Assembly (NCBI GenBank): GCA_019658995.1 | Contig: JAIFWN010000003.1 | Span: forward strand, 2,436 to 66,435 | From: Candidatus Parcubacteria bacterium | Lineage (GTDB): Bacteria > Patescibacteriota > Minisyncoccia > Phycocordibacterales > Zambryskibacteraceae | Direction of reading: 5' to 3' | Length of the DNA: 64,000 bases | Part shown: piece after piece, positions 1-64,000 of the stretch | Layout of the letters: the number at the start of each line of letters is the position of its first letter | Numbering within the stretch: the first letter of the stretch is position 1 | Translations under genes and position numbers: made by a program | The notes under the pieces: generated by a model | What the model was told of the DNA's origin: nothing | Database searches by the model: none | The model's input: only the letters and a program-made list of their open reading frames with translations

Positions 1-525
1 CTCTTCGGTAATACCCTTTATGCGGGCATTATTGTTCTGAAATTTCCCAGCCTTGAGACTGTAGAGGTGGTAACCGCCAAAACCGAAACCAATTTTCCTT
101 ATATCCCCGGCCTTCTCTCCTTCCGTGAGATACCGGCGCTGCTTAAATGCGTGGAGAAACTTTCAACAAAGCCCGACGTCTTTATGGTAGATGGGCAGGG
201 TATAGCTCACCCAAGGCGCTTGGGAATTGCCTCGCATCTGGGCGTTGAGCTCGGTATACCAACCATCGGTGTAGGGAAGAGCGTTCTCTACGGTAAGACT
301 GAGGGAGAGAGGCTCATAGATCCCAAAAGCTGTGAAATCATCGGTTCGGTTATAAAGACCAAGCCTAGGACAAATCCCCTGATAGTCTCCCCCGGACATC
401 TCATAACTCTCGAGGAATCCGTGGAAATAGTCCGGAATACCTTGAGTGGTTATAAGCTTCCGGAACCTACCAGGAGAGCACACAGCTTGGTAAACGATTT
501 TCGGAAAGGAATTATTAATAGTTAA
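1..525 (+). CDS. nfi: Endonuclease V (deoxyinosine 3' endonuclease), 5'-partial at window edge
   Basis: Frame 1 is open from nt 1. Translation has conserved endonuclease V segments (GQGIAHPRRLGIASHLGVELGIPTIGVGKS). The N-terminus lies upstream of the window. Confidence 0.8.
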   Translation, partial: LFGNTLYAGIIVLKFPSLETVEVVTAKTETNFPYIPGLLSFREIPALLKCVEKLSTKPDVFMVDGQGIAHPRRLGIASHLGVELGIPTIGVGKSVLYGKTEGERLIDPKSCEIIGSVIKTKPRTNPLIVSPGHLITLEESVEIVRNTLSGYKLPEPTRRAHSLVNDFRKGIINS

Positions 526-530
526 AAACC

Positions 531-743
531 ATGGCAGTAGAAATAAACAACAATCCCGGAGGAGGCGGTAATGATGGCGGCGGCAGTGCAATGACCGCTA
601 TCGTGGCTATCCTTGTCATCGTCATTATCGGACTTGCAATCTGGTTCGGTTTCCGCGGCCGCGGAGCATCGACAGACGGAGGGGCGAATATAAACGTCTC
701 CTTACCCGCAGGGAGCGGAGACGCGGGCGGCCCCGCATACTAA
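531..743 (+). CDS. Small Gly-rich membrane protein, hypothetical
   Basis: 70-aa ORF with one strongly hydrophobic helix (AIVAILVIVIIGLAIWFGF) between Gly-rich tails. Followed by a hairpin plus T-run terminator. Confidence 0.4.
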   Translation: MAVEINNNPGGGGNDGGGSAMTAIVAILVIVIIGLAIWFGFRGRGASTDGGANINVSLPAGSGDAGGPAY

Positions 744-746
744 GAC

Positions 747-776
747 AAATCCCGGCTCAGCCGGGATTTTGTTTTG
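747..776 (+). terminator. Rho-independent terminator
   Basis: Hairpin AAATCCCGGCTCAGCCGGGATTT followed by TTGTTTTG. Confidence 0.5.
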
Positions 777-822
777 CAAAAGAGGCTCAAATTAAGTAAC
801 ATTAAAGCCGTTTTCGCAATGT

Positions 823-898
823 GCCAAGATAGCTCAGTTGGTAGAGCACATCCATGGTAAGGATGAGGTCCCCGGTTCGATCCCGGGTCTTGGCTCCA
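823..898 (+). tRNA. tRNA-Thr (anticodon GGT)
   Basis: Cloverleaf read by eye: 7-bp acceptor GCCAAGA/TCTTGGC, D-arm GCTCAGTTGGTAGAGC, anticodon loop ATGGTAA, T-loop GGTTCGATCC, 3' CCA encoded. Confidence 0.85.
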
Positions 899-899
899 G

Positions 900-972
900 G
901 CCACCCTAGCTCAGTTGGTAGAGCACCGCTTTCGTAAAGCGGGGGTCCGCAGTTCGATCCTGCGGGGTGGCT
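900..972 (+). tRNA. tRNA-Thr (anticodon CGT)
   Basis: Acceptor GCCACCC/GGGTGGC, same D-arm as neighbour, anticodon loop TTCGTAA, T-loop AGTTCGATCC. CCA not encoded. Confidence 0.85.
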
Positions 973-979
973 CACGGCT

Positions 980-1858
980 ATGGCTTCCAAAGAAGATATA
1001 CAAAAGAAAATTAATGAGATAGAAGAGCGGATGGCTGCCGCTGACTTTTGGAATGATAAGAATAAGGCCCAGACAGATATCAAAGAGCTGCAGAATCTCA
1101 AAGACGAACTGGAAGGAGTTGGTAAATACGACAAGGGCGGAGCGGTGGTCACGATATTTAGCGGTGCGGGCGGGGACGATGCGGAGGATTTTACCCGCCT
1201 GCTTCTTGAAATGTATTTGAAATACTTCGAGAAGAAGGGATTCAAGGCCACGGTTTTGAATAAGAATGAGAACGACCATGGCGGCTTCCGAAATATTACT
1301 CTCGATGTCGACGGTAAAAACGTTTATGGCACGCTCAAGAACGAATCAGGCGTGCACCGTCTGGTGCGTATCTCGCCATTCGGCTCGCGCGGTATAAGAC
1401 AAACCTCCTTCAGTATGGTCGAGGTCATACCGAAGTTCGAGAAGGCGGATGAGCTTGAGATTCCTCCGGATGAGATCCGTATCGAGCTCTCTCGATCAAG
1501 CGGACCTGGAGGGCAGAATGTGAACAAGCGCGAGACTGCCGTTCGCGCAGTGCATATACCTACCAATTTGGCAGTGCACGTTGAGACGGAGCGCAGTCAG
1601 GCCCAGAACAAGGAGAAGGCACTCGCCATGCTCTCGGCTAAACTCTATAAACTCCGCGATGATGAGAGAAAGGCCAAGGAGAAAGGTATGTATGTATCTA
1701 AGACGACAGCCAATGAATGGGGGAGCCAGATCCGTTCGTATGTCTTGCATCCGTACAAATTAGTGAAGGATCACCGCACTGAATACGAATCTCATGATCC
1801 CGATTCAATCCTTGGCGGCAACCTTGACGAGTTCATAGAGGCCGAGAAAAATCTCTAG
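980..1858 (+). CDS. prfB: Peptide chain release factor 2, short form (292 aa)
   Basis: SPF tripeptide (RISPFGSRG) and GGQ (SGPGGQNVN) motifs, and a conserved C-terminal (WGSQIRSYVLHPY). Uninterrupted ORF starting 8 nt after the tRNA. No upstream frame-0 segment or CUU-UGA frameshift site. Confidence 0.85.
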   Translation: MASKEDIQKKINEIEERMAAADFWNDKNKAQTDIKELQNLKDELEGVGKYDKGGAVVTIFSGAGGDDAEDFTRLLLEMYLKYFEKKGFKATVLNKNENDHGGFRNITLDVDGKNVYGTLKNESGVHRLVRISPFGSRGIRQTSFSMVEVIPKFEKADELEIPPDEIRIELSRSSGPGGQNVNKRETAVRAVHIPTNLAVHVETERSQAQNKEKALAMLSAKLYKLRDDERKAKEKGMYVSKTTANEWGSQIRSYVLHPYKLVKDHRTEYESHDPDSILGGNLDEFIEAEKNL

Positions 1859-1893
1859 CCGAGGTACTTCAAAAATGGTAAAATCAGGAATAT

Positions 1894-2574
1894 ATGATTT
1901 TCTTTGACCGTGTGAGCAAGGTCTATCCCGACGGCTCCGTAGCTCTCCAGAATGTCACCCTGACCATAGAACCCAAGGAATTCGTATCTATCGTTGGCCA
2001 GTCCGGCGCAGGCAAGACCACGCTCCTAAAAATGCTTCTGGCCGAGGAGATTCCTACCGATGGGCAGGTCTTCTTTGAATCCTCGGATGTTCACGATCTG
2101 GGTAAGAACGAGATGAACGAACTTCGCCGCAAAATCGGCATGGTCTTCCAGGACTACAGGCTTATATCAGGGAAGACTGTGTACGAGAACATAGCCTTTA
2201 CCATGGAAGCGGCAGGGAAGACAGATGAAGAGATAGAGCAGGATGTCCCGCACGTCTTAGAGCTGGTGGACCTGTCGAGCAAGATATGGAACTTTCCCAA
2301 GGAGCTCTCCGGCGGCGAAAAGCAGAGAGTGGCCATTGCCAGGGCCTTAGTCAACCAGCCTGACGTCTTGGTGGCCGATGAGCCGACTGGTAACCTGGAT
2401 CCGGTTAATACTTATGACATAGTCCAGATCCTGAAGAGGATCAATGATATAGGCACGACCGTCATCCTCACCACTCACAACAAGGGCATTATAGATTCAC
2501 TCGGTAAGCGGGTTATAGTCATGGAGAAGGGTAAAATCATAAGAGACGACAAACAGGGTAAATATTTTATATAA
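1894..2574 (+). CDS. ftsE: Cell-division ABC ATPase FtsE
   Basis: Walker A GQSGAGKTT, ABC signature LSGGEKQR, Walker B VLVADEPTGNLD. 226 aa and directly upstream of an FtsX-like permease. Confidence 0.85.
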   Translation: MIFFDRVSKVYPDGSVALQNVTLTIEPKEFVSIVGQSGAGKTTLLKMLLAEEIPTDGQVFFESSDVHDLGKNEMNELRRKIGMVFQDYRLISGKTVYENIAFTMEAAGKTDEEIEQDVPHVLELVDLSSKIWNFPKELSGGEKQRVAIARALVNQPDVLVADEPTGNLDPVNTYDIVQILKRINDIGTTVILTTHNKGIIDSLGKRVIVMEKGKIIRDDKQGKYFI

Positions 2575-2583
2575 TCTACCGAC

Positions 2584-3510
2584 ATGTTCTGGACCAATTT
2601 CAAAAGAATATCACGCACCGGATTCATGAACTTCTGGAGAAACGGCACAGTCTCTCTGGCGTCGGTCTTTATGATGATCGTAACGCTTCTCGTCATCGGC
2701 TTCATCATCTTCGGCAGCGCCATACTCAATACCTCTCTCAATGCCCTGAGGCAGAAAGTCGATATAACCGTCACTTTCATCCCTACTGCATCCGAAGGCG
2801 ACATCACAAACATCAAGCGTTCGCTCGAGAACCTTCCGGAGGTCTCGCTGGTTACGTACACTTCACGCTCACAGGCACTGGAGGACTTCAAGAAGCGCCA
2901 TGAGAACGACCAGTCCATATTGACCGCTCTCAATGAACTCAACGAAAACCCACTCGGAGCATCTCTCGATGTCAAAGCCAAAGATCCCTCGCAATACCAA
3001 AGTATTGCCCAGTTCCTTGAGGGCAACAATGCTCTTTCGGCTTCCGGCGTGACTATCATCGACCATGTCAACTATTATCAGAACAAAGTGGCCATAGATA
3101 AGCTCACAGGCATCATCAGGAGCGCCGACAAGCTCGGCCTGGCTATTGCCATAGCTTTCATCCTTCTCTCGATACTTATCGCTTTCAACACCATACGCCT
3201 GACTATATATATCGCACGCGAGGAGATCAGCGTTATGCGCCTGGTCGGAGCCTCTACAGCTTACATACAAGGCCCGTTTGTTACCGTCGGAATTATTTAT
3301 GGTTTGGTGGCAACCGTGCTAGCGCTCATCCTCTTTCTGCCGATTACCTATTGGATAGGGAACGTTACCCAGGACTTCTTCATCGGGATGAATCTATTCT
3401 CGTATTATCTACACAACTTTCTACAGATTGCCGCCATTCTGCTCGGTTCCGGTATAATCATCGGTGCAATATCCTCCTTCTGGGCCATCCGCAGGTATCT
3501 TAAGGTTTAA
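2584..3510 (+). CDS. ftsX: Cell-division permease-like protein FtsX
   Basis: N-terminal TM helix, large periplasmic loop, three C-terminal TM helices (FtsX topology). Gene order ftsE-ftsX. Confidence 0.8.
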   Translation: MFWTNFKRISRTGFMNFWRNGTVSLASVFMMIVTLLVIGFIIFGSAILNTSLNALRQKVDITVTFIPTASEGDITNIKRSLENLPEVSLVTYTSRSQALEDFKKRHENDQSILTALNELNENPLGASLDVKAKDPSQYQSIAQFLEGNNALSASGVTIIDHVNYYQNKVAIDKLTGIIRSADKLGLAIAIAFILLSILIAFNTIRLTIYIAREEISVMRLVGASTAYIQGPFVTVGIIYGLVATVLALILFLPITYWIGNVTQDFFIGMNLFSYYLHNFLQIAAILLGSGIIIGAISSFWAIRRYLKV

Positions 3511-4265
3511 GCCTTAATTTTACTGAAAAGGTAAGAGCCAATACCAAGGAAAGCCAGTGCGATTATCGTCACAATTGCAAAGTCGAGACCGAGTGAGAAG
3601 TGGTTACCGCCGATAAGCAGCCCGCGTATACCATCGACGTAGTAAGTCATGGGGTTGGCATGAACGATATAACCTAGAATCTTCGGCAGACCTTCGATGG
3701 GGAACATCGATCCCGAGAGGAAGAACATCGGCGTGACTATAAACTGCATGACGATAGGAAAGCCCTGCATGTCATCAAGCACTGATGCAATCCCTGTGCC
3801 GAGCGCTGTGAAGAGAAGCGCTCCGATAAACATGAAAAGGAGGGCGAGGAGAAGGTAATGGGTCTCTGGCCTGAAGCCGAAAAACATCGAAATGATGACC
3901 ACTATGACTCCCTGGATTGAAGCGACGGTGGCGCCGCCCAAAGTACGGCCGATCATAGTGTTTATGCGAGAGACCGGGGCGACCATAGTTTCCTTTAGGA
4001 AACCGAACTGCTTGTCCCAGATCACTTCTATGCCGCCGAAGACTGCGGTGAAGAGAACGGACATGGCCACAACTCCAGGAGAGAGAAACTGCAGGTAGTT
4101 GCCTTGCCCTGCCTGTTTGAATATCGATCCGAATCCGTATCCGAGCGCAAGAAGGAAAAAGAGCGGCTGTCCCAAAGTACCGACTATGCGCGAAGGGCTT
4201 CTTAAATATTTTTTGACTTGCCTCTGCCAGAGTATGTAGATTGTCTGCATGTCTTTAATTAACAA
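3507..4265 (-). CDS. ABC-2 type transporter permease
   Basis: Six predicted TM helices. Abuts its partner ABC ATPase, whose stop codon (4266-4268) lies 3' to this gene's start codon on the minus strand. Confidence 0.7.
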   Translation of the reverse strand: MLIKDMQTIYILWQRQVKKYLRSPSRIVGTLGQPLFFLLALGYGFGSIFKQAGQGNYLQFLSPGVVAMSVLFTAVFGGIEVIWDKQFGFLKETMVAPVSRINTMIGRTLGGATVASIQGVIVVIISMFFGFRPETHYLLLALLFMFIGALLFTALGTGIASVLDDMQGFPIVMQFIVTPMFFLSGSMFPIEGLPKILGYIVHANPMTYYVDGIRGLLIGGNHFSLGLDFAIVTIIALAFLGIGSYLFSKIKA

Positions 4266-5057
4266 TTAACGTTTTCCGGTCCACATCTTGGCCATGTTGC
4301 GGAACTCGTTTTCGCCTTCTTCTTCTCGTACCGCATGACCGGTAAGCTTCAGGAAGGCGGCTTCGAGTGAGTCGGTACCTGTCCTGCTCATCAGTTCTTC
4401 CGATGTTCCTATATCGACTATCACTCCATGATCTATGATGGCGATGCGATTAGCCATCTTCTCCGCCTCGTTCATGTAGTGGGTGGTGAGGAAGACTGTG
4501 ATGTTTTCCTTCTGGTTCAGATCCCTTATGTAGTTCCACAGCAAGTTCCTGGTCTGCGGATCGAGGCCGAGAGTCGGCTCGTCGAGGAAGAGTACCTTGG
4601 GGTGATGGAGGAGTCCTCTTGCGATCTCCAGGCGGCGCTTCATTCCGCCGGAGAAGTTTTTCACATAATCACCGCGGCGGTCATGAAGTTCCACGAGCTT
4701 AAGAAGTTCTTCTATGCGCGGACGGTAAACCTCTTTCTTCATCCCATAGAGTACGGCGTGAATCTCCATATTTTCATATGTGGTAAGGTCAGTGTCCAGA
4801 GACGGATCCTGAAATACAATGCCGAAAGACTTTCTTACTTCATCGGGATTATCTTCCGGATCGAAGTTGTTCAGCTTTATCTCGCCATCCGTTTTAGGCA
4901 GGAGAGTAGTCAACATTTTAATGGTTGTGGTCTTTCCTGCGCCGTTAGGGCCGAGAAATGCGAAAATCTCGCCCCTCTCAACATTGAAGGATATATGCTT
5001 CACTACCTCGCGATCGCCGAATTTCTTGCTCAGGTTTTTAACTTCTATGATCATCAA
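4266..5057 (-). CDS. ABC transporter ATP-binding protein (ABC-2 exporter family)
   Basis: Walker A GPNGAGKTTT, signature FSGGMKRRLEIA, Walker B LFLDEPTLGLD. Confidence 0.8.
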   Translation of the reverse strand: MMIIEVKNLSKKFGDREVVKHISFNVERGEIFAFLGPNGAGKTTTIKMLTTLLPKTDGEIKLNNFDPEDNPDEVRKSFGIVFQDPSLDTDLTTYENMEIHAVLYGMKKEVYRPRIEELLKLVELHDRRGDYVKNFSGGMKRRLEIARGLLHHPKVLFLDEPTLGLDPQTRNLLWNYIRDLNQKENITVFLTTHYMNEAEKMANRIAIIDHGVIVDIGTSEELMSRTGTDSLEAAFLKLTGHAVREEEGENEFRNMAKMWTGKR

Positions 5058-5115
5058 TGGGTAGTATATAATACGAGAGTACCCACTTTATCTTACAAGT
5101 AGAGCAAACACAACA

Positions 5116-5592
5116 ATGAGCAGTAAAATAATCGCTTTAATAGCCGTGGCTATAGTAATTATCGGCGGATGGCTTGTTTACAAGCAGAGCGGGGACGGGA
5201 CTAGTCTGGAAAATCCAATCCCGGACGCGGCCCTAAATAACCCTAATCCGAATAACACCGCTTCGGAAAACACATCTACTTCCCCGGATCCGGCTCTCAG
5301 CCAAACTCCGGCAGGCTCTGTAAAAGAGTTTACCGTTACCGGAAGCAGCTTTACCTTCGCGCCTAAGACCATGACGGTAAATAAGGGAGATACGGTCAAG
5401 ATCAACTTCGTAAACTCCGGCGGCAGCCATGACTTCGTAATTGACGAGTTTAATGTGAAGACACCTGTTCTTCAGAGCGGACAGAGCGCTTCGGTAACTT
5501 TTGTAGCGGACAAGGCCGGCGCTTTCGAATATTACTGTTCCGTGGGCACTCACCGCCAGATGGGTATGAAAGGCACGCTTACGGTCAAGTAA
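5116..5592 (+). CDS. Cupredoxin-fold (type-1 blue copper-like) secreted protein
   Basis: N-terminal TM/signal segment, then a beta-sandwich domain with the ligand pattern H (GGSHDF) ... C-x4-H-x2-M (YYCSVGTHRQMGM). Confidence 0.6.
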   Translation: MSSKIIALIAVAIVIIGGWLVYKQSGDGTSLENPIPDAALNNPNPNNTASENTSTSPDPALSQTPAGSVKEFTVTGSSFTFAPKTMTVNKGDTVKINFVNSGGSHDFVIDEFNVKTPVLQSGQSASVTFVADKAGAFEYYCSVGTHRQMGMKGTLTVK

Positions 5593-5594
5593 AA

Positions 5595-5624
5595 GAAAAA
5601 CCCCGCCGAGGCGGGGTTTTTTCT
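5595..5624. terminator. Bidirectional rho-independent terminator
   Basis: AAAAACCCCGCCGAGGCGGGGTTTTTTCTT sits between the convergent cupredoxin gene (+) and the small lmo0937-type gene (-). Confidence 0.6.
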
Positions 5625-5776
5625 TATCTGATAGGGTTCTCTCCTCTGATGAGACGGATGAGAATCATGATGATAGCGATCACAAGAAGCAGGTGGATGA
5701 ACCCGCCCAGAGTGTACGAAGTCACGAGACCCAAGAGCCAGAGGATAAGAAGGATAACAGCTATAGTAACAAGCAT
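5624..5776 (-). CDS. lmo0937-family small membrane protein (50 aa), absent from the ORF track
   Basis: Manual reverse-complement translation gives MLVTIAVILLILWLLGLVTSYTLGGFIHLLLVIAIIMILIRLIRGENPIR. Two TM helices with the GGxIHLLLVIA core typical of lmo0937/DUF5670 proteins. Confidence 0.55.
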   Translation of the reverse strand: MLVTIAVILLILWLLGLVTSYTLGGFIHLLLVIAIIMILIRLIRGENPIR

Positions 5777-5835
5777 GTTTCTATAATGATTAACTTATTT
5801 CGCACACATGAATAGACGCCATCCTCTATCTCTTC

Positions 5836-6414
5836 TTACGCAAGCACCTTATGTGCGAGACCCATCTCTACAGCTTCCGCCGCGGTAAGAATTGTGTTCT
5901 TGCCCATCATCTCGAGGATCATGGCCGGAGTATACCTACCGTTCGTTGCATCTGAGACTACGCATGCATACTGGAAATCCTTGAGATGATCCTCATTGAG
6001 CATGGATTCCATATCCTCGACCGTGTAGCGCTTGTCGCCGCCGAAGGTTCTGCCGGCGAGATGGAGGAGAAGGGTAGTGTTCTTAGTCAGAAATCTTTTC
6101 GAGCCGGAGAGGAAGACGATTATGCCGGACGAGTCTACATCGCCGCTGCCTATGGTGACGAGTTTGGGCTTGAGCCAGGATGTCATCGCGTCATAAAAGC
6201 TCATGCCTATGCCGGTAGTGCCTCCATAAGAGTTAACCATAAGATGTATCTCATCATTTGAATTCTCAATCATAAGACGTTTAACGCCGGCAAGAACCTG
6301 TTCGAGGTTCTGGTAGCTTACCCCGCCGAGCCACTCTAAAGTGCGCCCCGGCTTTGATATAAAAACTGCTGGCTTAGGAGAACTCTTCAATAAAGTGCGT
6401 GTTTGGGATTTCAT
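5836..6414 (-). CDS. ClpP-like serine peptidase (S14 family)
   Basis: Aligns to ClpP across INSPGG (here VNSYGG), Ser (GDVDSSG) and His (TLLLHLA). No clpX or clpA neighbour. Confidence 0.65.
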   Translation of the reverse strand: MKSQTRTLLKSSPKPAVFISKPGRTLEWLGGVSYQNLEQVLAGVKRLMIENSNDEIHLMVNSYGGTTGIGMSFYDAMTSWLKPKLVTIGSGDVDSSGIIVFLSGSKRFLTKNTTLLLHLAGRTFGGDKRYTVEDMESMLNEDHLKDFQYACVVSDATNGRYTPAMILEMMGKNTILTAAEAVEMGLAHKVLA

Positions 6415-6536
6415 TTATATCGACTTATTCATAATTTCACCCCTACATTGTAAATATAATTACACAACATGCAAGCTCATCAGTAAAGGTCAGTTGTGCA
6501 TAAGTGGAGAAGCTGTTGACAGAAAAGTGCACAACG

Positions 6537-6566
6537 AAAATCCCGGCTTCCACCGGGATTTTCAAA
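6537..6566 (-). terminator. Putative terminator of the KGG stress-protein gene
   Basis: On the minus strand AAAATCCCGGTGGAAGCCGGGATTTTCG, hairpin then a short T-run, 20 nt after the stop codon. Confidence 0.4.
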
Positions 6567-6587
6567 AAGGATGCTGAGGATACATTA

Positions 6588-6803
6588 TTACCTGTTGCCC
6601 TCACCACCCTCATTGCCGCCGCTATTGCCACCGCGGCTTGAGCCACCCTTCCTGCCTGCATCGCGGGCTTCTTCGGAGGTGAATTCATGGGCAGTGCCTC
6701 TCTCGTGAGCTGCCTTGCCGCCCTTGCTTGCAATCTCTTTCTGCTTCTGCTCATCCATTCCTGCGAAACCGCGCCCAGTTCTGTTGTCGTTTTGATCAGC
6801 CAT
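6588..6803 (-). CDS. KGG-repeat general stress protein (YciG/GsiB-like)
   Basis: Small hydrophilic protein with repeated KGG motifs (SKGGKAAH, GRKGGSSRGG) and a Gly/Asn-rich tail. Confidence 0.65.
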   Translation of the reverse strand: MADQNDNRTGRGFAGMDEQKQKEIASKGGKAAHERGTAHEFTSEEARDAGRKGGSSRGGNSGGNEGGEGNR

Positions 6804-6920
6804 GTTAGTGAATTATTTATTAAGTGATAGCCGATTATCGGTCTATCGATTGATTAATAATCTCGACCTTGGATATTTAACGACGAGTCATTCTCGAGCA
6901 GTCTTACAATTTTGTGTGGT

Positions 6921-7532
6921 CTAATTTATTTTTTTCGGAGTAAGCGGTATTCTTTTTTCCCTTTTCATCCAAATATAGGCAGCTGTAGCCACTATTACGG
7001 CTCCGATGAGGTTAACAATCATATCGCCCATAGTGTCCGGCAATCCAGTTTCCATCGTCCTGGCACCAGTGAATTTGTCGAAGATGAATTCGGCGATTTC
7101 CCAGATAGCTCCGATGGTAACCGAAAACATTACTGAAAATATCGCTGAAAAGCCCGAAGAGAGATTCAGCTTGCCTGATCCCTGGTTTAATATGTAAATA
7201 AAGACGAAGCCGAAGAATCCGAGCAGAAAGCCGGAACCGAAATGCAGGACGCCATCCCACCAAGGAAACTCCTCATAAAAATTTTCCAAGCTCCCGAGGA
7301 AAAGAGTTAAGAATATGAAGATAACCGAGGTAATTTCAAGCTCGAATGGAAGATAAATATCCCACCAGCGCTTCAGTATCCCCGGAGAGATCATCAGCAG
7401 GAAAATCAAGGCCGTATATACCGCCGAAGACCACTCTCTTTGCCAGAGGAAGGCCAGAGCGGCGGCTATCATTAGGGTTCGGAGGACGTAGTAGATTCCA
7501 ACAATTATTTTATTGGGTTTATCAGCCTTCAT
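6921..7532 (-). CDS. Integral membrane protein, hypothetical
   Basis: About six TM helices; no family recognised. Confidence 0.5.
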   Translation of the reverse strand: MKADKPNKIIVGIYYVLRTLMIAAALAFLWQREWSSAVYTALIFLLMISPGILKRWWDIYLPFELEITSVIFIFLTLFLGSLENFYEEFPWWDGVLHFGSGFLLGFFGFVFIYILNQGSGKLNLSSGFSAIFSVMFSVTIGAIWEIAEFIFDKFTGARTMETGLPDTMGDMIVNLIGAVIVATAAYIWMKREKRIPLTPKKIN

Positions 7533-8444
7533 CTATATAGAGACGAAGAGAGCCATAAACTTCATCGGATCGATGGAGATTCCACTGATTTTTACCGAGA
7601 TGTGGAGGTGGGGAAATTCGGCGTAGCCGGTCTGACCGCTCTTACCGATGCTCTGTCCCTTGGAAACATTCTGACCCTCTTCAATACTAACTTCCGAAAG
7701 ATGCATATATATGGTCTGAAGTCCAAACCCGTGATCTATGATAATAGTCTTACCGTAATTCCTAAACTCCCGCACGAGTCTCGCCTTACCACTGTTCATG
7801 GCATATACCGGTGTGCCGACAGCGGCACGGAAGTCGGTACCCTTATGGCTAATGGTAGTGTTTACCGTCGAGCGGGTATAGCCGTAGACATCGGTTATTT
7901 CCACCTTCTCCAGTGGAAAGCGGAACGGTCCCGACCACAATAACGCATTTTCCGACGGTACTGAGTTTATGATCGCATTTTCCTCAGCCAAGGTGGCAAT
8001 CAAATTGTTCGCCGCTTCGGGAGTATTGCCGCCGAGACTCTCAGGAATTCCGAGCGGAGCTGTAACTATCTGACGCTTGCTAATAATCAAATTCTTGCGC
8101 AGGGTGCGGCCATCGCTCAGGCTAAGAAACAGGGGATAGACTCCAACCGGCATCTTCAGATCTATACCGATGAGCGCCGTAGGCTTGTCATTGTATGTAA
8201 ATACCCCGAGTGGCTTGCCCTGGAATGTAAGTGATTTAATAGTCGAAGTACCTATGTTTTCGACTACTACTTCTGCCGGATCGCCCTGGAGAATTGTCTC
8301 CGGCAATATCGAAATCTTAACCTCTTGTATTTCAGTATCGGGCACATTTGGAGCGGTATTCTCTGGCGCTGTTGCGGGTTTGTGCCCCACAGCCAAAGCA
8401 ACAACTATAGCTGTGATTGTGACAATCAGTAAACCTCTCTTCAT
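7533..8444 (-). CDS. M23 family (LytM-type) metallopeptidase, secreted
   Basis: Signal peptide. C-terminal domain with HKGTDF ... D ... HLH (IDHGFGLQTIYMHLS, PHLHISV), the zinc-ligand motifs of peptidase M23. Confidence 0.8.
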   Translation of the reverse strand: MKRGLLIVTITAIVVALAVGHKPATAPENTAPNVPDTEIQEVKISILPETILQGDPAEVVVENIGTSTIKSLTFQGKPLGVFTYNDKPTALIGIDLKMPVGVYPLFLSLSDGRTLRKNLIISKRQIVTAPLGIPESLGGNTPEAANNLIATLAEENAIINSVPSENALLWSGPFRFPLEKVEITDVYGYTRSTVNTTISHKGTDFRAAVGTPVYAMNSGKARLVREFRNYGKTIIIDHGFGLQTIYMHLSEVSIEEGQNVSKGQSIGKSGQTGYAEFPHLHISVKISGISIDPMKFMALFVSI

Positions 8445-8499
8445 ATATACATTGTAACGTTGAAAAGAGGCTTAATTTACGTTATTGTGTCACGGTATT

Positions 8500-8570
8500 T
8501 GCCGATTCGTCTAATGGTAGGACGACCGCCTCTGGAGCGGTTAATTGGGGTTCGAGTCCCTGATCGGCAG
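8500..8570 (+). tRNA. tRNA-Gln (anticodon CTG)
   Basis: U1-A72 acceptor TGCCGAT/ATCGGCA, short D-loop, anticodon stem-loop ACCGC-CTCTGGA-GCGGT, T-loop TTCGAGT. T-stem has two G-U pairs, so confidence is moderate. Confidence 0.6.
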
Positions 8571-8593
8571 CAAACTCGTGGTATCATTATTAT

Positions 8594-8800
8594 ATGAATA
8601 CAGCAGAAAACGCAGTTCGATCATGGGGTGGAGAGTGGGGTAACTATCCGGTCTTTATCCATGGCGGTGGAGGGTTGGGCTGTCTCTGGTTTATCGGCTG
8701 GCTCTTCACTATCGGATACCTGAAGCTAAGCTTCTGGCACGGAGTCCTCGCGATTATCATCTGGCCGTACTACCTGGGCAAGAAATTCCATAGAGCCTAA
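8594..8800 (+). CDS. Small membrane protein, hypothetical
   Basis: 68-aa ORF with two hydrophobic helices. Confidence 0.35.
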   Translation: MNTAENAVRSWGGEWGNYPVFIHGGGGLGCLWFIGWLFTIGYLKLSFWHGVLAIIIWPYYLGKKFHRA

Positions 8801-8832
8801 TTCGTCCTATTACTGAAGTATAATAGTACTTC

Positions 8833-9960
8833 ATGAAGATCAAGTTCCTGACCATGGGTGTTTTGATATTTGCACCCTTATTTGTCTCGGCGGCCATGAG
8901 CGCTCCCTTCGAGATCTCGGGCTGGATACCGTACTGGCGAAGTGCCACCGGCACTGCAGAGTTCCTGACGCACATTGATTCTTTCAAAGAAATTAACCCT
9001 TTCGGTTATACGGTTAAGAACGACGGCACGCTTAACGATGAGATGAAGCTGAGCGAAGCTCCGTGGCCGGAGCTTACTGCCCTGGCACACCTAAAGCAGA
9101 TCAGGGTCATACCGACGGTAATGTGGTCCAATGCTTCCGCTATGGACAGGGTATTCAGAAGCACGGCTCTGCGGGCCGCGCACATTCAGCAGATCGTCAA
9201 TGCGGTCTACCTCAACGGTTTTGACGGGATCGATATAGATTACGAAGCCAAAGCGTCTGAAACCATGCCCTACTTCTCGCTCTTTCTTAAAGAGCTCTAT
9301 AAGGCCATGGGCAAGAAGTGGGTGATGTGTACCATCGAGGCCCGCACTCCTCCGGATTCTCTCAGGCCCGACTCGAGCGTGCCTTATATTCCTGCGTATG
9401 CCAACGATTACGCGGTCATAAACCAGAACTGCGACAGGGTCCGCATTATGGCATACGACCAGGCATCTGTGGACCGCAAACTGACCACTTCCGTAACCGG
9501 ACCATACGTGCCGGTAGCGGATCCGAAGTGGGTGGAGAAAGTTCTTACTCTCGCGGAAAAGAGCATATCCAAGAAGAAGCTGATGCTCGGCGTAGCTACG
9601 TACGGATACGAGTTTCGGGTGACTCCGCTCTCGAGCGGATATGATTACAAACACCTCTGGGCCTTTAACCCCAGGTATGCCACAGAACTGGCCGCATCCA
9701 TGGGTATCACTCCGAACCGCAACATCGCCGGCGAACTCTCCTTTATATATAGACCGGACGCCACCTCGACCGAGCCGACCGCGTCTGTCATAGCCACCGC
9801 TGACAGCACCTTGAGCCAGTCCTTCAATATAGTATGGTGGTCAGATGCCGAAGCTATCAGATCCAAAGTGGAACTTGCCAAGAAGCATGGAATCAGGGGG
9901 GTCTCGGTCTTCAAGATCGACGGCGGAGCCGATCCAAATATATGGCAAGTGCTTAAATAG
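8833..9960 (+). CDS. Glycoside hydrolase family 18 (chitinase-like) secreted protein
   Basis: Signal peptide plus the GH18 catalytic motif DxxDxDxE (FDGIDIDYE). Confidence 0.7.
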   Translation: MKIKFLTMGVLIFAPLFVSAAMSAPFEISGWIPYWRSATGTAEFLTHIDSFKEINPFGYTVKNDGTLNDEMKLSEAPWPELTALAHLKQIRVIPTVMWSNASAMDRVFRSTALRAAHIQQIVNAVYLNGFDGIDIDYEAKASETMPYFSLFLKELYKAMGKKWVMCTIEARTPPDSLRPDSSVPYIPAYANDYAVINQNCDRVRIMAYDQASVDRKLTTSVTGPYVPVADPKWVEKVLTLAEKSISKKKLMLGVATYGYEFRVTPLSSGYDYKHLWAFNPRYATELAASMGITPNRNIAGELSFIYRPDATSTEPTASVIATADSTLSQSFNIVWWSDAEAIRSKVELAKKHGIRGVSVFKIDGGADPNIWQVLK

Positions 9961-9982
9961 GCAGATCTGGTAGAATCCTAAA

Positions 9983-11800
9983 ATGAAAGCAAAAAATACG
10001 GCTAAGGAATTTCTGCAATATCTGAACGATGAATATCACAAGCTCCATAAGGGCTACGAGGAGCTGTTCTGGATTTCCTATATGGGTGATCATAGTGTGG
10101 ATAATAAGCTCAAGCTGGCCCAAAAGAGACGTGATGCTTTCCGAGCTAATCCGGAATTCCCAAAACGATTGAAGGAACTGGAAGAAGGGGCGGACAAGGC
10201 CGCTGGCGTCCGCATCGGATACTGGCTTTGGTTTTTCTCCTGCTATCAGACTCCGCCCGAGGGTTTGGCTGTAAAGGAGAAGATCGACAAGCTTGAAGGA
10301 GAAATACAAAGAAAGCGGTCAACACGCAAGGAGGGCTATACGGATCCTTATACTAAGAAGTTCGTAGCGGCATCCTCAAACAAGATGTCTGTGATGATGG
10401 TTACTCATAACGATGAGAAGGTCAGGAAGTCCTGCTTTAGTGCCAAAGAAAAATTGGCAAAACAGTTCGCCAGAGAATATGTGGAGCTCGTCAGATTGCG
10501 TAATCGATATGCCCGTGCCCTGGGTTATGGGGATTTCTATGAATATAAGCTTAGAACGGTCGATAGGATGAGCAAGCGAGAGATCTTTGGTATTTTTGAC
10601 AAGATATACCGGAAGATCAAGTATGCGGAGAAAAATATCGCCAAACTGGAAAAATCGATGCCCGGACTCAGGAAGCCATGGAATTTCGGCTATATGATGA
10701 GCGGAAATTTCATCAAGGAGAAGGATCCTTACTTTCAGTTCGACCAAGCAATCATCCGCTGGGGGCAATCTTTTGCCGCGCTCGGCATAGACTTCAAGGG
10801 AGGAACGCTGAAGCTCGATCTCCTGGACCGTAAGGGCAAGTACAACAATGGATTCTGCCATTACCCGGACTTAGTCCGTATGGAGAAAGGTAAGCTAATG
10901 CCGGGCAGCGCAAATTTCACCTGCAATATGGTCTACGGACAGGTAGGTTCGGGCCATAACGGATACCATACTCTTTTCCACGAAGGCGGGCATGCCGCTG
11001 ACAGGTTGAATTCGGAGGTCATAGATGTATGCATGAATCATGAATTTGCTCCGAGCTCCAACGCCTGGGCGGAGACTCACAGTATGTTTCTCGATACCGT
11101 TTTCAGCAGTATCGAATGGGCTTCGCGTTATGCTCTGGACAAAGATGGTCGTGCATATCCGTTCGAGCTTTTTGAACACGAAATTAAGAAGATGCATCCG
11201 CTTCGTCCGCTTTCTCTCAACGGAATGATGATGGTCTCCGATTTCGAGCGTCAGGTGTATGAGGCCAAAACTCTCACCGGAGGCAGGGTGAAATCTATAG
11301 CGCGGAATACTTTCAAAAAATATTTCGACCGTTCGGTGCCGTCGCATAACATTCTTAACATTCCGCATATTTACGACTTCGAAAGTTCGGCTTACTACCA
11401 TGGATATGCGCTGGCCACTCTGATTCTTAACCAGTGGAGAGAGTATTTCTACAAAAAATACGGGTATATTGTTGACAATAAGAAGGTCGGTGCGGAGATG
11501 TCCAGGGTTTGGAAGCTCGCCTCTACCAAAGGATTAATGGATTTTGTGAAGATGGCAACCGGTAAGCCGTTATCGGCGGATGCATTCCTGAGAGAGGTAA
11601 CAATGACTTTGCCTGGGATACTCAAGCGTGCCAAGTCTAGGATAGACAGGCTCAAGAAGGTTAAGAGGTATACCGGACCGGTAAAGTTCAATGCCAAAAT
11701 ACATCTTGTGGACGGCAAGAAGGAAATAGCGAACAACAGGAAGAGCTTCGAGGATATGGCTAAGAAGTATTCAGATTGGCTCAGTTCTGAAAGAAAGTAG
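9983..11800 (+). CDS. M3-family zinc metallopeptidase (oligoendopeptidase F-like)
   Basis: 605 aa with a single HExxH (LFHEGGHAAD) about two-thirds along, as in M3B oligoendopeptidases. No signal peptide. Confidence 0.55.
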   Translation: MKAKNTAKEFLQYLNDEYHKLHKGYEELFWISYMGDHSVDNKLKLAQKRRDAFRANPEFPKRLKELEEGADKAAGVRIGYWLWFFSCYQTPPEGLAVKEKIDKLEGEIQRKRSTRKEGYTDPYTKKFVAASSNKMSVMMVTHNDEKVRKSCFSAKEKLAKQFAREYVELVRLRNRYARALGYGDFYEYKLRTVDRMSKREIFGIFDKIYRKIKYAEKNIAKLEKSMPGLRKPWNFGYMMSGNFIKEKDPYFQFDQAIIRWGQSFAALGIDFKGGTLKLDLLDRKGKYNNGFCHYPDLVRMEKGKLMPGSANFTCNMVYGQVGSGHNGYHTLFHEGGHAADRLNSEVIDVCMNHEFAPSSNAWAETHSMFLDTVFSSIEWASRYALDKDGRAYPFELFEHEIKKMHPLRPLSLNGMMMVSDFERQVYEAKTLTGGRVKSIARNTFKKYFDRSVPSHNILNIPHIYDFESSAYYHGYALATLILNQWREYFYKKYGYIVDNKKVGAEMSRVWKLASTKGLMDFVKMATGKPLSADAFLREVTMTLPGILKRAKSRIDRLKKVKRYTGPVKFNAKIHLVDGKKEIANNRKSFEDMAKKYSDWLSSERK

Positions 11801-11865
11801 CAGGGTCTGCGTTATTGGATAAAGAGGCCGGATCTCGGGCTCTTACTAACTAATAATCCAAACCC

Positions 11866-12642
11866 ATGCAGAAACACAAATATATTACTCTCGTCGTCGG
11901 GGCAGCTATAGCGCTCTCGCCTCTGGCTGTTCTCAAGGCGGCATCGCTCATCGGCCTATCATACGGACCCATAGAGACCGAATTGCAGACTAATACGAAT
12001 ATCAACGCCGATCTTGATGCCGGGGCGAGCGCGGACAACCAAGATGGTGGTATTAATGCTGGTGCCGGAGCCAGCGCCAACAGTTCCATCTCTGGAGACG
12101 TCATGACGATAAAGAGAGAGGATGTCCGCGATAACCCCGATGAAGACCGGTCCGAAAACGAAGTAAACGACGACAGCCCGCTCAGTACTTCAGGTAGCAT
12201 AAGTGCCCAGGCCGGAGTCAACGCCGGTATTGCGACTTCCAATGTCGCCACAGAGAGCGATCTCAGAGCCTTTGCCGAGAATGCCATCAAATCCGATGAA
12301 AATATCAACTTCATAAGCTTCGGTAATGACAATATCAGCGTCTCTTACAAGGACCGCGGACGCTTCATTGGTGTCATACCGGTTATCATGGATGTGGAGG
12401 TGGGTGTCGACCAAGGAGGCAATGTGCGCTTCGATTATCCGTGGTTCGGATTCCTGGTTATCAAAGACAGGGCTGATCTCGAAGCACGAGTACGGGCTGC
12501 CGTAGAGTCCTCATCCTCGATAGGAGCCAACGGCTGGACCAATTATGATCGTGCCGAACTTGCCTCAAGGATCGCAGCTGCTCTAAGGGCGCATTATGAA
12601 GCCGGAGACAGCGCAACCTCAACCTCAGAAGCCAATCGGTAA
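11866..12642 (+). CDS. Secreted acidic hypothetical protein
   Basis: Signal peptide; Asp/Asn/Gly/Ser-rich N-terminal half; no recognised family. Confidence 0.5.
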   Translation: MQKHKYITLVVGAAIALSPLAVLKAASLIGLSYGPIETELQTNTNINADLDAGASADNQDGGINAGAGASANSSISGDVMTIKREDVRDNPDEDRSENEVNDDSPLSTSGSISAQAGVNAGIATSNVATESDLRAFAENAIKSDENINFISFGNDNISVSYKDRGRFIGVIPVIMDVEVGVDQGGNVRFDYPWFGFLVIKDRADLEARVRAAVESSSSIGANGWTNYDRAELASRIAAALRAHYEAGDSATSTSEANR

Positions 12643-12650
12643 TACCAGCT

Positions 12651-12684
12651 TAAACCCCGCCAAATGGCGGGGTTTTTGTTTATA
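12651..12684 (+). terminator. Rho-independent terminator
   Basis: AAACCCCGCCAAATGGCGGGGTTTTTGTTT. Confidence 0.6.
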
Positions 12685-12692
12685 ATGGATGC

Positions 12693-13766
12693 ATGTCCTT
12701 TCAGAAAGTGGCGGCTTGGTACAAGCACAACGAACGGCATGTATCGTCGGCCGCACTTATCGGCGGATTCATATTCGACATACTAACGCTTCGGCGCGCA
12801 GACTCGTTCTGGGAAAATTTCTGGGTCGTATTTCATCTCGTCGTCGTTGCCTCGGCTATGATCTTCTTGAGCAAGAGGGAGAAAACGGGGGATAAGGCTT
12901 CAAAGACAGGCTTGTGGGCTCTTACCCTCCTTCAATTCAGTTTCGGAGGGTTGCTTTCGGCTTTCCTGATTCTTTACTTCAGGAGTTCCACATTGTCTGT
13001 GAGCTGGCCGTTCCTTCTCATACTTGCCCTGGCATTCGCTGCCAATGAGCGGCTCAAGCGTTACCACGAGCGCCTGACATTCCAAGTGTCCTTCCTCTTC
13101 CTCTCCCTCATGCTCTTCATGATCTTCCTAGTGCCGGTGCTGATCGGATCCATAGGGACGTTTGAATTCGTACTGGCCGGGGTGTTGAGTCTGGGTGCAA
13201 TCAGACTCTTCCTCAGATTCTTGGAAAAGTTTTCCGGAGATACATATCTGCGCAGCCGGAGAGCCATCCGCCTTTCGATTATTACGATCTTCATCGGGAT
13301 TAACGCTCTCTACTTCACTAATATAATTCCCCCCATACCGCTTTCTCTCAAGGAAGGCGGCATATACCACTCTGTGTCCAGGAGTCCCGGCGGTAATTAC
13401 GTGCTTGGGAAGGAACGCGGAGACCTGCTGGATTTTCTGAAACTGCATAGGACCATCCACGTTGAGCCAGGACATTCACTCTTCCTGTACTCATCGGTTT
13501 TCTCTCCGGCCAAATTCAGCACTACGGTAATTCACGATTGGCAATATTGGAACGAAGAGAGCGGTAAGTGGGTAACAATGTCGAGGATAGCCCTGCCTAT
13601 ATTCGGCGGCAGAGGAAACGGTTACAGGACTTATTCCGAATCGAGCGTAGTCCCCGGTAAGTGGAGAGTCAGTGTGGAGACACCCAGAGGACAGATTATC
13701 GGAAGGGTCGGTTTCAGAGTAGAGCGAGCCTTAACTACACCCGAAGTCATACCGGAAACGCATTAA
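12693..13766 (+). CDS. Membrane protein with C-terminal extracytoplasmic beta-rich domain, hypothetical
   Basis: About six TM helices in the first 230 aa, then a soluble ~120-aa domain. Confidence 0.5.
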   Translation: MSFQKVAAWYKHNERHVSSAALIGGFIFDILTLRRADSFWENFWVVFHLVVVASAMIFLSKREKTGDKASKTGLWALTLLQFSFGGLLSAFLILYFRSSTLSVSWPFLLILALAFAANERLKRYHERLTFQVSFLFLSLMLFMIFLVPVLIGSIGTFEFVLAGVLSLGAIRLFLRFLEKFSGDTYLRSRRAIRLSIITIFIGINALYFTNIIPPIPLSLKEGGIYHSVSRSPGGNYVLGKERGDLLDFLKLHRTIHVEPGHSLFLYSSVFSPAKFSTTVIHDWQYWNEESGKWVTMSRIALPIFGGRGNGYRTYSESSVVPGKWRVSVETPRGQIIGRVGFRVERALTTPEVIPETH

Positions 13767-13818
13767 GAAAGCCTCTCCGGCAGCGTCTTACGTCCCGTAG
13801 TGGGAATGTTATAATGCT

Positions 13819-14385
13819 ATGGTGGCTGACTCTAATCACACGGGCGGAGACGGAAGAATCTGGTCTGTTCTCCTGGGTATCCTCATCTTATTTACGGCGG
13901 TCATATTTTATGCCCGGCATGTAAATATTGCCAGGGTGGAAGAGCAGACCCGGACCCCGGTCGTGGCCCGTTATACTAATTACGCTTATGCCATCAATCT
14001 GCGCTATCCTCCGGAATGGCAGCCTGTCGGCGGCCAGCAGTATGATCGTTATGAAGGCTCAGATGGCTTCTTCAGCGTATCGGCCGGAGGCACAGGAGAT
14101 ATTACTATTGATAAGATGGCTGAGAACGAAGCCAATCATGCCCTGAAGCCATACGGCACGGAGCCTTACATACAGAAACTGACCATAGACGGACAGGACG
14201 CCAGGCTGATTTTACCCTCTCCCGATCAGAGTCCCTCGATGCACGGACAGGCTGTACTCATAGTTAAGTATCCGACTCTCGTGACCATAGGCTCCCAGGT
14301 ATACAAGTATTTGGTATTCTGGGCAGATCGCGCCCACATACAGGATATAGCAAGCTCCATTACCTTCCTCAATAAGCTCCAATAA
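13819..14385 (+). CDS. Membrane-anchored hypothetical protein
   Basis: One N-terminal TM helix then a soluble domain; start codon uncertain. Confidence 0.4.
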
Positions 14386-14395
14386 TACCGAGATT

Positions 14396-14866
14396 ATGGA
14401 TAAGGCAACATTTGCTCTGGGGTGCTTCTGGGGTTCTCAGGTTTTGTTCAAAAAAATCCCTGGGGTTTTAAAAACCGTTGTTGGCTACACCGGCGGACAT
14501 GTGCCGAACCCGACTTATGAAAGTGTCTGCTCTGGTACTACCGGTCACGCTGAAGCTGTCGAGGTGGCCTACGATCCCAGTGTTGTATCCTACCCAGAGC
14601 TTCTAGAGACCTTTTTCGAACATCATGATCCGACTACGCCGAACCGTTCCGGCCCTGACGTGGGTGAGCAATACCGCTCGGCGATCTTCTATCATACTGA
14701 AGAGCAGAGAAAGGCGGCTGAAGAGTTCAGGGACAGGCTGGAACGCAATCACCGCTACAAAAATCCGATTGTGACAGAGATATTGCCCGCAGGAGAATTT
14801 TACCCCGCGGAGGAGTATCATCAAGACTATGCCGAAAAGAATCCCTCCTACGTCTGCCATATCTAA
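14396..14866 (+). CDS. msrA: Peptide methionine-S-sulfoxide reductase MsrA
   Basis: Active-site motif GCFWG near the N-terminus and conserved core ([13 protein letters not shown]). Confidence 0.85.
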
Positions 14867-15440
14867 ACAACTCGGCAAACTCAACACCCCGGATAAGATT
14901 CAGAATTTTCTTAATAAGACGCCATTCAACTTCGAAAGAGGCGGTGAGACGTACCGTTCGGTCGAACAAAGTTTGAAGGCCGGCAGGGCGCACTGCTTCG
15001 AGGGAGCGCTCATCGCCGCGGCAGCACTCTCAATGCACGGGCATAAGCCGCTACTCCTCGACTTGCGCACCATCAATAAGGATGCCGATCACGTAGTCGT
15101 GCTGTTCAAACGGGGCAAATATTGGGGAGCCCTATCGAAGACCAATCACGCGGTGCTCCGCTATCGCGAGCCGGTTTACAAAAGCGTGCGCGAGCTCGCT
15201 ATGAGCTACTTCCATGAATATTTCCTGGAAGACGGCACGAAGACAATGCGCAAGTTCTCCAAGCCCTTCGACCTTTCCAAAACCAAATTCGACTGGCTTC
15301 ACTCCAAGGGGGATCTCGATGGGCTGGTGGATGAGCTGGACCATTCTCCGCACGAGGATGTTTTGCCACGGGGACACAAGCTCCGTAAAGCCGAAAAGAT
15401 TGAAATCAAGTCCGGTCTTCTAGTAGAATGGAAGAGATGA
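14829..15440 (+). CDS. Transglutaminase-like / papain-fold domain protein (putative)
   Basis: Cys-His-Asp arrangement reminiscent of the transglutaminase-like core ([14 protein letters not shown] ... DADHVVVLF). Annotated start overlaps msrA by 38 nt, so the true start is probably downstream. Confidence 0.4.
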
Positions 15441-15898
15441 ATCTCCATCCGATCGTCATCCACTTCCCGATAGCGCTGCTCACTCTGTACTCTATTTTTG
15501 AACTAATCAGGTTTCAAAAGGTGATAGAGAAGCCATACGTCTTCTATATAAAAGCTTTCCTTGTGACCTTCGGTGCCCTGGGAGCTCTCGCCGGAGTAAT
15601 TACCGGAGCTATAACGAGCGGATGGGCGATCGGCGGACCAAGAATTTTTGCTCTCCATCAGATTTTCGGCCTCTCAACCCTCATCCTGTCCATTGGGATT
15701 GCCAAGGGATATCTCTTCCACTGGCAGAGGCCCAATTGGTACTCGGAGCATGTACTGAGACCTAGGGTTTTAGTACCTCTTGCACTCCTTCTTCTTATAG
15801 CGATCACAATTACTGGTGGCCTAGGCGCGGCTATGACCAGAGGCACGCATTTCGACCCCTTCATGGCTCCGATTTTCAAACTACTTGGTGTCTACTAG
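15428..15898 (+). CDS. Integral membrane protein, hypothetical
   Basis: Four predicted TM helices. Confidence 0.45.
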   Translation: MEEMNLHPIVIHFPIALLTLYSIFELIRFQKVIEKPYVFYIKAFLVTFGALGALAGVITGAITSGWAIGGPRIFALHQIFGLSTLILSIGIAKGYLFHWQRPNWYSEHVLRPRVLVPLALLLLIAITITGGLGAAMTRGTHFDPFMAPIFKLLGVY

Positions 15899-17017
15899 TC
15901 TCATTGACTCGCGGAGTCCCAAGAGCACTGCGAAAGCAAGAATAATATATATAGAGTAGAAGGGAAGACTGGCAATAGCCAGGGCACCTGCCGCCGCACC
16001 GAAAATGAGCCCGGCCGACCTGGAAAGTCTAAAGATGGATATCAGACCCGAGTCATTTGAACTAACATGCTTAAAGAAGTAGCTCTCGGTAGTGATTTCG
16101 ATGACGCTCGCTCCGACACGAGTGAAGAAAAGGGCGACAGCCCAGGGTATCGCTTCCTTACCAAGTCCCGGTATGAATAAGAGTGAGACAAAGGTGATGA
16201 AGAAACCCCACGACATGATCTCGCGTTCGCCATAGAACCGGTCAGCAAGTATGCCGGCCGGCCATTCGAATATGATAAAAGGGAGAAGCATTATGGAAAA
16301 TATTACTCCAATCTCCGTCCAGCTGAATCCGATATGTCCGTGAAGGTATATGGGGGTATATATCGCCATCATGCCGAAGAAGAACTCAAGGATGAATCTG
16401 GCAAAGGTCACGCGGCGCACAGCCTTCCTCTTCCACCACAGGAGGAAGGGCAACGAATGCCCCGTGTACTTCCTCCTTGGATGTTTAGACCGCAGGAAGA
16501 ACAAAACCAAGATTATGAGCGGCAGGAGCAAGAGGGCCGCAGCCAGGTAGAAGTATTTGAACTTCTCATCCGTACCCAACAGTGTGATCAGTATCGGGCC
16601 GGCGGCAAAGGCGATATTTGCGAGCGTGAGATAAATACCCCGAATCTCACCGGTTTTCCTGTTGGCCGTATCTTCCTCGAGCATTATGTCTAAGGCGTAG
16701 TAGACCATTGTCGAGACAGAAGCGTATATGAGGAAAAATATAGCCGCATCATACGGGCCGAAGGCGTAGGCGGCGCCTATGGTCGAGCCAAGAGTAAAGA
16801 AAAGAAAAAGGAAAAGGAACCCTCTGGTTCCGAACTTATTGAGAAGCCTTGGTGCCAGTAAAAATAAAGCGGCATTGCCGAGTGCTCCGGCTACATAGAG
16901 TATGCCGATAGTCTGAAGTCCGAAGAAGTGCTCGAGAAAGGACGAGTTTATATAAAGAGTGGCGGCAAAGTGGAGTGAGAAAAAGAACTCCGCGAGAAAT
17001 ATGACAACCAGGCGCAT
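15881..17017 (-). CDS. MFS transporter
   Basis: About 12 TM helices with MFS-like loops. The track begins at a GTG at 17047 inside the rnj terminator; the ATG at 17017 (MRLVVIF...) with a TATAAT 9 nt upstream is the more plausible start. Confidence 0.7.
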   Translation of the reverse strand: MRLVVIFLAEFFFSLHFAATLYINSSFLEHFFGLQTIGILYVAGALGNAALFLLAPRLLNKFGTRGFLFLFLFFTLGSTIGAAYAFGPYDAAIFFLIYASVSTMVYYALDIMLEEDTANRKTGEIRGIYLTLANIAFAAGPILITLLGTDEKFKYFYLAAALLLLPLIILVLFFLRSKHPRRKYTGHSLPFLLWWKRKAVRRVTFARFILEFFFGMMAIYTPIYLHGHIGFSWTEIGVIFSIMLLPFIIFEWPAGILADRFYGEREIMSWGFFITFVSLLFIPGLGKEAIPWAVALFFTRVGASVIEITTESYFFKHVSSNDSGLISIFRLSRSAGLIFGAAAGALAIASLPFYSIYIILAFAVLLGLRESMRLVDTK

Positions 17018-17035
17018 CCGTAAAATTATAGCAAA

Positions 17036-17070
17036 ACAAAGGCGCACGAACAGTGCGCCTTTGTTTTGTT
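17036..17070. terminator. Bidirectional hairpin terminator downstream of rnj
   Basis: AAAGGCGCACGAACAGTGCGCCTTTG flanked by A-run and T-run. Confidence 0.5.
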
Positions 17071-17076
17071 TATAAG

Positions 17077-18858
17077 TTAGACTCCGAGGATTACCGGGAT
17101 AATGACCGGCTTCTTCATAGTCTTTTGGAAGAGGAAGCGGGCAACGTCTTCGGAAACGGCATTCTTGGCATAGTCGAAGTTGATAGGGTTCATGCCCACA
17201 GTTGTCGACTCGATGGCACGCTTGATGATGTGACGGGTCTCGGAGAGAAGTTCCTGATTGTCGCGCAGGTAGATGAATCCGCGTGAGATGATGTCCGGGC
17301 TCTTCTTGAGTCGGCCGGTCTTCGATATGACCATGGCTACTACGACGACGAAGCCTTCCTCGGCGAGCATCTTGCGGTCTCGTATAAGCACTTCGGAGAC
17401 GTCGCCCACGGAGAAGCCCTCCACCACCATATCTTCAGAGGGTGCTTTCTCTGGAAGTTTTACAAATGTGTTGCCCTGGTCGCGGATCTCGATAATTGAG
17501 CCGTTATCGGGGACGATGACGTTTTCTGGTGGGGCACCGAGTTGACGGGCAAGCTCCGCATGCTGCTTCAGCATGTAGTGGTGGCCGTGCACCGGCATGA
17601 AGAACTTATACGGGATCTGGCGATGTACCCACTCGAGCTCGCCCCGCTTGCCGTGTCCGGAAGTGTGTACATCCGAGTCGAGGTAAGTAATGATTTTACT
17701 GTCGTGGCGGAAGAGATTATCTTTGAGCTTAGAGATAGCCTTTTCGTTGCCGGGAATGACGGAAGAAGAAAGGATGATGGTGTCGCTCCTCTGGAGCTTG
17801 ATGAACTTGTGAGTCTTGTTGGACATTCTCATGAGTGCGGCAAACTCCTCTCCCTGGGCACCGGTCGCGATCATCATGATCTTATTCGGCGGATACTTCT
17901 CGATATCTTCTATGGGGACTATATGATCCACTTCAGCCAGGTTCAGGTGCTTGATGATTTCCATATTGTTCTTCATCGAGCGGCCTTCGATAACCACCTT
18001 CTTGCCGTAGCGCTTGGCAATCCTCAAGAACTCAATAATGCGCTCGACCTGGGAGGCAAAGGTGGCAAGGATAACGCGTCCCGGCACCTGGGCGACGATC
18101 GAGTCTATGTTTTTCAAAATGAAATCTTCCGAGGGGGAGAAGCCCGGTTTCTCAATGCCCGTCGAGTCCATAGTAAAGAGAAGGATATTCCTATCCTTAA
18201 ACATTTTGTACTGCTCGATCTCCTTCTCGGTCGGTACGCCGTTCTCGTTGTCGACGCGGACGTCGCCCGTGTTGACGATATCTCCAAGGGGAGTCTCGAT
18301 GATGATGCCGGTAGAGTCGGGGATGGAATGAGTCAGGCCGAAGAAGCGAACCTTAAGGTTCGGAGTGATCGGTATGGATTTGTCGCCCTGGTCGACAATA
18401 CGCATATCGAGAGGCGGAAGCTGGGGGAACTCCTCCTGGCGCTTCTTGATCATAAGCGCGCCGAATTCCCGGGTATAGACCGGAGGATTGCCTATGCGGT
18501 TGATGATATAAGGAATACCGCCTATATGGTCGAGGTGTCCGTGAGTGATAACCAGGGCGCGGATTTTGGACTTTCTCTCCTCAATGTACTTCGTATTGGG
18601 CAGGATATAGTCGACGCCCGGAGTTTCCGCATCGGTGAACTGGATGCCGCAGTCGACTACTATGATGTCGTCACCGTACTCTATTGCCGTCATGTTGCGT
18701 CCGACCTCCTCGACGCCGCCCAGGGGCACGATACGTATGACATTCTCACCAAGCGGCGGGATGATATCGGGAGCTTTCTTCTGGGGAATAACACGGTCAG
18801 ACTTGTGCCGCATGTTCTTGCCGCGCATGCCGCGCTTGAAGGTTGAGGTTGGGTTCAT
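17077..18858 (-). CDS. rnj: Ribonuclease J
   Basis: Metallo-beta-lactamase motif ITHGHLDHIGG, beta-CASP region and C-terminal domain. 593 aa. Confidence 0.85.
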   Translation of the reverse strand: MNPTSTFKRGMRGKNMRHKSDRVIPQKKAPDIIPPLGENVIRIVPLGGVEEVGRNMTAIEYGDDIIVVDCGIQFTDAETPGVDYILPNTKYIEERKSKIRALVITHGHLDHIGGIPYIINRIGNPPVYTREFGALMIKKRQEEFPQLPPLDMRIVDQGDKSIPITPNLKVRFFGLTHSIPDSTGIIIETPLGDIVNTGDVRVDNENGVPTEKEIEQYKMFKDRNILLFTMDSTGIEKPGFSPSEDFILKNIDSIVAQVPGRVILATFASQVERIIEFLRIAKRYGKKVVIEGRSMKNNMEIIKHLNLAEVDHIVPIEDIEKYPPNKIMMIATGAQGEEFAALMRMSNKTHKFIKLQRSDTIILSSSVIPGNEKAISKLKDNLFRHDSKIITYLDSDVHTSGHGKRGELEWVHRQIPYKFFMPVHGHHYMLKQHAELARQLGAPPENVIVPDNGSIIEIRDQGNTFVKLPEKAPSEDMVVEGFSVGDVSEVLIRDRKMLAEEGFVVVVAMVISKTGRLKKSPDIISRGFIYLRDNQELLSETRHIIKRAIESTTVGMNPINFDYAKNAVSEDVARFLFQKTMKKPVIIPVILGV

Positions 18859-18871
18859 CTTTCTCTGTAGA

Positions 18872-20632
18872 TTAGTTTTTTACGAATATGTTCCAGACTG
18901 AATTGGTCTCTATATACCAGTTTCTCGCATCTCTGAAGCGGTCCTGCGGGCTTCCAAGCTCTCCCAGTGCTACGCCGTTTACCGTTTTCGGCACTACGTA
19001 GAGGAAGTTCGGCGAGTAAAGGAATACGGCGGGGACATCTGCTCGCACGGCGGTATCGAAGGCCTGGTAGAGCATCTCGCGTTTGGCGGGATCACTCTCT
19101 GCCCGGGCATCCGTCAGAAGCTTGTCCACCTGGCTGTTGGCATAGAGAGCTATATTCAGTCCGGGATCATTTCTCTCGCTCGAGTGCCAGAACGGATAGA
19201 CGTCCGCATCTTTGCCTACAACTTCTCCGAAGAGTAGTGCGTCATAACGACGAGGACGGATGACATTCTGATTTAGATCACCCTGGTCATATATGGTGAC
19301 GCGCACATCGGCTCCCAGCTCGCTCCAGTCGGCCTTGAGCATATCGGCCACTGCCCGAAGTTCGGGGTTGTCACTAGTAGCGAGAGATAACGATAGTTTC
19401 AGTGTATCCTTTTTGGATTTTTTTTCAAGTATGCCTGTTTCGGAGTTCTTGGTCCAGCCGTTTTTCTCGAGGAGTGCGGAAGCGGCGGCCAGGCGCTCGG
19501 CTCTGGTTTTCGGCAAGGCGGCGTCATTTATGGAAGCAAAAAGGCCGGGAGGAAGCGGGCCTGATATGGGAGTGGCATAGCCGTCGAGCACATGATCTAC
19601 GATTTCTTGCTTGGGTGCAGACATATCAAGCGCCTGACGCACGGTCTTGTCGAGAAGTGCGCTGTTTGAGTTCTGATTGAAGAAGACTCCGAAAACCCTT
19701 GGCAGGGGAGCGGAGAGAATACGTGCACCCTTCTTCTTAAGTATAAGAGCTTCGTCCGGCGAGATGCCAGAGAGGCTCTCGATATCGCCTCCATCATAAG
19801 CATCAAGGAGATCGGCCTCGGAAGGGAAGAATTTGAAAACGTAATGAGCTATGTAAGGAGACCCGGCCACGCTCTCATCGAAAGGTGTGAGGTCGTAGTA
19901 ATTCGGAATACCTCCGTTATCACGGGTCACATTGTCGACCTTGTAAGGACCCGAACCTATGGGTAGGACATTCCACTGGCTGAACGAGAACTCGTCGTCG
20001 GTGACGGATGACCAGACGTGTTTCGGCAGGATACCGACTGTCAGGTTGTTTATGAAAGGCGCATAAGGACGCTTGAGGCTGAAAGTAACCGTAGAACTGT
20101 CGATCTTGTTTACCGTCACTCCGACAAAATCTCCGTAGAGGGGACTCTTGATGCCTGGGTCGAGGATCTTGCCGACTGTGAAGACGATATCGTCGGCTGT
20201 AATCCCCGCACCGTCGTGGAATACGGCACCCGGCTTAAGCTTGGCTGTGTAAGTCAGACCATCTCCGGAGACGGTCACACTCTCGGCAAGGTCTTCCGTG
20301 AGCTTGCCGCTCTTGTCGAAGCGCAGAAGCCCTGAGTATACGAGTGAGACCAGGTTCTTGTCGGCCTCCGAAATAGCCAGAACCGGGTTAATAAACCGCG
20401 GGTTGCCTATGATTCCCTCCGTAAGAGTGCCTCCGCGGAGCGGCACATCTACGAGGAAGGAATTGTTTACACGGAATAGGAGAATGACTGCGGAGAGTAC
20501 AAAGACCACGGTGAGGAAGAAGAAGACCGCCTTCTCGGCCAGGGTAAACTGGCGCAGAGCCTTCTCGGCATAGCGAATCTTCGGTATATGGAAACGCTTG
20601 GTAAAAAGCACTCGGAGTTCTTGGTATGTCAT
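18872..20632 (-). CDS. ABC transporter substrate-binding protein, family 5 (peptide/nickel type), membrane-anchored
   Basis: N-terminal TM anchor and a ~540-aa periplasmic-binding fold. No adjacent permease or ATPase genes. Confidence 0.7.
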   Translation of the reverse strand: MTYQELRVLFTKRFHIPKIRYAEKALRQFTLAEKAVFFFLTVVFVLSAVILLFRVNNSFLVDVPLRGGTLTEGIIGNPRFINPVLAISEADKNLVSLVYSGLLRFDKSGKLTEDLAESVTVSGDGLTYTAKLKPGAVFHDGAGITADDIVFTVGKILDPGIKSPLYGDFVGVTVNKIDSSTVTFSLKRPYAPFINNLTVGILPKHVWSSVTDDEFSFSQWNVLPIGSGPYKVDNVTRDNGGIPNYYDLTPFDESVAGSPYIAHYVFKFFPSEADLLDAYDGGDIESLSGISPDEALILKKKGARILSAPLPRVFGVFFNQNSNSALLDKTVRQALDMSAPKQEIVDHVLDGYATPISGPLPPGLFASINDAALPKTRAERLAAASALLEKNGWTKNSETGILEKKSKKDTLKLSLSLATSDNPELRAVADMLKADWSELGADVRVTIYDQGDLNQNVIRPRRYDALLFGEVVGKDADVYPFWHSSERNDPGLNIALYANSQVDKLLTDARAESDPAKREMLYQAFDTAVRADVPAVFLYSPNFLYVVPKTVNGVALGELGSPQDRFRDARNWYIETNSVWNIFVKN

Positions 20633-20643
20633 GAACTTGGCGT

Positions 20644-20871
20644 CTAGGCGCGGAAGAAGAGTGATGCGAATGAAGAGATGACGAAGAGTACGGCAACAGT
20701 AATAGTACCGATGAAAAGAAACTTCTCGAAGCCGCGGCGGGTATAACGGGTACTGTTCATCCCATCGGCGCCGAAGGCTGAGCCGAGGCCCGCTTCGCTG
20801 CGCTGCAGAAGAACTCCGCAGAGGAGAAGAATCGAAAGCACTACCTGTATGTAGGAAAGTAGAGTTGGCAT
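20644..20871 (-). CDS. secG: Preprotein translocase subunit SecG
   Basis: 75-aa two-TM protein (MPTLLSYIQVVLSILLLCGVLLQ ... FGADGMNS ... TITVAVLFVISSF) with SecG-like Gly-rich loop. The annotated upstream start (20922) is probably too long. Confidence 0.65.
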   Translation of the reverse strand: MPTLLSYIQVVLSILLLCGVLLQRSEAGLGSAFGADGMNSTRYTRRGFEKFLFIGTITVAVLFVISSFASLFFRA

Positions 20872-20945
20872 ATACCTACGAGTGACAATAATAGCACGTC
20901 GGTCTATTGACTTCAATCGCATATACGATATAAAATCGGCCCACT

Positions 20946-21263
20946 ATGAACAGACAAATCAAGAAGCTAAAGATCGTGCCCATGGGCGATAGGGTGCTTC
21001 TCAGGCCGGAGAGGGAAACGGAAGAGAAAAGAATCGGCAGTGTAAGGATCGTTCTTCCGGAAAGCGTGTCTAAGGAGAAGTCGGACCGCGGCAAGGTGGT
21101 GGCCGTGGGCGAAGGAAGGTTTGAGGACGGCAAATTGGTGCCCATGAGGGTGAAAGTCGGAGATGCGGTGATCTTCTCCAAATACGGATATGACGAGGTT
21201 AAGCTTGATGGAGAGGAACTCTATCTGGTAAAGGAAGACAGTATCCTCGCGGTAATCAAATAG
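20946..21263 (+). CDS. groES: Co-chaperonin GroES
   Basis: Mobile-loop and core signatures (PMGDRVLLRP, GKVVAVGEG, GDAVIFSKYG). Immediately upstream of groEL; sigma70-like TTGACT-16-TATAAA upstream. Confidence 0.85.
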   Translation: MNRQIKKLKIVPMGDRVLLRPERETEEKRIGSVRIVLPESVSKEKSDRGKVVAVGEGRFEDGKLVPMRVKVGDAVIFSKYGYDEVKLDGEELYLVKEDSILAVIK

Positions 21264-21266
21264 AAT

Positions 21267-22907
21267 ATGGCAAAAAAAATCTTATTCAACGAAGAGGCAA
21301 GGAGGAAGCTGAAGAGCGGTGTGGACCAGGTGGCAGACGCCGTGCGTATCACGATCGGACCGAGGGGACGTAATGTTGTCATTGATAGAGGTTTCGGCGC
21401 TCCGCAAATTACAAATGATGGCGTAACTATCGCAAAGGATATAACCCTCCCCGACAAGTTCGAGAATATGGGAGCCGAGATTGTGAAGCAGGTGGCCGAG
21501 AAAACAAATGATGTTGCCGGCGATGGCACCACAACCTCGGTCGTACTTACTCAGGCTCTGGTTAAGGCCGGATATGGAAAGATGCTCATGGGCGCCAATC
21601 CCATGGGTATAAGGCGCGGCATTGAAGCCGCTACCAAAGACGCCATCGAAGCCCTTAAGAAAATATCCAAACCTATAAAGACCGATGCTGAGGTCAAGCA
21701 GGTGGCCACTATCTCTGCGGAATCGGAAGAAGTCGGGAGAATTATCGCCGATACTATAAAGAAGGTCGGGAAGGACGGAGTAGTGACGGTCGAAGAGTCT
21801 GAATCTATGGGAGTGGACAGCGAAGTGGTGGAGGGTTTGGAGTTCGACAGGGGTTACATCTCTCCCTATATGGTTACAAATGCGGAAAGAATGGAGGCTT
21901 CATACCGCGATCCGCTCATACTGGTAACCGATAAAAAGATATCCTCGGTTAAGGAGATTCTTCCGCTTTTGGAGAAGATCGCTCAGACTGGCAAAAAGGA
22001 TTTGGTTATAATCGCTGAGGATGTCGATGGGGAGGCCCTGACGACCTTCGTTCTCAACAAGCTCCGCGGCGGATTCAATGTCCTTGCCATCAAGGCGCCT
22101 GGATACGGCGACAGGAAGAAGGAAATGTTAGGCGATATAGCTGTTACGGTCGGGGCTAAGGTTGTATCTGACGATACGGGAATGACCTTTGAAAATACAG
22201 ACATAGCTGTCCTCGGACGTGCCGCGAGAATCGCTGCCACCAAAGACAGTACCGTTATTGTCGGAGGCAAAGGCAAAAAATCTGATATAGAGGAAAGGGT
22301 TGCAACTCTCCGTGCGCAGAGGGAAGACGCATCATCGAAATTCGATAGCGAAAAGCTCGATGAGAGAATCGGCAAGCTCACCGGCGGAGTGGCAGTCATA
22401 AGGGTGGGAGCGGCCACCGAAACTGAGATGAAATATTTGAAATTGAAGATCGAAGATGCTGTGAACGCCACCAAGGCCGCTATCGCCGAAGGTATCGTAG
22501 CAGGAGGAGGAAGCGCACTCCTGAAGGTTTCCCATAAACTCGAAGCAAAATACAGATCATCTAACGAGGCCAAGTCCGCCGCTGAGAATGTCCAGTCGGC
22601 AGAATTCGCCGCAGGATATCTTGCTGTCGTCGAAGCTCTCAGGGAGCCACTGAGACAGATTGCCGAGAATGCTGGAAAGGACGCGGGAGTGATTCTAGAC
22701 AGCGTGGCCAAGGGTGGAGCGAACTCCGGTTACGATGCGCTCACTGATGTTTTTGTCCCGGATATGTTTGCCGCAGGTATCATAGATCCAGTCAAAGTTA
22801 CCAGAAGCGCGGTCGAGAACGCCTCAAGCGCCGTATCCATTCTTCTGACTACGGAAGTTGCCATAGCCGACGAGCCGGAGAAGGAAAAGAAAGAACCTGA
22901 GTTATAA
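21267..22907 (+). CDS. groEL: Chaperonin GroEL
   Basis: Full-length 546 aa with canonical motifs (GPRGRNVVI, AGDGTTT, GGGSALL). Confidence 0.95.
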   Translation: MAKKILFNEEARRKLKSGVDQVADAVRITIGPRGRNVVIDRGFGAPQITNDGVTIAKDITLPDKFENMGAEIVKQVAEKTNDVAGDGTTTSVVLTQALVKAGYGKMLMGANPMGIRRGIEAATKDAIEALKKISKPIKTDAEVKQVATISAESEEVGRIIADTIKKVGKDGVVTVEESESMGVDSEVVEGLEFDRGYISPYMVTNAERMEASYRDPLILVTDKKISSVKEILPLLEKIAQTGKKDLVIIAEDVDGEALTTFVLNKLRGGFNVLAIKAPGYGDRKKEMLGDIAVTVGAKVVSDDTGMTFENTDIAVLGRAARIAATKDSTVIVGGKGKKSDIEERVATLRAQREDASSKFDSEKLDERIGKLTGGVAVIRVGAATETEMKYLKLKIEDAVNATKAAIAEGIVAGGGSALLKVSHKLEAKYRSSNEAKSAAENVQSAEFAAGYLAVVEALREPLRQIAENAGKDAGVILDSVAKGGANSGYDALTDVFVPDMFAAGIIDPVKVTRSAVENASSAVSILLTTEVAIADEPEKEKKEPEL

Positions 22908-22928
22908 TAGGATTACTAATCAAAAAAT

Positions 22929-23486
22929 ATGAACAAAGGAATCATTGCTCTGGTTGTCGTTCTGGTTCTCTTGGTGATTTACGGATTCTCCGGTTATAAC
23001 AGCCTGGTGACGTTGAATGAAGGTGCAGATGCGCAGTGGTCCAAAGTGGAAGCACAATATCAGAGGCGCCTGGATCTCATCCCGAACTTGGTGAATTCAG
23101 TGAAGGGGGTGCTCACTCAGGAGCAGACTGTCTTCGGTGATATCGCAGCAGCCAGAACCGCATACGGCAGTGCGGCAACTCCAGACCAGAAAGCCGCCGC
23201 CGCAAGCCAGGTTGAAGGTGCACTCGGCAGACTTCTCGTCGTGATGGAAAATTATCCGCAACTCAACTCATCTCAGACAGTTCGCGACCTCATGACCCAG
23301 CTCGAAGGCACGGAAAACAGGATCTCAGTAGAACGTACGCGTTTCAATGATGCGGTTCTTGCATACAACACGGCTATCAAGCGGTTTCCGAAGAATATCC
23401 TTGCCGCAGTAACAGGTTTCGGTGAGCGTTCTTACTTCAAGGCGGCTAGCGGTGCCGAAGTCGCCCCCACGGTAAACCTGGAATAA
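22929..23486 (+). CDS. LemA family protein
   Basis: N-terminal TM anchor plus LemA core (YNSLVTLNEGADAQWSKVEAQYQRRLDLIPNLV ... FNDAVLAYNTAIKRFP). Confidence 0.8.
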   Translation: MNKGIIALVVVLVLLVIYGFSGYNSLVTLNEGADAQWSKVEAQYQRRLDLIPNLVNSVKGVLTQEQTVFGDIAAARTAYGSAATPDQKAAAASQVEGALGRLLVVMENYPQLNSSQTVRDLMTQLEGTENRISVERTRFNDAVLAYNTAIKRFPKNILAAVTGFGERSYFKAASGAEVAPTVNLE

Positions 23487-23490
23487 AAAC

Positions 23491-24339
23491 ATGAAGCGAG
23501 TTCTCTTCGCTTCTATCCTCACGCCTTTAGCGCTTTTTGCCTACGTTTCTCCGGGTTCTCCGAGAGGGTATGTGAACGATTTTGCCGGGATGCTTAGCTC
23601 AGGTACAGTCTCTTCTCTGGAGCAAAGTCTGAGCCGATTTGAAAATCAGTCCGGAGCCGAAATCGCCATAGTTACTGTACCCAATCTTGGCGGAGATACG
23701 GTTGAGAATTATGCCGTAAAGCTATTCGAAGAATGGAATATAGGCAAAAGTACGGAAGACAACGGACTCCTGCTTCTGATCTCACGCGACGATCGGCAAA
23801 TACGCATCGAGGTCGGCTACGGTCTTGAGCCAATCGTGACCGATATCGAGAGTGGCAGGATCATCCGTGAAATTATTACGCCGGCATTTCAAAATGGAAA
23901 CTATGACGAAGGTGTCACTCAGGCTGTAGCGAGATTCGAGTCTGATATAGGAGATGGTACTGCGCCTCCTGAGGATAATAATTCGCCGGAATTCGGTTGG
24001 GCCGGAGGGATCTTATACTTTATATTTTTCACCTTAACGGTATTGGGATCAATCTTAGGGCGCTCCAAATCTTGGTGGGCGGGCGGGGTAATAGGAGCCG
24101 GGCTTGCGGTTATTTTAGGATTCTTTTTCTCCTTAAAAGCGGCTATCTTTGCTGGAGTATTTCTTATACCTATTGGTTTGCTTTTTGACTTTCTGGTCTC
24201 GCGATCTTATCAGAAGCACAAGGACGGCGGACCTAAGCCCCCATGGTTCTTCGGCGGCGGCGGCGGCGGCGGACATGGCGGGTTCGGAGGTTTTGGCGGC
24301 GGAAGCTCCGGGGGTGGCGGAGCCAGCGGAAGATGGTAA
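23491..24339 (+). CDS. TPM-domain (TLP18.3/Psb32/MOLO-1 phosphatase-like) membrane protein with poly-Gly tail
   Basis: Signal peptide, TPM fold region (YVNDFAGMLS ... LLLISRDDRQIRIEVGYGLE), TM helices and a Gly-rich C-terminus. LemA-TPM is a conserved gene pair. Confidence 0.75.
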   Translation: MKRVLFASILTPLALFAYVSPGSPRGYVNDFAGMLSSGTVSSLEQSLSRFENQSGAEIAIVTVPNLGGDTVENYAVKLFEEWNIGKSTEDNGLLLLISRDDRQIRIEVGYGLEPIVTDIESGRIIREIITPAFQNGNYDEGVTQAVARFESDIGDGTAPPEDNNSPEFGWAGGILYFIFFTLTVLGSILGRSKSWWAGGVIGAGLAVILGFFFSLKAAIFAGVFLIPIGLLFDFLVSRSYQKHKDGGPKPPWFFGGGGGGGHGGFGGFGGGSSGGGGASGRW

Positions 24340-24348
24340 TCTAAATGT

Positions 24349-24954
24349 ATGAGTGAGGATGCTCTTAAACGCAAAATTGCCGAGCTTGAGAAGACGGTAG
24401 AGTCTTTAGAAAAAGACTTGATCCACGACAAGCTTACGGGGCTCAAAACCCGGGCCTTCTTTGAAGAAGAAGCCAGGATTTACTTCGATGTTGCTATGAA
24501 CGCGGCCATGGAACATGGTCCGAGGAGGAGACAGTGGTTCGGCTTTACTCATATCTCCTTTATATTCTTCGATATCGACCATTTCAAAAAGATCAATGAC
24601 ACTCTGGGTCACCCGGCCGGAGATGAAGTGCTGCAGTCCATAGCCGAGAGCATCAAGACCAGCGTCCGCGATGGTGATACTGCCGCACGCTGGGGCGGCG
24701 AGGAGATTGCCGTAACTCTCGTCGGAGCGACTGAACGCGATGCCTTCCACAAAGCCGAAGACATAAGGAGACAAGTGGAGAATACCCGCTTTGGCAAGTT
24801 CCCGGATCTGAAGATTACCATTTCTGCCGGAGTGGCTTCGGCCTCGCCCGGCGGAACCTTTGAAAAAACTTTGGAAAATGCCGATAAGGCTCTCTATGCA
24901 GCCAAAAATACCGGCCGCAACAGGGTCGTAACGTATTCAGAGATATCGAAATGA
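24349..24954 (+). CDS. GGDEF-domain protein (diguanylate cyclase-like) with N-terminal coiled coil
   Basis: DKLTGL substrate-binding motif, RxxD I-site (RDGD) nine residues before the variant GGEEI, and ALYAAK. About 40-aa coiled-coil N-terminus and no sensor domain. Confidence 0.7.
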   Translation: MSEDALKRKIAELEKTVESLEKDLIHDKLTGLKTRAFFEEEARIYFDVAMNAAMEHGPRRRQWFGFTHISFIFFDIDHFKKINDTLGHPAGDEVLQSIAESIKTSVRDGDTAARWGGEEIAVTLVGATERDAFHKAEDIRRQVENTRFGKFPDLKITISAGVASASPGGTFEKTLENADKALYAAKNTGRNRVVTYSEISK

Positions 24955-24968
24955 AGAGTCGGCCGATT

Positions 24969-25472
24969 CTAACCCCTCTTCCACTCGGTTTTAATGCCCT
25001 TGCGGCGGTTGTCGGCCATGACTAGCTCATCATAGATGCCGTCGATGAGGTCATAGTTTTTGGATTCTTCGAGGGTGACCCAGGCGCACTTGTCAGTCTC
25101 ATTTTCCTGTAGTATCACATCACCGGAGACATAGTCTGCCATGCAGGAGATGACGAGCGAGGGATTGCTGTCAGCATGAACTGTGGCCAGGCTTGTGACG
25201 TATTCGATATTCTCGATCTCTAGACCCACTTCTTCCTTAACTTCTCTTCTCAAGACTTTTTCCAAAACATTGTACCAATAGTCTTTGGTTTCTTTAGGCA
25301 GATTTATATAATCGTTGGTCTCGAGCTTGCCGCCGGGCACAGTCCACATACCTGGGAAACGCTTCTTGGTAGGAGATCTTCGAGTAATAAGATATTTGCC
25401 GTCTTTGACGATAATGGCTGTCATCACCACCTCGTGCAGGAGTTTGTTTTCCATGCAAACATTGTACACCAA
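24969..25472 (-). CDS. NUDIX hydrolase
   Basis: Nudix box GGKLETNDY ... REVKEEVGLEI. Confidence 0.7.
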   Translation of the reverse strand: MVYNVCMENKLLHEVVMTAIIVKDGKYLITRRSPTKKRFPGMWTVPGGKLETNDYINLPKETKDYWYNVLEKVLRREVKEEVGLEIENIEYVTSLATVHADSNPSLVISCMADYVSGDVILQENETDKCAWVTLEESKNYDLIDGIYDELVMADNRRKGIKTEWKRG

Positions 25473-25476
25473 ATAA

Positions 25477-25500
25477 AAAAGCTGACTTTGCGGTCAGCTT
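25477..25500 (-). terminator. Rho-independent terminator (minus strand)
   Basis: On the minus strand AAGCTGACCGCAAAGTCAGCTTTTTTATTTGG, immediately after the stop of the 25494..25979 gene. Confidence 0.5.
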
Positions 25501-25979
25501 GTAGTCACGACATCCTTCTTAAGGTCGAAGACCTTGGTCAGTCGCCAGTAGGCGAGGATTGGTTTCTCGCCTCGACAGCGTATTTCGCCGAGCTTTTTGA
25601 GAGCTGCCCGACCCCGCTGGTAAGGTCGATAGCCGAGAAGGATATTTCTTCCGGCAGCACCCAAAAATTTCCAAACTAAATGCCTGTCTCTTCTCAGATA
25701 TCTAAGGCAGATGACGAGGGATCCCGTTTCAGCCAGGAACTTCTCGTCGCCTTCGTTCTCAGCGATCTTTAAGTCGATCTTGCCGATGTAGGCCTCATCT
25801 TCCAAGAAAGGCTCACCGAGCTTAGGTTTGATTCCGATGTCGCCGCGCGCCTTTGAGACATTCTCGTATGGTAAAAAGTCCGGGAAGGAGAACTGCAGCA
25901 TCTTGGGGTGGAATCCCCAGATGTATGCGACTCCATCCGGCTTTTTGAACACATATACGTAGCCGTTTATGAATCGCAT
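25494..25979 (-). CDS. Hypothetical protein with GIY-YIG-like N-terminus
   Basis: Begins MRFINGYVYVFKKPDGVAYIWGF, resembling the GIY ... YIG beta-hairpin. Start moved to Met26 because the longer track ORF overlaps tRNA-Ser. Confidence 0.35.
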   Translation of the reverse strand: MRFINGYVYVFKKPDGVAYIWGFHPKMLQFSFPDFLPYENVSKARGDIGIKPKLGEPFLEDEAYIGKIDLKIAENEGDEKFLAETGSLVICLRYLRRDRHLVWKFLGAAGRNILLGYRPYQRGRAALKKLGEIRCRGEKPILAYWRLTKVFDLKKDVVTTS

Positions 25980-26041
25980 ATAGCCTCGTCCGCTTGTCTC
26001 TCGCCATACTAAAGTAGTTAGGGTATACTCGCAACACGTTA

Positions 26042-26126
26042 GGAGGGTTCGCATAGTGGTCTAGTGCGCACGCTTGGAAAGCGTGTGTGCCGCAAGGCAC
26101 CAAGAGTTCGAATCTCTTACCCTCCG
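26042..26126 (+). tRNA. tRNA-Ser (anticodon GGA), class II with long variable arm
   Basis: Acceptor GGAGGGT/ACCCTCC, anticodon loop TTGGAAA, long variable stem GTGCCGCAAGGCAC, T-loop AGTTCGAATCT. Confidence 0.85.
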
Positions 26127-26127
26127 C

Positions 26128-26619
26128 ATGGACATAAACGAAATTTATCGCAAGGAAATGAAGATTGCGGAGGAGATATATGGATCTCAAAGTGATCCCG
26201 ATCAGATACCAATTACGGAAGAATCTTTGCAGAAACTTTTAAGCTTGAGTCCGGATACCATTCCCTTTGTGCTAGACGATAAGGGAGAACCTATTTCCTG
26301 GCTGGTAGTCATCCCCTGTGACAACGAGAATACGGATAAATTTCTTAAAGAAGAGATTACTGAACGTGAATTCTTCAATAATCTCAAGCCGGCATCACAT
26401 TATGATGCTCTGTATATTTCCTCCGCGATCACTGTGCCCGCCCATCGGCGTAAGGGCTTAGCAGGAAGGCTCATAGTCGAAACGATCGATTTGTTTAAAC
26501 ATAAATATGGAGTTAAGAGAATTTTTGCCTGGCCATGGAGCAGAGAGGGTGGCGCGGCTATGGAGAAACTTAAATCTAAATACGATATTGAATTAAGAAG
26601 AGCGTTAGATCGCATTTAA
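26128..26619 (+). CDS. GNAT-family N-acetyltransferase (putative)
   Basis: Acetyl-CoA-binding-like motif VPAHRRKGLAGRL and C-terminal GNAT fold. Start moved to the ATG at 26128 (MDINEIY...) because the track ORF starts inside the tRNA. Confidence 0.55.
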   Translation: MDINEIYRKEMKIAEEIYGSQSDPDQIPITEESLQKLLSLSPDTIPFVLDDKGEPISWLVVIPCDNENTDKFLKEEITEREFFNNLKPASHYDALYISSAITVPAHRRKGLAGRLIVETIDLFKHKYGVKRIFAWPWSREGGAAMEKLKSKYDIELRRALDRI

Positions 26620-26681
26620 TGTGCTTAAGGTTGTAAGCGAAGCGGCGGCAAGCAATTGATAACTGATGCGTCTCCAGATAG

Positions 26682-27134
26682 ATGCAGCTCATATCACCAG
26701 ATTTTTTAAATGGGGGCAGTATTCCAGCACAGTTTACCTGTGATGGCAATGACATTAATCCGACTCTGGAAATCAGCGGAATACCTAAAGAGACAAAATC
26801 TTTAGCATTTGTCCTTGACGATCCTGATGCGCCATCAGGGACATTTACACACTGGATAGTCTGGAATATTCCACCCGTAACAGACAAAATCTTGCCAGGA
26901 ACCCTTCCTGTGGGATCAATAGAAGGATTAAATAGCGCTCACATGCTTGGTTATATCGGACCCTGTCCGCCGGTTGGTACACATAATTACATCTTCACAC
27001 TCTATGCTCTCGATGCGACATTGGATGACCTTGATCCGCAAAAAACCGGCAGGGGAGAGCTCTTCGACAAAATGACCGGACACATCATTGCTTCTACCGA
27101 GCTGGTCGGTTTGTATTGCAGAGTTCGAAAATGA
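26682..27134 (+). CDS. YbhB/YbcL-type PEBP-family protein
   Basis: PEBP signatures DPDAPSG and GPCPPVGTHNYIF; 150 aa. Confidence 0.8.
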   Translation: MQLISPDFLNGGSIPAQFTCDGNDINPTLEISGIPKETKSLAFVLDDPDAPSGTFTHWIVWNIPPVTDKILPGTLPVGSIEGLNSAHMLGYIGPCPPVGTHNYIFTLYALDATLDDLDPQKTGRGELFDKMTGHIIASTELVGLYCRVRK

Positions 27135-27211
27135 ATGTGGCGGCTCTAGTTGGGGATATTTTCATATATTTAAGGCTCAGCAGTTGCTAAAATATGGAGT
27201 AAGCAACGCCC

Positions 27212-30200
27212 TTGAAAAAGCACTCTTCTCTGCATCTCATATTCACATTCTTTCTCACGGCGATTCTTATCTACTTGGGCGGATCGCCGCCCGCCGTGAT
27301 GTCCGCCGGAGGAGTGCCATCTATCATAAGTTACCAGGGGCGGCTTGCTGACTCGGCAGGCAACCTCCTCGGCAGCTCATCGGGAACCACATATTTTTTT
27401 GCCTTTTCTATTTGGGATAATGCCACGGTCGGTTCCGGCACGAAGCTCTGGCCTGTGGCCACAACCAGTGTGCCGACGACGGTCAAGTCGGGCGTATTCA
27501 ATGTCAATATTGGTGATACGGCAGGAGGTTATCCGGATACTCTTAACTACACCTTCACCAGCCCTAATATTTTCCTCCAGGTTGATGTGTCATCAAATGG
27601 CACAACCTGGGAAACAGTTTCTCCGCGCCAAAGACTCTCATCGGCTGTATTTGCACAGGTAGCAGAGGCGGTAGTGGGGGCTTCTTCGACCGTAACTACT
27701 CTCACCAATACCAATTTCTACGGTACCTTTGCTACTACGACCAGTGCTACCACTACCAACCTTTTTGCCAATTTTTTAAACAGCGCAACCGTCACAGCTA
27801 GCGGCTTGGGAACATTCGGCAATTTCTTGGCGCTCGGCTCTACGACTCTTCAGAACTTTACTGCACTAAATTCGACAACGACGAATGCCACCACTACGAA
27901 TATTTATGTGAATGGCAAGCTCTACGGAGCCAACCTCACCAACTGCAATAGCAATGCAGACAAACTGCTCTGGGCCAATGGCCTCTTCTCCTGTGGGACA
28001 GATGGAGGCGGAGGTGGATCGGACGTGGATTGGCTCTTCTTCAACAACACCGGAATAAGACTTGGCACTACTACCAACCAGGTCTTGATCGGGTTCAATG
28101 CCACTTCATCTCTGGCTATGCTTGAGCTCAATGTGCAAGCAGGCAAGATACCGCTCTTCATCGGATCGTCGACGGAGTTGTTCAAGATAGACGACTATGG
28201 CCTTGTCTCGGCGAAAAATCTTCTCCTTGACTCTTCAACCACCCTTCAGAACTTCACCTTCGTGAGCGCTACGGGATCACAGGCCACCACTACGAATCTC
28301 TTTACCAACACACTTTTCTCGACTACCGCTTCGTCTACGAATCTCTTTGCCAATACGGCCACCTTCGGCACTCTCGTAGCAGCGAGCTTCAATCCTGCCA
28401 ATATTACGACTGGTAACCTGCTTGTCACTGGCTCATCCACTCTCCAGAATTTCACCTTTATCAACGCCACAGGTTCCCAGGCTACTACCACCAACTTCTT
28501 CTCAACGGGTATCTTCTCAACGATTTTAAATAATTCAGGCCTAGCCACTCTTGGAAATATATTGTCCTCTGGATCATCGACGCTTCAGAACTTCACTTTC
28601 ATTAACGCTACCGGAACTTCCGCTACGACTACCAACTTCTTCTCCATCAATGCTTCGACCACCAACCTCTGGGCTAATGTCATCAGTTCCGGCCTCATTA
28701 ACGGCCAGACTATTACATCCGCTGCTAACTTTACCGGTACTCTAAATGCGACTGGAGGTTTAACAACTCTCTCAAATTTGTTAGTGGCAGGCTCTTCCAC
28801 TCTCCAGAATTTCACCTTTGCTAACGCTACCGGTTCTCAAGCTACGACTACTTACTTCTTCAGTACAAACCTCTTTGGCACGAATGGAAATCTAACAAAC
28901 TTGATATTCAGTCTGGCTACCGGTACCTCTGCCACCACCACTAATTTTTTCAGCACTACCGCCTCTTCTACTAACCTCTTCGCAACCACACTCAATACCG
29001 GTAATATTACCTCCACCGCTCTTGCTACCCTCGCCAATCTCTTAGTATCTGGATCTTCCACTCTCCAAAATTTCACTTTCGTTAACGCCACTGGCTCGCA
29101 AGCCACTACCACGAATCTCTTCTCTGCCAACCTCTTTGGCACTACAGGTTTCCTCACTAACTTACAGCTAAATGGTTCCTCAACTCTCCAAAACTTTACT
29201 TTCTCTAACGCTACCGGCACTTCCGCTACGACTACTAACTTCTTCGCCACCAATGCTTCGACCACCAACTTATGGGCCAACATCATATCTTCGGGTTTGA
29301 TAAACGGCCAAAACATTACAAGTGCCGCTAACTTCACTGGGACTCTCAATGCTACTGGCGGATTGACAACGCTTTCAAACTTGCTTATATCTGGATCTTC
29401 CACTCTCCAGAACTTTACCTTCGTCAACGCCACCGGGACCTCCGCCTCCACTACCAACTTCTTCGCCATCAATGCTTCCACCTCAAACCTCTTCGCCAAC
29501 TCTCTCACAGTAGGGAATATCACTTCAATCCAGGAAACAATCACCAACCTTCTGGCCCTAGGTTCTTCGACCCTGCAGAACTTTACCGGACTTAATTCGA
29601 CCACTACCAATGCCACTACCACCCGTTTAGCCATCATTTCTCTCAACTGCGGGACTTTTACTAACAATGGCAAGCTCACCACTAACGCTGATGGCACGGT
29701 TTCCTGCAGTGATGATATCGCTGCCACACAGGATGTCGATTGGATATTCTTCAACAACACCGGAGTGCGTCTGGCCACGACCACAAACCAAGTTCTCATC
29801 GGTGCAAGCGCCACATCATCTCTAGCCAATCTTGAGATCAGCTTCCAGACAGCAGCTAAGGGCTCACTTCTCACTCTCGGTTCATCGACTCTACAGAATT
29901 TCACCTTCATCACAGCCACCGGCACTGCGGCTACCACTACCAACTTCTTCGGCACTAATATCTTCTCTACGATTCTTAATAACTCGGGTCTGGCGACCCT
30001 GGGAAATTTGCTTGTATTAGGATCCTCAACTCTTCAGGATTTCACTTTCGTTAACGCCACTGGCTCGCAAGCCACTACAACCAGCCTCTTTTCGGCGAAT
30101 GTATTTGGTACGAATGCTAACCTGACAAATCTTATCTTCAGTCTGGCTACCGGCACCAGCGCCACAACTACTAACTTGTTCTCTGGCATATCAAGTTCGA

Positions 30201-33200
30201 CAAATCTCTTCTCTTCAGTTTTGACAGTCGGTAGCAATGCGCTCTTAGTTAACTCAAGCGGCTTTGTAGGCATTGCTACCACTTCGCCATTTGCCAGGCT
30301 TTCGGTAATGCTCAATGCCGGAGATACTAATACCACCGTTTTCGCAATCGGTTCCACCACTGCTACGGGCTTTACAAATCTCTTGAGAGTGGACAATCAA
30401 GGTTCAACTACAGTTAAGACCCTGCGTTTCGACGATACCGGTGCCAACAACCTTTTCTGGACGATACGGGAGGAGTCAGGCAATAACCTGGAAATTTTCT
30501 ATCCCTCGATTCGTCGTGGCGTGTTTGTTAACGCTGGCAATGGAGGCTTTCTCGGAATTGGTACTACCTCAATGCAGGGCTTCTCGTCATTCATCGTTGC
30601 CTCGGCTACCCCGACTATGGAGATTATGGACAACAACGGTCCTGTGGATCTGAAGCACTGGCTCATAAGCGCGGATGCCGGGAAATTCTTCATAGGCAGA
30701 GCGACGGATGACCTTTTATCAACTACCACTTACTTCTTCGTTGACGGCAATATGGGCGGCAATATAGGTCTCAATGAGGCATCACCGAACTTCAGACTCG
30801 AGGCGACAGGTACCAGCGGCAGCGGCTACTTCGGTATTACCAACGCCTCTGACGGCGACGTATTCAGCATTATCTCCACCGGTAATGTGGGAGTCAATGA
30901 TGCCACCCCGGACTTTAAGTTCGAGAGTAACGGCTCGAACGCGAGCGGCTACTTCGGCATCACTAACTCGAGTGATGGAGATATCTTTGCGATAGACGGG
31001 AGCGGAGAAGTGGGCATCGGCATAGTGAATCCGTCATACGCTCTCCATATAGTGGATGATACGAACGAGACGCTCGCCATTGAAACCATTCACACAACCG
31101 GTACATCTCTTGTAATCAAGAACACCAGCGGCGGCGGACACTCCTTTTCTCTCACCAGTACGGGCTCCGACGGCTCGCCAGGCAACTTCGTCATTAGAGA
31201 CAATACGGCGAACTTTACCGGCTTTGATCTTGCCGGAGCCACCGGCAACCTGCAGATTACGCGCGATGCCTACTTCGGCTGGTCATCGAACGCAAGCGAT
31301 GCAAAGGTTGCGGCCGATACTATACTCTCGCGCATCTCTGCCGGGGTTGTTGGCACGGCAAATCTTATACTCTCCGGCAATTCGACCACGTCGCAGGCTA
31401 CTACCACGAACTTCTTCTCGGCAACTATCTTCTCTGATCTTCTAAACAACTCCGGTTTGGCCACACTCGGCAATATGCTTGTTCTCGGCTCGTCCACTCT
31501 CCAGAATTTCACATTCGGCAACGCCACTGGCTCTCAAGCCACCACGACGAACCTTTTCTCGACTAAGGGTAGCTTCACCACTATCTGCTTCACCGGAGAT
31601 GTTTGCCGAACGTCATGGCCATCGACTGGCGGAGGCGGGGGATCAGACACCAATTGGCAATTCTTTAATAATTCTGGCATCCGGCTTGCTACGACTACCA
31701 ACCAGGTTCTCATTGGCGCTTCGGCTACCACATCTCTCGCTAACCTCGAGATCGCCTTCCAGACAGCAGCCGGAGGATCTCTGTATGCTCTTGGCTCCAC
31801 CACCCTTAATAATTTCGCCTTTGCTAACTCAACCGGATCTCAAGCAACTACTACCAACCTATTCTCCACCAATATCTTCAGTACGACAGGAAACGTCTCA
31901 GGCACTCAAACAGCGGGGAATTTGCTCGCCCTCGGATCTTCAACCCTTCAGAACTTCACATTTAGGAACGCTACTGGGAGTGATGCGACTACAACAAATT
32001 TCCGTGTTTCTAATAGAGCAAATATCGTGGATCTCACGGTTGGTAGTATAGAGGGCCTTAATTCAGCATCCTTTAATGTTACAGATGATGCCTCGGGTAT
32101 ATTCGAAGTCAATTCAGCGTCAGTAGGAGATGTATTCACTGTGAATGATTTTGGAACCCCCTATTTTTCAAGGAATCTCGGACTTGGCACATCGACGCCG
32201 TCTGCCAACCTGACGATACAGGATCCCAATCCAGAAATAAATTTCTATGAAAGTAATAACTTCGCCAAAACCAGGCTGGTTCAGCTTGGCGATTCGGAAT
32301 TCGATATCGTTATGTATGACGGTTCGGGTGTTGTCACAAACGCTCTCAATATGAATTTCAACGGCGAAAACGAATACCTTTCCGGTATGTCTGGAACACT
32401 CGGCAGCAATGCAAGCGCTCGGCATGTGTTCTACATCTCACAAAGTGAAGTTGGGGGATTCGATTACAGAGGACTTTTCTCTATTGGTAGTACTAAAACA
32501 AGCGGTGGAACAGCTGTGGCGGCACTCGATGTGACTGGAAACGGTTACATAAGCGGCAAGCTAGGAGTAGGTACAACTACTCCGTATGCAGGCCTCCAAA
32601 TAGCCACATCTACAAGGCCGCAACTCATACTTACGGATATTCTGGCCGGACCTAATGTCAAACATTTCTATGCATCTTCTACGAACGGCCGTCTTGCCAT
32701 AGGCAATCTAAGCGATAATCTCGGATCCTTTACCGATATCATGGACTTGAGCTCGACAGCGATAAACTTCACGCTTGGCAGCGAGGAAAATAAAAGTTTC
32801 AATATCAAAGATGGCCCCGGGCTAACCACTCTCTTTTCGGTTGATAACGATACCAAGACAGTGGGTATCGGGACCACTACGCCCGGAGCTAAATTAGAAG
32901 TGGCCAAAACCTCTTCTGGAGCTACCTCAGATGCTCTCTTCCTTTCCAACCAGGCCTCCGCAACCAATACAGCTACCCGCCTCTCCTTCAGAGCCCAGGA
33001 TATAAAGAATATTGCTACCACTACAGCTTCAATCGTCGGTTTATTGGGTAAGAATTTCGATCAAGCTACCTCAACCCTGATCTTCTCCACACAAAATGCC
33101 GGCACCCTCACCGAGCAAATGCGATTAACTGACACAGGCCTCCTGCTGATCGGATCAACTACACTGCAAAATTTTACATTCAGAAATGCTACCGGCACCT

Positions 33201-35455
33201 CGGCTACAACCACCAACTTCTTCGCTACGAACGCTTCAACCACTAACTTTTTCGCTAACGTAATAAGTTCAGGTCTTATCAATGGCCAGACAATATCAAG
33301 CGCTGCGAACTTCACAGGCACTCTCAATGTCACAAGCGGTCAGACAACCGTATCAAATCTTTTGGCGACGGGATCCAGCACCCTCCAGAACTTCACTTTT
33401 GTTAATGCTACTGGCACTTCGGCTACAACCACCAACTTCTTCGCTACAAATGCTTCCACGACTAACCTCTTCTACGCCAACGCTGTCGGAGGAGCGGAGA
33501 CCCTGAGTGGATTGCTGACGGCTGCCAATATCCGATCGAACGGCTCGTCCACCCTCCAGAACTTCACATTTGTAAATGCGACGGGTTCCCAGGCTACGAC
33601 TACAAATTTGTTCTCAACTAACTTATTTGGCACGACAGGCAACTTCTCTGGTCTCTTAACTCTCGGAAATCTTTTGCTCACAGGCTCTTCGACCTTCCTG
33701 AATCTAACTTTTGTTAATGCTACCGGCACTTCCGCCACAACTACAAATCTCTTTGCCACCACGCTCTTCTCAACCACTCATAACAACTCGGGTCTGATCA
33801 CTACAGGCAATCTCCTGGCATCAGGCTCTTCAACTTTGCAGAGTTTTACAGCAATTAATTCGACAACATCACAGGCTACCTCGACCAATTTCTTCTCAAC
33901 GAATATCTTCGGCACAACAGGAAATATTTCTGGACTCTCGACTTTCGGCAATCTCCTTGTGTCCGGGTCGAGCACGCTTCAAAACCTCACCTTCTCCAAT
34001 GCGACGGGCTCGCAAGCTACCACAACAAATATCTTCTCCACTAACATCTTCGGCACGACTGGAAATGTTTCCGGTCTGGCTACTTTGGGTAACCTCCTCG
34101 TCTCCGGCTCCTCCACTCTTCAGAACTTCACTTTCGTTAATGCTACCGGCACTTCCGCTACAACAACAAACTTCTTCGCTACGAATGCTTCTACTACCAA
34201 TCTCTTCTTCACGACCAGCAGGGGAGGATCGGAGACCCTCACTGCCACTCTCACCGCCAATAATCTTCTTGCTAACGCTTCTTCCACTCTCCAAAACTTC
34301 ACATTTGTTAACGCCACAGGCTCACAAGCGACGACAACGAATCTGTTTGCAACCAATCTTTTTGGCACTACGGGAAATATATCGGGTACGCAGACAGTGG
34401 GGAATTTACTCTCGCTAGGCTCATCAACCTTACAAAACTTCACATTCTCTAACGCCACAGGCACTTCAGCGACCACAACCAACTTCTTTGCTACCAATGC
34501 TTCGACCACAAACTTCTGGGCAAACGTTATATCTTCTGGTCTTATCAATGGCCAAACCATTACCTCTGCAGCCAACTTCACCGGAACTCTTAATGTTACA
34601 AGCGGACAAACTACACTCTCAAATCTTCTTGTTACTGGGTCTTCAACCCTCCAGAACTTCACCTTCATAAACGCGACGGGTTCCCAGGCTACTACAACAA
34701 ATTTATTTGCCACAACTCTATTCTCAACAACACACAATAATTCGGGTCTTGGTATATTTGGCAATATTCTGTCCCTTGGCTCATCTACTCTTCAGAATTT
34801 CACGTTTGCTAATGCTACCGGTTCCCAGGCGACAACAACCAGTCTTTTTGCGACGAAAGCAGACTTTACAACTCTATGTATAGCTCAGGATTGTAAAACA
34901 GCCTGGCCTACGTCCGGAGGAGCTTCCACTGATAAGTTTGCAACTTCAACAAACGGATTGGCAATTTATCCGAACAGCGCCGCGGCAGTAGTGATAGGCG
35001 GCAGTGCCACAACCACAACCGGAGCAGAGCTCGAAGTACTCGGGGATATCTATGTTTCTGGTTCCTCAACCCTTCAGAACTTTACCTTCATAAACGCCAC
35101 AGGAACTTCAGCGACCACTACTAATTTATTTAGTACTACGGCTTCTTCTACAAACCTCTTCGCTACTGCTATCCAAGCCGGTACGGCCACATTCAATAAT
35201 ATTCTTGGGAACAGCTCCTCCACTCTCCAAAACTTCACCTTCGTCAACGCTACGGGTACATCGGCCACCACCACCAATTTCTTCGCTACCAACGCCTCTA
35301 CTACCAACTTCTTCTTTACCACATCGAACGGCGGCAACGAGACCCTTACTGCTCGAACTTCACATTCATCAACGCCACTGGCTCCCAGGCTACGACCAGT
35401 AACCTATTCAGTACGAATATATTTGGTACCACCGGCAATTTGTCTGGACTCCTGA
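27212..35455 (+). CDS. Giant repeat-rich surface protein, N-terminal segment (2747 aa), most likely one gene with 35440..41061
   Basis: TTG start. N-terminal hydrophobic helix (LHLIFTFFLTAILIYLGG). Then dozens of diverged ~40-45-aa repeats (GSSTLQNFTFxNATG[ST]xATTTN[LF]F[AS]T) and three Cys-pair/DVDWxFFNNTGxRLxTTTNQVLIG modules. Ends in frame-shifted repeat sequence. Confidence 0.7.
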   Translation: MKKHSSLHLIFTFFLTAILIYLGGSPPAVMSAGGVPSIISYQGRLADSAGNLLGSSSGTTYFFAFSIWDNATVGSGTKLWPVATTSVPTTVKSGVFNVNIGDTAGGYPDTLNYTFTSPNIFLQVDVSSNGTTWETVSPRQRLSSAVFAQVAEAVVGASSTVTTLTNTNFYGTFATTTSATTTNLFANFLNSATVTASGLGTFGNFLALGSTTLQNFTALNSTTTNATTTNIYVNGKLYGANLTNCNSNADKLLWANGLFSCGTDGGGGGSDVDWLFFNNTGIRLGTTTNQVLIGFNATSSLAMLELNVQAGKIPLFIGSSTELFKIDDYGLVSAKNLLLDSSTTLQNFTFVSATGSQATTTNLFTNTLFSTTASSTNLFANTATFGTLVAASFNPANITTGNLLVTGSSTLQNFTFINATGSQATTTNFFSTGIFSTILNNSGLATLGNILSSGSSTLQNFTFINATGTSATTTNFFSINASTTNLWANVISSGLINGQTITSAANFTGTLNATGGLTTLSNLLVAGSSTLQNFTFANATGSQATTTYFFSTNLFGTNGNLTNLIFSLATGTSATTTNFFSTTASSTNLFATTLNTGNITSTALATLANLLVSGSSTLQNFTFVNATGSQATTTNLFSANLFGTTGFLTNLQLNGSSTLQNFTFSNATGTSATTTNFFATNASTTNLWANIISSGLINGQNITSAANFTGTLNATGGLTTLSNLLISGSSTLQNFTFVNATGTSASTTNFFAINASTSNLFANSLTVGNITSIQETITNLLALGSSTLQNFTGLNSTTTNATTTRLAIISLNCGTFTNNGKLTTNADGTVSCSDDIAATQDVDWIFFNNTGVRLATTTNQVLIGASATSSLANLEISFQTAAKGSLLTLGSSTLQNFTFITATGTAATTTNFFGTNIFSTILNNSGLATLGNLLVLGSSTLQDFTFVNATGSQATTTSLFSANVFGTNANLTNLIFSLATGTSATTTNLFSGISSSTNLFSSVLTVGSNALLVNSSGFVGIATTSPFARLSVMLNAGDTNTTVFAIGSTTATGFTNLLRVDNQGSTTVKTLRFDDTGANNLFWTIREESGNNLEIFYPSIRRGVFVNAGNGGFLGIGTTSMQGFSSFIVASATPTMEIMDNNGPVDLKHWLISADAGKFFIGRATDDLLSTTTYFFVDGNMGGNIGLNEASPNFRLEATGTSGSGYFGITNASDGDVFSIISTGNVGVNDATPDFKFESNGSNASGYFGITNSSDGDIFAIDGSGEVGIGIVNPSYALHIVDDTNETLAIETIHTTGTSLVIKNTSGGGHSFSLTSTGSDGSPGNFVIRDNTANFTGFDLAGATGNLQITRDAYFGWSSNASDAKVAADTILSRISAGVVGTANLILSGNSTTSQATTTNFFSATIFSDLLNNSGLATLGNMLVLGSSTLQNFTFGNATGSQATTTNLFSTKGSFTTICFTGDVCRTSWPSTGGGGGSDTNWQFFNNSGIRLATTTNQVLIGASATTSLANLEIAFQTAAGGSLYALGSTTLNNFAFANSTGSQATTTNLFSTNIFSTTGNVSGTQTAGNLLALGSSTLQNFTFRNATGSDATTTNFRVSNRANIVDLTVGSIEGLNSASFNVTDDASGIFEVNSASVGDVFTVNDFGTPYFSRNLGLGTSTPSANLTIQDPNPEINFYESNNFAKTRLVQLGDSEFDIVMYDGSGVVTNALNMNFNGENEYLSGMSGTLGSNASARHVFYISQSEVGGFDYRGLFSIGSTKTSGGTAVAALDVTGNGYISGKLGVGTTTPYAGLQIATSTRPQLILTDILAGPNVKHFYASSTNGRLAIGNLSDNLGSFTDIMDLSSTAINFTLGSEENKSFNIKDGPGLTTLFSVDNDTKTVGIGTTTPGAKLEVAKTSSGATSDALFLSNQASATNTATRLSFRAQDIKNIATTTASIVGLLGKNFDQATSTLIFSTQNAGTLTEQMRLTDTGLLLIGSTTLQNFTFRNATGTSATTTNFFATNASTTNFFANVISSGLINGQTISSAANFTGTLNVTSGQTTVSNLLATGSSTLQNFTFVNATGTSATTTNFFATNASTTNLFYANAVGGAETLSGLLTAANIRSNGSSTLQNFTFVNATGSQATTTNLFSTNLFGTTGNFSGLLTLGNLLLTGSSTFLNLTFVNATGTSATTTNLFATTLFSTTHNNSGLITTGNLLASGSSTLQSFTAINSTTSQATSTNFFSTNIFGTTGNISGLSTFGNLLVSGSSTLQNLTFSNATGSQATTTNIFSTNIFGTTGNVSGLATLGNLLVSGSSTLQNFTFVNATGTSATTTNFFATNASTTNLFFTTSRGGSETLTATLTANNLLANASSTLQNFTFVNATGSQATTTNLFATNLFGTTGNISGTQTVGNLLSLGSSTLQNFTFSNATGTSATTTNFFATNASTTNFWANVISSGLINGQTITSAANFTGTLNVTSGQTTLSNLLVTGSSTLQNFTFINATGSQATTTNLFATTLFSTTHNNSGLGIFGNILSLGSSTLQNFTFANATGSQATTTSLFATKADFTTLCIAQDCKTAWPTSGGASTDKFATSTNGLAIYPNSAAAVVIGGSATTTTGAELEVLGDIYVSGSSTLQNFTFINATGTSATTTNLFSTTASSTNLFATAIQAGTATFNNILGNSSSTLQNFTFVNATGTSATTTNFFATNASTTNFFFTTSNGGNETLTARTSHSSTPLAPRLRPVTYSVRIYLVPPAICLDS

Positions 35456-35800
35456 CTCTCGGCAATCTTTTGCTTACTGGTTCCTCCACTCTCCAAAACT
35501 TCACCTTCGTTAATGCTACCGGTACTTCCGCTACAACAACAAACTTCTTCGCTACAAATGCTTCCACAACCAATCTCTTTGCCACAGCTATACAAGCCGG
35601 TACCGCAACGTTTAACACCATTCTCGCCAATGCTTCCTCCACTCTCCAAAACTTCACCTTCGTCAACGCTACGGGTACATCGGCCACCACCACCAATTTC
35701 TTCGCTACCAACGCCTCTACTACCAACTTCTTCTTTACCACATCGAACGGCGGCAACGAGACCCTTACTGCTCGTACCAATGCCACAACCACAGGGACTC
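27660..35800 (+). repeat. Coding tandem repeat array, about 135-bp (45-codon) diverged units
   Basis: Recurrent GGNTCNTCNACNCTNCAGAAYTTCACNTTC cores at irregular ~120-140 bp spacing. Units differ at DNA level except one exact 140-bp duplicate. Confidence 0.8.
35216..35774 (+). repeat. Exact 140-bp direct duplication (35216..35355 and 35635..35774), 419-bp period, spanning the ORF break
   Basis: The two blocks match at every base by line-by-line comparison. The 419-nt period makes the copies fall in different frames. Confidence 0.9.
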
Positions 35801-38800
35801 TCAATGTGAACGGGCTCCAGTTTGCGGACAACGGAGCCAACAACCGATACTGGACGATCACCGAAGATGCAGGCAATAATCTTCAGATTTCCTACCCTGT
35901 AGCTACCGATGTCCGTATCAATCAGAACTTCCTGGTCAGTGGCTCTACCACTCTTCAGAATTTCACATCGCTCAACGCTACCACTGCTCAGGCCACTACT
36001 ACAGCCCTGGCTATAAGCAGTCTTAATTGTTCTTCGGGCGCACAGCTCCTCCAGACAAACTCATCAGGCAGCGTAATCTGCGGTACGGACGATGGCGGTG
36101 CCGGCAGTACGCCTGGGGGTAATGCCGGAGCAGTACAGTTCAACGACGGTGCAAGCGGCTTCACCGGCAACGAAAACTATCTGTTCTTCAGTAATGCCAA
36201 TAAACTCTTTGGTATCGGAAGCTCCACTCCGACTGCTATTTTATCGGCGTCGAGTACGACTGCGCTGCTTCCGGTAGCAATCTTTGATCAGCGCAGTACG
36301 GGAGGGCTTCTTACTCTCCAGCGTTCGGGAGTGGACAAGTTCACAGTCAGTAACGACGGCGGACTCAATATTTATGGCGCAACTTCCGATTCTGTCAAAA
36401 CCACTACGGGCACCGGCAAATCATCTGACTTCGACTTTACCGGTTCCACTATCGCAACCGCCAGCACTACCGCAACAAACGGTTATGTGACTATCATTGA
36501 CGGCACGATCTCCGGAGACGGTATAGTTTCCGCAACCACTACTACGACCGGTACGGTCATAGGAAACGGCGCCCAGGTTATCATTCGCTCCGACGGGCAA
36601 TATGTGATTATCCAAGGAGGTGGTACGGCAACAGCTTCTATCTGGGACGGATTCAAGAGTGGTTCCGGTGCAGCAAGCATGGCAACCACTACCATCGCTA
36701 CCGGCGGTACGGTTAACACAGGCGCTATAGCTGTCAAGCGCCCAGACGGCAGATATGTCATCTTCCACGGAGGTGCCGCTAACTTGAGTTCGATATTTGA
36801 TCCTTACAACATAACAGCAGCGGTAGCCGGTCCGCCTCCGGGAGGAGCTTGTACGACCGGTACTAACGCATTTCTGCGTCCCGACGGCAAGTATGTAGTC
36901 ATATGCGGAGGAACTACGGGATGGGGAGTATATGATCCGTCTCAGGCTCCTCCGGGCTCACTTACTGCCGGTACCGCCATAGGCGGCAACTGGGGGGCTG
37001 GCGCACACGCACTCTCAAGAGATGACGGAACCTTCCTTGTTTATCAGGGAGGTGGATCCAATACCTTTATTTACAATCCGTTCACCAATACCATGACAGC
37101 GGGTCCTACTGCGCCCGCCGCTATTGCCGCCGGTGCTTTATCTGTTCGGAGGCAGGACGGCACATTCCTTACTCTTCCGGGAGCGGCCAATACTTCCTAT
37201 TCCTATAATCCGGTAAGCACTACAACGCCGAACGGGCAGGGAGCCTTCGTTACCAATTTCGGAGTCGGACCTTCATCATCACTCTCTGACGGCTCGACAA
37301 TACTCTGGAGACAAGACGGGAAGTACACTCTGATTACCGCCAATACTACCGTGTTAAACGTGGTAGATCCCGGTTCCGGATCTATTGTTCCTAAGTTTAC
37401 CAATCCGGGCGCACCCCTAGCTCTTTCCGGGAATGCCGGAGCGGGTATCACTGCCTTTATGCTGCCGAACGGCAGGTACGCCATACTGCGCGGCGGCGGC
37501 CAAGCCATTGATACTTACGACATGAACTTCGCTACCGGTTTATCGAGCGGCAATGTTCAAAATTCATACTACGAAAGCGAATGTATAGATAACACCAATT
37601 TGTCCTTGGACTCGACTCTGAACTGGAACAAAAATGACGAAGGCACTATCTCGGCCCAAATAAGAACTGTAACCAGTCCTCAGGACTGCTCGACGGCGAC
37701 ATACCGCACCATACAATCTAGCGGCAGTCTCATTGGTGCCACCACTACGGCCAACAACAGGGTCCAGTTCAAATTCTTCTTCCAGCGCGAACTTCCGAGA
37801 TTCCTCGACCAGGAGTGGGGTGTGCGTAAGACCGCGCAGACCAGATACCGCCGCGTCAACGCCGACCCGGTCCTCTATGATGTAACGGTAGACAACTCCA
37901 CATCACTCCATAGAACGCAGTTCGACTTTGGCAATGCCGTATCCTCTACTACGGCACCATCTTCAGGACCGGTAGCGGTTAACATTACCAATGACACAAA
38001 CCGCAACAACGCCTTAGCTCTGGCTGCAGGCGTCGGCTACGGCACTACCATTAACACTGCGAATAACGGCTATTACAACGGAGCTTTTGGCTTTGCCCAG
38101 CCGCTTTCAACACCGACAGCATCCACCACCGTGGTAATGAAGCGCCCCGATGGCAAGTTCACTATCATTGCCGGTAACAATACGATCAACTCCAATGTTT
38201 ATGACCCGGCACTGGCTACCTCTACTGCCGCCACTGCCGCAGCCAATAAACCTACGGTACAAATAGGCAATGGCGCATTGGCCTTCAAGCGTCCCGATGG
38301 CAAGTTCCTGATAGTCATGGGTAACACGAGCAGTACCACGGTCTCCTCCGTTGGTGCTACTACTACGAACATTTATGATCCGGTTACCGACACGTACGTT
38401 GCCGGACCGAATCTGGCAACCGGCGGAAGCAGTAACGGTGCCGGTGCCGGCGCGGCTGTCATTCCTCTCCCTAGCGGCAGGGTACTCATCATTCATGGCA
38501 ATGCTACCAACGCTACTTCTGTATATGATCCGGTACAGAACACCATGACTGCCGGACCGAATCCTACGGCTGTAGTAGGTTACGGTTCAATAGTGATTCC
38601 TCGTCCTAACGGCCAGTATATGTTCATACCCGGTATGGTCTCGCTTACCTCTTGTACGGTGAACACCACAGTTAACCTCTTCGATCCATATGCCATGGTG
38701 TTTACTACAAATGCTGGTGTGGCTAATGCAGGCGGCACAGGACCGGGAGCCTTTGCATTACAAAGGAGTGACGGCACATGGCTCATAGTTCGTGGAGGTG

Positions 38801-41061
38801 CATCAACCGGTTGTCTCGGTACGGGCACTACTGCTATCTATGATCCAGTCTCCCATCTGTCCACTATTACCGGTCCTGGTTTATCAACAAATGTCGGCCT
38901 TGGAGCTTACGCTCTGCCTCGTCCTGACGGCACATGGCTTCTTGTAAATGGCGGCGGCGGAGTATCACTCGCCGGTCAGAGTGCTACACAAATATATATA
39001 GAACGAGGTGGAGGGTTAACCGCTACCGGTGACCAGTCAACAATTGGCGCATTTATCTCTGGTCCGACGATGAACGTGGCGGCAAATAGCGGAGGTACGG
39101 CCTTTCAGCTTCCTGACGGCAAGTTCGCCATCATAACGGGAGCTGCGACTACCACTACATCCAACAGTATGCAGTTCTACGATGCAGGATGGGTAGCGAG
39201 TGGCATATACAGGTCTGAGCAATTTGACCTCTCTCCAGTGGGGACGAAGCTCGATTCCAACTCAACTCTTAACTGGAAGTCGAACATGATATCATCCGCT
39301 GTGGGCGGTATCTCCGCCGAAGTAAGGAGCGCTCCCACACAAGCTGCTCTGGCAACGAGTACTACGAGGGAGATACCGATATCGGGCGGACTCATCAATC
39401 CGGCCGCCACCGACACCTGGCTCCAGATAAACTTCAACTTCAGGAGAAGCTTCCCATCTTACGGAGGTATATACAGCGACGTATGGTACTCTTCCGCATC
39501 TATGAGCTATCCACTTCGTCCTGTTGTTACTCCGACTTTGTATGAATTTAAGATAACAAAAGATGATGATCTTTTGACTCTTAACGCCGATGGCTTGGCG
39601 CTCTTCAGAGTCAACTCTGGCGGAGACGTCTATACATCGACAGGAGGCACCATCAACACCTCCGGCGCAGACCTTGCCGAGCGCTATACCTCGCAAGAGC
39701 CTCTCGACTTCGGCGAAGTGGTCTCGGTCGATCCGATGAATAATCATGCGGTCAAGAAAACTTCTTACCAATATCAGCCCGATGCACTCGGTGTGGTCTC
39801 GACCGATCCGGGCTTCGTGGCGGGCGCTTATACTGAAGATTCTTATCCAATAGCTCTTGTCGGCCGCGTGCCGGTAAAGGTTTCGACGGAAAACGGCTTC
39901 ATCCGCGCCGGCGACAAGCTCACAGCAGCGAGCGTCCCTGGCTATGCCATGAAGGCTACTCTTGCCGGACATGTTATCGGCCACGCACTCGAGAATCTTA
40001 AGAGCGATAAGCTTGTAGACTGCCCGGCAAGCAGTATCGTCATACCCGGCAGGAAGTGCGGAGTTGTGATGATGTTCGTCAGCCTTGGGGATTTCATAGG
40101 AGAACCGGTTGGCGATGCCATGATGGAGTACAACAGTTTGCACAATATAGATATTTCGAGCTTTGCTACTACATCTGTGATGCTCGGCGATGAAGCTATA
40201 GGCATTGTACCGGGTACGAGGGAAGCCAACGTATTGAACTTCCTAGAAAACCTGAGGAAGGATAGGGAAGCCGGCTCTTCTTACCGCTCCGAAGTATTTG
40301 CCGATAGAGTATCGGCTGTTTCAGACATTATCGCGCCAAACATTTTTACCCGTATTCTCAAGGCTGAAAGTGTGGAAGGACTGACATTTAAAAGCGATAA
40401 GGTCATTGCCAATGCTTTGGTAGTAAATAGCATCGGTGCTGAGGGCACGACCACGCTAGCTCTTATGGGTGATGTGAACTTCTTCGGTCGACCTTACTTT
40501 ACTTCGGACACTGCTGGCAGTGCCATCATAAAGAAGGGCGCTAAAACAGTGGAGATCATCTTCGACAAGGAGTACATCGATACGCCGATAGTGAGTTCCA
40601 CTATCGCTCTTGAGTCGGCTTCGACGAGCGAAGCACAGGAAGAAGAGATATTCACTCAAGATATCCGCTTCATAGTCTCAAGAAAGAGTGTTCACGGCTT
40701 TACCATAATCTTGAACAAGCCGGCTCCAAACGACATCGGCTTCAGCTGGATAGCTCTGGCGGTGAAGGACTCAAAACTCTTCACCTCAAGAGAAATACCG
40801 CTTGCCGAGACTACTCCGATCACCGCAGTTGTAGAATCTGTGCCTCCTCCGCCAACAACTCCGCCAGTCTCAAATGAGCCGACTTCTACAACCACTATGC
40901 CAGTTGAGGCAACAAGCACTCCATCTATGATAGAAACCACGCCTACAACTACTCCTTCCGTATTACCATCTGAACCAGAATTAACTCCCCAAGTCGAGCC
41001 CGAATCAACACCTATAGTTGATGTTTCTCCATCTGAACCATCCCCGCAAAGCGGGCCATAA
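35440..41061 (+). CDS. Giant surface protein, C-terminal segment (1873 aa): repeats, Kelch-like propeller blades, C-terminal globular region, Pro/Thr-rich tail
   Basis: The track starts at a TTG inside continuing repeat sequence. About 12 blade-like units of pattern [RK]xDG[KT][FYW]hhhxGG ... YDP. Ends with a P/T/S/E-rich low-complexity tail. Confidence 0.7.
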   Translation: MSGLLTLGNLLLTGSSTLQNFTFVNATGTSATTTNFFATNASTTNLFATAIQAGTATFNTILANASSTLQNFTFVNATGTSATTTNFFATNASTTNFFFTTSNGGNETLTARTNATTTGTLNVNGLQFADNGANNRYWTITEDAGNNLQISYPVATDVRINQNFLVSGSTTLQNFTSLNATTAQATTTALAISSLNCSSGAQLLQTNSSGSVICGTDDGGAGSTPGGNAGAVQFNDGASGFTGNENYLFFSNANKLFGIGSSTPTAILSASSTTALLPVAIFDQRSTGGLLTLQRSGVDKFTVSNDGGLNIYGATSDSVKTTTGTGKSSDFDFTGSTIATASTTATNGYVTIIDGTISGDGIVSATTTTTGTVIGNGAQVIIRSDGQYVIIQGGGTATASIWDGFKSGSGAASMATTTIATGGTVNTGAIAVKRPDGRYVIFHGGAANLSSIFDPYNITAAVAGPPPGGACTTGTNAFLRPDGKYVVICGGTTGWGVYDPSQAPPGSLTAGTAIGGNWGAGAHALSRDDGTFLVYQGGGSNTFIYNPFTNTMTAGPTAPAAIAAGALSVRRQDGTFLTLPGAANTSYSYNPVSTTTPNGQGAFVTNFGVGPSSSLSDGSTILWRQDGKYTLITANTTVLNVVDPGSGSIVPKFTNPGAPLALSGNAGAGITAFMLPNGRYAILRGGGQAIDTYDMNFATGLSSGNVQNSYYESECIDNTNLSLDSTLNWNKNDEGTISAQIRTVTSPQDCSTATYRTIQSSGSLIGATTTANNRVQFKFFFQRELPRFLDQEWGVRKTAQTRYRRVNADPVLYDVTVDNSTSLHRTQFDFGNAVSSTTAPSSGPVAVNITNDTNRNNALALAAGVGYGTTINTANNGYYNGAFGFAQPLSTPTASTTVVMKRPDGKFTIIAGNNTINSNVYDPALATSTAATAAANKPTVQIGNGALAFKRPDGKFLIVMGNTSSTTVSSVGATTTNIYDPVTDTYVAGPNLATGGSSNGAGAGAAVIPLPSGRVLIIHGNATNATSVYDPVQNTMTAGPNPTAVVGYGSIVIPRPNGQYMFIPGMVSLTSCTVNTTVNLFDPYAMVFTTNAGVANAGGTGPGAFALQRSDGTWLIVRGGASTGCLGTGTTAIYDPVSHLSTITGPGLSTNVGLGAYALPRPDGTWLLVNGGGGVSLAGQSATQIYIERGGGLTATGDQSTIGAFISGPTMNVAANSGGTAFQLPDGKFAIITGAATTTTSNSMQFYDAGWVASGIYRSEQFDLSPVGTKLDSNSTLNWKSNMISSAVGGISAEVRSAPTQAALATSTTREIPISGGLINPAATDTWLQINFNFRRSFPSYGGIYSDVWYSSASMSYPLRPVVTPTLYEFKITKDDDLLTLNADGLALFRVNSGGDVYTSTGGTINTSGADLAERYTSQEPLDFGEVVSVDPMNNHAVKKTSYQYQPDALGVVSTDPGFVAGAYTEDSYPIALVGRVPVKVSTENGFIRAGDKLTAASVPGYAMKATLAGHVIGHALENLKSDKLVDCPASSIVIPGRKCGVVMMFVSLGDFIGEPVGDAMMEYNSLHNIDISSFATTSVMLGDEAIGIVPGTREANVLNFLENLRKDREAGSSYRSEVFADRVSAVSDIIAPNIFTRILKAESVEGLTFKSDKVIANALVVNSIGAEGTTTLALMGDVNFFGRPYFTSDTAGSAIIKKGAKTVEIIFDKEYIDTPIVSSTIALESASTSEAQEEEIFTQDIRFIVSRKSVHGFTIILNKPAPNDIGFSWIALAVKDSKLFTSREIPLAETTPITAVVESVPPPPTTPPVSNEPTSTTTMPVEATSTPSMIETTPTTTPSVLPSEPELTPQVEPESTPIVDVSPSEPSPQSGP

Positions 41062-41069
41062 AATAAAAT

Positions 41070-41471
41070 ATGACAAAAAAATATAAACTTGCTTTAAGTG
41101 TTGCTCTAGTTTTGGTGATGGGCGTGTTTGTTGGAGTAGGGATCGTAAAGGCGACTGGAAGTAACCAAATAACCACTTTTAATTTAATAGGGGATAATAA
41201 GTTCAAATTTCATGTAGTTAGCTTCGATTGCTCTACATCTACTGACGAAACTTTCACATTACCTACAACCGTTCAGAATAACGGAGTGATTCAAGTAGTA
41301 AAAACAGATTCAACCTCTTGCTCTGGTAGAAAGATAACTCTCCTACCATCTTCGGGAGATATGATTGAAGGCGGACCCGAATATGTTATTTTTTCTGGTA
41401 CAGGTTCTGCAGTTACATTTGTTGCTGACGGAGCAAATAGAAATTGGTGGGCAATTAGTAGCTATAGATAG
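41070..41471 (+). CDS. Small secreted hypothetical protein
   Basis: 133 aa with signal/anchor helix (LALSVALVLVMGVFVGVGIV) and a Cys-containing beta-rich domain. Confidence 0.45.
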   Translation: MTKKYKLALSVALVLVMGVFVGVGIVKATGSNQITTFNLIGDNKFKFHVVSFDCSTSTDETFTLPTTVQNNGVIQVVKTDSTSCSGRKITLLPSSGDMIEGGPEYVIFSGTGSAVTFVADGANRNWWAISSYR

Positions 41472-41523
41472 TAAATTAGTCATAATCTAGCTGGTCATAC
41501 TTGGCTCTGCTATAATTCGCTCA

Positions 41524-41919
41524 ATGGAAAATTTGAAGCAGGAATTCAAGAGTCTGTCTAAGAAGTTAAGAATGGTATTTCTGGCAGTTCTGACAGTCGG
41601 GATCCTTAGCTTAATCTCAACGGCCGTATTGGCAGAGAAGCTCCAGAAGGCTTCGGATCCGGCTCTGGCTGCGCAGGAAGAGATACAGAAGGTCGTGGCT
41701 GAAGTGGGAAGGTTCATAATCCTGCCTGACGATGAGACCCCAACCATGGCAACTGTCTCGGACCCCTCGAAGCTTAGCGGCCAGCCGTTCTTCGAAAATG
41801 CGGAAGCTGGTGATAAGGTTCTCATCTATACCATATCCAGGAAGGCTATACTCTGGAGACCGTCTACAAAGAAAATAATCGAGGTAGCCTCTATCAATGT
41901 CACTTCTCCAGCACAATAA
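41524..41919 (+). CDS. Membrane-anchored hypothetical protein
   Basis: 131 aa, N-terminal coiled segment plus TM helix; TATAAT 8 nt upstream. Confidence 0.45.
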   Translation: MENLKQEFKSLSKKLRMVFLAVLTVGILSLISTAVLAEKLQKASDPALAAQEEIQKVVAEVGRFIILPDDETPTMATVSDPSKLSGQPFFENAEAGDKVLIYTISRKAILWRPSTKKIIEVASINVTSPAQ

Positions 41920-43243
41920 CAGAGCACTTAAGGTTCTCATTCTCTCTTTCGTCTTTGCCGGAATATTTTCCACAGCTAGGGCGCAAAACTTCTCTTCCGG
42001 CGGCTATTCCGTACTCGCTCCAGTTATCGCTCCCGGCGGACACTCTACCTCCCCAAGCTACTCTCTCATAAGCGTAATATCCCAGCTTGCCATAGGCACT
42101 TCATCGGCAACCGCTTTTAATCTATCAAGCGGTTTCCTGTATTATCCCTTCATAACCACGCCTATTCTCGCGGCCACTCCGGGTAATGCGCAGGTAGTGC
42201 TCAATTGGACGGCTGCCGACGGTGTGCTTGGCTGGTCGGTCGGCTCGTACTCGGTGGGACAAACTGTTACGGCGGGCAGTGATTACTCATACACTAATGT
42301 CGGCAATGTACTCACCTCGACTCGTACAGGACTTTCCAATGGCACTACTTACTACTTTATAATCCGGGTCATCGACGCGGCTGGCAATACAGTAGCTACT
42401 TCGACTGAAGTCTTTGCTATGCCCGTCGCTCCGGCTGGCGGAGGAGGTGGAGGCGGGGGCGGAGGTGGCGGAGGAGGTGGAGGCGGGGGCGGAGGATACA
42501 CTGGCGGTGGTACTGGGAGCGGCAGAGTGAACTTCTCAGGACGGGCCTATCCGCGAAGTACGGTGACGGTTCTTAAGGACGCACAAGTTGTCATTACTAC
42601 CGTGGCTGATGCTGCAGCCAACTTCGCAGTCTCACTTATGAACCTCTCGGGAGGTAATTACTTCTTCTCATTATATAGCGAAGACAACAATGGCGTGCGC
42701 AGCAGTCTCCTGACCTTTCCGGTTTCCGTTACCGATGGCTCTACCATGAATATCGGAGGCATCTTCATCACTCCGACCATTGCCGTAGACAAAAGCGAAG
42801 TCAAAAGGGGAGACAATATCTCTATCTTTGGCCAGACGGCCGCCCAGAGTGATGTCACGATCCAGGTTAACTCCGACGAGCCCTTCTTCGCCAAAACCAA
42901 GGCTGATGCCTCCGGTGGCTATCTCTATAATTTCGACACGGTGCCACTTGAGTATGGCGACCACAGCACCAAATCCAAGAGCGCTTTGTCGGGTGAGATC
43001 AGCTCATTCAGCTCCGTTGCCGCCTTCAAAGTCGGCACACAGAACGTGCTTATAGGCAACTTGCCGAAGACTTGCAATAAAAAGGGCGATACCAACAAGG
43101 ACTGCAAGGTTAACCTTGTGGACTTCTCTATAGTAGCCTTCTGGTACAAGCGCCCCAATCCGCCGGCCAATGTCGATCTGAACGGCGATAAAAAAGTGGA
43201 CCTCATAGACTTTTCCATACTGGCTTATAACTGGACCGGATGA
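41897..43243 (+). CDS. Secreted FN3-like/Ig-like protein with C-terminal dockerin-type tandem Ca-binding repeats
   Basis: Signal peptide, FN3-like segment (PGNAQVVLNWTA ... TTYYF), 40-residue Gly tract, Ig-like region. C-terminal duplicated dockerin type I segments GDTNKDCKVNLVDFSIVAFWY and DLNGDKKVDLIDFSILAYNW. Confidence 0.65.
   Translation: MSLLQHNNRALKVLILSFVFAGIFSTARAQNFSSGGYSVLAPVIAPGGHSTSPSYSLISVISQLAIGTSSATAFNLSSGFLYYPFITTPILAATPGNAQVVLNWTAADGVLGWSVGSYSVGQTVTAGSDYSYTNVGNVLTSTRTGLSNGTTYYFIIRVIDAAGNTVATSTEVFAMPVAPAGGGGGGGGGGGGGGGGGGGGYTGGGTGSGRVNFSGRAYPRSTVTVLKDAQVVITTVADAAANFAVSLMNLSGGNYFFSLYSEDNNGVRSSLLTFPVSVTDGSTMNIGGIFITPTIAVDKSEVKRGDNISIFGQTAAQSDVTIQVNSDEPFFAKTKADASGGYLYNFDTVPLEYGDHSTKSKSALSGEISSFSSVAAFKVGTQNVLIGNLPKTCNKKGDTNKDCKVNLVDFSIVAFWYKRPNPPANVDLNGDKKVDLIDFSILAYNWTG
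42431..42490 (+). repeat. Tandem 30-bp x2 GGN repeat encoding the poly-Gly linker
   Basis: GGCGGAGGAGGTGGAGGCGGGGGCGGAGGT is repeated twice head-to-tail. Confidence 0.9.
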
Positions 43244-44010
43244 TGAAATACCCAATATATATAGCATCTCTTATGCTTCTGCTCCCTGTGACTCTCTCCG
43301 CAGCTACGGCTGTTATAGAAGTTGATACGATATCGGAATCCGTGAACGCACTCGAAGCTACTGTCCGGATCCCTTTAGGTATGGAAGTTAAAGAAGTCCG
43401 AAGCGGTGATTCGGTAATAGTCTTTTGGATCACTCCGCCTACGCTGTCGACATCGACAAATTCCATTTCCTTTGCCGGATTTACTCCGGGCGGGTTCAAG
43501 GGCAAACGGACGGTCTTCTCTGTTGTCGGTGAGTTCGACAAGAGCGATCTCTCCGGCATAACATTCAGCGCGGTGCAGGCGCTTAAGAACGACGGTGAGG
43601 GCACGTCTGCCTCGGTCAGGCTTAGCGCCTCTCTTTCAGAATCGGTAGAGGATACCATCGTGCCGGAAACATTTGCTCCTCTTCTGTCGCGATCCGACGA
43701 TGTCTATGCCGGCCGGCTGTTCGTTTCCTTCTCGGCTCTCGATAAGAATACCGGTGTAGCCAAGTTTGAGGTAGCCGAGACCTTCTTCGGCCGACCTGAT
43801 GACGAGGACTGGGTGGAGGCCGCAAGTCCGTATGAAGTCAAAGACAATCTGCTCTTGAAGAGAGTTTATATAAAAGCTACTGACCATAAGGGCAATTACA
43901 GAGTAGAGTCTGTTTCTCTGCCGTACAGGCTCCCCGCAGAGATTTTCCTTGCTATAATTATTGGAGCGTTATGTATACTCGCTCTTCGCTATTCAAAGCG
44001 CTCTTCGTAA
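43240..44010 (+). CDS. Cohesin-like domain surface protein with C-terminal TM anchor
   Basis: Signal peptide; ~140-aa beta-sandwich (VNALEATVRIPLGMEVKEVRSGDSVI ... ISFAGFTPGGFKGKRTVFSVVGEF ... ITFSAVQALKNDGEGT); C-terminal TM helix. Start overlaps the dockerin gene stop by 4 nt (ATGA). Confidence 0.5.
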   Translation: MMKYPIYIASLMLLLPVTLSAATAVIEVDTISESVNALEATVRIPLGMEVKEVRSGDSVIVFWITPPTLSTSTNSISFAGFTPGGFKGKRTVFSVVGEFDKSDLSGITFSAVQALKNDGEGTSASVRLSASLSESVEDTIVPETFAPLLSRSDDVYAGRLFVSFSALDKNTGVAKFEVAETFFGRPDDEDWVEAASPYEVKDNLLLKRVYIKATDHKGNYRVESVSLPYRLPAEIFLAIIIGALCILALRYSKRSS

Positions 44011-45728
44011 TAATCTTCTTCGTCGCGCCGGTTCTGGCCAGTGCCGCTACGCTCTTCATTTCGCCGGAATCAGATTCATACGCTGCGGGAAAAACTTTCT
44101 CTATAAGAGTCAGGGTTTCTTCGCCTCAGGCTATCAATGCGGTATCGGGATCTCTCACCTTTCCGACGGACAAGCTGCAGGTTACATCGGTTTCTAAAAC
44201 CGGCTCGATACTGACTCTGTGGGTTGCCGATCCTTCATACTCCAACTCTGATGGCAAGGTGAGCTTCGAAGGTGTTGTACCTAACCCGGGATGGAGCGGT
44301 ACGGGTGGAACTGTCGCTACCGTCAGCTTCCGCGTAGTCGGATCAGGCTCCGCCAAGGTTTCCTATACGGCCGCATCGGTCCTGGCAAACGATGGCAATG
44401 GTACAGAGCTCTGCTACAATTGCGGTCTCTCAGCGACATACACCCTAGGCGGAGCTCCAGCTCCGGTAGTCCCGGCTGAGGAAGTCGAGCCTTCGGGTAC
44501 TCCCGGCGCTCCCAATATCACTTCGTCTTCGCACCCGGTGCAGAGCAAATGGTATGGGGAGGAAGATGCCAAGTTCTCCTGGACGAACGAGCCGGGCGTG
44601 ACGGCAACCAGAGTGCTTCTGGGAAAGAGCGCCAATTCCACTCCGACCGCGGAGTACACTCCGCCCATAACTAATAGGGAGATAGACAATATCGAAGATG
44701 GCATATGGTATTTCCACGTACAGAACAAGAATAGTAAAGGTTGGGGTTCGACCGCCCACTACATGATCAAGGTCGATACCACTGATCCTGACTCATTTGT
44801 AATGAAAGAGGTGGCGCGTCCCGATGATACCGATCCGAGAGTCAGACTGTCGCTCTCTGCCTCCGACGATACCTCGGGTATAAAGTCCTTCGGCATTCAA
44901 GTGGACAAGGGTGAGATGCAAGACTGGGTCGAAGACGGTACCGGCATATATGTGACAGATCCTCTGCCGCCGGGCGAGCATACAATTTTTGCCAGAGCTT
45001 ATGACGAGGCGGGGAACTTCGCTACGGCTTCGGTTAATGTGGAGGTGAAGGGAATCCCGGCACCCAAGATCACTTCGTATACCGACAAGATTTCCGGATC
45101 GGCGCCAATCATTGTAAGAGGTACAGCTTTGCCAAACTCGATAGTTAGAGTCACTCTTACTAAGGGCGGATCTCTCGGCGGGATCTTCGGCTCCGACTCC
45201 GGAGAAATATCACCGTTTACCAAGGATACCAAATCCGATGACTCCGGCGATTTCTCACTTTCTCTGGATACCAAGGGCATGGAGAGCGGAGCATACGACT
45301 TGACCGCCATAGCTATAGACCGTCGAGGCGCCCAAAGCGAGCCGACCGCACCGAAGACCGTGCTCATCAACGCCGGATGGCTCCGCTCTATAGGTTCGAC
45401 GATCCTTACCGTCCTGGCCATAGCGGTGCCAGTGCTTGCACTCCTCTTCCTCCTCTTTATCATATTCATGAGGGGTTTCCATACCGTGAGGATGACCAAC
45501 AGGAAGTTCAGGGCCGAACTTCATAATATAGAGCATCTGGTCGATCAATCCTTCGTCCTTCTCAAGGAAGACGTCGAGGACTCTATCAGGCTATTAGAGA
45601 AGACGAAGTCGAGGAGGAAATTGACCGAGGAGGAGGAGGCTATAATTGATAGGCTCAGACAGAATCTCCGCGATGCCGAGAAGGTCATACACGGTCAGGT
45701 GAGAAGAATAGAGAAAGAAATTGGCTAA
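43971..45728 (+). CDS. Cohesin-domain surface protein with Ig-like domains, TM anchor and cytoplasmic coiled-coil tail
   Basis: N-terminal domain matches cohesin consensus features (AGKTFSIRVRVSSPQAINAVSGSLTFPTDKLQVTSVSKTGSIL ... GKVSFEGV ... GTVATVSFRVVGSGSAKVSYTAASVLANDGNGTEL). Later Ig/FN3-like segments, one TM helix near residue 480, charged coiled-coil C-terminus. Confidence 0.6.
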   Translation: MYTRSSLFKALFVIIFFVAPVLASAATLFISPESDSYAAGKTFSIRVRVSSPQAINAVSGSLTFPTDKLQVTSVSKTGSILTLWVADPSYSNSDGKVSFEGVVPNPGWSGTGGTVATVSFRVVGSGSAKVSYTAASVLANDGNGTELCYNCGLSATYTLGGAPAPVVPAEEVEPSGTPGAPNITSSSHPVQSKWYGEEDAKFSWTNEPGVTATRVLLGKSANSTPTAEYTPPITNREIDNIEDGIWYFHVQNKNSKGWGSTAHYMIKVDTTDPDSFVMKEVARPDDTDPRVRLSLSASDDTSGIKSFGIQVDKGEMQDWVEDGTGIYVTDPLPPGEHTIFARAYDEAGNFATASVNVEVKGIPAPKITSYTDKISGSAPIIVRGTALPNSIVRVTLTKGGSLGGIFGSDSGEISPFTKDTKSDDSGDFSLSLDTKGMESGAYDLTAIAIDRRGAQSEPTAPKTVLINAGWLRSIGSTILTVLAIAVPVLALLFLLFIIFMRGFHTVRMTNRKFRAELHNIEHLVDQSFVLLKEDVEDSIRLLEKTKSRRKLTEEEEAIIDRLRQNLRDAEKVIHGQVRRIEKEIG

Positions 45729-45740
45729 AACTAAAACACA

Positions 45741-46112
45741 ATGACAGAACTTAATCCAAAACTTACCGAAGACGAAAAGGAAGTAATGTTTGCCAAAGGC
45801 ACTGAAGCTCCTTTCACCGGCGCTTATGTCCATACCAAGGACAAGGGTACATATATCTGCAAAAATTGCGGAGCGGAATTATTCAAATCCGATGCCAAAT
45901 TTGATTCCGGCACCGGCTGGCCCTCCTTCGACAATCCGGCCAACACGCAAAATGTAGTACTCGAGCCAGACAACTCCCATGACATGCACAGGACAGAGGT
46001 GAAGTGCGCGCACTGCGGAGCGCATCTCGGACATGTCTTCGATGACGGGCCGACTACGACAGGGAAGCGCTACTGCATCAACTCGGTTTGCCTGGATCTG
46101 AAAAAGGAGTAA
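45741..46112 (+). CDS. msrB: Peptide methionine-R-sulfoxide reductase MsrB
   Basis: Two CxxC pairs (CKNCGAEL, CAHCGAHLGHVF) and the GTGWPSF motif. Confidence 0.85.
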   Translation: MTELNPKLTEDEKEVMFAKGTEAPFTGAYVHTKDKGTYICKNCGAELFKSDAKFDSGTGWPSFDNPANTQNVVLEPDNSHDMHRTEVKCAHCGAHLGHVFDDGPTTTGKRYCINSVCLDLKKE

Positions 46113-46126
46113 TTCACAGAGTTGAC

Positions 46127-46155
46127 TTGACAAGAAAAGCGGGTTGGAATATAAT
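46127..46155 (+). promoter_or_regulatory. Consensus sigma70-type promoter TTGACA-17-TATAAT upstream of the RRM gene
   Basis: TTGACA at 46127-46132, 17-nt spacer, TATAAT at 46150-46155. That leaves a ~105-nt leader before the ATG at 46264. Confidence 0.5.
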
Positions 46156-46263
46156 AAGGGGGATGTAAGTTTCTCCATAGGTTTCGGGCTTGCCCTGTGA
46201 ACGTAGAAGAGAAAAGACCGGCGCTTACATGTTTAAAAATTTGGCCGGCAAATAGTTATAGAG

Positions 46264-46548
46264 ATGTCAACAAAGCTCTACGTAGGAGGTATTCCTTACA
46301 CCACGACCGAACAGTCGCTTAAGGATGCTTTCAGCAAGGCTGGTTCCGTTACTTCTGCTTCGATCATAATCGACAGAATGACGGGCCGCTCCAAGGGATT
46401 CGGTTTCGTCGAGATGGCAAATGATGCGGAAGCAGAAGCTGCCATCAACATGTGGAACGGTGTGGATTTCGAAGGTCGCAAGCTTACGGTCAACGTAGCT
46501 CGCCCCCTCGAGCCCCGCGCTCCGGGCATGAACCGCCGCCCTATGTAA
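46264..46548 (+). CDS. RRM-type RNA-binding protein
   Basis: RNP-2 (LYVGGIPY) and RNP-1 (KGFGFVEM) motifs, Arg-rich C-tail. Confidence 0.8.
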   Translation: MSTKLYVGGIPYTTTEQSLKDAFSKAGSVTSASIIIDRMTGRSKGFGFVEMANDAEAEAAINMWNGVDFEGRKLTVNVARPLEPRAPGMNRRPM

Positions 46549-46570
46549 TATCCCGCAAGGGAATTTACAG

Positions 46571-46600
46571 ACAAAAGCTCCCGCAAGGGAGCTTTTGTTA
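46571..46600 (+). terminator. Rho-independent terminator
   Basis: ACAAAAGCTCCCGCAAGGGAGCTTTTGTTA. Confidence 0.6.
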
Positions 46601-46610
46601 TACTTTAAAT

Positions 46611-47060
46611 ATGAGTTTGAGGAAAAAGCTCGTCTTACTGGCAATAGCGGTATCGGCTCTGGTACTGGCTTTTAAATTCCTGCCGTATAGCTGCGACTGC
46701 GGACCGGATACGCTTCAGATCGGCGATACAACTATAAGCGTAGCCATTGCCGACTCTCCTGAGGAGAGGGAACAGGGGCTTTCGGGACGTGAAAGTCTTC
46801 CCGAGGGTAAGGGAATGCTTTTCGTTTTTGAAGAGCCCGGGGATTACGGCTTCTGGATGAGGGATATGAAGTTTCCGATAGATATTATTTGGATAAATTC
46901 CGAGAAGCGTGTGGTTGGTATAGAAAAGGACATCAAACCAGAAAGTTACCCTGATACTTTCCGGCCCAGCGAAGCCGTAAAATATGTCCTTGAGGTGCCA
47001 GCGGGTTTCTCTCAAAGACACTCGGTTGACACAGGCACGGAGGTGTATTTTGCATTCTAA
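46611..47060 (+). CDS. DUF192 (COG1430) family secreted protein
   Basis: Signal/anchor helix then DUF192 hallmarks (AIADSPEEREQGLSGRESL ... GMLFVFEE ... FWMRDMKFPIDIIWI ... YVLEVPAG). Start moved to the ATG at 46611 because the track ORF runs through the upstream terminator. Confidence 0.6.
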   Translation: MSLRKKLVLLAIAVSALVLAFKFLPYSCDCGPDTLQIGDTTISVAIADSPEEREQGLSGRESLPEGKGMLFVFEEPGDYGFWMRDMKFPIDIIWINSEKRVVGIEKDIKPESYPDTFRPSEAVKYVLEVPAGFSQRHSVDTGTEVYFAF

Positions 47061-47120
47061 TCCACAGGGCTTTTGACCGGTTTTTCACCTAGAATATGGA
47101 TACAAACAGAGTAATTTTCT

Positions 47121-49757
47121 ATGGTTATATTTGTCACAAGACGAGACGGCACCAAGGAGCCCTGGAATGCCGATTACATCAACCGCTCCATACAGAGAGA
47201 GACAAAGGGCCTGCCTGATCCCATAGCCAAAGTCATACAGATAGCCAATGACACGCGCCTGACCGTCTATGATGGCATCACTACCGACGAGATGGACGTG
47301 GCTACCATCAACGCCGCTATCCAAAATATCAAGGATGATACTGATTACGACATCATAGCCAAGAGATTGCTGTTGAAGACCATATATAAGAAGGTGGTCG
47401 GCCACTACAAGTCAGATGACCGCGCCGAACTGATCATCAAGCATCGCGACGGCTTCATCAACTTCGTCAAATCCGGCGTAGAGGCCGGACGGCTCCATCC
47501 CTTTATGATAGAGAAGTTTGATCTGGAGCGTATTACCGATGCCATGAATCTCGACCGCGACGAGCTCTTCCTATACTCAGGGCTCGACGGTCTCATGAAC
47601 CGCTACGGCATGAAGGACGCTGACCAGAAGCCGCTAGAGACTCCTCAGTACATTTTCATGCGCGTAGCCATGGGACTTTCATATAACGAAGACGATCCAA
47701 CCGCCTGGGCTGTCCGCTTCTATGACAAACTTTCCAAACACGAGTACATGGCCGGAGGTTCGACCATGCTCGGATCCGGTACAGTACGCTCCTCACTGTC
47801 TAACTGCTTCCTTCTTGAGATACATGACGACATGGAGCATATTGCCAAGTCGGTCTCGGACGTCATGCTTCTTTCCAAGGGTTCCGGCGGATTGGGCGCA
47901 TCGGTAACCAAACTTCGCGCAGCCGGCTCGCCGCTGAAAAGCAACTTCGGAGGATCATCGACCGGTCCGGTGACTTTCGCCAAGATTATCGACACCGCCA
48001 TCCGCGCCATTCAGCGCGGGGGGAAGAAGAAGGGAGCATTGTGTTTCTATATGGAAAACTGGCACCTCGATTTCCCGGACTTCCTCGACTGGAAGCATAA
48101 TGCCGGGGATGACTACCTGCGTATGCGTACCGCCAACACTGCCGCTTATATTTCCGATGAATTCATGAAGCGAGTGAAGGCGGGCGAGGATTGGTACCTC
48201 TTCGATCCGGCCGAGACTCCGGACTTGAACGAGATGTACGGCAAAGTCTTCTCCAAGCGTTATGCCGAATATGTGGATATGGCCGAGAAAGGTCAAATAC
48301 GGGCCTGGAAGAAGATGCCCGCCCGCGAGCTTTGGAGGAAGACCTTGGTAGCCCTCCAGACTACTTCCCACCCGTGGATCACCTGGAAGGACCCCATCAA
48401 TCTCCGGGCACTCAACAACAATATGGGTACCATCCATATGTCGAACCTGTGCACAGAGATCTGCCTCCACCAGGACAAAGACAACATAGCCGTATGTAAC
48501 CTCGCTTCGTTAAACCTAGCCGCGCATGTCTCGGAGAAGCAGGTCAACTGGCAGAAACTCGAGGAGTCGGTCCGTCTTGCCGTCCGCCAGCTGGACAATC
48601 TCATAGATATCAACAAGCTCCCCGTCAAAGAAGCCGAGAAGAGCGATAAGGAGAACCGCGCCATCGGGCTCGGGGTTATGGGCTTGGCCGATGTCTTCGA
48701 ACGCCTTGGCTTGTCATATGATTCCGTCCATGCGCATAACTTTACTGACCGTATCTTCGAATTTGTTTCCTACATGGCTATCGACGAGAGTACCAATCTG
48801 GCCCGCGAGAGAGGCAACTATCCGAATTTCGAAGGCAGCCGCTGGTCCAAGGGTATGGTGCCTGTGGATACCCTGGAAATTCTCGAGGAGCGCCGCGGCG
48901 TGCCGCTTACCGTCGATAAGGAGAGCCATCATCGCGGACTCGACTGGAACATCCTGCGCGAGAAGGTTAAGACCGGTATCAGGAACTGTACACTCATGGC
49001 CGTGGCTCCGAATGCCAACATCGGCCTGGTTGTCGGTACGGTACCGGGCATCGATGCCCGCTTCTCCCAAGTCTTCTCGCGCAACAAGATCAGCGGCAAA
49101 TACCTGGATATCAATCACAACCTCGTGCGCGATCTCAAGAACATGGATCTCTGGGAGAAGGTCAAGGGCCGCATCATCGAGCTCCAGGGCGATATCTCCT
49201 CGATCGAAGAGATACCGGACCACATCAAAGATATTTATAAAACTTCCTTCACTACCTCCGCCTATGCTTATATAGAGGTGGCCGCAAGAGCGCAGAAGTG
49301 GGTTGATCAGGCTCTCTCGCGCAACATGTACCTCGAGACTCGGGATATCGACGAGACGATGAAGATTTATGAGACTGCCTGGGAGAAAGGTGTAAAGACT
49401 ACTTACTACCTCCACATGAAGCCACGCCATACCGCCGAGCAGTCGACTGTGGCAGTCAACAAGGGTACTGCCATGGGCAAGAAGGGCTTCGCCGCCCTCA
49501 AAACTGTGCCAGTAGCCGCCACTCCGAGCGCTCCGGTATGGAACAAGACCGCAATCCAGCCGAAACTCATAGAATCCGTCGAAGTATCGAAGATCTCCGA
49601 GAAGCCGGTTGAGTCCGGACAGGTTGTAACGGTTGCTTCCCGTGAGCCGGAAACGGTGAGAGTCGAGCCAAGCGTGCCAGCAGAGTCCAGACAAGGCTTG
49701 GTCGTGCACATGCCGGAGAATCCCGCAGACGCCAATATCTGCGATAGTTGTCAGTAA
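47121..49757 (+). CDS. nrdA: Ribonucleotide reductase class Ia alpha subunit with N-terminal ATP-cone
   Basis: ATP-cone (VTRRDGTKEPWNADYI), catalytic signatures (NLCTEI, Cys/Glu region) and C-terminal tail; 878 aa. Confidence 0.9.
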   Translation: MVIFVTRRDGTKEPWNADYINRSIQRETKGLPDPIAKVIQIANDTRLTVYDGITTDEMDVATINAAIQNIKDDTDYDIIAKRLLLKTIYKKVVGHYKSDDRAELIIKHRDGFINFVKSGVEAGRLHPFMIEKFDLERITDAMNLDRDELFLYSGLDGLMNRYGMKDADQKPLETPQYIFMRVAMGLSYNEDDPTAWAVRFYDKLSKHEYMAGGSTMLGSGTVRSSLSNCFLLEIHDDMEHIAKSVSDVMLLSKGSGGLGASVTKLRAAGSPLKSNFGGSSTGPVTFAKIIDTAIRAIQRGGKKKGALCFYMENWHLDFPDFLDWKHNAGDDYLRMRTANTAAYISDEFMKRVKAGEDWYLFDPAETPDLNEMYGKVFSKRYAEYVDMAEKGQIRAWKKMPARELWRKTLVALQTTSHPWITWKDPINLRALNNNMGTIHMSNLCTEICLHQDKDNIAVCNLASLNLAAHVSEKQVNWQKLEESVRLAVRQLDNLIDINKLPVKEAEKSDKENRAIGLGVMGLADVFERLGLSYDSVHAHNFTDRIFEFVSYMAIDESTNLARERGNYPNFEGSRWSKGMVPVDTLEILEERRGVPLTVDKESHHRGLDWNILREKVKTGIRNCTLMAVAPNANIGLVVGTVPGIDARFSQVFSRNKISGKYLDINHNLVRDLKNMDLWEKVKGRIIELQGDISSIEEIPDHIKDIYKTSFTTSAYAYIEVAARAQKWVDQALSRNMYLETRDIDETMKIYETAWEKGVKTTYYLHMKPRHTAEQSTVAVNKGTAMGKKGFAALKTVPVAATPSAPVWNKTAIQPKLIESVEVSKISEKPVESGQVVTVASREPETVRVEPSVPAESRQGLVVHMPENPADANICDSCQ

Positions 49758-49784
49758 TTAATATTTGCAAATAAATAAAACAGA

Positions 49785-50825
49785 ATGCTCATAGGGAAAG
49801 CCAGTCCGGACGACATGAATCTGCATCCCATCCGCTACCAGTGGGCTTATGATCTCTATAATCAGGCAGTCAGGAATACCTGGTTCCCGCACGAAATTGC
49901 TCTCAAGGAAGATCTCGATGACTGGGAGAAGATGACGGAAGACGAGAGGCATGCCGTCAAATTCCTTATGGCCTTCTTCAATCCGGCGGAGCTCATCGTC
50001 AACCGTTCCATAGCTCTCGGTATCTATCCCTATCTCAAATCTCCCGAAGCGCACCTATATCTGGCCAAACAGATGTGGGAGGAGGCCAACCACTGTGTGG
50101 CCTTTGAATATGTTTTGCAGACTTTTCCCTTTGACCGCGAGAATATCTTCCAGCTCCACTTAAGTGTGCCTTCGATGGCCGCCAAAGAAGAGTACATAAA
50201 TAAATATATGAGGAGGATGACGGAAGAGACACTGAACATTGAGACCATGGACGGCAAGAAGGACTTTCTCAGGAATCTCGTGGCTACTAATATAGTTATG
50301 GAAGGTATCTGGTTCTACTCTGGCTTTATGGTGGCCTTGAGCTTCCGCCAAAGGAATCAGCTCCGTAACTTCGGCTCGATGATCAACTGGGTTCTTCGCG
50401 ACGAGTCTCTCCATCTCAAGTTCGGCATGAACCTGGTCCACAATATTTTGGAGGAGAATCAGGAACTTCTTACCGAGGATTTCGCCGCCGAGATCCGCGA
50501 TATCATCATCGAGGGTGTGAACCTCGAGACGCAGTACAACAAAGATCTTTTCCCTCAAGGCATTCTCGGCCTCAATGCCGATTACGTGAACCAGTATGTG
50601 CAGTATGTCGCCGACAGACGCTTGGAGGAGCTTGGACTGCCAAAGTTCTACAATGCCACCAACCCGGCCAAGTGGATGTCTACCGCTACCGACGTCTACG
50701 AGCTCGTCAATTTCTTCGAAGCCCAGAATACCTCTTACGAGGTTGATGGCCACAGCGCTTCGGTCAAGAAAGAAGAGTACAAAGAGCCAACCGCCCCGGC
50801 TATACCTGCCGGAGTAGGGGAATAA
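49785..50825 (+). CDS. nrdB: Ribonucleotide reductase class I beta subunit
   Basis: Di-iron/tyrosyl-radical ligand motifs (EEANHCVAFEY, MEGIWFYSGF, RDESLH). Directly downstream of nrdA. Confidence 0.9.
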   Translation: MLIGKASPDDMNLHPIRYQWAYDLYNQAVRNTWFPHEIALKEDLDDWEKMTEDERHAVKFLMAFFNPAELIVNRSIALGIYPYLKSPEAHLYLAKQMWEEANHCVAFEYVLQTFPFDRENIFQLHLSVPSMAAKEEYINKYMRRMTEETLNIETMDGKKDFLRNLVATNIVMEGIWFYSGFMVALSFRQRNQLRNFGSMINWVLRDESLHLKFGMNLVHNILEENQELLTEDFAAEIRDIIIEGVNLETQYNKDLFPQGILGLNADYVNQYVQYVADRRLEELGLPKFYNATNPAKWMSTATDVYELVNFFEAQNTSYEVDGHSASVKKEEYKEPTAPAIPAGVGE

Positions 50826-50836
50826 GAGATAAAACG

Positions 50837-50862
50837 AAAGGTGCGTCTTGCGACGCACCTTG
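50837..50862. terminator. Hairpin terminator after nrdB
   Basis: AGGTGCGTCTTGCGACGCACCTT after an A-rich run; a second perfect 7-bp hairpin CTTCTTCTCAAAGAAGAAG follows. Confidence 0.5.
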
Positions 50863-51162
50863 GTAGCAACCTTCTTCTCAAAGAAGAAGTATCGCAATGA
50901 GCATGCTGCCGAGTCCCCAGCGTACAGCGCTGCCGAAGTTCCTGGAGTCTGCGGCCCTGGCTGATCTTGAGATAAATGCCCAACATATCAGGAGTACCAG
51001 GGCTTGCATCATCAATGCTCCTGCGATTTTCTGAGTCTCCGCATCCATTGCCTGTCTCCAAAAAGAGGTTTGTGATCCTTTATAATTATACTACATATAC
51101 TATGAGTTTGTCAAGTAGAAAGAGTAGGGCTTAAATTAAGCTCAGGATGATACAATTTACCC

Positions 51163-52152
51163 ATGACTATACGAGTAGCAATTAACGGCTTTGGGCGCAT
51201 CGGCAGGGCGTTTTATAAACTAGCAAAGGAGAATCCGGACCTTGAGGTTGTGGCGGTCAACGACTTGGCTCAAAAGGAGAATATCGAGTATCTTCTGAAA
51301 TTCGATACCGTTTACGGCCAGTGGAAAGGTAAATTGGATGCCAAGTATCTCTCAGAGCCCGAGCCATCTCGTCTCCCTTGGAAGGATTTGAACATTGATG
51401 TAGTGGTCGAAGCTACTGGTCGCTATACGACCTACGCCACCGCCAAAGCCCATCTTGATGCCGGGGCCAAGCGCGTGGTGGTAACCGCGCCGATGAAGGA
51501 TGATCCGGTGCCGGGAGTAGAAGGCGCTACGGTGCTTCTTGGTATCAATGAGGATAAATTCGAGACTTGCGAGATCACTTCGAACGCTTCTTGTACCACC
51601 AATGCCGCTTCTCCTGTACTGGCTATCCTCGACGAAGCGCTCGGAGTGGAGAAAGCTATATTGAATACCGTCCACTCTTATACAGCGAGCCAGGGAATCG
51701 TAGATGGCCCGAACAAGAAGGATTGGCGAGAGGGCCGTGCGGCGGCGCAAAACATCGTGCCATCGAGTACCGGAGCAGCTATAGCCGTTGGCAAAGCTCT
51801 CACACAGCTTGATGGCAAGTTCGACGGAATCTCTATCCGCGTGCCCACGGTTATCGGCTCGATTGCCGATATCACCTTCATCTCCAAACGCGATACGACT
51901 GTAGAAGAAGTGAACCAGATCATGACCAAGGCTTCACACACGGATAAGTGGAAAAATATTTTCGAAGTGACAGATGAACCGATTGTCTCCTCCGATGTGC
52001 GCGACGCGGCACATGCCTCTATCGCCGATCTCGCCTTCACCCGAGTAGTTGGCGGCAACTTAGTGAAAGTCTTGGCTTGGTATGACAATGAGATGGGGTA
52101 TACGCATACTCTTATAGAGCATGTGGTGAAGTCAGGGTCGAAAATAAAATGA
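51163..52152 (+). CDS. gap: Glyceraldehyde-3-phosphate dehydrogenase (type I)
   Basis: NAD-binding NGFGRIGR, catalytic ASCTTNA, WYDNE near the C-terminus. Confidence 0.9.
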   Translation: MTIRVAINGFGRIGRAFYKLAKENPDLEVVAVNDLAQKENIEYLLKFDTVYGQWKGKLDAKYLSEPEPSRLPWKDLNIDVVVEATGRYTTYATAKAHLDAGAKRVVVTAPMKDDPVPGVEGATVLLGINEDKFETCEITSNASCTTNAASPVLAILDEALGVEKAILNTVHSYTASQGIVDGPNKKDWREGRAAAQNIVPSSTGAAIAVGKALTQLDGKFDGISIRVPTVIGSIADITFISKRDTTVEEVNQIMTKASHTDKWKNIFEVTDEPIVSSDVRDAAHASIADLAFTRVVGGNLVKVLAWYDNEMGYTHTLIEHVVKSGSKIK

Positions 52153-52787
52153 AAACTTGGATTAAAAGCGGACTAATATTAGGAGTCCTCTCGGTCACCA
52201 TTTCTCTTGCAGGTAGCATACCACTAGTCGTAGATTACTTATCAGTCGAGCAAGGACTCGGGTATGTAGATCACGCCACTTTCATACCCCAGCTTGTTGT
52301 TGTGGTTGCTCGTTTACCGCTTCTGCCGGTGCCTCGCCCTGCCGAGTTATGGATGGAGAGGGCGATGGGTGGGTATGTTTTTAGCATTTTTATGACCTTA
52401 TTGGCTGGATTTGGGTGGCTTGCTCTAAGTTGGATCGTACATCTTATTTGGTCACGATTAGGTGACTACAAGTACAGAGTCAGATCACTTTTGTTTAGCA
52501 GATTTACCCTACTTTTCGCTGTCGTGCCTCCTATCCTGTTTCTATTGGCAGTATCTATTACAGAAATGGCGGGAGAATTTTGGGGAGGCCTTCTTGCTAT
52601 TATGTTAATAATCCTTACTTACCCGGCTTTCCTGCTCAGTGGTGTGTTGGAAAGAATTCATGGCCCATTGGGTATTTATTATCCGAGTGATATCAATTTG
52701 ATACATTTGTCCGCCCTAACCTTCCTGATTGGGGGATATGTAATTGGGGTATTTGCCAACTATATTCGTAGAAATCTAGAGGAGTAA
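52149..52787 (+). CDS. Integral membrane protein, hypothetical
   Basis: Five or six TM helices; 4-nt overlap with gap. Confidence 0.4.
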   Translation: MKTWIKSGLILGVLSVTISLAGSIPLVVDYLSVEQGLGYVDHATFIPQLVVVVARLPLLPVPRPAELWMERAMGGYVFSIFMTLLAGFGWLALSWIVHLIWSRLGDYKYRVRSLLFSRFTLLFAVVPPILFLLAVSITEMAGEFWGGLLAIMLIILTYPAFLLSGVLERIHGPLGIYYPSDINLIHLSALTFLIGGYVIGVFANYIRRNLEE

Positions 52788-52789
52788 AT

Positions 52790-53227
52790 ATGAAAATTTA
52801 TATTGGTAGCGATCATTCCGGGTTCGAACTCAAGGAGAAACTGATCCCTTTCTTGCGCGACCTCGGACATGAAGTGGAGGATAAGGGACCGCACCAGTTC
52901 GACAAGGATGATGATTACCCGGACTTTATCCGACCGGTGGCCGAAGCGGTGGCTCGCGATATCGAGGCCAAAGGAATCATTATCGGTAAATCCGGTGAAG
53001 GCGAGGCAATGGCGGCAAATAGAGAGAGGGGGGTACGTGCGGCAGTCTACTATGGCAATAACTTGGAAGTGCTGAAGCTCTCCAGAGAACACAATGATGC
53101 TAACGTGCTCTCGCTTGCTGCGGGTTTCGTACCGGCAGACGAAGCCGCCTCGGCAGTGAAGCTCTGGCTCAATACTCCTTTTTCCGAAGAAGAGAGACAT
53201 ATAAGGCGCATAGCGAAACTGGATTAA
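52790..53227 (+). CDS. rpiB: Ribose-5-phosphate isomerase B family (Cys-less, Glu-type)
   Basis: Collinear with RpiB/LacAB (IGSDHSGFELK, AANRERG, EHNDANVLSLAAG). Catalytic Cys position is Lys within GKSGEGEAMAANR, with Glu as in actinobacterial RpiB. Confidence 0.75.
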   Translation: MKIYIGSDHSGFELKEKLIPFLRDLGHEVEDKGPHQFDKDDDYPDFIRPVAEAVARDIEAKGIIIGKSGEGEAMAANRERGVRAAVYYGNNLEVLKLSREHNDANVLSLAAGFVPADEAASAVKLWLNTPFSEEERHIRRIAKLD

Positions 53228-53761
53228 ATGGAGATAATCCCCGCGATTCTGGAGAAAAACGAAGAAGATTTCATAAATGCAGTTGCTTTTTTGCCGCCGG
53301 AAGTGAAGTTTGTGCATGTAGACGTGCTGGAAGATGATGTCTGGGCTCCGATCGAGAGAGATTTTGAAGCGCATCTAATGGTGGAAGATCCCGAAGAGAT
53401 ATTCGATATATGGAAGGAAAGGGGAGCAAAGCGGATTATTGCGCATAAGATATTACCGAAGACCGAAGGTATGGAGGTCGGTTTAGGATTAGAAATGCAT
53501 ATACCAATCACGGACGAAGTTTTTGGGGCCGACTTCGTGCATCTAATGTCTATAGCCAAGATTGGTGAGCAGGGACACCCCTTAGACGAGCGCATCTTTG
53601 ATAGAATAAGAGAGGTCAAAGAAAGATTCCCCGGCAAAATCATATCTGTCGACGGCGGTATAAACATATCGAATTACGAAAAACTAATTGAAGCCGGTGC
53701 GGACAGGCTGGTAGTGGGTTCAGGATTCAAAGAACTATGGACATTACAGATGAAAAAGTAA
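53228..53761 (+). CDS. rpe: Ribulose-phosphate 3-epimerase (short form)
   Basis: VHVDVLEDD, HLMVEDP, VDGGI and AGADRLVVGSGF match Rpe landmarks; 177 aa. Confidence 0.65.
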   Translation: MEIIPAILEKNEEDFINAVAFLPPEVKFVHVDVLEDDVWAPIERDFEAHLMVEDPEEIFDIWKERGAKRIIAHKILPKTEGMEVGLGLEMHIPITDEVFGADFVHLMSIAKIGEQGHPLDERIFDRIREVKERFPGKIISVDGGINISNYEKLIEAGADRLVVGSGFKELWTLQMKK

Positions 53762-54600
53762 CAGAACTGGAGAAGCGCGCGAATGACATTCGCATCTCCA
53801 TTATTAATATGCTCCTAGAGGCTAAGAGCGGCCATACCGCCGGGCCTCTTGGCATGGCTGACATCTTTACCGTACTTTTCTTCCATATTCTTAAACATAA
53901 ACCCAAAGATCCCAAGTGGCCGGAGCGAGACAGGCTGGTGCTTAGTAACGGCCATATTTGCCCGGTTTATTACTCAACTCTGGCACATGCTGGGTATATC
54001 CCCATGGAAGAACTAAGAACTTTGAGGAAGTTCGGCTCACGCCTGCAGGGTCATCCGCACAGAGATTTCTTGCCTTACCTTGAGTCATCATCCGGACCGC
54101 TTGGATCCGGCCTCTCACAAGCCGTTGGCATGGCTCTGGCTGACAGAATGGATGCAAAGGAAGATAAGAGAAGAATCTATGCGCTCCTCTCCGACGGTGA
54201 GCACGACTCAGGACAGCTCTGGGAGGCTGCTATGCTTGCAGGTAAGAACAAATTGCGCAATCTCACCGCTGTTGTAGACAGGAACAATATTCAGATAGAC
54301 GGCTTCACCGAAGACGTGATGCCCCTGGAGTCCTTATCAGACAGATGGCGAGCCTGGAACTGGCATGTGATTGAGATTGATGGCCACAACATTCGTGAGA
54401 TTGTTGATGCCTTCAATAAGGCCAAGACCATATATGAAAAGCCTACCGTCATCATCGCCCATACCATACCAGGGAAGGGAGTGAAAGAGTTTGAGCGAGA
54501 CTACCGCTGGCATGGCAAGCCGCCGAATGTTGAGGAAGCCAAAATGGCTTTACACGAGCTCCGTACTCTCGGCGGCAAAATAAGAAGCGAACATCAATAA
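53737..54600 (+). CDS. Transketolase, N-terminal (TPP-binding) subunit of split enzyme
   Basis: GHTAGPLGMADIFTVLF, ThDP-binding GDG-like segment LSDGEHDSGQLWEA. Confidence 0.85.
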   Translation: MDITDEKVTELEKRANDIRISIINMLLEAKSGHTAGPLGMADIFTVLFFHILKHKPKDPKWPERDRLVLSNGHICPVYYSTLAHAGYIPMEELRTLRKFGSRLQGHPHRDFLPYLESSSGPLGSGLSQAVGMALADRMDAKEDKRRIYALLSDGEHDSGQLWEAAMLAGKNKLRNLTAVVDRNNIQIDGFTEDVMPLESLSDRWRAWNWHVIEIDGHNIREIVDAFNKAKTIYEKPTVIIAHTIPGKGVKEFERDYRWHGKPPNVEEAKMALHELRTLGGKIRSEHQ

Positions 54601-55577
54601 TGCTCAATCCTGATTTGAAATTGAATGAAAAGCTATTCGACAAAGATGTCGAGCAAGTACCGATACGCAAAGGCTTTGGCGAAGGGCTTGTGAAGGCGGG
54701 AGAAGAGAACCCACAAGTTGTCGTGCTCTGTGCCGACCTGACCGAATCCGCACAGGCCCTGGCTTTCAAGGAAAAATTTCCAAATAGATTCGTAGAAATA
54801 GGTGTGGCGGAACAGAACTTGGCTTCGGTAGCCTCAGGCATGGCGGCAATGGGCAAGATTCCATTTATCACTTCGTACGCAATGTTTAGCCCTGGCCGCA
54901 ACTGGGAGCAGATCCGCACGACCATTGCGTACAATAACCGGCCAGTGAAGATCGCCGGCTCTCATGCCGGCATCAGTGTAGGTCCGGATGGCGGCACACA
55001 TCAGGCCATTGAGGATATCGCTATTACCAGAGTCATTCCGAGGATGGTTGTGATCTCACCCTGCGATGCTATTGAAGCGCGTAAGGCCACCGTAGCCGCA
55101 GCTAAGACAGATACGCCAGTATATATAAGACTGGCGCGCGAGAAGACCCCTGTCATGACTACGGATAAGACCCCCTTTGAGATCGGCAAAGCGCTAATAG
55201 TCTGGGAGTCTAAAAAGCCTAAAGTCGGCATCATTGCTACAGGCGCGCTCTTGTATAAAGCTCTTGAAGCGGCTAAGGAGCTCTCGGGAAAAATTGAAGT
55301 GGAGGTGATGAACCTATCGACTATTAAGCCCTTGGACGAAAAGGCTGTAATAGCTCTTGCTAAGAAGACTAAAAATATTGTGACGGTCGAAGAGCACCAG
55401 ATAAGGGGCGGCATGGGCAGCGCGGTGGCGGAGTGCCTGGCAAAACACTTTCCCGTGCCCATGAGGTTTATTGGAGTCGATGATCAGTTCGGTCAGTCCG
55501 GCACACCGGAAGAATTGATAGAGCACTACAGCATGGGCAAAACTGCTATAATTGAGGGGGTTAAAAGCCTTCTCTAA
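54600..55577 (+). CDS. Transketolase, C-terminal (pyrimidine-binding) subunit
   Basis: FVEIGVAEQN, GPDGGTHQAIEDIA. Start overlaps the stop of the N-terminal subunit. Confidence 0.85.
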   Translation: MLNPDLKLNEKLFDKDVEQVPIRKGFGEGLVKAGEENPQVVVLCADLTESAQALAFKEKFPNRFVEIGVAEQNLASVASGMAAMGKIPFITSYAMFSPGRNWEQIRTTIAYNNRPVKIAGSHAGISVGPDGGTHQAIEDIAITRVIPRMVVISPCDAIEARKATVAAAKTDTPVYIRLAREKTPVMTTDKTPFEIGKALIVWESKKPKVGIIATGALLYKALEAAKELSGKIEVEVMNLSTIKPLDEKAVIALAKKTKNIVTVEEHQIRGGMGSAVAECLAKHFPVPMRFIGVDDQFGQSGTPEELIEHYSMGKTAIIEGVKSLL

Positions 55578-55581
55578 AATC

Positions 55582-56076
55582 ATGAAAAAATTGATACCAA
55601 TTGTGTTTGCGTTGGTAATAATCCCGCAGATTACTATGGCTGCGTGGTGGAAGCCATGGAGTTGGAACTGGGGATCTTTTATGCGCTCAGATAGAGCAAG
55701 TGAAGTGCTAAAGCAAAATGCCGAAAAGAAAGTTGAAAAAACTACCACCACAAAGCCTCAGCCGAAACCCTCTGTGGTTCCGGTCACTACATCGACTCCG
55801 GAAAGTCAGATCTCTAAAGTCGAAATTCGAGCAAATGGCACGAAAGGCTGGATAAGACAAACTGATAATGTAGTCATCTCTTGGACTTCGAATGCGAAGG
55901 AATGCACCTTAAGTCTTGAAGATATGGCTTATTCTGTTCCCGGCATAGGAAATAAAGATTTCAAGTTGAGTTTTTCCGGACCTTACGACACTAAACACCC
56001 AACTTTCTGGATCGGCTGCTATATTGATGGCAAATGGGTTTCAGATAATGTCGTTGTCGGTGGATTACTTCAATAG
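55582..56076 (+). CDS. Secreted hypothetical protein
   Basis: Signal peptide (MKKLIPIVFALVIIPQITMA) then Trp-rich and beta-rich domain. Start chosen at the internal Met to avoid overlap with tkt. Confidence 0.4.
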   Translation: MKKLIPIVFALVIIPQITMAAWWKPWSWNWGSFMRSDRASEVLKQNAEKKVEKTTTTKPQPKPSVVPVTTSTPESQISKVEIRANGTKGWIRQTDNVVISWTSNAKECTLSLEDMAYSVPGIGNKDFKLSFSGPYDTKHPTFWIGCYIDGKWVSDNVVVGGLLQ

Positions 56077-57018
56077 TCTTTCAATCCCTTCTCGCGTAAG
56101 GAGACCTTTCTGAGCGCCGACTTGCTGTACGACTGACATAGAGTTAACTGCGCCCCAGGAGAGTGCCGTGAGTAGATCGTGACCAAGTGCCAAGGCTGCG
56201 ACGGTAGTGGATGCGAAGGCATCGCCGGCGCCGGTGCGCTCGAGCGGGGGTTTGGTATCCGGGAACGGCTTTTGGGAAATGACCTCTCTGCCATCATATG
56301 CATAAGCACCACTGGGTCCGTCCGTAAGTACCACAATCTTTGGTCCGAGTTCCCGCATGCGCTTGAGCAGTTCTTCCTTGCCTAGAGTGTTTATTCCTAA
56401 AATCTTCTCGGCCTCGGCTATATTGCAAAAAAAGATGGCTGTCCGTGCATAAACCTCTTTCAACTCCCTGCCCATGTTTATTTGGAAAGTGCCGGGCTGG
56501 AAAGCGAGCGAGGTCTCCGGATGCCTGTTCAAATACTCGACAATTTGTCTGTGGTAGTCGAGAGTGTCCTCACCCAGAGAAGAGAGATAAAGCCATTTCG
56601 GCGGCGCAAACTCCGGCAGTTTGTATTCATAAGCCTCGTGCTTCACGAGTATGGTGCGGTCATCCTCATACCAGAGCACATAATGGTGATTCGTGGTGTG
56701 TCCAGCATGAGTCTTTACTAATCCTACATCTACTTTGTTTGACTCAAGGGCCGCCAAGCACTCCTTGCCGAGTGCATCATCACCTAAATCAGCTATAAGG
56801 GCCGATGAAAGCCCTAAGCGGGCGGCCGAGACGGCGGCATTGGGGCTGTTGCCTACCGCATAAACATCCTCCGCAGAATCGAAGGGAATCTTTTCGCCGA
56901 ATGGCATTGTGATTGTGCATTTTTCCCTATCAATATCGCAGTGCACACTCGCATCCTTGAGCCTAATGAAAGTGTCTGTAACGATGTCGCCTATAGCCAC
57001 AAAATCGTGCATTTGCAT
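56065..57018 (-). CDS. PfkB-family sugar/nucleoside kinase
   Basis: Ribokinase-like fold with C-terminal GAGDAF motif (TGAGDAFAST) and N-terminal GD box (IGDIVTD). Start taken at MQMHDF. Confidence 0.7.
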   Translation of the reverse strand: MQMHDFVAIGDIVTDTFIRLKDASVHCDIDREKCTITMPFGEKIPFDSAEDVYAVGNSPNAAVSAARLGLSSALIADLGDDALGKECLAALESNKVDVGLVKTHAGHTTNHHYVLWYEDDRTILVKHEAYEYKLPEFAPPKWLYLSSLGEDTLDYHRQIVEYLNRHPETSLAFQPGTFQINMGRELKEVYARTAIFFCNIAEAEKILGINTLGKEELLKRMRELGPKIVVLTDGPSGAYAYDGREVISQKPFPDTKPPLERTGAGDAFASTTVAALALGHDLLTALSWGAVNSMSVVQQVGAQKGLLTREGIERLLK

Positions 57019-57059
57019 AATTCTAACACGTCTAACTCTGCCGTGGTAAAATAGTACCA

Positions 57060-57908
57060 ATGAAAACGCTTAAGGAGGCTGTTGCGGAAGCGGCAGAAAA
57101 AATGGTTGCCATAGGCCACTTCAACGTATCGGATTCCGAGGGCTTTAACGCAGTGGTGGAGTCGGCCAAGGAACTCGGAGTACCGGTTATCATAGGAGTG
57201 TCAGAAAAGGAGAGGTCTTTCCTTGGTGTAGCCGAGATACGCGCGCTTGTTTCGGTAGAGCAGGGTAAGGGGTTACCCGTGTACCTTAATGCCGACCATA
57301 CTTACTCGGTCGAGGCTTCAAAGGAAGCTGAAGATAACAAATTCGATTCCGTCATTATCGACGGAGCCGAGAAACCTTTCTTTGAGAATGTAATGATGAC
57401 TAAGGAGGTGGTCAACTACGCCAAAGGAGAGAATCCGGAGATCTTGGTCGAAGGCGAACTCGGCTTCATCGGCTCTGGTTCCATGCTGCGCGATGAGATA
57501 CCAGAGGGAGTCTCGGAAGAGACTCAGACAAGTGCCGAAGATGCCGCGAAATTTGTAGAAGAGACGTGTGTGGACCTCTTTGCCCCATCGGTCGGCAATA
57601 TTCACGGACTTATAAAAAGCGGCGAGCCGAAGCTGAATATTAAGAGGATAAAGGAGATTGCCAAGGTGGTAAACGTACCACTGGTACTCCACGGAGCTTC
57701 TGGTAATACCGACGAAGATATAGCACAGGCTATTGAGGCAGGCATCCGCATAGTCCACATCAATACCGAGCTCCGCCAGGCATACAAAAAAGGCATCAAG
57801 AAAGGCTTGAGCTCCGACGAACTGGCCCCTTACAAATTCATGGCTGAAGGTGTGGAAGAGATGAAGAAGATCGTGACAGCCAAACTAAAACTTTTCAACA
57901 AATTGTGA
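57060..57908 (+). CDS. fba: Class II fructose-1,6-bisphosphate aldolase family
   Basis: Zn-ligand His (LNADHT, VLHGASG) and TIM-barrel landmarks (IGHFNV ... GELGFIGSG). Confidence 0.8.
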   Translation: MKTLKEAVAEAAEKMVAIGHFNVSDSEGFNAVVESAKELGVPVIIGVSEKERSFLGVAEIRALVSVEQGKGLPVYLNADHTYSVEASKEAEDNKFDSVIIDGAEKPFFENVMMTKEVVNYAKGENPEILVEGELGFIGSGSMLRDEIPEGVSEETQTSAEDAAKFVEETCVDLFAPSVGNIHGLIKSGEPKLNIKRIKEIAKVVNVPLVLHGASGNTDEDIAQAIEAGIRIVHINTELRQAYKKGIKKGLSSDELAPYKFMAEGVEEMKKIVTAKLKLFNKL

Positions 57909-59500
57909 AAGAGGAGATAAAAAAGTTTTTTAGAGGAGAAGCTTTGGATGACGAGGCGACACTCAAGCTTTACAGCAAAGACGCGTCGCTGTTTATGGTG
58001 AGGCCGAGGCTCGTGGTGTATCCCAAGAACCCGGAAGATCTGCAAAATTTGGTGAAATGGGTGGGGGAGAACAAGAGCAAGGATCCGACGCTTTCTGTCA
58101 CTGTTCGCGCCGCCGGCTCATGCATGTCGGGCGGCCCACTCAACGAGTCAATAATCGCCGATGTGACCAAGCATATGAATATGGTCGGAGAGATAAGGGA
58201 AGAGGGAACAGCAGTACAGCCGGGTTTATTCTACAGGGATTTTGAAAAACGAACTCTCGAAAGGGGTCTGATATTGCCCTGCTACACTGCATCGAAGAAT
58301 CTCTGCGCGTTGGGCGGCATGATTAGCAACAACTCCGGAGGCGAGAAGACGCTCCGCTACGGCAAGATGGAAAATTTTGTGACGGAGTCAAAAGTTATTT
58401 TTGCCGATGGCAACGAATACACCGTAAAGCCCCTCACCAAGCAGGAGTTGGGCCGCAAGATGGCTGATGGCGGTTTCGAAGGCGAGCTTTATGAGAAGCT
58501 CTACCAACTTATAGAGCAGAACAAGGAAGTGATAGAGAAAGCCAGACCGAATGTATCAAAAAATTCCGCCGGTTACTATCTCTGGAATATCTGGGATGGC
58601 AAAACTTTCGACCTGAACAAATTACTCGTCGGTTCCCAGGGCACTCTCGGCATAGTTACGGAGGCTAAGGTCAAACTTGTGCCGGTCGAACCGGTGTCGA
58701 GGCTTTTCGTCATCTTCCTCAAAGACTTGTCGCCACTCGCAGATGTAGTGAATGAGATATTGCCGACCGCTCCTGAGTCCATAGAGTGCTATGATGACGC
58801 GTCTATCAAGCTGGCAGTCAGATTTCTGCCGAAATTTATCCTGCGCTTTATCCCCGAGGCTCTGATGATCCTTCGCGGAGGAGTGCCCAAGCTAGTTCTC
58901 CTCGTCGAGTATACCGGGAAGACCGAGGAAGAGGTCTTGAAGAAGCTCGATATATTGAAAGATAAGATGAAGCATTTCGATCTGCCGACTCACAGAGTCG
59001 ACTCGGCCCGCGAATCCGAGAAGTATTGGACTATCCGCCGTGAGAGTTTTAATCTCCTGAGAAAGCATGTGAGGAACGCCCGCACAGCCCCATTTGTGGA
59101 CGATGTGGTGATCAGGCCTGGGGACATGCCCGCCTTCCTACCATCGATGAGGAAGATTCTGGATGACTACAAACTCACGTATTCGCTCGCGGGACACGCA
59201 GGTAATGGCAATTTCCATGTCATACCCCTCATGGACATGCGCAATAAGAAAAACATACAAACTATTAGGGAAGTGGGTGAGAAGATTTATGATCTCGTGG
59301 GAAAGTTCCACGGCTCGATCACTGGCGAGCACAACGACGGCATAGTCCGCACTCCGTACTTGGGTAAAATGTACTCGCCGGAAATCTTAGATCTCTTTCG
59401 GCAAACCAAAGAAATATTCGATCCCCAAAATGTTTTTAATCCCGGTAAAAAAGTCGGTGGCACTATCGACTATCTTACCTCGCACATAGCTATTGAATAA
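57905..59500 (+). CDS. FAD-linked oxidase (GlcD / D-lactate dehydrogenase-like)
   Basis: PCMH-type FAD-binding N-domain (VVYPKNPEDLQNLVKW ... RAAGSCMSGG) and C-terminal FAD-oxidase domain ending GEHNDG ... NPGK. Confidence 0.75.
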   Translation: MKEEIKKFFRGEALDDEATLKLYSKDASLFMVRPRLVVYPKNPEDLQNLVKWVGENKSKDPTLSVTVRAAGSCMSGGPLNESIIADVTKHMNMVGEIREEGTAVQPGLFYRDFEKRTLERGLILPCYTASKNLCALGGMISNNSGGEKTLRYGKMENFVTESKVIFADGNEYTVKPLTKQELGRKMADGGFEGELYEKLYQLIEQNKEVIEKARPNVSKNSAGYYLWNIWDGKTFDLNKLLVGSQGTLGIVTEAKVKLVPVEPVSRLFVIFLKDLSPLADVVNEILPTAPESIECYDDASIKLAVRFLPKFILRFIPEALMILRGGVPKLVLLVEYTGKTEEEVLKKLDILKDKMKHFDLPTHRVDSARESEKYWTIRRESFNLLRKHVRNARTAPFVDDVVIRPGDMPAFLPSMRKILDDYKLTYSLAGHAGNGNFHVIPLMDMRNKKNIQTIREVGEKIYDLVGKFHGSITGEHNDGIVRTPYLGKMYSPEILDLFRQTKEIFDPQNVFNPGKKVGGTIDYLTSHIAIE

Positions 59501-59509
59501 AAAGGCCCG

Positions 59510-59725
59510 CTATTTGTGCGGGTCGTCAAGTAGGATTGATGGGTTTTCAAGCTCGTTGAGAAGTCGGGTATCGTGTGCGATGGTCTGGCGGAGCGTTTGT
59601 TCATGAGGGGGCGCAATTTTCGGCTCCTGAAGGCGCTTGGTGTTCTTACTAATTGCATTTTTTAGTTTCTCTTTCCTATTTTCATAAGCGGATATGACAT
59701 CAGTGCAGTCCATCTTTACCTCCAA
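59510..59725 (-). CDS. Small hypothetical protein (71 aa)
   Basis: Hydrophilic ORF; a minus-strand hairpin plus T-run terminator overlaps its stop. Confidence 0.3.
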   Translation of the reverse strand: MEVKMDCTDVISAYENRKEKLKNAISKNTKRLQEPKIAPPHEQTLRQTIAHDTRLLNELENPSILLDDPHK

Positions 59726-59783
59726 AGAGCGCTGTCTTAGGCCATTGTTCCATCTTGATTAAAGGTCGTCAATAGGCTAAGAT

Positions 59784-60464
59784 GTGGAAATGCTCTCCCT
59801 CAAGGCTGAGATCAGAGACACAAAGGTCAAACCGGACGAAATCCGCAAAGCGGGGAAGATTCCCGCTGTTTTCTATGGCAAAAAGGAGCCTAGTACTCCT
59901 GTTGCCATAAAGAAGACCGACTTCCTCAAAGTATGGAAGGAGGCTGGAGAATCGTCCGTAATCTCGCTTGAGACTCCTGAGGGTGCCGTGGAGAGCCTCA
60001 TACACGAAATAGATTTTGATCCCGTCACCGGAAGTCCTCGTCATGCTGACTTCTATGTGTTCGAGAAGGGTCATAAAGTTAAGGTTGAAGTGCCTATCGA
60101 GTTCACCGGTGTTTCCGCCGCGGTCAAGGATATGGGCGGCATATTGGTCAAGGTCATGCATGCGCTCAAAATCGAGGCCATGCCCAAAGACCTGCCGCAC
60201 AATATCGCCATCGATATAACCCCGCTTGTTTCCTTCGAAAGCCAGATACTGGCAAAGGATGTGGTGATACCGGAAGGCGTAACTCTCCTTGAAAATCCCG
60301 AGGAAGTGGTAGCGCTGGTCAATGCCCCTCGTGAAGAAAAAGAGGAGGAAGCGGCTCCTATAGATCTTTCGGCAATCGAGGTGGAGAAGAAGGGCAAGGA
60401 AGAGACTGATGAAACGGCTGCCGAGGGCGAAGTGCCTGTCAAAGACGCTAAGGAATCCAAATAA
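59784..60464 (+). CDS. rplY: Ribosomal protein L25 / general stress protein Ctc
   Basis: L25 N-domain (GKIPAVFYGK) plus Ctc-type beta-barrel extension and an acidic tail. Confidence 0.8.
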   Translation: MEMLSLKAEIRDTKVKPDEIRKAGKIPAVFYGKKEPSTPVAIKKTDFLKVWKEAGESSVISLETPEGAVESLIHEIDFDPVTGSPRHADFYVFEKGHKVKVEVPIEFTGVSAAVKDMGGILVKVMHALKIEAMPKDLPHNIAIDITPLVSFESQILAKDVVIPEGVTLLENPEEVVALVNAPREEKEEEAAPIDLSAIEVEKKGKEETDETAAEGEVPVKDAKESK

Positions 60465-60491
60465 ATTCGCCGCGCGGGCGGCATTATAATA

Positions 60492-61883
60492 ATGAACTTT
60501 CGACGTCAGTTTATCGTATTCTATCTGTGCTTCTCGGTAATTTCGGCTTCGGCTGTGCCATTTTTCATAAACCCGGTCTCTGCTCAGACTGATCCATGTA
60601 ATACGAATATCGCCGGTAAGTCTAATGCCGAACTTCAGCGTGATCTGGATGCTTGTAATGCTGAGATAGAGAAGTGGACAGAGGTCTTGAACAATACCAA
60701 GAAGAATACCGCTTCGTACGCTACAGAAGTGGCCAAGCTGACTGCCAGGATCAATGCCGCTCAGGCTACCATCAAGGGCAAGACTATCGCTATCGCTAAT
60801 CTCAACTCCAATATTTCCAAAAAGCAGGGTGAGATCAGCCAGCTTGAGAGCAAGATTGATCAGGATATAGAGCACATTGCCGAATTGGTCAGAAAGACCA
60901 ACCAAATTGATTCTTTCTCCGTAGCTGAAGCTATTCTTTCGGAAAAATCTTTCTCGGATTTCTTTGTCGATATCGACTTGTACACATCTACCCGAAGCTC
61001 TCTCATAGCGCTGGTTGATAGTCTCCGCGGTGTGAAATCTGAAACGGAGACTCAGAAAGCCGAACTGGCCAAGCAGCGGGATGCCGAGGCCGAAGCCAAG
61101 GCTGTGATTGAAGCCAATAAGAAAAAGGTCGAGCAGAGCCAGGCTGAGCAGAAAACTCTCCTTACCCAGAGCCAGAATCAGGAGAAGGCCTACGGCCAGC
61201 TCCTTGCCGAAAAGCAGGCCAGGGCTGCGGCTATACGCACAGCACTCTTCGGTCTCCGTGACTCCGCGGCCATACCATTCGGCACTGCGCTTCAGTATGC
61301 CCAAGCTGCAAGTCAGAAGACTGGTGTGCGCCCGGCGCTCATCCTGGGTATACTCCAGCAGGAGTCCAATCTTGGACAAAATGTCGGTACCTGTGTCATA
61401 ACCAACCTATCTTCAGGAGAGACCCGTAACGTCAACACGGGCAGGGTATTCCCGAACGGCATACATCCTACGCGCGACTTGCCTCTTCTCCAGACGCTTC
61501 TCTCGGAGCTTGGGGGCGATCCCCTGAACACTAAGGTATCGTGTCCACTCTCGATCGGCTATGGCGGAGCCATGGGTCCGGCGCAGTTCATTCCATCCAC
61601 ATGGAATCTCATGAAGAACCGTATCGCAGCGGCTACTGGAAAATCTGTCCCAGATCCCTGGAATCCTTCGGACGCTATTATGGCCATGGCGCTCTTCCTC
61701 AAAGACCTGGGTGCGGCCTCGGGCTCGTTTACCAACGAACGCACGGCTGCTTGCCGATATTATTCCGGTAAAAACTGCTATGGTGCGAGCGGCGCACCGA
61801 ATTCCGGCCTTTCCTATGGCAATAGCGTCATGAACAGGGCGGCAACCATACAAGCCAATATCGACCTGTTGCAGGATGTCTAA
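60492..61883 (+). CDS. Secreted coiled-coil protein with C-terminal lytic-transglycosylase (SLT/lysozyme-like) domain
   Basis: Signal peptide, ~230-aa coiled coil, then SLT-like catalytic region (ILQQESNLGQN ... GAMGPAQFIPSTW). Confidence 0.55.
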   Translation: MNFRRQFIVFYLCFSVISASAVPFFINPVSAQTDPCNTNIAGKSNAELQRDLDACNAEIEKWTEVLNNTKKNTASYATEVAKLTARINAAQATIKGKTIAIANLNSNISKKQGEISQLESKIDQDIEHIAELVRKTNQIDSFSVAEAILSEKSFSDFFVDIDLYTSTRSSLIALVDSLRGVKSETETQKAELAKQRDAEAEAKAVIEANKKKVEQSQAEQKTLLTQSQNQEKAYGQLLAEKQARAAAIRTALFGLRDSAAIPFGTALQYAQAASQKTGVRPALILGILQQESNLGQNVGTCVITNLSSGETRNVNTGRVFPNGIHPTRDLPLLQTLLSELGGDPLNTKVSCPLSIGYGGAMGPAQFIPSTWNLMKNRIAAATGKSVPDPWNPSDAIMAMALFLKDLGAASGSFTNERTAACRYYSGKNCYGASGAPNSGLSYGNSVMNRAATIQANIDLLQDV

Positions 61884-61910
61884 AATACTGGTACAGTAGC
61901 CGAGCATATA

Positions 61911-62168
61911 ATGAAGAAAGAAATACACGCCAAAGAATACAGACCGGTCCTCTTCAAGGATAACGGCAACGGCATGGAATATATCATTCCTTCGACCGTC
62001 GCCACCAAGGAAGAAGCTAAGGCAAAGGATGGTAAAACTTATCCGCTTTTCCGCGTGGAAATCTCTTCATCTTCACATCCTTTTTATACGGGGCAGGAAA
62101 AGGTTCTTGACTCCGCAGGCCGCGTAGAACGCTTCAAGCAGAAGCAGGCTAAGGCTAAGAAAAAGTAG
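61911..62168 (+). CDS. rpmE: Ribosomal protein L31 (type B, zinc-independent)
   Basis: HPFYTGQ motif and Lys-rich C-terminus; no CxxC pair. Confidence 0.8.
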
Positions 62169-62171
62169 ATT

Positions 62172-63053
62172 TTGGAATTTGACATAGAAAAATACAAAGC
62201 GAACCCAAAGACGGCTTATATGGCCAAGGCGTATTTGGAAGTGCCCGACCAGGAGTCGAAACAGATGATCCTCGAAGAGATGGATAGGATTCTCAGCACC
62301 GACGTGCCGGAAAATGAGGAATTCCCAAACGAGATAATCCTCGAAGTCCGTGCCGGGGCGGGTGGAGAAGAGGCGGCCCTCTTCGCCAAGGAGCTTGCGG
62401 ATATGTATATATCTTACGCGAAGCTGGCGGGATGGAGCGTGGCGGTAGTGGACGAGTCGTTCTCAAGTGTCGGCGGCTACAAGGAAGCCTCTTTTGAGAT
62501 CCGCGGCATTGATGTATATAAAAAGCTCCGCTTCGAGACCGGGGTGCATCGCATTCAGCGGGTGCCTGATACAGAGAAAACAGGCAGGGTTCATACCTCT
62601 ACCGCTTCTGTGGCCATTCTGCCAGTGCGAAAAAAGACAACTATAGAAATAAAACCTTCAGACATAGAGATCGAGACCTCGCGCTCGGGCGGAGCCGGCG
62701 GACAGAACGTCAACAAGGTCGAGACCGCCGTGCGTATCGTCCATAAGCCTACCGGCATAGATGTGCGTTCAACCTCGCAGAGAAACCAGCTCAAGAATAA
62801 AGAGATGGCCATGTCTATCCTTGTGGCCAAGCTCCAGGCAAAGAAAGATGAGGAGGAAGCCGCCAAGTACTCGGCGGACCGCAAATCCCAGATTGGCACA
62901 GCCGACCGCTCGGAGAAGATCCGCACCTATAATATCCTTCAGGACCGCATCACCGATCATCGTATAAACGTCAGCTGGCACAATATCCAAAAGATCTTCC
63001 AGGGCTATATGGAGCCGATAGTTGAGGCTCTTGAAAAGGCGGCAACAGTCTGA
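62172..63053 (+). CDS. prfA: Peptide chain release factor 1, short form (293 aa)
   Basis: PxT tripeptide region ([14 protein letters not shown]), GGQ ([10 protein letters not shown]), conserved [12 protein letters not shown] start 4 nt after the rpmE stop. Confidence 0.85.
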
Positions 63054-63076
63054 TAATATCAACACCGCACTAGAAA

Positions 63077-63808
63077 ATGCCAACCAAGGGACAAAACACG
63101 GGTCTGATCGATGAGCTCTTCGCCGCGGGAGCTCATTTCGGCTTTGTTAAGGCCCGCCGCCATCCATCAGCCATACCATTCATCTTCGGACAGAAGGATA
63201 AGGTCGAGATTTTCGACCTTGAGAAGACTTCCGAGGAACTCCTCAAGGCCTTGAAGTTCATAGAGGAAAAGGGCAATGAGAATGCCGTTCTTCTCTTAGT
63301 CGGCGGTAAGTCCGAGGCCCGAGAAGCTGTTAAGGAAACCGGAAAGGAGCTCGGGATGCCGTTCGTCAGCGGACGCTGGATCGGCGGCACTCTCACCAAC
63401 TGGCCTGAAATCAAGAAGCGCATAGCTAAGCTCGAAGACCTGACTACTAAGCGCGAAAGAGGCGAGCTCGGCAAATATACAAAGAAGGAGCGTCTCCTGA
63501 TTGATCGCGAGATAGACAAGCTCTCACTATACTTCAGCGGCTTATCGAAAATGATCGCACTTCCTAAACTCCTAGTGGTGGTTGACCCCAAGAAGGAGCA
63601 TATCGCAGTCTCCGAGGCCAAACGTATGAATATCCCGGTCGTCGCCATAGCCGGTACCGACACCAATCTCTATGATGTTAATTATGCTATACCGGCCAAT
63701 GATGCTTCAAGGTCTTCCATAGCTCTCATACTGAAGAAAATTGCTGAGGCTTACAGAACCGGTGTATCAAACCAGAAGAAGAACGAACCGGTGCCAGAAG
63801 CAAAGTAA
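63077..63808 (+). CDS. rpsB: Ribosomal protein S2
   Basis: AGAHFGF, RWIGGTLTNW, VVVDPKKEHIAV. Confidence 0.9.
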   Translation: MPTKGQNTGLIDELFAAGAHFGFVKARRHPSAIPFIFGQKDKVEIFDLEKTSEELLKALKFIEEKGNENAVLLLVGGKSEAREAVKETGKELGMPFVSGRWIGGTLTNWPEIKKRIAKLEDLTTKRERGELGKYTKKERLLIDREIDKLSLYFSGLSKMIALPKLLVVVDPKKEHIAVSEAKRMNIPVVAIAGTDTNLYDVNYAIPANDASRSSIALILKKIAEAYRTGVSNQKKNEPVPEAK

Positions 63809-63819
63809 GAGACCTGGTA

Positions 63820-64000
63820 CAATTTACATATGGCAGAAATAACTACAGCCGATATCAAGGCCCTTCGCGACGAAACCGGTCTTTCCATTGGCGAGGTGAG
63901 GAAAGCGCTCAATGAGGCCGGGGGAGATAAATCCAAAGCTCTCGAGGTTTTGAAAAATAAGAGCGTTGAAGCGGCGGCTAAGAAGGCTGACCGGACCCTC
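63820..64000 (+). CDS. tsf: Elongation factor Ts, 3'-partial at window edge
   Basis: N-terminal UBA-like dimerisation segment (ITTADIKALRDETGLSIGEVRKALNEAGGDKSKALEVL). Gene order rpsB-tsf. Confidence 0.8.

Follow-up and report, generated by a model that had tools for sequence, protein, structure and literature searches.

We describe a gene of a Candidatus Parcubacteria metagenome-assembled genome (MAG) that takes up 13.8 kb of an 84-kb contig and probably encodes a Sec-secreted, modular surface fibre of about 4,600 amino acids, resembling a phage tail fibre. The recognition near its C-terminus of a domain of the type found in the phi29 appendage protein gp12 turns what would have been an unknown adhesin into a phage-tail-fibre-like fibre. 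Patescibacteria (CPR) are episymbionts that are abundant and have small genomes; most of them are uncultured, and to our knowledge the way in which they attach to partner cells is for the most part not understood. Features of the gene are collected in Table 1; the window is the whole stretch of DNA that was analysed, 64,000 nt in length.

Table 1. Features of the giant gene and its product (positions within the window).
Feature	Position	Strand	Description
Shine-Dalgarno-like GGAG	27196..27199	+	12 nt before the TTG start (27212); read from the sequence
Reconstructed whole gene	27212..41061	+	4,616 codons; ORF1 frame to 35355/6, ORF2 frame from 35356
Putative signal peptide	27212..27310	+	KKH, 18-residue hydrophobic core, ...AVMSA↓G; sequence inspection
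Conserved N-terminal domain	27311..27715	+	GVPSIISYQGRLADSAGNLLG...PRQRL; ~60% identity across homologues
Repeat array block 1	27695..30226	+	xTLGNLLxxGSSTLQNFTFxNATG[TS]xATTTN[FL]F...
Cys-pair module 1	27944..28201	+	C245...C261, Gly run, then DVDWLFFNNTGIRLGTTTNQVLIG
Cys-pair module 2	29648..29851	+	C813...C832, then DVDWIFFNNTGVRLATTTNQVLIG
Non-repeat insert 1	30227..31375	+	VGI(A/G)TTSP-type motifs; no family match
Repeat array block 2	31376..32059	+	includes Cys-pair module 3 at 31586-31756
Non-repeat insert 2	32060..33127	+	LGLGTSTP / VGIGTTTPGAKLEV motifs; no family match
Repeat array block 3	33128..36054	+	most regular; spans the frame break
Perfect 140-nt duplicate, copy A	35216..35355	+	last base is the last base at which the ORF1 frame makes sense
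Frame break (-1)	35355..35356	+	46 nt fewer than at the paralogous unit boundary (34105-34420); next unit starts at unit-model position 13
Perfect 140-nt duplicate, copy B	35635..35774	+	continues in frame (ETLTARTNATTTG...)
Beta-propeller 1, seven blade-like repeats	36523..37560	+	R/K-x-D-G-x-[FYW] core; weakly Kelch-like
Domain after propeller 1	37561..38100	+	YYESECID...LNWNKN...; duplicated after propeller 2
Beta-propeller 2, seven blade-like repeats	38101..39225	+	stretch weakly matching the Kelch domain of PDB 6ryv, E=4e-4
Domain after propeller 2	39226..39576	+	paralogue of 37561-38100
phi29 gp12 D4-type (beta-tulip) auto-chaperone-like domain	39664..40098	+	
A-D-L-A-E motif	39667..39681	+	A4153-E4157 of the joined protein; D1411 and E1414 of ORF2
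Small C-terminal beta-sandwich	40504..40776	+	predicted fold like H-type lectins and distal domains of phage tailspikes and pyocin fibres
Pro/Thr/Ser/Glu-rich tail	40891..41058	+	59% P+T+S; no LPxTG, no terminal hydrophobic segment

One gene and its frame break

The two ORFs lie on the same strand at 27212-35455 (2747 aa) and 35440-41061 (1873 aa), and are annotated at NCBI as two hypothetical proteins, KW796_01460 and KW796_01465. The sequence-only reading had joined them into one gene on the strength of a repeat vocabulary common to both sides of their junction; the ORFs and the shared repeats are as it described, and the relatives bear out the joining. Four homologues of 2345-2769 aa (P0010, P0011, P0012 and P0015) carry an ORF1-type signal peptide and N-terminal domain together with an ORF2-type body in one protein, every complete homologue is a single protein with both ends, and in the closest relative, L001, one ORF of 3618 codons runs from the array straight through into the body. 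Judged from these sequences, the two ORFs are one gene. The two CDSs annotated by NCBI would fit two genuinely separate genes, one for a repeat protein and one for a propeller protein, which we consider very improbable. The ORF2 frame is open from 35200, and its repeat unit (NFTFINATGSQ...) begins mid-unit at the break, at 35356, which is 84 nt upstream of the nominal TTG, its first start codon. ORF2 has no signal peptide, and nothing comparable to the Shine-Dalgarno-like motif of ORF1 precedes that TTG (35440); the single-protein homologues stand against separation as well. Elsewhere in the 13.8 kb there is no second stop or frameshift, and scans for promoters and terminators across the gene returned sites no more numerous than in shuffled sequence. 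The annotation itself calls for caution, in that it shows a giant repeat gene as two CDSs, parted at a frame break associated with a repeat.

A single frame change inside a repeat had been proposed at the junction. It is indeed single, a shift of -1, but it is not a simple indel: in comparison with the paralogous boundary given in Table 1, 46 nt, or 15 codons plus one nucleotide, are missing, and the break falls exactly at the 3' end of copy A of the perfect 140-nt duplicate. The second-longest exact repeat measures 40 nt. The junction reads GCTCG/AACTTCAC, and because there is no X XXY YYZ slippery heptamer at GCTCG/AAC, programmed -1 frameshifting was rejected; on the nucleotides at this point, the break is not programmed. 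It represents either a mis-assembly or consensus error at the repeat or a very recent inactivating lesion. That the break is such an artefact and the real gene intact strikes us as evenly balanced. The break coincides with a perfect repeat, the relatives are intact across the array, and 140 nt is k-1 for k=141, which we take to be the largest default k-mer of a common metagenome assembler, a coincidence of use as a lead only. De Bruijn assemblers nevertheless seldom invent junctions, and reads would be required to show an artefact. The other reading, somewhat doubtful though still plausible to us, is a pseudogene in which a very recent gene-conversion or recombination event took over 140 nt of the downstream unit and removed 46 nt, so that ORF1 would yield a chaperone-less fragment and ORF2 would be neither secreted nor translated. 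Consistent with this, the junction is the end of a perfect 140-nt tract, other units being 60-83% identical at the DNA level, and a junction assembled from k-mers would normally be expected to exist in the reads. The window's genes for GroEL, RNR and RNase J are unbroken, which argues that random indel error is not typical of the contig. Speaking against a pseudogene are the lack of a second disabling mutation in 13.8 kb and the fact that repeats are a classic site of assembly and polishing errors. In the homologous gene of Parcubacteria bacterium C7867-005 (L002), the contig end cuts inside the same kind of array, showing that assemblers struggle here, and an exact search of JGI metagenome contigs with the right flank of the junction gave no match, so that no independent assembly of the population was found. 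As assembled, the gene is out of frame, and in this genome it is perhaps not expressed as one protein at all.

From signal peptide to propellers

The N-terminus looks like a cleavable signal peptide on sequence inspection, and homologues carry an AxA-type site at the same place, directly before a conserved GVPxIxxYQGRL. Of the hydrophobic anchor or signal suggested earlier, the hydrophobic, signal-like character holds, and the anchor gives way to this cleavable-looking segment. In at least 24 homologues, whose bodies differ, the N-terminal domain comes immediately after the signal peptide; it has no match in Pfam or in a profile search of PDB sequences. Neighbouring genes encode secreted or dockerin-containing proteins, which, like the signal peptide, favours a surface role. 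The general description of a giant, repeat-built surface protein from a small-genome bacterium stands, with a secreted product and a Parcubacteria source.

With a unit HMM we counted about 34 copies of the core repeat (30 full, 1 truncated at the junction and 3 half), and at the DNA level 29 copies were counted; the units range from 41 to 87 aa and are most often 47 aa, a length that is also the peak of hydrophobic autocorrelation. These figures replace the roughly 170 copies of a 25-45-aa unit in the sequence-only reading. Its view of units degenerate at the DNA level agrees with the identities given above, which apply to all but the perfect 140-nt copy, but its corollary of an ancient array is unsupported or at least overstated: the L001 array differs in composition and has near-identical modules within it, so the array is not simply ancient and static, and both turnover between close relatives and the perfect duplicate speak against such a history. 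Its three Cys-pair modules were all recovered, each with D[VT][DN]WxFFNN[TS]G[IV]RLxTTTNQVLIG after a Cys pair. Its statement that the core repeat belongs to no named family is also upheld, since the STLQNFTF unit had no significant match in Pfam, NCBIfam or PHROGs and its profile found nothing at E<=10 among PDB sequences. The main repeat is present in only 445 of 1.84 billion representative proteins. Searches of the whole ORFs against Pfam, NCBIfam and PHROGs gave nothing useful in either, and Pfam searches of ten sub-segments at E<=10 returned only sub-threshold noise, for example CBM49, FG-GAP_3 and Glyco_hydro_30C. An AlphaFold2 (AF2) monomer model of eight units, built on an 11-row alignment, was all-beta with a mean pLDDT of 42, a low confidence that makes it uninformative on the fold; a Foldseek search with it found nothing at E<1 and is equally uninformative, and its non-significant fold matches were all single-chain right-handed beta-helices.

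The array is followed by blade-like repeats, as had been noted, although they number 14, in two sets of seven, and not about 12. The two halves, each a propeller with its following domain, are 29% identical to one another (E=1e-32). PDB sequences were searched with the two ORFs and also with profiles built from the repeat unit, the C-terminal module and the N-terminal domain; the weak Kelch match was the sole result.

A phi29-type module and the proposed fibre

What had been described as a C-terminal globular region is present and can be identified as a phi29 gp12-type auto-chaperone domain followed by a lectin-like beta-sandwich, and the Pro/Thr-rich tail noted earlier is found to be rich in Ser as well. 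The AF2 model of the C-terminal module has two domains at a pLDDT of about 90, and in this model the auto-chaperone-like domain is predicted to adopt the D4 (beta-tulip) fold. The motif at its start, ADLAE, conforms to the Ser/Ala-Asp-x-Ala-Glu cleavage-site pattern and aligns with S691-D692-F-A-E695 of phi29 gp12, where residue numbers come from alignment to the phi29 genome record. The solved C-terminal fragment of gp12 appears to start at D692, the 163-residue PDB chain 3gqh_A then corresponding to residues 692-854. In hhalign, ADLAERY was placed onto S691-DFAEY of gp12 with E=3e-4, the probability to gp12 alone being 39%. Proteins of jumbo phages, either virion or unannotated, are 39-40% identical and have ADLAERY unchanged, and PHROG matches of the domain are to the C-terminal ends of phage families. 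The domain starts with A-D-x-A-E in 65 of the 65 viral loci checked, and 78 of 80 Patescibacteria loci have the motif too; in alignment A3, E is invariant and D nearly invariant. By contrast, hmmscan of the C-terminal module at E<=10 gave no match to PF11962, for which gp12 itself scores 325 bits. In 185,579 species-representative genomes, related C-terminal modules were counted at 391 loci, almost all of them under Patescibacteria titles. Here the domain is not at the extreme C-terminus but is followed by about 320 residues (a variable linker, the lectin-like sandwich and the P/T tail); given this internal position, cleavage, if any, may have another outcome than in phages, or the domain may stay in place.

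For the cleavage of gp12, Xiang et al. 2009 is the primary source. In gp12, D4 is an auto-chaperone for trimer assembly that is proteolytically released (bioRxiv 10.1101/216911; PMC4690869; PMC13317679). We propose that the signal peptide would direct Sec export of the giant protein and that the N-terminal domain would attach the fibre to some conserved part of the envelope of the cell itself, much as the N-termini of phage fibres do on the virion. Approximately 2,000 aa of some 34 Thr/Asn/Ser-rich, all-beta units, with Cys-pair knobs and two globular inserts, could form the stalk, and the two tandem modules of seven-bladed propeller and beta domain the distal binding head. The C-terminal module would begin with the D4-type domain, from which, by analogy with phi29 gp12 and Peptidase_S74 fibres, three chains would be registered and folded; the chaperone may then remove itself by a cut at A↓DLAE. 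Neither end showed an anchoring motif, which makes the proposed polarity of attachment conjectural. The fibre may serve to attach the cell to a host or partner. Paralogues with the same repeat (P0112, P0125 and P0048) end in Peptidase_S74 ('chaperone of endosialidase'), and P0125 also carries the pectate-lyase-like domain found in gp12.

A larger picture, which we offer tentatively and with more doubt than belief, is that the array is a structurally new trimeric beta-fibre stalk and the gene part of a Patescibacteria-wide, modular family of domesticated tail-fibre-like organelles, in which the N-terminal attachment domain is conserved, the stalk evolves fast, heads can be exchanged, and the C-terminal auto-chaperone is of phi29 or S74 type. 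Self-cleavage at A↓DLAE would split the mature fibre from a C-terminal piece that is lectin-like and associated with the wall, and these episymbionts would depend chiefly on such fibres to reach their partner cells and hold on to them. An unlikely alternative to a trimeric fibre is that the array forms a monomeric beta-solenoid, as an adhesin or an S-layer-like coat protein, with the D4-like domain kept as an interaction (beta-tulip) module and not cleaved off as a chaperone. The weak, non-significant matches of the repeat model to single-chain right-handed beta-helices and the internal position of the domain are compatible with it. Beta-tulip domains are also known as plain protein-protein interaction modules (bioRxiv 10.1101/216911). 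The monomer model is however of low confidence, the A-DLAE motif sits exactly at the start of the domain in 78 of 80 bacterial and all 65 viral loci, and sister proteins with the same repeat carry Peptidase_S74. We give hardly any credence to a prophage or phage tail-fibre gene, or to the programmed -1 frameshifting already rejected at the junction. The C-terminal domain is phage-like, yet the flanks hold housekeeping and surface genes and no phage genes, the protein has a putative Sec signal peptide, and the repeat was detected at just two weak loci among 2.9 million viral contigs; on genomic context and this near absence of the repeat from viral contigs, we rejected a prophage origin.

Collectively, the preferred reading of a secreted, tail-fibre-like protein gives 'hypothetical' giants a testable assembly mechanism, namely C-terminal trimerisation followed by self-cleavage at A↓DLAE, through a phi29-type auto-chaperone with its cleavage motif, and recognition of that auto-chaperone ties these proteins evolutionarily to phage tail fibres. 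It also supplies three unnamed, profile-ready modules (the N-terminal domain, the 47-aa repeat and the C-terminal module) as candidates for family databases.

Comparison with known systems

Our search of the literature on CPR/Patescibacteria with tail-fibre or intramolecular chaperones found no description of this family. An over-representation of giant membrane or surface proteins, with a supposed function in attachment to hosts, has been reported for CPR bacteria, and Vampirococcus lugosii has giant membrane proteins of 1,392-4,163 aa (PMC8080830). The present case is similar in that a small-genome bacterium has a very large secreted surface-protein gene with a putative role in attachment, whereas the domains described for the V. 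lugosii proteins are of WD40, PKD, integrin or fibronectin type, and that paper reports neither the repeat, the N-terminal domain nor the phi29-type chaperone module. With respect to a YadA-like trimeric autotransporter, there is no Pfam match to a YadA-type barrel, Hep_Hag or HIM, and the C-terminus is soluble-looking and P/T-rich; as for sortase anchoring, no LPx[TSA][GASN] occurs in the last 200 residues. The lectin-like sandwich has no Pfam match, and its likeness to H-type lectins (Helix pomatia agglutinin, SLL-2 and the discoidin C-domain) and to the distal domains of pyocins and tailspikes is at the level of the predicted fold only. Kelch/galactose-oxidase-type seven-bladed propellers may be comparable to the two sets of seven blade-like repeats, each of roughly 45-55 aa. 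There is the weak match to 6ryv, and a distant homologue (P0028) has precomputed Kelch_1 and DUF1668 matches, but no Pfam Kelch match above threshold is found here.

One of the closest known systems is the Bacillus phage phi29 pre-neck appendage (tailspike) gp12 with its C-terminal D4 auto-chaperone (Pfam PF11962, Peptidase_G2, IMC autoproteolytic cleavage domain). Unlike gp12, the protein lacks a PF11962 HMM match and is a cellular, apparently Sec-secreted product and not part of a virion. Its domain is followed by those 320 or so residues, whereas phage ORFs end 114-129 aa after the motif Asp (160 aa at one locus), and cleavage and ATP dependence are here candidate properties only. Among bacterial tail fiber domain-containing proteins (Peptidase_S74, PF13884), giant Patescibacteria proteins share the STLQNFTF repeat. 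Neither ORF matches PF13884; the common plan is a long beta-rich stalk with a C-terminal intramolecular chaperone, for which the present protein appears to use the phi29-type chaperone fold instead.

Continuity of the giant gene and the break within it

The gene lies on an 84,368-bp contig of a metagenome-assembled genome (MAG) labelled 'Candidatus Parcubacteria bacterium', where ORF1 and ORF2 are identical to the NCBI hypothetical proteins KW796_01460 (2747 aa) and KW796_01465 (1873 aa). The sequence-only reading had joined them into one gene, which we consider settled with high confidence. The frame of ORF2 is open from 35200 and from 35356 encodes NFTFINATGSQATTSNLF..., which lies inside a repeat unit; the unit profile aligns from model position 13 on, its first matched residue falling exactly at the break, and the first possible ORF2 start codon comes 84 nt after this repeat-unit sequence begins. 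ORF1 has a typical signal peptide and a GGAG 12 nt 5' of its TTG start; ORF2 has neither a signal peptide nor a Shine-Dalgarno-like motif. Four complete homologues of 2345-2769 aa (P0010, P0011, P0012 and P0015) begin with a signal peptide and an ORF1-type N-domain (GVPxIxxYQGRLxDxxGNLLG...) and carry an ORF2-type body in their C-terminal part. In the closest relative, L001, whose body is 73% identical, a single 3618-codon ORF spans array and body, preceded by a 285-codon ORF with signal peptide and N-domain; we regard this assembly as indel-rich because its ribonucleotide reductase (RNR) genes are fragmented. Joined at 35355/35356, the two frames give 4,616 codons.

The break coincides with the end of a perfect 140-nt duplicate, 35216-35355 being identical to 35635-35774, in an array whose other units are 60-83% identical at the DNA level and whose second-longest exact repeat is 40 nt. 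The frame shift falls on the very last base of the first copy, which is short by 46 nt (15 codons + 1) at the break when aligned to the paralogous unit boundary at 34105-34420; the second copy reads on in frame. A one-base homopolymer slip was therefore rejected, and programmed frameshifting is unlikely since there is no slippery heptamer at the break. Two explanations remain, namely a mis-assembly or consensus error within the repeat, and a very recent gene conversion plus deletion by which the gene was just inactivated. The absence of any other lesion across 13.8 kb fits both. The duplicate length of exactly 140 nt equals k-1 for k=141, the highest k-mer size in the default settings of a widely used metagenome assembler, and may hint that the duplicate arose in assembly. 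An exact search of JGI metagenome contigs with the right flank found no independent assembly of the junction.

The flanks are ordinary chromosomal genes, with GroEL, LemA, TPM, GGDEF, NUDIX, tRNA-Ser and PEBP upstream and small membrane proteins, a Big_6/dockerin protein, an OmpL47-like protein and ribonucleotide reductase downstream; no phage-like genes were found among the flanking genes in the window. The LemA-TPM pair and the stand-alone GGDEF diguanylate cyclase (22929-24954) bear no relation to the giant gene. The giant gene is followed by a 133-aa gene in L002 (Parcubacteria bacterium C7867-005) and by a 131-aa gene in L001, which resemble the window's downstream genes in length. Antisense ORFs of up to 367 aa on the minus strand within the giant gene (28852-29955, 34120-34764, 39292-40143 and others) are most likely by-products of biased composition. 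GC skew falls to about -0.33 inside the array (28000-30000 and 34000-36000) because its Thr/Asn/Ser codons are C-rich and G-poor, and a replication signal was rejected as its source.

Features of the joined protein and of the secreted/membrane gene cluster downstream
Feature	Position	Description
ORF1	27212-35455 (+)	
ORF2	35440-41061 (+)	
N-domain	residues 34-168	directly after signal peptide
Repeat block 1	residues 162-1005	
Repeat block 2	residues 1389-1616	
Repeat block 3	residues 1973-2948	
C-module	residues 4123-4560	
133-aa protein	41070-41471	N-terminal TM segment, Cys-containing domain
131-aa protein	41524-41919	TM protein; second member of the cluster directly downstream of the giant gene
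448-aa protein	41897-43243	22-Gly run, Big_6 and dockerin domains
OmpL47-like protein	43971-45728	

The repeat array

The unit profile (consensus xTLGNLLxxGSSTLQNFTFxNATG[TS]xATTTN[FL]F...) resolves 30 full units, three half units and one that the break cuts short, which corrects an earlier figure of about 170 copies; two non-repeat inserts separate the three blocks. Unit spacing ranges from 41 to 87 aa, mode and autocorrelation peak both being 47 aa. The earlier statement that the unit belongs to no named family was upheld: searches of Pfam, NCBIfam, PHROGs and PDB sequences gave no match. Of 1.84 billion representative proteins, 445 match the profile at E<=1e-3, 51 of them also at the stricter E<=1e-30; within the best 150 of the 445, 19 are longer than 3,000 aa (maximum 6,621 aa). 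Matches with a named source are nearly all from the Patescibacteria group (Parcubacteria, Paceibacterota, Zambryskibacteria, 'Patescibacteria group') or merely 'bacterium', and only two weak loci occur among 2.9 million viral contigs. On these results the STLQNFTF unit is a real, unnamed repeat, and, as far as matches can be placed, its distribution looks restricted to one lineage. Modelled by AF2 as a monomer, eight units come out all-beta, with ~4 short strands per unit, at a mean pLDDT of 42 and with no significant fold match; an obligate oligomer could be expected to give such a result, and so, equally, could a shallow alignment.

Three Cys-pair modules with the D[VT][DN]WxFFNN[TS]G[IV]RLxTTTNQVLIG motif are present, as originally described, together with two more Cys pairs that lack it. 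The L001 array (1278-6400, JGI 3300072492 Ga0642625_11913) holds ~10 near-identical Cys-pair modules (GLTTCTGxSQSLHWSGGxLSCV...), far above the count here, as read from an indel-rich contig with split RNR genes. Since array content differs so sharply between genes with closely related bodies, arrays evolve quickly and their composition turns over, and the proposal of an ancient array fails.

Terminal domains and body

At least 24 homologues whose bodies differ carry the N-domain right behind the signal peptide, at ~60% identity to one another; Pfam and PDB searches gave no match to it. Its uniform position and high conservation across different bodies suggest a conserved binding partner. In the body, 14 blade-like repeats form two sevenfold sets, each with a beta-rich domain after it; the two halves are 29% identical (E=1e-32), and the body is weakly similar to Kelch (PDB 6ryv, E=4e-4).

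The main new result on this gene is its phi29-type C-terminal module, shared by over 60 giant proteins that otherwise differ and found at 391 loci in 185,579 species-representative genomes, the listed titles being nearly all Patescibacteria lineages. An AF2 model built from 21 sequences shows two domains (pLDDT ~90); the linker between them varies and is poorly modelled. Profile alignment places its motif A-D-L-A-E-R-Y on S691-D692-F-A-E695-Y of gp12, the pre-neck appendage of Bacillus phage phi29, and the solved gp12 fragment has 163 residues, the length of residues 692-854. Papers describe this gp12 domain, D4, as an auto-chaperone of trimer assembly that proteolysis releases (bioRxiv 10.1101/216911; PMC4690869; PMC13317679). 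The motif is present in 78 of 80 Patescibacteria loci, with Ala preceding in 72. At the sequence level the C-module had no match to Pfam Peptidase_G2 (PF11962; E<=10), and we do not assign it to that family. For some C-module loci (L030, L035, L052, L055-L057, L061, L063, L064, L066, L067, L082, L083) the MAG title, taken as given, reads 'uncultured Gammaproteobacteria' or 'Bdellovibrionales/Pseudobdellovibrionaceae'.

Phage relatives and comparison with tail fibres

C-terminal domains starting ADLAERY, at 39-40% identity, occur in gp359 of the Pseudomonas phage PA5oct (L084), a virion protein detected by MS whose gene adjoins the long-tail-fibre gene, and in a hypothetical protein of Sinorhizobium phage Phosso (L085); neither protein gave a Pfam match to the domain. 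Searched alone, the domain matches two PHROG families without assigned function, in each case at the C-terminal end, and both jumbo-phage proteins also match a 'tail fiber protein' PHROG at its C-terminal end. The domain starts A-D-[LMVYF]-A-E in 65/65 viral loci examined, and the ORFs of these 65 end 114-129 aa past the motif Asp, save one locus at 160 aa. Such domains are widespread in phages (247 viral contigs in IMG/VR; loci L088-L167). Sister proteins with the STLQNFTF repeat end in Peptidase_S74, one of them also carrying the pectate-lyase-like domain of gp12.

We infer trimer state, cleavage, anchoring polarity and biological role: the protein would be a homotrimeric surface fibre, its folding may be nucleated by the C-module, and self-cleavage at A|DLAE is a possible step. 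Contact with partner cells is a likely use, in line with the proposal for giant CPR surface proteins (PMC8080830). A new trimeric fold of the repeat, or autocleavage and anchoring as proposed, would give the finding more weight if confirmed.

The protein is best filed among chaperone-assisted, tail-fibre-like surface fibres, a known kind, of which it is a new variant that combines an unnamed repeat and an unnamed N-domain with a Patescibacteria-wide C-module. In layout it resembles a phage tail fibre, with a putative attachment end, a long beta-rich stalk, a putative binding head and a putative C-terminal intramolecular chaperone, but differs in that ~320 residues follow the D4-like domain and in that a cellular protein secreted by Sec here follows the same plan.

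Follow-up and report, generated by a model that had tools for sequence, protein, structure and literature searches.

The 64,000-nucleotide stretch of Candidatus Parcubacteria DNA that was analysed, called the window below, carries at positions 27212-45728 a block of six genes on the + strand (g1 to g6, Table 1). From their domain identities, folds, paralogy and hydropathy topology, and from the conservation of gene order in relatives, we infer, with about even confidence, a two-layer cell-surface assembly: a cohesin-dockerin scaffold formed by a conserved core, g4-g5-g6, and an exchangeable trimeric fibre cassette, g1 and g3. Such a device would be a candidate for how tiny symbionts (Parcubacteria, candidate phyla radiation) build an attachment surface, possibly for contact with a host.

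Organisation of the block

The first-pass annotation had described seven consecutive genes, and its seven open reading frames were all found at exactly the positions it gave. The count was nevertheless reduced to six, since the first two ORFs belong to one giant gene, g1. ORF2 opens inside the 'SSTLQNFTF.NATG' repeat that it shares with ORF1 and lacks a separate signal peptide, and removal of 35356-35774 restores a single ORF of 4,476 aa. The 140-nt stretch that ends this segment is the sole exact repeat of at least 60 nt within the 13.85 kb of g1, the shaft repeats being diverged at the DNA level. Three relatives (L001, L012 and L032) have one continuous frame across the region of the break. 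The 419-nt segment arose either in assembly, as an artefact, or by duplication in the very recent past; a length of 140 nt would correspond to k-1 for k = 141. Because g1 is frameshifted as assembled, it may be a pseudogene in the source organism, which counts against the two-layer reading.

The short or overlapping spacing reported earlier was found again, with gaps of 8 and 52 nt followed by overlaps of 23, 4 and 40 nt. Export or membrane anchoring of all products also held, as far as hydropathy goes: an N-terminal hydrophobic segment is present in 6/6 genes, and g5 and g6 have a C-terminal transmembrane helix in addition. Both housekeeping flanks, PEBP upstream and msrB downstream, were confirmed by Pfam. 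Since msrB comes just 12 nt after the block, tight spacing by itself does not mark a block in this compact genome. No strong promoter or terminator was found inside the block, and a perfect sigma-70 consensus is present only after msrB.

Table 1. Genes, domains and other features of the block, in positions of the window
Feature	Position	Strand	Description
g1, giant fibre gene	27212-41061	+	as assembled two ORFs, 27212-35455 and 35440-41061
fibre N-terminus	27212-27721	+	hydrophobic signal/anchor at aa 6-24, then a conserved domain extending to around aa 170
fibre shaft	27839-35970	+	27 copies of 'SSTLQNFT', mostly 47 aa apart; two non-repeat inserts
frame-breaking segment	35356-35774	+	419 nt; ends in a 140-nt stretch, 35635-35774, 100% identical to 35216-35355
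propeller 1	36553-37530	+	seven 'R.DG.a...GG....YDP' blade repeats, from sequence; paralogous to propeller 2
propeller 2	38113-39210	+	seven blade repeats, Kelch-type beta-propeller fold
phi29 gp12-type intramolecular-chaperone/autocleavage domain	39664-40104	+	begins at GA-DLAE-RY
small beta domain	40513-40758	+	like H-type lectins; downstream of helical linker
fibre C-terminal tail	40807-41058	+	Pro/Thr-rich; no transmembrane helix, LPXTG motif or dockerin
g2	41070-41471	+	133-aa ORF, N-terminal hydrophobic segment
g3	41524-41919	+	131-aa bitopic membrane protein, uncharacterised family
g4, secreted stalk protein	41897-43243	+	signal peptide, variable N-terminal domain and fn3-like domain, poly-Gly linker, two Ig domains, dockerin
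g4 two Ig domains	42533-43051	+	
g4 dockerin	43082-43240	+	
g5, short anchor	43240-44010	+	signal peptide, cohesin-like domain (about 43312-43659), OmpL47/Big_13-type domain, C-terminal transmembrane helix (43930-43986)
g6, long anchor	43971-45728	+	signal peptide, cohesin, Pro-rich linker, beta domains (Big_13/OmpL47-type, Big_7), transmembrane helix, cytoplasmic coiled-coil tail
g6 cohesin	44070-44393	+	
g6 transmembrane helix	45411-45467	+	
g6 cytoplasmic tail	45468-45725	+	conserved coiled coil

The giant fibre and its small neighbours

The product of g1 would be a phage-appendage-like fibre of ~4,500 residues, in which an N-terminal domain, also found at the head of large proteins at other loci, is followed by the repeat shaft, two propellers near the distal end and the chaperone. 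For propeller 1, predicted from its blade repeats, the profile of alignment A2 gave no more than weak matches to propellers. The profile of propeller 2 matched the Kelch-domain protein 6ryv (E 3.2e-5), and an AF2 model was obtained whose blocks are mostly at pLDDT 70-94, and which begins inside blade 2 and covers 5.5 of the 7 blades seen in the sequence. Foldseek placed this partial model next to GlxA, galactose oxidase, KEAP1 and KLHL20 (E 3e-10 to 1e-8, the best value being that of GlxA and galactose oxidase), with target-normalised TM-scores of 0.62-0.67 for KEAP1 and KLHL20. In the part modelled, propeller 2 has four-stranded blades that superpose on those of Kelch domains. The earlier description of g1 as a Kelch protein is supported at the level of the fold, but not by Pfam, whose Kelch repeat models gave no match in the giant protein; a distant homologue (P0177) does carry Kelch Pfam families.

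The likeness to the Kelch/galactose-oxidase propellers (GlxA 4unm, galactose oxidase 1gof, KEAP1) therefore lies in the predicted fold and the seven-blade repeat pattern, whereas g1 differs by having two propellers embedded in a fibre and by lacking both the Pfam match and the Cys/Tyr/His copper site. In propeller alignment A3 a single His is invariant and no Cys is, and identity with a copper-radical oxidase, which uses a Cys-Tyr cross-link and Tyr/His/His ligands, was rejected on these grounds. The propellers are likely the ligand-binding tips, directed at a host cell or a surface polymer.

Downstream of the propellers, the fibre has a C-terminal auto-chaperone fold of the phi29 gp12 type. 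The motif GA-DLAE-RY with which it begins aligns to residues 1-7 of 3gqh (DFAEYFE), where DFAE is the cleavage-site motif, with residues that are catalytic in phi29. The Glu of DLAE reaches 90% conservation or more in alignment A6. At the level of sequence the match of the chaperone profile to 3gqh is weak (E 0.6) and falls short of a significant family match, and no Pfam family, Peptidase_G2 included, matched the segment at E<=1. This domain would drive trimerisation and then probably cleave itself off between the GA and the DLAE of the motif. Its fold is shared with the phi29 gp12 pre-neck appendage (tailspike; PDB 3gqh/3suc; MEROPS G2), which ends in an autocleaving intramolecular chaperone. 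Unlike gp12, g1 is a cellular protein of about 4,500 aa with a signal peptide; it has Kelch propellers in place of the beta-helix enzyme domain, and a helical linker, a lectin-like domain and a Pro/Thr tail are added after the chaperone.

The same domain also resembles phage decoration proteins and the C-termini of tailspikes, and the fibre with its neighbours might then be the remnant of a prophage or phage tail left by an integrated phage. We consider this most improbable: a search of 2.9 million viral contigs found no relatives of g4 or of the fibre C-terminal module, further phage genes are absent, the flanks are housekeeping, and the block, with its membrane-anchored partners, is vertically conserved across Patescibacteria.

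The two small genes behave differently. No relative of g2 was found at any of 84 related loci and it has no family match; it is lineage-specific and lies outside the conserved unit. Among the 67 related loci whose upstream sequence is 3 kb or longer, g3 and the phage-like fibre occurred together at 32, the fibre alone at 0, g3 alone at 6, and neither at 29 (p about 4e-13). We conclude that g3 accompanies the fibre and not the cohesin-dockerin core; as a small membrane protein it may be required for the fibre or attached to it.

A dockerin, an LPXTG motif and a C-terminal anchor were all sought in g1 and none was found, which leaves the link to the scaffold unaccounted for and counts against the two-layer reading; the giant protein has no recognisable route for plugging into a cohesin. 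The suggestion that relatives might fuse a dockerin onto giant-protein homologues was not borne out: when every ORF at the 84 loci was considered, dockerin loops were confined to g4 orthologues, with the exception of two isolated single-motif matches in other ORFs.

The cohesin-dockerin core

The claim that membrane-anchored cohesins are combined with a secreted dockerin protein stands, by Pfam, by hydropathy and by the family evidence for g5. The dockerin of g4 (448 aa) was found by Pfam (PF00404, aa 396-442, 25.2 bits for a cut-off of 22.9). Its two Ca-binding loops, DTNKDCKVNLVDF and DLNGDKKVDLIDF, are invariant across orthologues, and g4 is the only dockerin-bearing protein of the 64-kb window. 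Of the two anchors, g6 passes the Pfam cut-off for cohesin (PF00963, aa 34-141, 27.0 bits for 24.1), a match that shows up only in a scan limited to its first 210 aa; for about 20 g6 homologues a PF00963 match is already on record from precomputed annotation. The g5 of the window has no Pfam match, and its assignment as a putative cohesin comes from its family: 7 of 51 orthologues match Pfam Cohesin, and the family profile matches solved cohesins (5aoz at E 4.8e-4), R. flavefaciens structures included. By hhalign, g5 and g6 are paralogues across two domains (E 1.2e-40).

The two paralogues would be type-I membrane proteins, each held by its C-terminal transmembrane helix and presenting an N-terminal cohesin on a stalk of beta domains. 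The Ca-binding dockerin at the C-terminus of secreted g4 may plug into one or both of these cohesins, in which case the two Ig domains, the poly-Gly hinge and the variable N-terminal head of g4 would point outward. The block has two cohesins for one dockerin, which counts against the two-layer reading.

Cellulosomes are defined by their cohesin and dockerin modules, and carbohydrate oxidases (galactose oxidase and GlxA) are among the top structural matches of the propeller model, so that a miniature cellulosome, in which the pair tethers polysaccharide-degrading enzymes to the cell to break down a substrate, had to be considered. Its domain content largely refutes it, and we find it hardly credible. 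Glycoside hydrolases, CBMs and other CAZyme domains were sought in the six proteins and none was found; there is a single cohesin per anchor and no multi-cohesin scaffoldin, the one dockerin protein carries Ig and fn3 domains only, and the galactose oxidase copper-radical site is absent, as seen above. The block does share with cellulosomal anchoring, in which a type I dockerin meets an anchoring scaffoldin, as in Clostridium thermocellum and Ruminococcus flavefaciens, a C-terminal two-F-hand Ca dockerin on a secreted protein and cohesin domains bound to the cell, matched here by Pfam Dockerin_1 and Cohesin. It differs by the lack of enzymatic cargo and CBM, by one cohesin per anchor, by anchoring through a C-terminal transmembrane helix instead of SLH or sortase, by an Ig/fn3 stalk as the partner, and by conservation of the trio as a unit in small-genome Patescibacteria.

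Non-cellulosomal cohesin and dockerin modules exist in diverse bacteria and archaea, among them Archaeoglobus fulgidus and the toxin complexes of Clostridium perfringens, and the block would resemble them in having the pair as an all-purpose connector of proteins with no tie to cellulose degradation. We know of no fixed three-gene operon made of a dockerin stalk and two paralogous membrane cohesins across a phylum-level radiation, and no description of one was found in the searchable literature, in keeping with the undescribed status first given to the locus.

A described protein that invites comparison is found in Southlakia epibionticum, a Saccharibacterium, whose dockerin-domain envelope protein SEML1_0315 is essential by Tn-seq and was speculated by the authors to target host glycans (Wang et al. 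2023, PMC10633639). Compared by description, it resembles g4 in combining Ig-like domains and a dockerin in an envelope protein of Patescibacteria, but it has 927 aa, and its gene is isolated, with an alpha/beta hydrolase gene on one side, a tRNA gene on the other and no adjacent cohesin genes listed (PMC10633639). Omnitrophota have dockerin-type giant proteins of more than 30,000 aa, in whose repeats assemblies break (West-Roberts et al. preprint, 10.1101/2023.11.21.568195). These are likewise repeat-rich giant surface proteins of ultra-small, putatively host-dependent bacteria; the dockerin-like repeats lie within the giant itself (10.1101/2023.11.21.568195), whereas in the block the giant has none and the dockerin belongs to g4, with its 448 aa.

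Conservation of the core and exchange of its neighbours

Synteny in related genomes, proposed as a check on the unit, was found for part of it: the g4-g5-g6 core is conserved, while g2 is absent and g3 goes with the fibre. Where the sequence runs on for 3 kb or more past g4, both g5 and g6 followed it on the same strand, at 73 of 74 loci. Core loci span many Patescibacteria lineages, with unrelated flanking genes; msrB was seen at 4 loci and PEBP at 1, and at L047 the two stand together on one side of it. A very large gene lies beside the core at 59 of 83 loci, whereas among 163 background genes there is 1 of this size (p about 6e-36), an association about 400-fold above background; the 80 loci taken as best matches to the g4 of the window are phylogenetically related, so that such counts are not independent events.

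These data bear on a second reading of the fibre, in which it forms with g3 a self-contained adhesin of phage origin, held in place through the N-terminus of the fibre itself, the trio being unrelated in function and adjacency reflecting co-regulation or a surface-gene island, with no physical complex. The lack of a dockerin or known cohesin ligand in the fibre would suit this, as would the fact that g3 tracks the fibre instead of the core. At 8 of the loci without g3 and fibre, moreover, large proteins that share the fibre's N-terminal domain are encoded on the downstream side of g6 and not upstream, which shows that position relative to the core is flexible. We nevertheless regard two independent systems as distinctly unlikely, given that the fibre-type C-terminal module is found only directly upstream of g3-g4 (36-37 loci), that large genes are so strongly associated with the core, and that the block changes place as one piece with respect to PEBP and msrB.

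A more serious alternative, to which we give a real if minor chance, is that g4-g5-g6 is a housekeeping envelope element with no role as an adhesion device, such as a wall or S-layer spacer or anchor, or a connection across the envelope by way of the cytoplasmic tail of g6; the large neighbours would then be other envelope proteins of the same surface-protein neighbourhood. The g6 family is kept over its full length, cytoplasmic tail included (34-70% identity at more than 95% coverage in many lineages), and the Ig-Ig-dockerin half of g4 is 55-73% identical across CPR lineages and classes, unusually conservative for an adhesin. Conservation of this degree is explained no less well by a housekeeping role in the envelope than by host-specific adhesion. 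The g4 family is also very large (491 cluster representatives at E<=1e-30), with relatives in at least 201 species genomes, all Patescibacteria. The g3/fibre cassette is missing at the 29 of 67 loci given above, and since about one third of loci are without it, the core would work without the cassette. What argues for the two-layer assembly instead is the strong enrichment of giant neighbours and the high variability of these neighbours and of the g4 head, as expected for ligand-facing parts: the N-terminus of g4 is swapped among orthologues between an fn3-like and a Cys-rich type. The propellers and the lectin-like domain of the fibre are, in addition, typical binding modules.

Layout of the block and the break in its giant gene

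The features of the block are collected in the table below. The first-pass annotation had described seven consecutive genes on one strand, bracketed by PEBP and msrB. Seven forward-strand ORFs are present, and both flanking genes, PEBP on the upstream side and MsrB (SelR) on the downstream side, are confirmed by Pfam; the number of genes falls to six, ORF1 and ORF2 being the two parts of a single broken gene, g1, which encodes a giant fibre. The observation was largely right, apart from the gene count, this broken gene, and g2, which is not conserved.

Features of the block (window positions in nt; aa positions where indicated)
Feature	Position	Strand	Length	Organisation
ORF1 (5′ part of g1)	27212-35455	+	2,747 aa	
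ORF2 (3′ part of g1)	35440-41061	+	1,873 aa	
g1, hydrophobic N-terminus	aa 6-24 (repaired numbering)			
g1, conserved N-terminal domain	to about aa 170 (repaired numbering)			
g1, shaft				27 'SSTLQNFT' motifs, mostly 47 aa apart, and two non-repeat inserts
g1, propellers				two sets of seven 'R.DG.a...GG....YDP' blades, 3′ of the shaft
g1, C-terminus				conserved C-terminal module, then Pro/Thr-rich tail
g2	41070-41471	+	133 aa	
g3	41524-41919	+	131 aa	
g4	41897-43243	+	448 aa	signal peptide (…ARA|Q), variable N-terminal region, 20-residue poly-Gly, two Ig domains, C-terminal dockerin
g5	43240-44010	+	256 aa	
g6	43971-45728	+	585 aa	signal peptide, cohesin, Pro-rich linker, Big_13 / OmpL47-type and Big_7, transmembrane helix, charged tail

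Eight nucleotides separate ORF2 from g2, and 52 separate g2 from g3, after which consecutive genes overlap by 23 (g3/g4), 4 (g4/g5) and 40 nt (g5/g6). Because msrB also starts only 12 nt 3′ of g6, tight packing alone is no marker of the block. A promoter and terminator scan of the block gave an overall background level and was weakly informative. The one site of note was a perfect 12/12 sigma-70 consensus (TTGACA-17-TATAAT), which lies at 46127-46155, directly 3′ of msrB and before the RRM-protein gene; it is compatible with a single long transcription unit, and is no evidence for one. The g5 and g6 proteins are identical to KW796_01485 and KW796_01490, respectively, both annotated 'hypothetical protein' in Candidatus Parcubacteria.

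ORF2 has no signal peptide and starts in the middle of a repeat ('SSTLQNFTF.NATG...') common to ORF1. Positions 35216-35355 and 35635-35774 are 100% identical over 140 nt, the preceding 180 nt being only about 70% identical. This pair is the sole exact repeat of at least 60 nt within the 13.85-kb giant gene, whose other repeat units reach at most about 84% DNA identity. The 419 nt between the starts of both copies shift the frame, and deletion of 419 nt (35356-35774) restores an uninterrupted single ORF of 4,476 aa. The equivalent region is in one frame in the homologous loci of three relatives (L001, at least 2,170 aa; L012, at least 2,233 aa; L032, at least 2,032 aa). We infer that the 419-nt segment arose as an artefact of assembly or, alternatively, by a very recent duplication that turned the gene into a pseudogene. 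A common maximum k-mer of metagenome assemblers is k = 141, for which k-1 is 140, and the exact 140-nt repeat looks like a k-mer-graph artefact of this kind, recent duplication being the alternative. Artefact or duplication alike, the locus therefore contains six genes.

A conserved cohesin-dockerin trio

The stalk protein g4 is secreted, and is the only member of the trio g4-g5-g6 with a C-terminal dockerin. This domain (PF00404, 25.2 bits for a cut-off of 22.9) has both canonical Ca loops, DTNKDCKVNLVDF and DLNGDKKVDLIDF, which are the sole such motifs in the six frames of the 64-kb window. The Ig region matched Big_6 (28.6 bits, cut-off 27.6), and the variable N-terminal region gave a weak fn3 signal. 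At least two types of N-terminus, fn3-like and Cys-rich, are found among g4 proteins, with the poly-Gly linker in both. The Ig-Ig-dockerin half has 491 cluster representatives at E≤1e-30, is C-terminal throughout these, and belongs to proteins of about 230-680 aa.

The short and long anchors, g5 and g6, are two paralogous, C-terminally anchored cohesin proteins. The g6 cohesin match (PF00963, 27.0 bits, cut-off 24.1) appears only when the N-terminal 210 aa are scanned alone, and is hidden in the full-length scan. The g5 protein begins with a signal peptide and is anchored by a C-terminal transmembrane helix (aa 231-249). It has no Pfam match of its own, and its cohesin is predicted at the family level, from sequence. 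Cohesin was matched in 7 of 51 orthologues and no other family was; the family profile matched Ruminococcus flavefaciens cohesin structures (5aoz, E 4.8e-4); and the hhalign match of g5 to g6 spans the cohesin as well as the OmpL47-type domain (probability 100%, E 1.2e-40). A sequence search of the PDB with g5 and g6 found nothing. The transmembrane helix of g6 (aa 481-499) is followed by a charged cytoplasmic tail (45468-45725, 85 aa), conserved across the family, in which F528, L531, L542, R549, L551, E555 and E570 are near-invariant (alignment A5). No recognised family or partner was found for it.

The co-linear genes had been suggested to form one functional unit, and the synteny of the trio in relatives agrees with this proposal. 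Scanning a single genome for each species turned up g4 relatives in 201 genomes, all Patescibacteria, from which 80 loci were kept; counts were taken over non-redundant loci, which are phylogenetically non-independent. With at least 3 kb available downstream, g4 was followed on the same strand by g5 in 73/74 loci, by g6 in 74/74 and by both in 73/74. For g6, 235 family members were detected, with lengths of about 570-600 aa and identities of 34-70% across more than 95% of the protein; they come from Parcubacteria/Paceibacterota, Magasanikbacteria, Uhrbacteria, Staskawiczbacteria and Ca. Microsyncoccus archaeolyticus. In distant lineages the same core arrangement stands between unrelated flanks. 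Orthology was confirmed column by column in pairwise BLAST, which against Magasanikbacteria, Microsyncoccus and Uhrbacteria gave 55-60% identity for the Ig-Ig-dockerin half of g4, 36-38% for g6 and 31-39% for g5.

The flanks are shared much less, msrB of the window by 4 loci and PEBP by 1. DUF192, RRM and msrB were considered as members of the unit and rejected, as they are common to close relatives only. In locus L047, PEBP and msrB lie side by side 3′ of g6 (10253-11061), and in the window they bracket the block; the block was therefore relocated as a unit. Giant genes are tied to the core statistically: the largest neighbour reached at least 1,000 aa in 45/83 loci, and 14 more had an ORF of 400-999 aa cut at the locus edge, against a background of 1/163 for complete genes of ≥1,000 aa farther out in the flanks (Fisher p about 6e-36). 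The trio is conserved, and the cassettes beside it are variable.

Several loci depart from the common arrangement. Three to five cohesin-like paralogues, not two, follow g4 in L076, L071, L062, L037, L015 and L018, and the long anchor precedes the short ones in some loci with extra paralogues. MAG CAYZGX01 has two full fibre-g3-g4-g5-g6 copies on separate contigs (L061 and L067); the gene set is truly duplicated, or the bin mixes strains. A number of TPA MAGs (L011, L012, L014 and others) bear titles such as 'uncultured Candidatus Saccharibacteria' or 'Gammaproteobacteria' on contigs that clearly belong to near relatives of this Parcubacteria genome. Such automated titles are unreliable, because msrB and the RRM protein of L011 are 81% and 89% identical to those of the window.

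The giant fibre and the small proteins next to it

The fibre adjoining the trio combines Kelch-type propellers with a phage-appendage chaperone fold. Pfam and NCBIfam gave no usable match to the full-length giant ORFs or to ten sub-segments. The profile of propeller 2 matched a Kelch-domain protein in the PDB (6ryv, E 3.2e-5), and Pfam Kelch families are present in P0177, a distant homologue. An AF2 model of ORF2 aa 960-1790, built from 39 sequences, had a mean pLDDT of 76, with propeller blocks mostly at 70-94; it begins inside blade 2 and includes 5.5 of the 7 sequence blades. Its top Foldseek matches were GlxA and galactose oxidase (E about 3e-10), and target-normalised TM-scores of 0.62-0.67 were obtained with the Kelch domains of KEAP1 and KLHL20. 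A copper-radical oxidase of the galactose oxidase kind is rejected because the catalytic residues are missing: the propeller alignment A3 has no invariant Cys and just one invariant His. The propeller is more likely a binding module than an oxidase.

The family profile of the C-terminal module aligns its first residues, GA-DLAE-RY, with residue 1 of 3gqh (DFAEYFE), at a weak E of 0.6. We take the D and E of this DFAE/DLAE motif to be the catalytic residues in phi29. PHROG matches of the module lay at the C-terminal ends of phage proteins, among them one with the name tail fibre. Pfam Peptidase_G2 did not match it, and the fibre end is a structural member of the fold class of the phi29 gp12 chaperone, not a sequence-level Peptidase_G2 member. 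In phi29, this domain is an intramolecular chaperone, freed by autoproteolysis once the trimer has folded (PMC4690869). Neither the module nor g4 had relatives in 2.9 million viral contigs, at pattern-scan sensitivity.

A phi29-like module was found in 36-37 loci, directly upstream of g3-g4 in all of them, and a double propeller in 8-9. The 5′ end was cut off by the locus or contig start in 30 of 37 ORFs with the module, the complete ones ranging from 645 to 2,425 aa. Such truncations fit with assemblies that break within repeat-rich genes, and account for the frequent breaks directly upstream of g4 in these genomes.

In the small protein g3, an N-terminal transmembrane segment is joined to a conserved ectodomain (about 70 aa) that matched no known family. 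The protein goes with the fibre: where at least 3 kb of upstream sequence was available, 32 loci had both, 6 g3 only, none the fibre only and 29 neither (p about 4e-13). In 8 loci without upstream g3 and fibre, the N-terminal domain of the fibre is found on large proteins downstream of g6. The other small protein, g2, contains Cys and has an N-terminal hydrophobic segment, and is predicted to be exported or anchored. No family match was found, and g2 did not hold as part of a conserved unit, with relatives in 0/84 related loci, the closest (L001) included. Its ORF, situated between the fibre gene and g3, appears to have been inserted in this lineage only.

A variant of the module was seen in L005 (Magasanikbacteria) and L006 (Ca. 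Microsyncoccus archaeolyticus), where the N-terminus of g4 is Cys-rich, not fn3-like, and another membrane protein (196-258 aa) takes the place of g3. The upstream proteins, of 711 aa (DUF2341 and Laminin_G_3) and 488 aa, resemble each other over some 130-145 aa at the C-terminus, a region not shared with the phi29-like module. Iterative HMM searches linked neither these two proteins to the C-terminal module of the fibre nor g3 to the small L005/L006 proteins.

A possible surface assembly and its context

Taken together, these parts would fit a surface assembly in which the g4 dockerin binds the cohesins of g5 and/or g6, g4 standing on them with its variable head outermost. The fibre would trimerise through its C-terminal chaperone and may cut at GA|DLAE; if arranged as phage fibres are, it would have its N-terminus proximal and its propellers near the distal, ligand-binding end. 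A role of g3 may be to assist or hold the fibre, and the whole would bring the cell into contact with a host or with some surface polymer. Several points weigh against this model. The trio has one dockerin for two cohesins, the fibre gene is frameshifted as assembled, and no link from fibre to scaffold was identified among the parts. The first-pass annotation had the cohesin anchors display dockerin-bearing or other partners, and raised a fusion of a dockerin to giant-protein homologues in relatives as a point to check; over all ORFs of 84 loci, dockerin loops were seen in g4 orthologues only, single-motif matches in two non-g4 ORFs being the sole exceptions, and giant-gene ORFs had none. A display of the fibre through a dockerin finds no support. 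Moreover, the strong conservation of g4 and g6 would suit a housekeeping role in the envelope equally well.

We tentatively consider a broader reading, with more doubt than confidence: the core might be a universal surface 'socket' on which exchangeable, domesticated phage-appendage-like trimeric fibres are mounted, phage receptor-binding architecture being reused for host recognition. Such a socket, in which a dockerin-tipped Ig stalk is combined with two membrane cohesins, would be shared by the Parcubacteria/Paceibacteria and ABY1 groups of Patescibacteria. Some of the mounted fibres would be giant and propeller-tipped, and would mature via a self-cleaving chaperone. Host range would be determined by the hypervariable cassette of fibre and g3, with the conserved core serving as the mount and possibly passing a signal through the membrane via the g6 cytoplasmic tail.

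To our knowledge, host attachment in non-Saccharibacteria CPR, the bulk of the radiation, is essentially unknown; experimental work on CPR has so far mainly concerned the type IV pili of Saccharibacteria. The trio resembles a minimal cohesin-dockerin anchoring pair, as far as its sequences tell. A cellulosome was rejected on domain content (no CAZymes, CBM or multi-cohesin scaffoldin). In the literature searched, of incomplete coverage, no paper on cohesin-dockerin genes in Parcubacteria or CPR was found, and the Microsyncoccus paper does not mention the module. Two items came nearest. The saccharibacterium Southlakia epibionticum has an essential, stand-alone dockerin protein, SEML1_0315 (PMC10633639); considered as a possible g4 orthologue, and set beside g4 by description, it is a 927-aa stand-alone gene whose context is unlike that of g4. 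Omnitrophota giant proteins of the dockerin type carry dockerin repeats within the giant protein itself (10.1101/2023.11.21.568195).

A three-gene cohesin-dockerin core is now defined in at least 201 species-level genomes, its members annotated only 'hypothetical protein'. Its association with hypervariable giant genes is statistically strong, and the fibre is identified as a relative of phage appendages with a predicted self-cleaving chaperone domain. With these three elements, specific and cheap experiments become possible; the cultured Minisyncoccus/Microsyncoccus systems have genomes with a variant of the module.

Two further observations concern the surroundings of the block. Upstream, GroEL, a LemA-TPM domain pair and a stand-alone GGDEF diguanylate cyclase lie within 21267-24954, which suggests c-di-GMP signalling in this reduced genome. 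Two tRNA-Thr genes (GGT and CGT anticodons) occupy 823-973, one nucleotide apart.

Follow-up and report, generated by a model that had tools for sequence, protein, structure and literature searches.

The window, the whole 64-kb stretch of DNA that we analyzed from an uncultured Candidatus Parcubacteria bacterium, carries two neighboring open reading frames annotated as "hypothetical proteins." They are the two halves of one gene. ORF1 (KW796_01460) opens with a hydrophobic N-terminal signal or anchor, KKHSSLHLIFTFFLTAILIYLGG, and takes in most of a long repeat array. From 35356 to its stop it is an out-of-frame tail of 33 codons (TSHSSTPLAPRL...). ORF2 (KW796_01465, MBX4195607), as annotated, runs from a TTG at 35440, inside a repeat unit, to 41061; its 1873-aa product has faint Kelch/β-propeller similarity, and we found in ORF2 neither a signal peptide nor any evident ribosome-binding site. 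The frame to which ORF2 belongs is open from 35200, and homologous coding begins in it at 35356. The full product, of roughly 4,600 aa, is best explained from its sequence as a probable secreted or anchored repeat protein. Its annotation is due for revision, either as a frameshifted gene or after a re-check against reads. The features of the locus are as follows.

27212–35455, + strand: ORF1, N-terminal half of this giant gene, 2747 aa (NCBI MBX4195606, KW796_01460)
35356–41061, + strand: C-terminal half of that gene, read in the −1 frame relative to ORF1
27839–36084, + strand: repeat array, at least 28 units following the pattern (G)SSTLQNFTFxNATG[ST][QS]ATTTNxF, commonest spacing 141 nt
35063–35215, + strand: unit X1, an old paralogue of X2 (84% amino acid and 69% nucleotide identity)
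35216–35355, + strand: copy 1 of the 140-nt block, the putative derived copy, cut off mid-unit at ...NETLTA(R)
35231–35238, + strand: left AACTTCAC of the 8-nt direct repeat bounding the insertion
35239–35363, + strand: net 125-nt insertion, in one of several equivalent registers
35356–35363, + strand: right AACTTCAC, the first bases past the non-homologous junction at 35355/35356 (GCTCG/AACTTCAC)
35356–35481, + strand: body of the interrupted unit, NFTFINATGSQATTSNLFSTNIFGTTGNLSGLLTLGNLLLTG, whose head SSSTLQ lies across the insertion at 35213–35230
35482–35634, + strand: unit X2, between the interrupted unit and the putative donor unit
35635–35774, + strand: copy 2 of the block, the putative donor: the terminal unit, sitting in its native context

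The relatives of the gene tell us that it is one. The N terminus of ORF1 is 40 to 51% identical to the N termini of single-ORF relatives at four loci (L004, L007, L008, and L015). The C-terminal half is 45 to 75% identical, over about 1270 to 1770 aa (mostly about 1560 to 1770), to the C-terminal parts of long open frames at those same loci and at L001, L005, L016, and L018. At each of the first four, one ORF of 2295 to 2798 aa matches both the N terminus of ORF1 and the C terminus of ORF2. L001 is the syntenic ortholog and has array and C-terminal region in one open frame of 3618 aa. Seven of the eight related loci with a full upstream flank show a single open frame (L006, among the seven, runs off the right end of its contig); the eighth, L012, breaks at a run of Ns. 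Might the split nonetheless be functional, with programmed −1 ribosomal frameshifting, transcriptional slippage, or separate expression of ORF2 supplying the C-terminal half? The two frames overlap by 256 nt (35200–35455), and a −1 shift anywhere in that zone fuses them. But the zone holds no X XXY YYZ heptamer, its longest homopolymer (AAAA at 35229) is away from the switch point, and the switch point defined by homology, CGA/ACT, is not slippery. The relatives have one ORF, so the split is not conserved; ORF2 has only the internal TTG start described above, with neither signal peptide nor evident ribosome-binding site; and the break, at 0 differences in 140 nt, is too recent for a conserved feature. 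We find a functional split scarcely credible.

The array is ancient and its units have diverged. Compared over 140 nt as 378 pairs from 28 repeat units, they average 53% nucleotide identity, and only one pair exceeds 81%, the identity of the runner-up. That pair is the two copies of the block, identical at 140 of 140 bases, with a match that extends by 0 bases on either side: the left-hand 75 nt are 69% identical and the right-hand 75 nt, at 19%, are unrelated. It is the longest exact repeat within the 64 kb, the next longest being 40 nt. At a per-base identity of 81%, 140 matches in 140 would be expected at about 1e-13, which should put the block far beyond chance. Both copies encode SSTLQNFTFVNATGTSATTTNFFATNASTTNFFFTTSNGGNETLTA(R), copy 1 in the frame of ORF1 and copy 2 in that of ORF2. 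Copy 2 reads on in frame through ...TARTNATTTGTLNVNG to the C-terminal region, with a (T/S)xxNATTT continuation that is echoed in the ortholog L001. Copy 1 runs directly into AACTTCACATTCATCAACGCC, and the assembled junction reads GCTCGAACTTC. A preliminary description of this DNA had reported the identical blocks, their different reading frames, and this junction, and on all three we agree with it.

We part company over the 419-nt period that it gave the repeat. Likeness is confined to 140 of the 419 nt. The copies lie 279 nt apart, parted by unique in-frame repeat units, and 419 is the distance from donor to copy. A simple, recent tandem duplication of 419/420 nt with a 1-nt slip has its attractions: duplicating 35356–35774 would create the novel junction (block end, then NFTF), and 300 nt at offset 419 show 82% identity. 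A recent duplication, however, would be near-identical throughout, and outside the block identity falls to 69% over about 177 nt (25% at third positions) and to 37% in the first 100 nt or so, preceding X1 and X2. X1 and X2 themselves differ at 47 of 153 nt. Their codon differences are 31 synonymous and 8 non-synonymous, and at 25% third-position identity they are saturated at synonymous sites, which means that no 419/420-nt duplication happened here recently; only the 140-nt block is recent. Had the duplication been old and out of frame, no 5.6-kb open frame would remain downstream. Refuted by this pattern of divergence, tandem duplication keeps next to no probability in our minds. The 5.6 kb of ORF2 without a stop fits a very recent break.

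Repeat-consensus coding changes frame exactly at 35355/35356. The spacings of exact repeats within the array are all multiples of 3, save those that span this point, which are all 2 mod 3. There are 32 NATG..ATTT cores, and the SSTLQNFTF head is missing from two, one of them the unit after the junction. Remove 35239–35363 (−125 nt) and head SSSTLQ meets body NFTFINATGSQ... in exact register; the canonical unit SSSTLQNFTFINATGSQ... is restored, along with a stop-free ORF of 4574 aa. The 125 nt are 117 donor-only bases plus a re-copied AACTTCAC, and since 125 is 3 × 41 + 2, they shift the frame. Recombination between the 140-nt copies (−419 nt) also gives a stop-free ORF, of 4476 aa, as does one base added at 35355/35356 (4616 aa), just as the preliminary description had said a one-base correction would. 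It had pictured the join as skipping part of a unit and dropping one base. The frame is indeed lost there, but the 125-nt insertion into an intact unit describes the join better. It is the best model, favored by the identity of the block, the saturation of X1 and X2, the exact frame switch, and the restoration of the unit on removing 125 nt.

How did the insertion come about? Probably, we think, by intragenic non-reciprocal copying from the terminal unit, which very recently broke one giant gene. About 117 to 140 nt of the terminal repeat unit would have been copied into the head of an intact upstream unit. Replication or repair synthesis would have entered the conserved head TCCTCCACTCTCCAAAACTTCAC of the upstream unit (35216–35238), switched to the identical head in the terminal unit 419 nt downstream (35635 onward), copied the terminal unit up to ...ACTGCTCG (35774), and then rejoined the original unit illegitimately at AACTTCAC, without microhomology and 8 nt upstream of the homologous point of departure. 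The outcome would be a net gain of 125 nt and a −1/+2 frameshift. Either a template switch or a one-ended gene conversion could have done this, presumably with the terminal unit as donor and the upstream unit as recipient; as the right-hand join is free of microhomology, it lends the template-switch step no independent support. Translation from the ORF1 start would halt at 35455 after its nonsense tail, and the C-terminal ~1,900 aa, with no signal peptide of their own, would not be made. The allele would be a fresh pseudogene or truncation variant, and an intrinsically revertible one, since homologous recombination between the 140-nt copies deletes 419 nt and gives the in-frame gene of 4476 aa. 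This is most likely an ordinary fresh gene-breaking mutation, and it brings to light no new mechanism or system.

The junction is known from one metagenome-assembled contig, from which we infer its presence in the DNA of the organism. An artifact of some kind is possible, although an ordinary fresh mutation is likelier. The junction could stem from assembly, scaffolding, or library preparation, in which case the real gene would be intact, and what lies between ...TLTAR and NFTF... would be missing or different. At the end of a repeat, two contig ends may have been abutted, or the gap between them closed, with no Ns left behind; a chimeric molecule from an MDA or PCR template switch may have been locally dominant; or the contig may be a multi-strain consensus. 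De Bruijn contigs stop precisely where an exact repeat begins or ends, and the junction is precisely where the identity of the block stops. The length of the repeat, 140, is k − 1 at k = 141, the longest repeat that such an assembler traverses, and 141 is the default largest k of MEGAHIT. The coincidence is uncomfortable, and we can name no mechanism by which k would create the junction. In short-read data, repeat-rich giant genes are known to come out mis-assembled or in fragments (bioRxiv 10.1101/2023.11.21.568195). The present family is notorious for resisting assembly: of 21 related loci, 13 have the gene running off the end of a contig, and L012 has a scaffold artifact in this same gene, a contig-end overlap of 121 nt duplicated on either side of 10 Ns, which the copies abut. 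Like our junction, the scaffold join in L012 pairs an exact duplication of roughly k-mer length with a broken frame, in the same gene family. Unlike L012, the window has 0 Ns and copies separated by 279 nt of unique sequence, which rejects an un-merged contig overlap, and removing 125 nt restores a unit.

Graph-based assemblers, moreover, emit only those junction k-mers that are present in the reads, and a repeat-mediated mis-join could not produce a non-homologous junction. The left side, GAGACCCTTACTGCTCG, occurs in the window only in the two copies, and the right side, AACTTCACATTCATCAACGCC, is unique in the window at up to 2 mismatches; no similarity in the window spans the junction, and its two sides share nothing with each other or with anywhere else in the window that might bring about a homologous mis-join. 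A repeat-mediated mis-join or collapse is disfavored because the joined regions have no sequence in common at the junction, and so is the assembly collapse at a perfect repeat that the preliminary description had offered. The segment after the junction begins with no exact repeat elsewhere in the window, unlike a contig end. Finally, the perfect in-register unit left on removing 125 nt is expected of a real insertion, whereas two ends abutted at random would produce it only by coincidence. On balance, we judge a junction born of assembly, scaffolding, or library preparation to be unlikely.

Perhaps the hybrid junction is real and in frame, one base having dropped out of the contig. That would leave the gene intact, as an ORF of 4616 aa with one aberrant 88-aa unit, the true sequence being, for example, GCT CGA AAC TTC with AAA read as AA (with the extra A, GCTCGAAACTTC). 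One added base does yield a stop-free ORF, and the junction does fall at an AA dinucleotide, which the extra base would make AAA. But homopolymers of 2 to 3 nt are no hotspots for indels in short reads, and the other large genes of the window (GroEL, the large and small subunits of RNR, and an SBP_bac_5 solute-binding protein) are intact and without frameshifts, so the assembly is not indel-prone. The in-register restoration on removing 125 nt would be a coincidence here too, and an error falling exactly on the sole rearrangement junction in 64 kb seems improbable. We therefore hold a lost base to be very improbable.

Could the 140-nt copy be one state of a reversible switch between full-length and truncated forms of a surface protein? 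This strikes us as improbable. If true, the gene would be turned OFF by out-of-register intragenic copying and ON by a RecA-mediated, in-frame deletion of 419 nt, and the truncated form would be without the C-terminal β-propeller-like region. Such a switch could aid phage evasion or modulate host attachment in an episymbiotic CPR bacterium, and would amount to duplication-based phase variation inside a repeat array. The preliminary description had raised phase variation as an option. That option stands only in the weak sense that recombination between the copies would restore the frame. No simple-sequence contingency tract, be it a homopolymer or a short tandem repeat, occurs at 35355/35356 or close by. 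A diversity-generating retroelement was also considered and rejected: the copies show 0 differences, hence none at adenine sites, and no reverse-transcriptase domain (Pfam) was found in the 14 neighboring ORFs scanned, between 18.9 and 50.8 kb.

Reversible inactivation by spontaneous intragenic duplication has a precedent in the pneumococcal genes cap3A, cap8E, and tts (Waite et al. 2001, 2003, as cited in PMC4243769). There as here, a short coding stretch of the gene's own is duplicated within the reading frame and shifts it, and the direct repeats that arise permit a deletion that restores it. The pneumococcal duplications are tandem, their excision is precise, and their reversibility and high frequency were demonstrated experimentally. 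The Parcubacteria copy, in contrast, sits 279 nt from its source in a pre-existing array, and recombination would also delete two native units.

Segmental, non-reciprocal gene conversion in surface-protein genes is familiar from pilE/pilS of Neisseria, vlsE of Borrelia, and MgPa of Mycoplasma genitalium. As in those systems, a donor segment would have been copied into a homologous recipient, leaving the donor unchanged, with entry through a conserved block (here an identical head of 23–30 nt). Their silent cassettes lie outside the expressed gene, their exits are homologous on both sides, and the frame is kept, whereas in our gene donor and recipient are units of one ORF, with an illegitimate exit and an out-of-frame product. 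Nor is there a repertoire; we see a single event.

Surface proteins also vary in size through gain and loss of repeat units, as in the alpha C protein of group B streptococci and the Vlp and Vsa proteins of mycoplasmas. With these, and with L001, our gene shares an array under protein-level selection and ongoing duplication of units. Their changes are in register and keep the frame, whereas the Parcubacteria event, at 125 and 419 nt, breaks register. What the locus offers is a clean snapshot of repeat-array evolution in the giant surface proteins of CPR bacteria, one recent copy sitting atop synonymously saturated units, and it suggests that out-of-register copying is able to knock out such genes while leaving them a built-in route to reversion. 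Very recent in-frame duplication of units is normal for this gene family: L001 contains exact repeats of 728, 540, and 281 nt, every one at a spacing that is a multiple of 3.

Two adjoining open reading frames annotated as separate proteins are, on the evidence of their relatives, two halves of one gene. The features at issue are these:

27212-35455 (+), ORF1 (MBX4195606, KW796_01460), 2747 aa
35440-41061 (+), ORF2 (MBX4195607, KW796_01465), 1873 aa
35063-35215, X1, the repeat unit immediately left of copy 1
35216-35355, copy 1 of a duplicated 140-nt block
35482-35634, X2, the repeat unit immediately left of copy 2
35635-35774, copy 2 of the block, in the terminal unit
35231-35238 and 35356-35363, direct repeat AACTTCAC bounding a 125-nt insertion

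ORF1 opens with a hydrophobic signal or anchor, KKHSSLHLIFTFFLTAILIYLGG, and carries the bulk of an array whose 141-nt units follow the pattern (G)SSTLQNFTFxNATG[ST][QS]ATTTNxF. ORF2 holds the final units and a non-repetitive region of ~1,750 aa, for which a PDB sequence search returned faint Kelch/beta-propeller similarity. Neither frame matched a significant family in Pfam, NCBIfam or PHROGs, and for the last 603 aa of ORF1 single-sequence AlphaFold modelling gave an all-beta structure at low confidence (mean pLDDT 46). Both are singletons in the protein collection, lying on one 84,368-bp Candidatus Parcubacteria MAG contig, and homologues are spread across the Patescibacteria. The case for a single gene is that relatives hold both parts in one ORF. 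In the related loci L004, L007, L008 and L015 there is one ORF, 2295-2798 aa long, whose N-terminus resembles that of ORF1 (40-51% identity) and whose C-terminus resembles the C-terminal region of ORF2 (identity about 47-49%, across about 1,560-1,680 aa). The syntenic ortholog, L001, is 73% identical in nucleotides, shares the RNR genes and the downstream genes for 131, 437, 250 and 579 aa, and keeps array and C-terminal region in a single open frame of 3618 aa. ORF2 is unlikely to function separately, because it lacks a signal peptide and the TTG annotated as its start codon falls inside a repeat unit. For annotation, KW796_01460 and KW796_01465 are best treated as one frameshifted gene, not two proteins.

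The L001 contig has peculiarities of its own. Of the 3618-aa frame (1278-12134 in JGI Ga0642625_11913), the JGI annotation includes no more than the final 1229 aa, and it places antisense ORFs over the array. A break separates an N-terminal 285-aa ORF (369-1226) from the main frame. The RNR genes here are in fragments, and the contig may therefore be rich in errors.

The two halves of the gene part company at the block. Copies 1 and 2 match at 140/140 positions, with not one further base matching on either side; the left flanks are 69% identical over 75 nt, and the right flanks, at 19% over 75 nt, are unrelated. Each copy encodes SSTLQNFTFVNATGTSATTTNFFATNASTTNFFFTTSNGGNETLTA(R), copy 1 in the ORF1 frame and copy 2 in the ORF2 frame, and AACTTCACATTCATCAACGCC comes straight after copy 1. 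Adding 1 nt at the junction, 35355/35356, gives an intact ORF of 4616 aa. On all these points the preliminary description was right: the exact 140-bp identity, the ~70% similarity of the ~75 bp before the blocks, the same peptide read in different frames, the middle of a repeat core abutting copy 1, and the single ORF on correcting one base. No exact repeat in the 64-kb window is longer than the block, the second longest being 40 nt. Among the 28 units located through their SSTLQNFT head (378 pairwise 140-nt comparisons), copies 1 and 2 are 100% identical, the next-best pair 81% and the mean 53%. The identity is not chance. Exact-repeat spacings inside the array are all multiples of 3, save those crossing the junction, which are all 2 mod 3. 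The array therefore has exactly one frame break, located where copy 1 ends on the right.

How much of this is recent can be read from the units to the left. X1 and X2 are 84% identical as proteins and differ at 47/153 nt, with 31 synonymous and 8 non-synonymous codon differences and a third-position identity of 25%, as expected where purifying selection has acted and synonymous sites are saturated. Over the 100 nt preceding X1 and X2, identity is 37%. These figures exclude a recent tandem duplication of 419/420 nt, and with it the 419-nt period of the preliminary description, whose suggestion of a recent duplication or conversion with a frameshift survives as recent copying and a shifted frame. 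An old out-of-frame duplication of that length fails too: 5.6 kb of downstream open frame would not have survived it. By these comparisons, the recent part is the 140-nt block only. Very recent unit duplications are normal for this family, a point in favour of a real lesion: the L001 array has exact repeats of 728, 540 and 281 nt, spaced by 576, 1995 and 1650 nt respectively, each spacing being a multiple of 3.

Copy 2 sits in its native context. It runs in frame through ...ETLTARTNATTTGTLNVNG into the C-terminal region (the nucleotides right of the block are TACCAATGCCACAACC); a similar (T/S)xxNATTT continuation occurs in L001 units, and the unit at 34109 carries a homologous tail, ...SETLTATLTANNLLAN. 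Copy 1, flanked on its left by the X1-specific GGGAACAGC, stops mid-unit, and the NFTFINATGSQ... that comes next is a unit body lacking its SSTLQ head. Headless cores number 2/32, this body being one, and its missing head is the head of copy 1. When the 125 nt at 35239-35363 are removed, SSSTLQ joins NFTFINATGSQATTSNLFSTNIFGTTGNLSGLLTLGNLLLTG in exact register, the putative ancestral sequence reads ...GGGAACAGCTCCTCCACTCTCCAAAACTTCACATTCATCAACGCC, and a stop-free ORF of 4574 aa results. For that reason the most fitting description of the lesion is an intact unit into which a net 125 nt have been inserted. The insertion is made up of 117 donor-only bases copied out of the terminal unit. Entry was by way of a 23-nt head common to donor and recipient; the exit point is non-homologous and, on the recipient side, 8 nt "too early". 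The frame shifts because 125 = 3x41+2. Translation that begins at the ORF1 start runs through 33 nonsense codons (TSHSSTPLAPRLRPVTYSVRIYLVPPAICLDS; out-of-frame peptide TSHSSTPLAPRLRPVTYSVR) and stops at 35455, with the loss of ~1,900 C-terminal aa. Right at the junction, the final 10 nt of that copy, copy 1 (TTACTGCTCG, 35346-35355), are 90% complementary to CGACCAGTAA, 37 nt downstream at 35393-35402; this imperfect inverted repeat is probably a chance-level match.

As far as sequence can speak, we have here one gene broken by a fresh, out-of-register self-copy of 125 nt. A template switch or one-ended gene conversion probably began in the conserved unit head and was resolved illegitimately, leaving an allele that would be a young pseudogene or truncation variant. 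Since the insertion made 140-nt direct repeats 279 nt apart, homologous recombination between the copies could revert the allele to an in-frame form, 419 nt shorter, with an intact ORF of 4476 aa. The closest experimentally documented analogue is in pneumococci, where capsule genes are reversibly inactivated by spontaneous intragenic duplication (Waite et al. 2001/2003, as cited in PMC4243769); here reversion is predicted from sequence. The event is another case of an already known kind.

Several other routes were considered. Unequal crossing-over between unit heads is rejected: it should leave either A-R-D, in which a single block joins the upstream flank to the downstream region, or the interrupted unit and X2 both duplicated in full, and neither product appears to fit the sequence. 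The 256-nt zone of frame overlap (35200-35455) contains no slippery heptamer, and its sole homopolymer of at least 4 bases is AAAA at 35229, which argues against programmed frameshifting and against a classical simple-repeat phase-variation or contingency locus. A diversity-generating retroelement is disfavoured by the zero differences between copies and by the lack of a reverse-transcriptase domain among the 14 neighbouring ORFs scanned (18.9-50.8 kb).

Could the junction be a product of assembly? We think the lesion is probably real. There is no homology across GCTCG|AACTTCAC: the left side is found in the two copies only, and the right side is unique with up to 2 mismatches allowed. A repeat-mediated collapse or mis-join cannot make such a junction, because such joins need shared sequence, and the assembly collapse at a perfect repeat that had been proposed is unlikely. 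Graph assemblers output only junction k-mers present in reads. The window contains 0 N, and the large conserved genes checked (GroEL, both the large and small RNR subunits, and the SBP_bac_5 solute-binding protein) are all intact; the contig is therefore not indel-prone. That the unit is restored in register once 125 nt are taken out is as expected of a real insertion.

The lack of homology and of Ns, and the restored register, weigh against an assembly, scaffolding or chimera artefact, which is unlikely, though some points call for caution. The junction is known from a single MAG contig; in a search of JGI metagenomes and GTDB species representatives with the unique part of ORF2, all matches were relatives at <=58% aa identity, and another assembly of this strain was not among them. 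Identity stops exactly at the junction, as at the end of a de Bruijn contig, and 140 is k-1 for k=141, a value among the MEGAHIT defaults; the coincidence is not explained away. The family also breaks assemblies. In 13/21 related loci (L002, L003, L009-L011, L013, L014, L017-L022) the gene exits the contig within or just upstream of the ORF2-homologous region, so the N-terminal array routinely ends short-read contigs, and most database members are partial. The assembly difficulty of such genes is documented (bioRxiv 10.1101/2023.11.21.568195). A 1-nt error within an otherwise in-frame hybrid junction, which would read GCTCGAAACTTC, is very improbable. The case flags the locus for checking at read level; its general interest is low.

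An assembly split of another sort occurs in L012 (JAHFOF010000004, nzgw498; 7985-8236). There a scaffold gap of 10 Ns (8106-8115) divides the homologous giant gene. An exact duplication of 121 nt (7985/8116) stands on either side of the gap, an un-merged overlap of contig ends. The split is an assembly artefact and not a frameshift, whereas the window is free of Ns.

Just downstream of the giant gene, at 41897-43243 (+), lies a gene whose 448-aa product has Big_6 (Ig-like) and type I dockerin domains; within the gene is an exact tandem repeat of period 30 nt (42436-42495). Homologues are kept at the same position in at least 10/22 related loci, nearly full length and at 51-70% aa identity (L001 12594-13865; L012 15592-16848; also L019, L003, L002, L013, L014, L021, L017 and L010). 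The giant repeat protein and its dockerin-bearing partner look like a conserved gene pair.

Antisense ORFs overlie the array:

28852-29955 (-), 367 aa
34120-34764 (-), 214 aa
35346-35876 (-), 176 aa

They are most likely by-products of Thr/Ser/Ala/Asn codon bias and could be mis-called as genes; at 28-30 kb, and again at 34-36 kb, the GC skew is about -0.33. Elsewhere in the window, two tRNA-Thr genes (GGT and CGT anticodons) stand head to tail at 823-973 with 1 nt between them, and share a 20-nt exact repeat (830/907).
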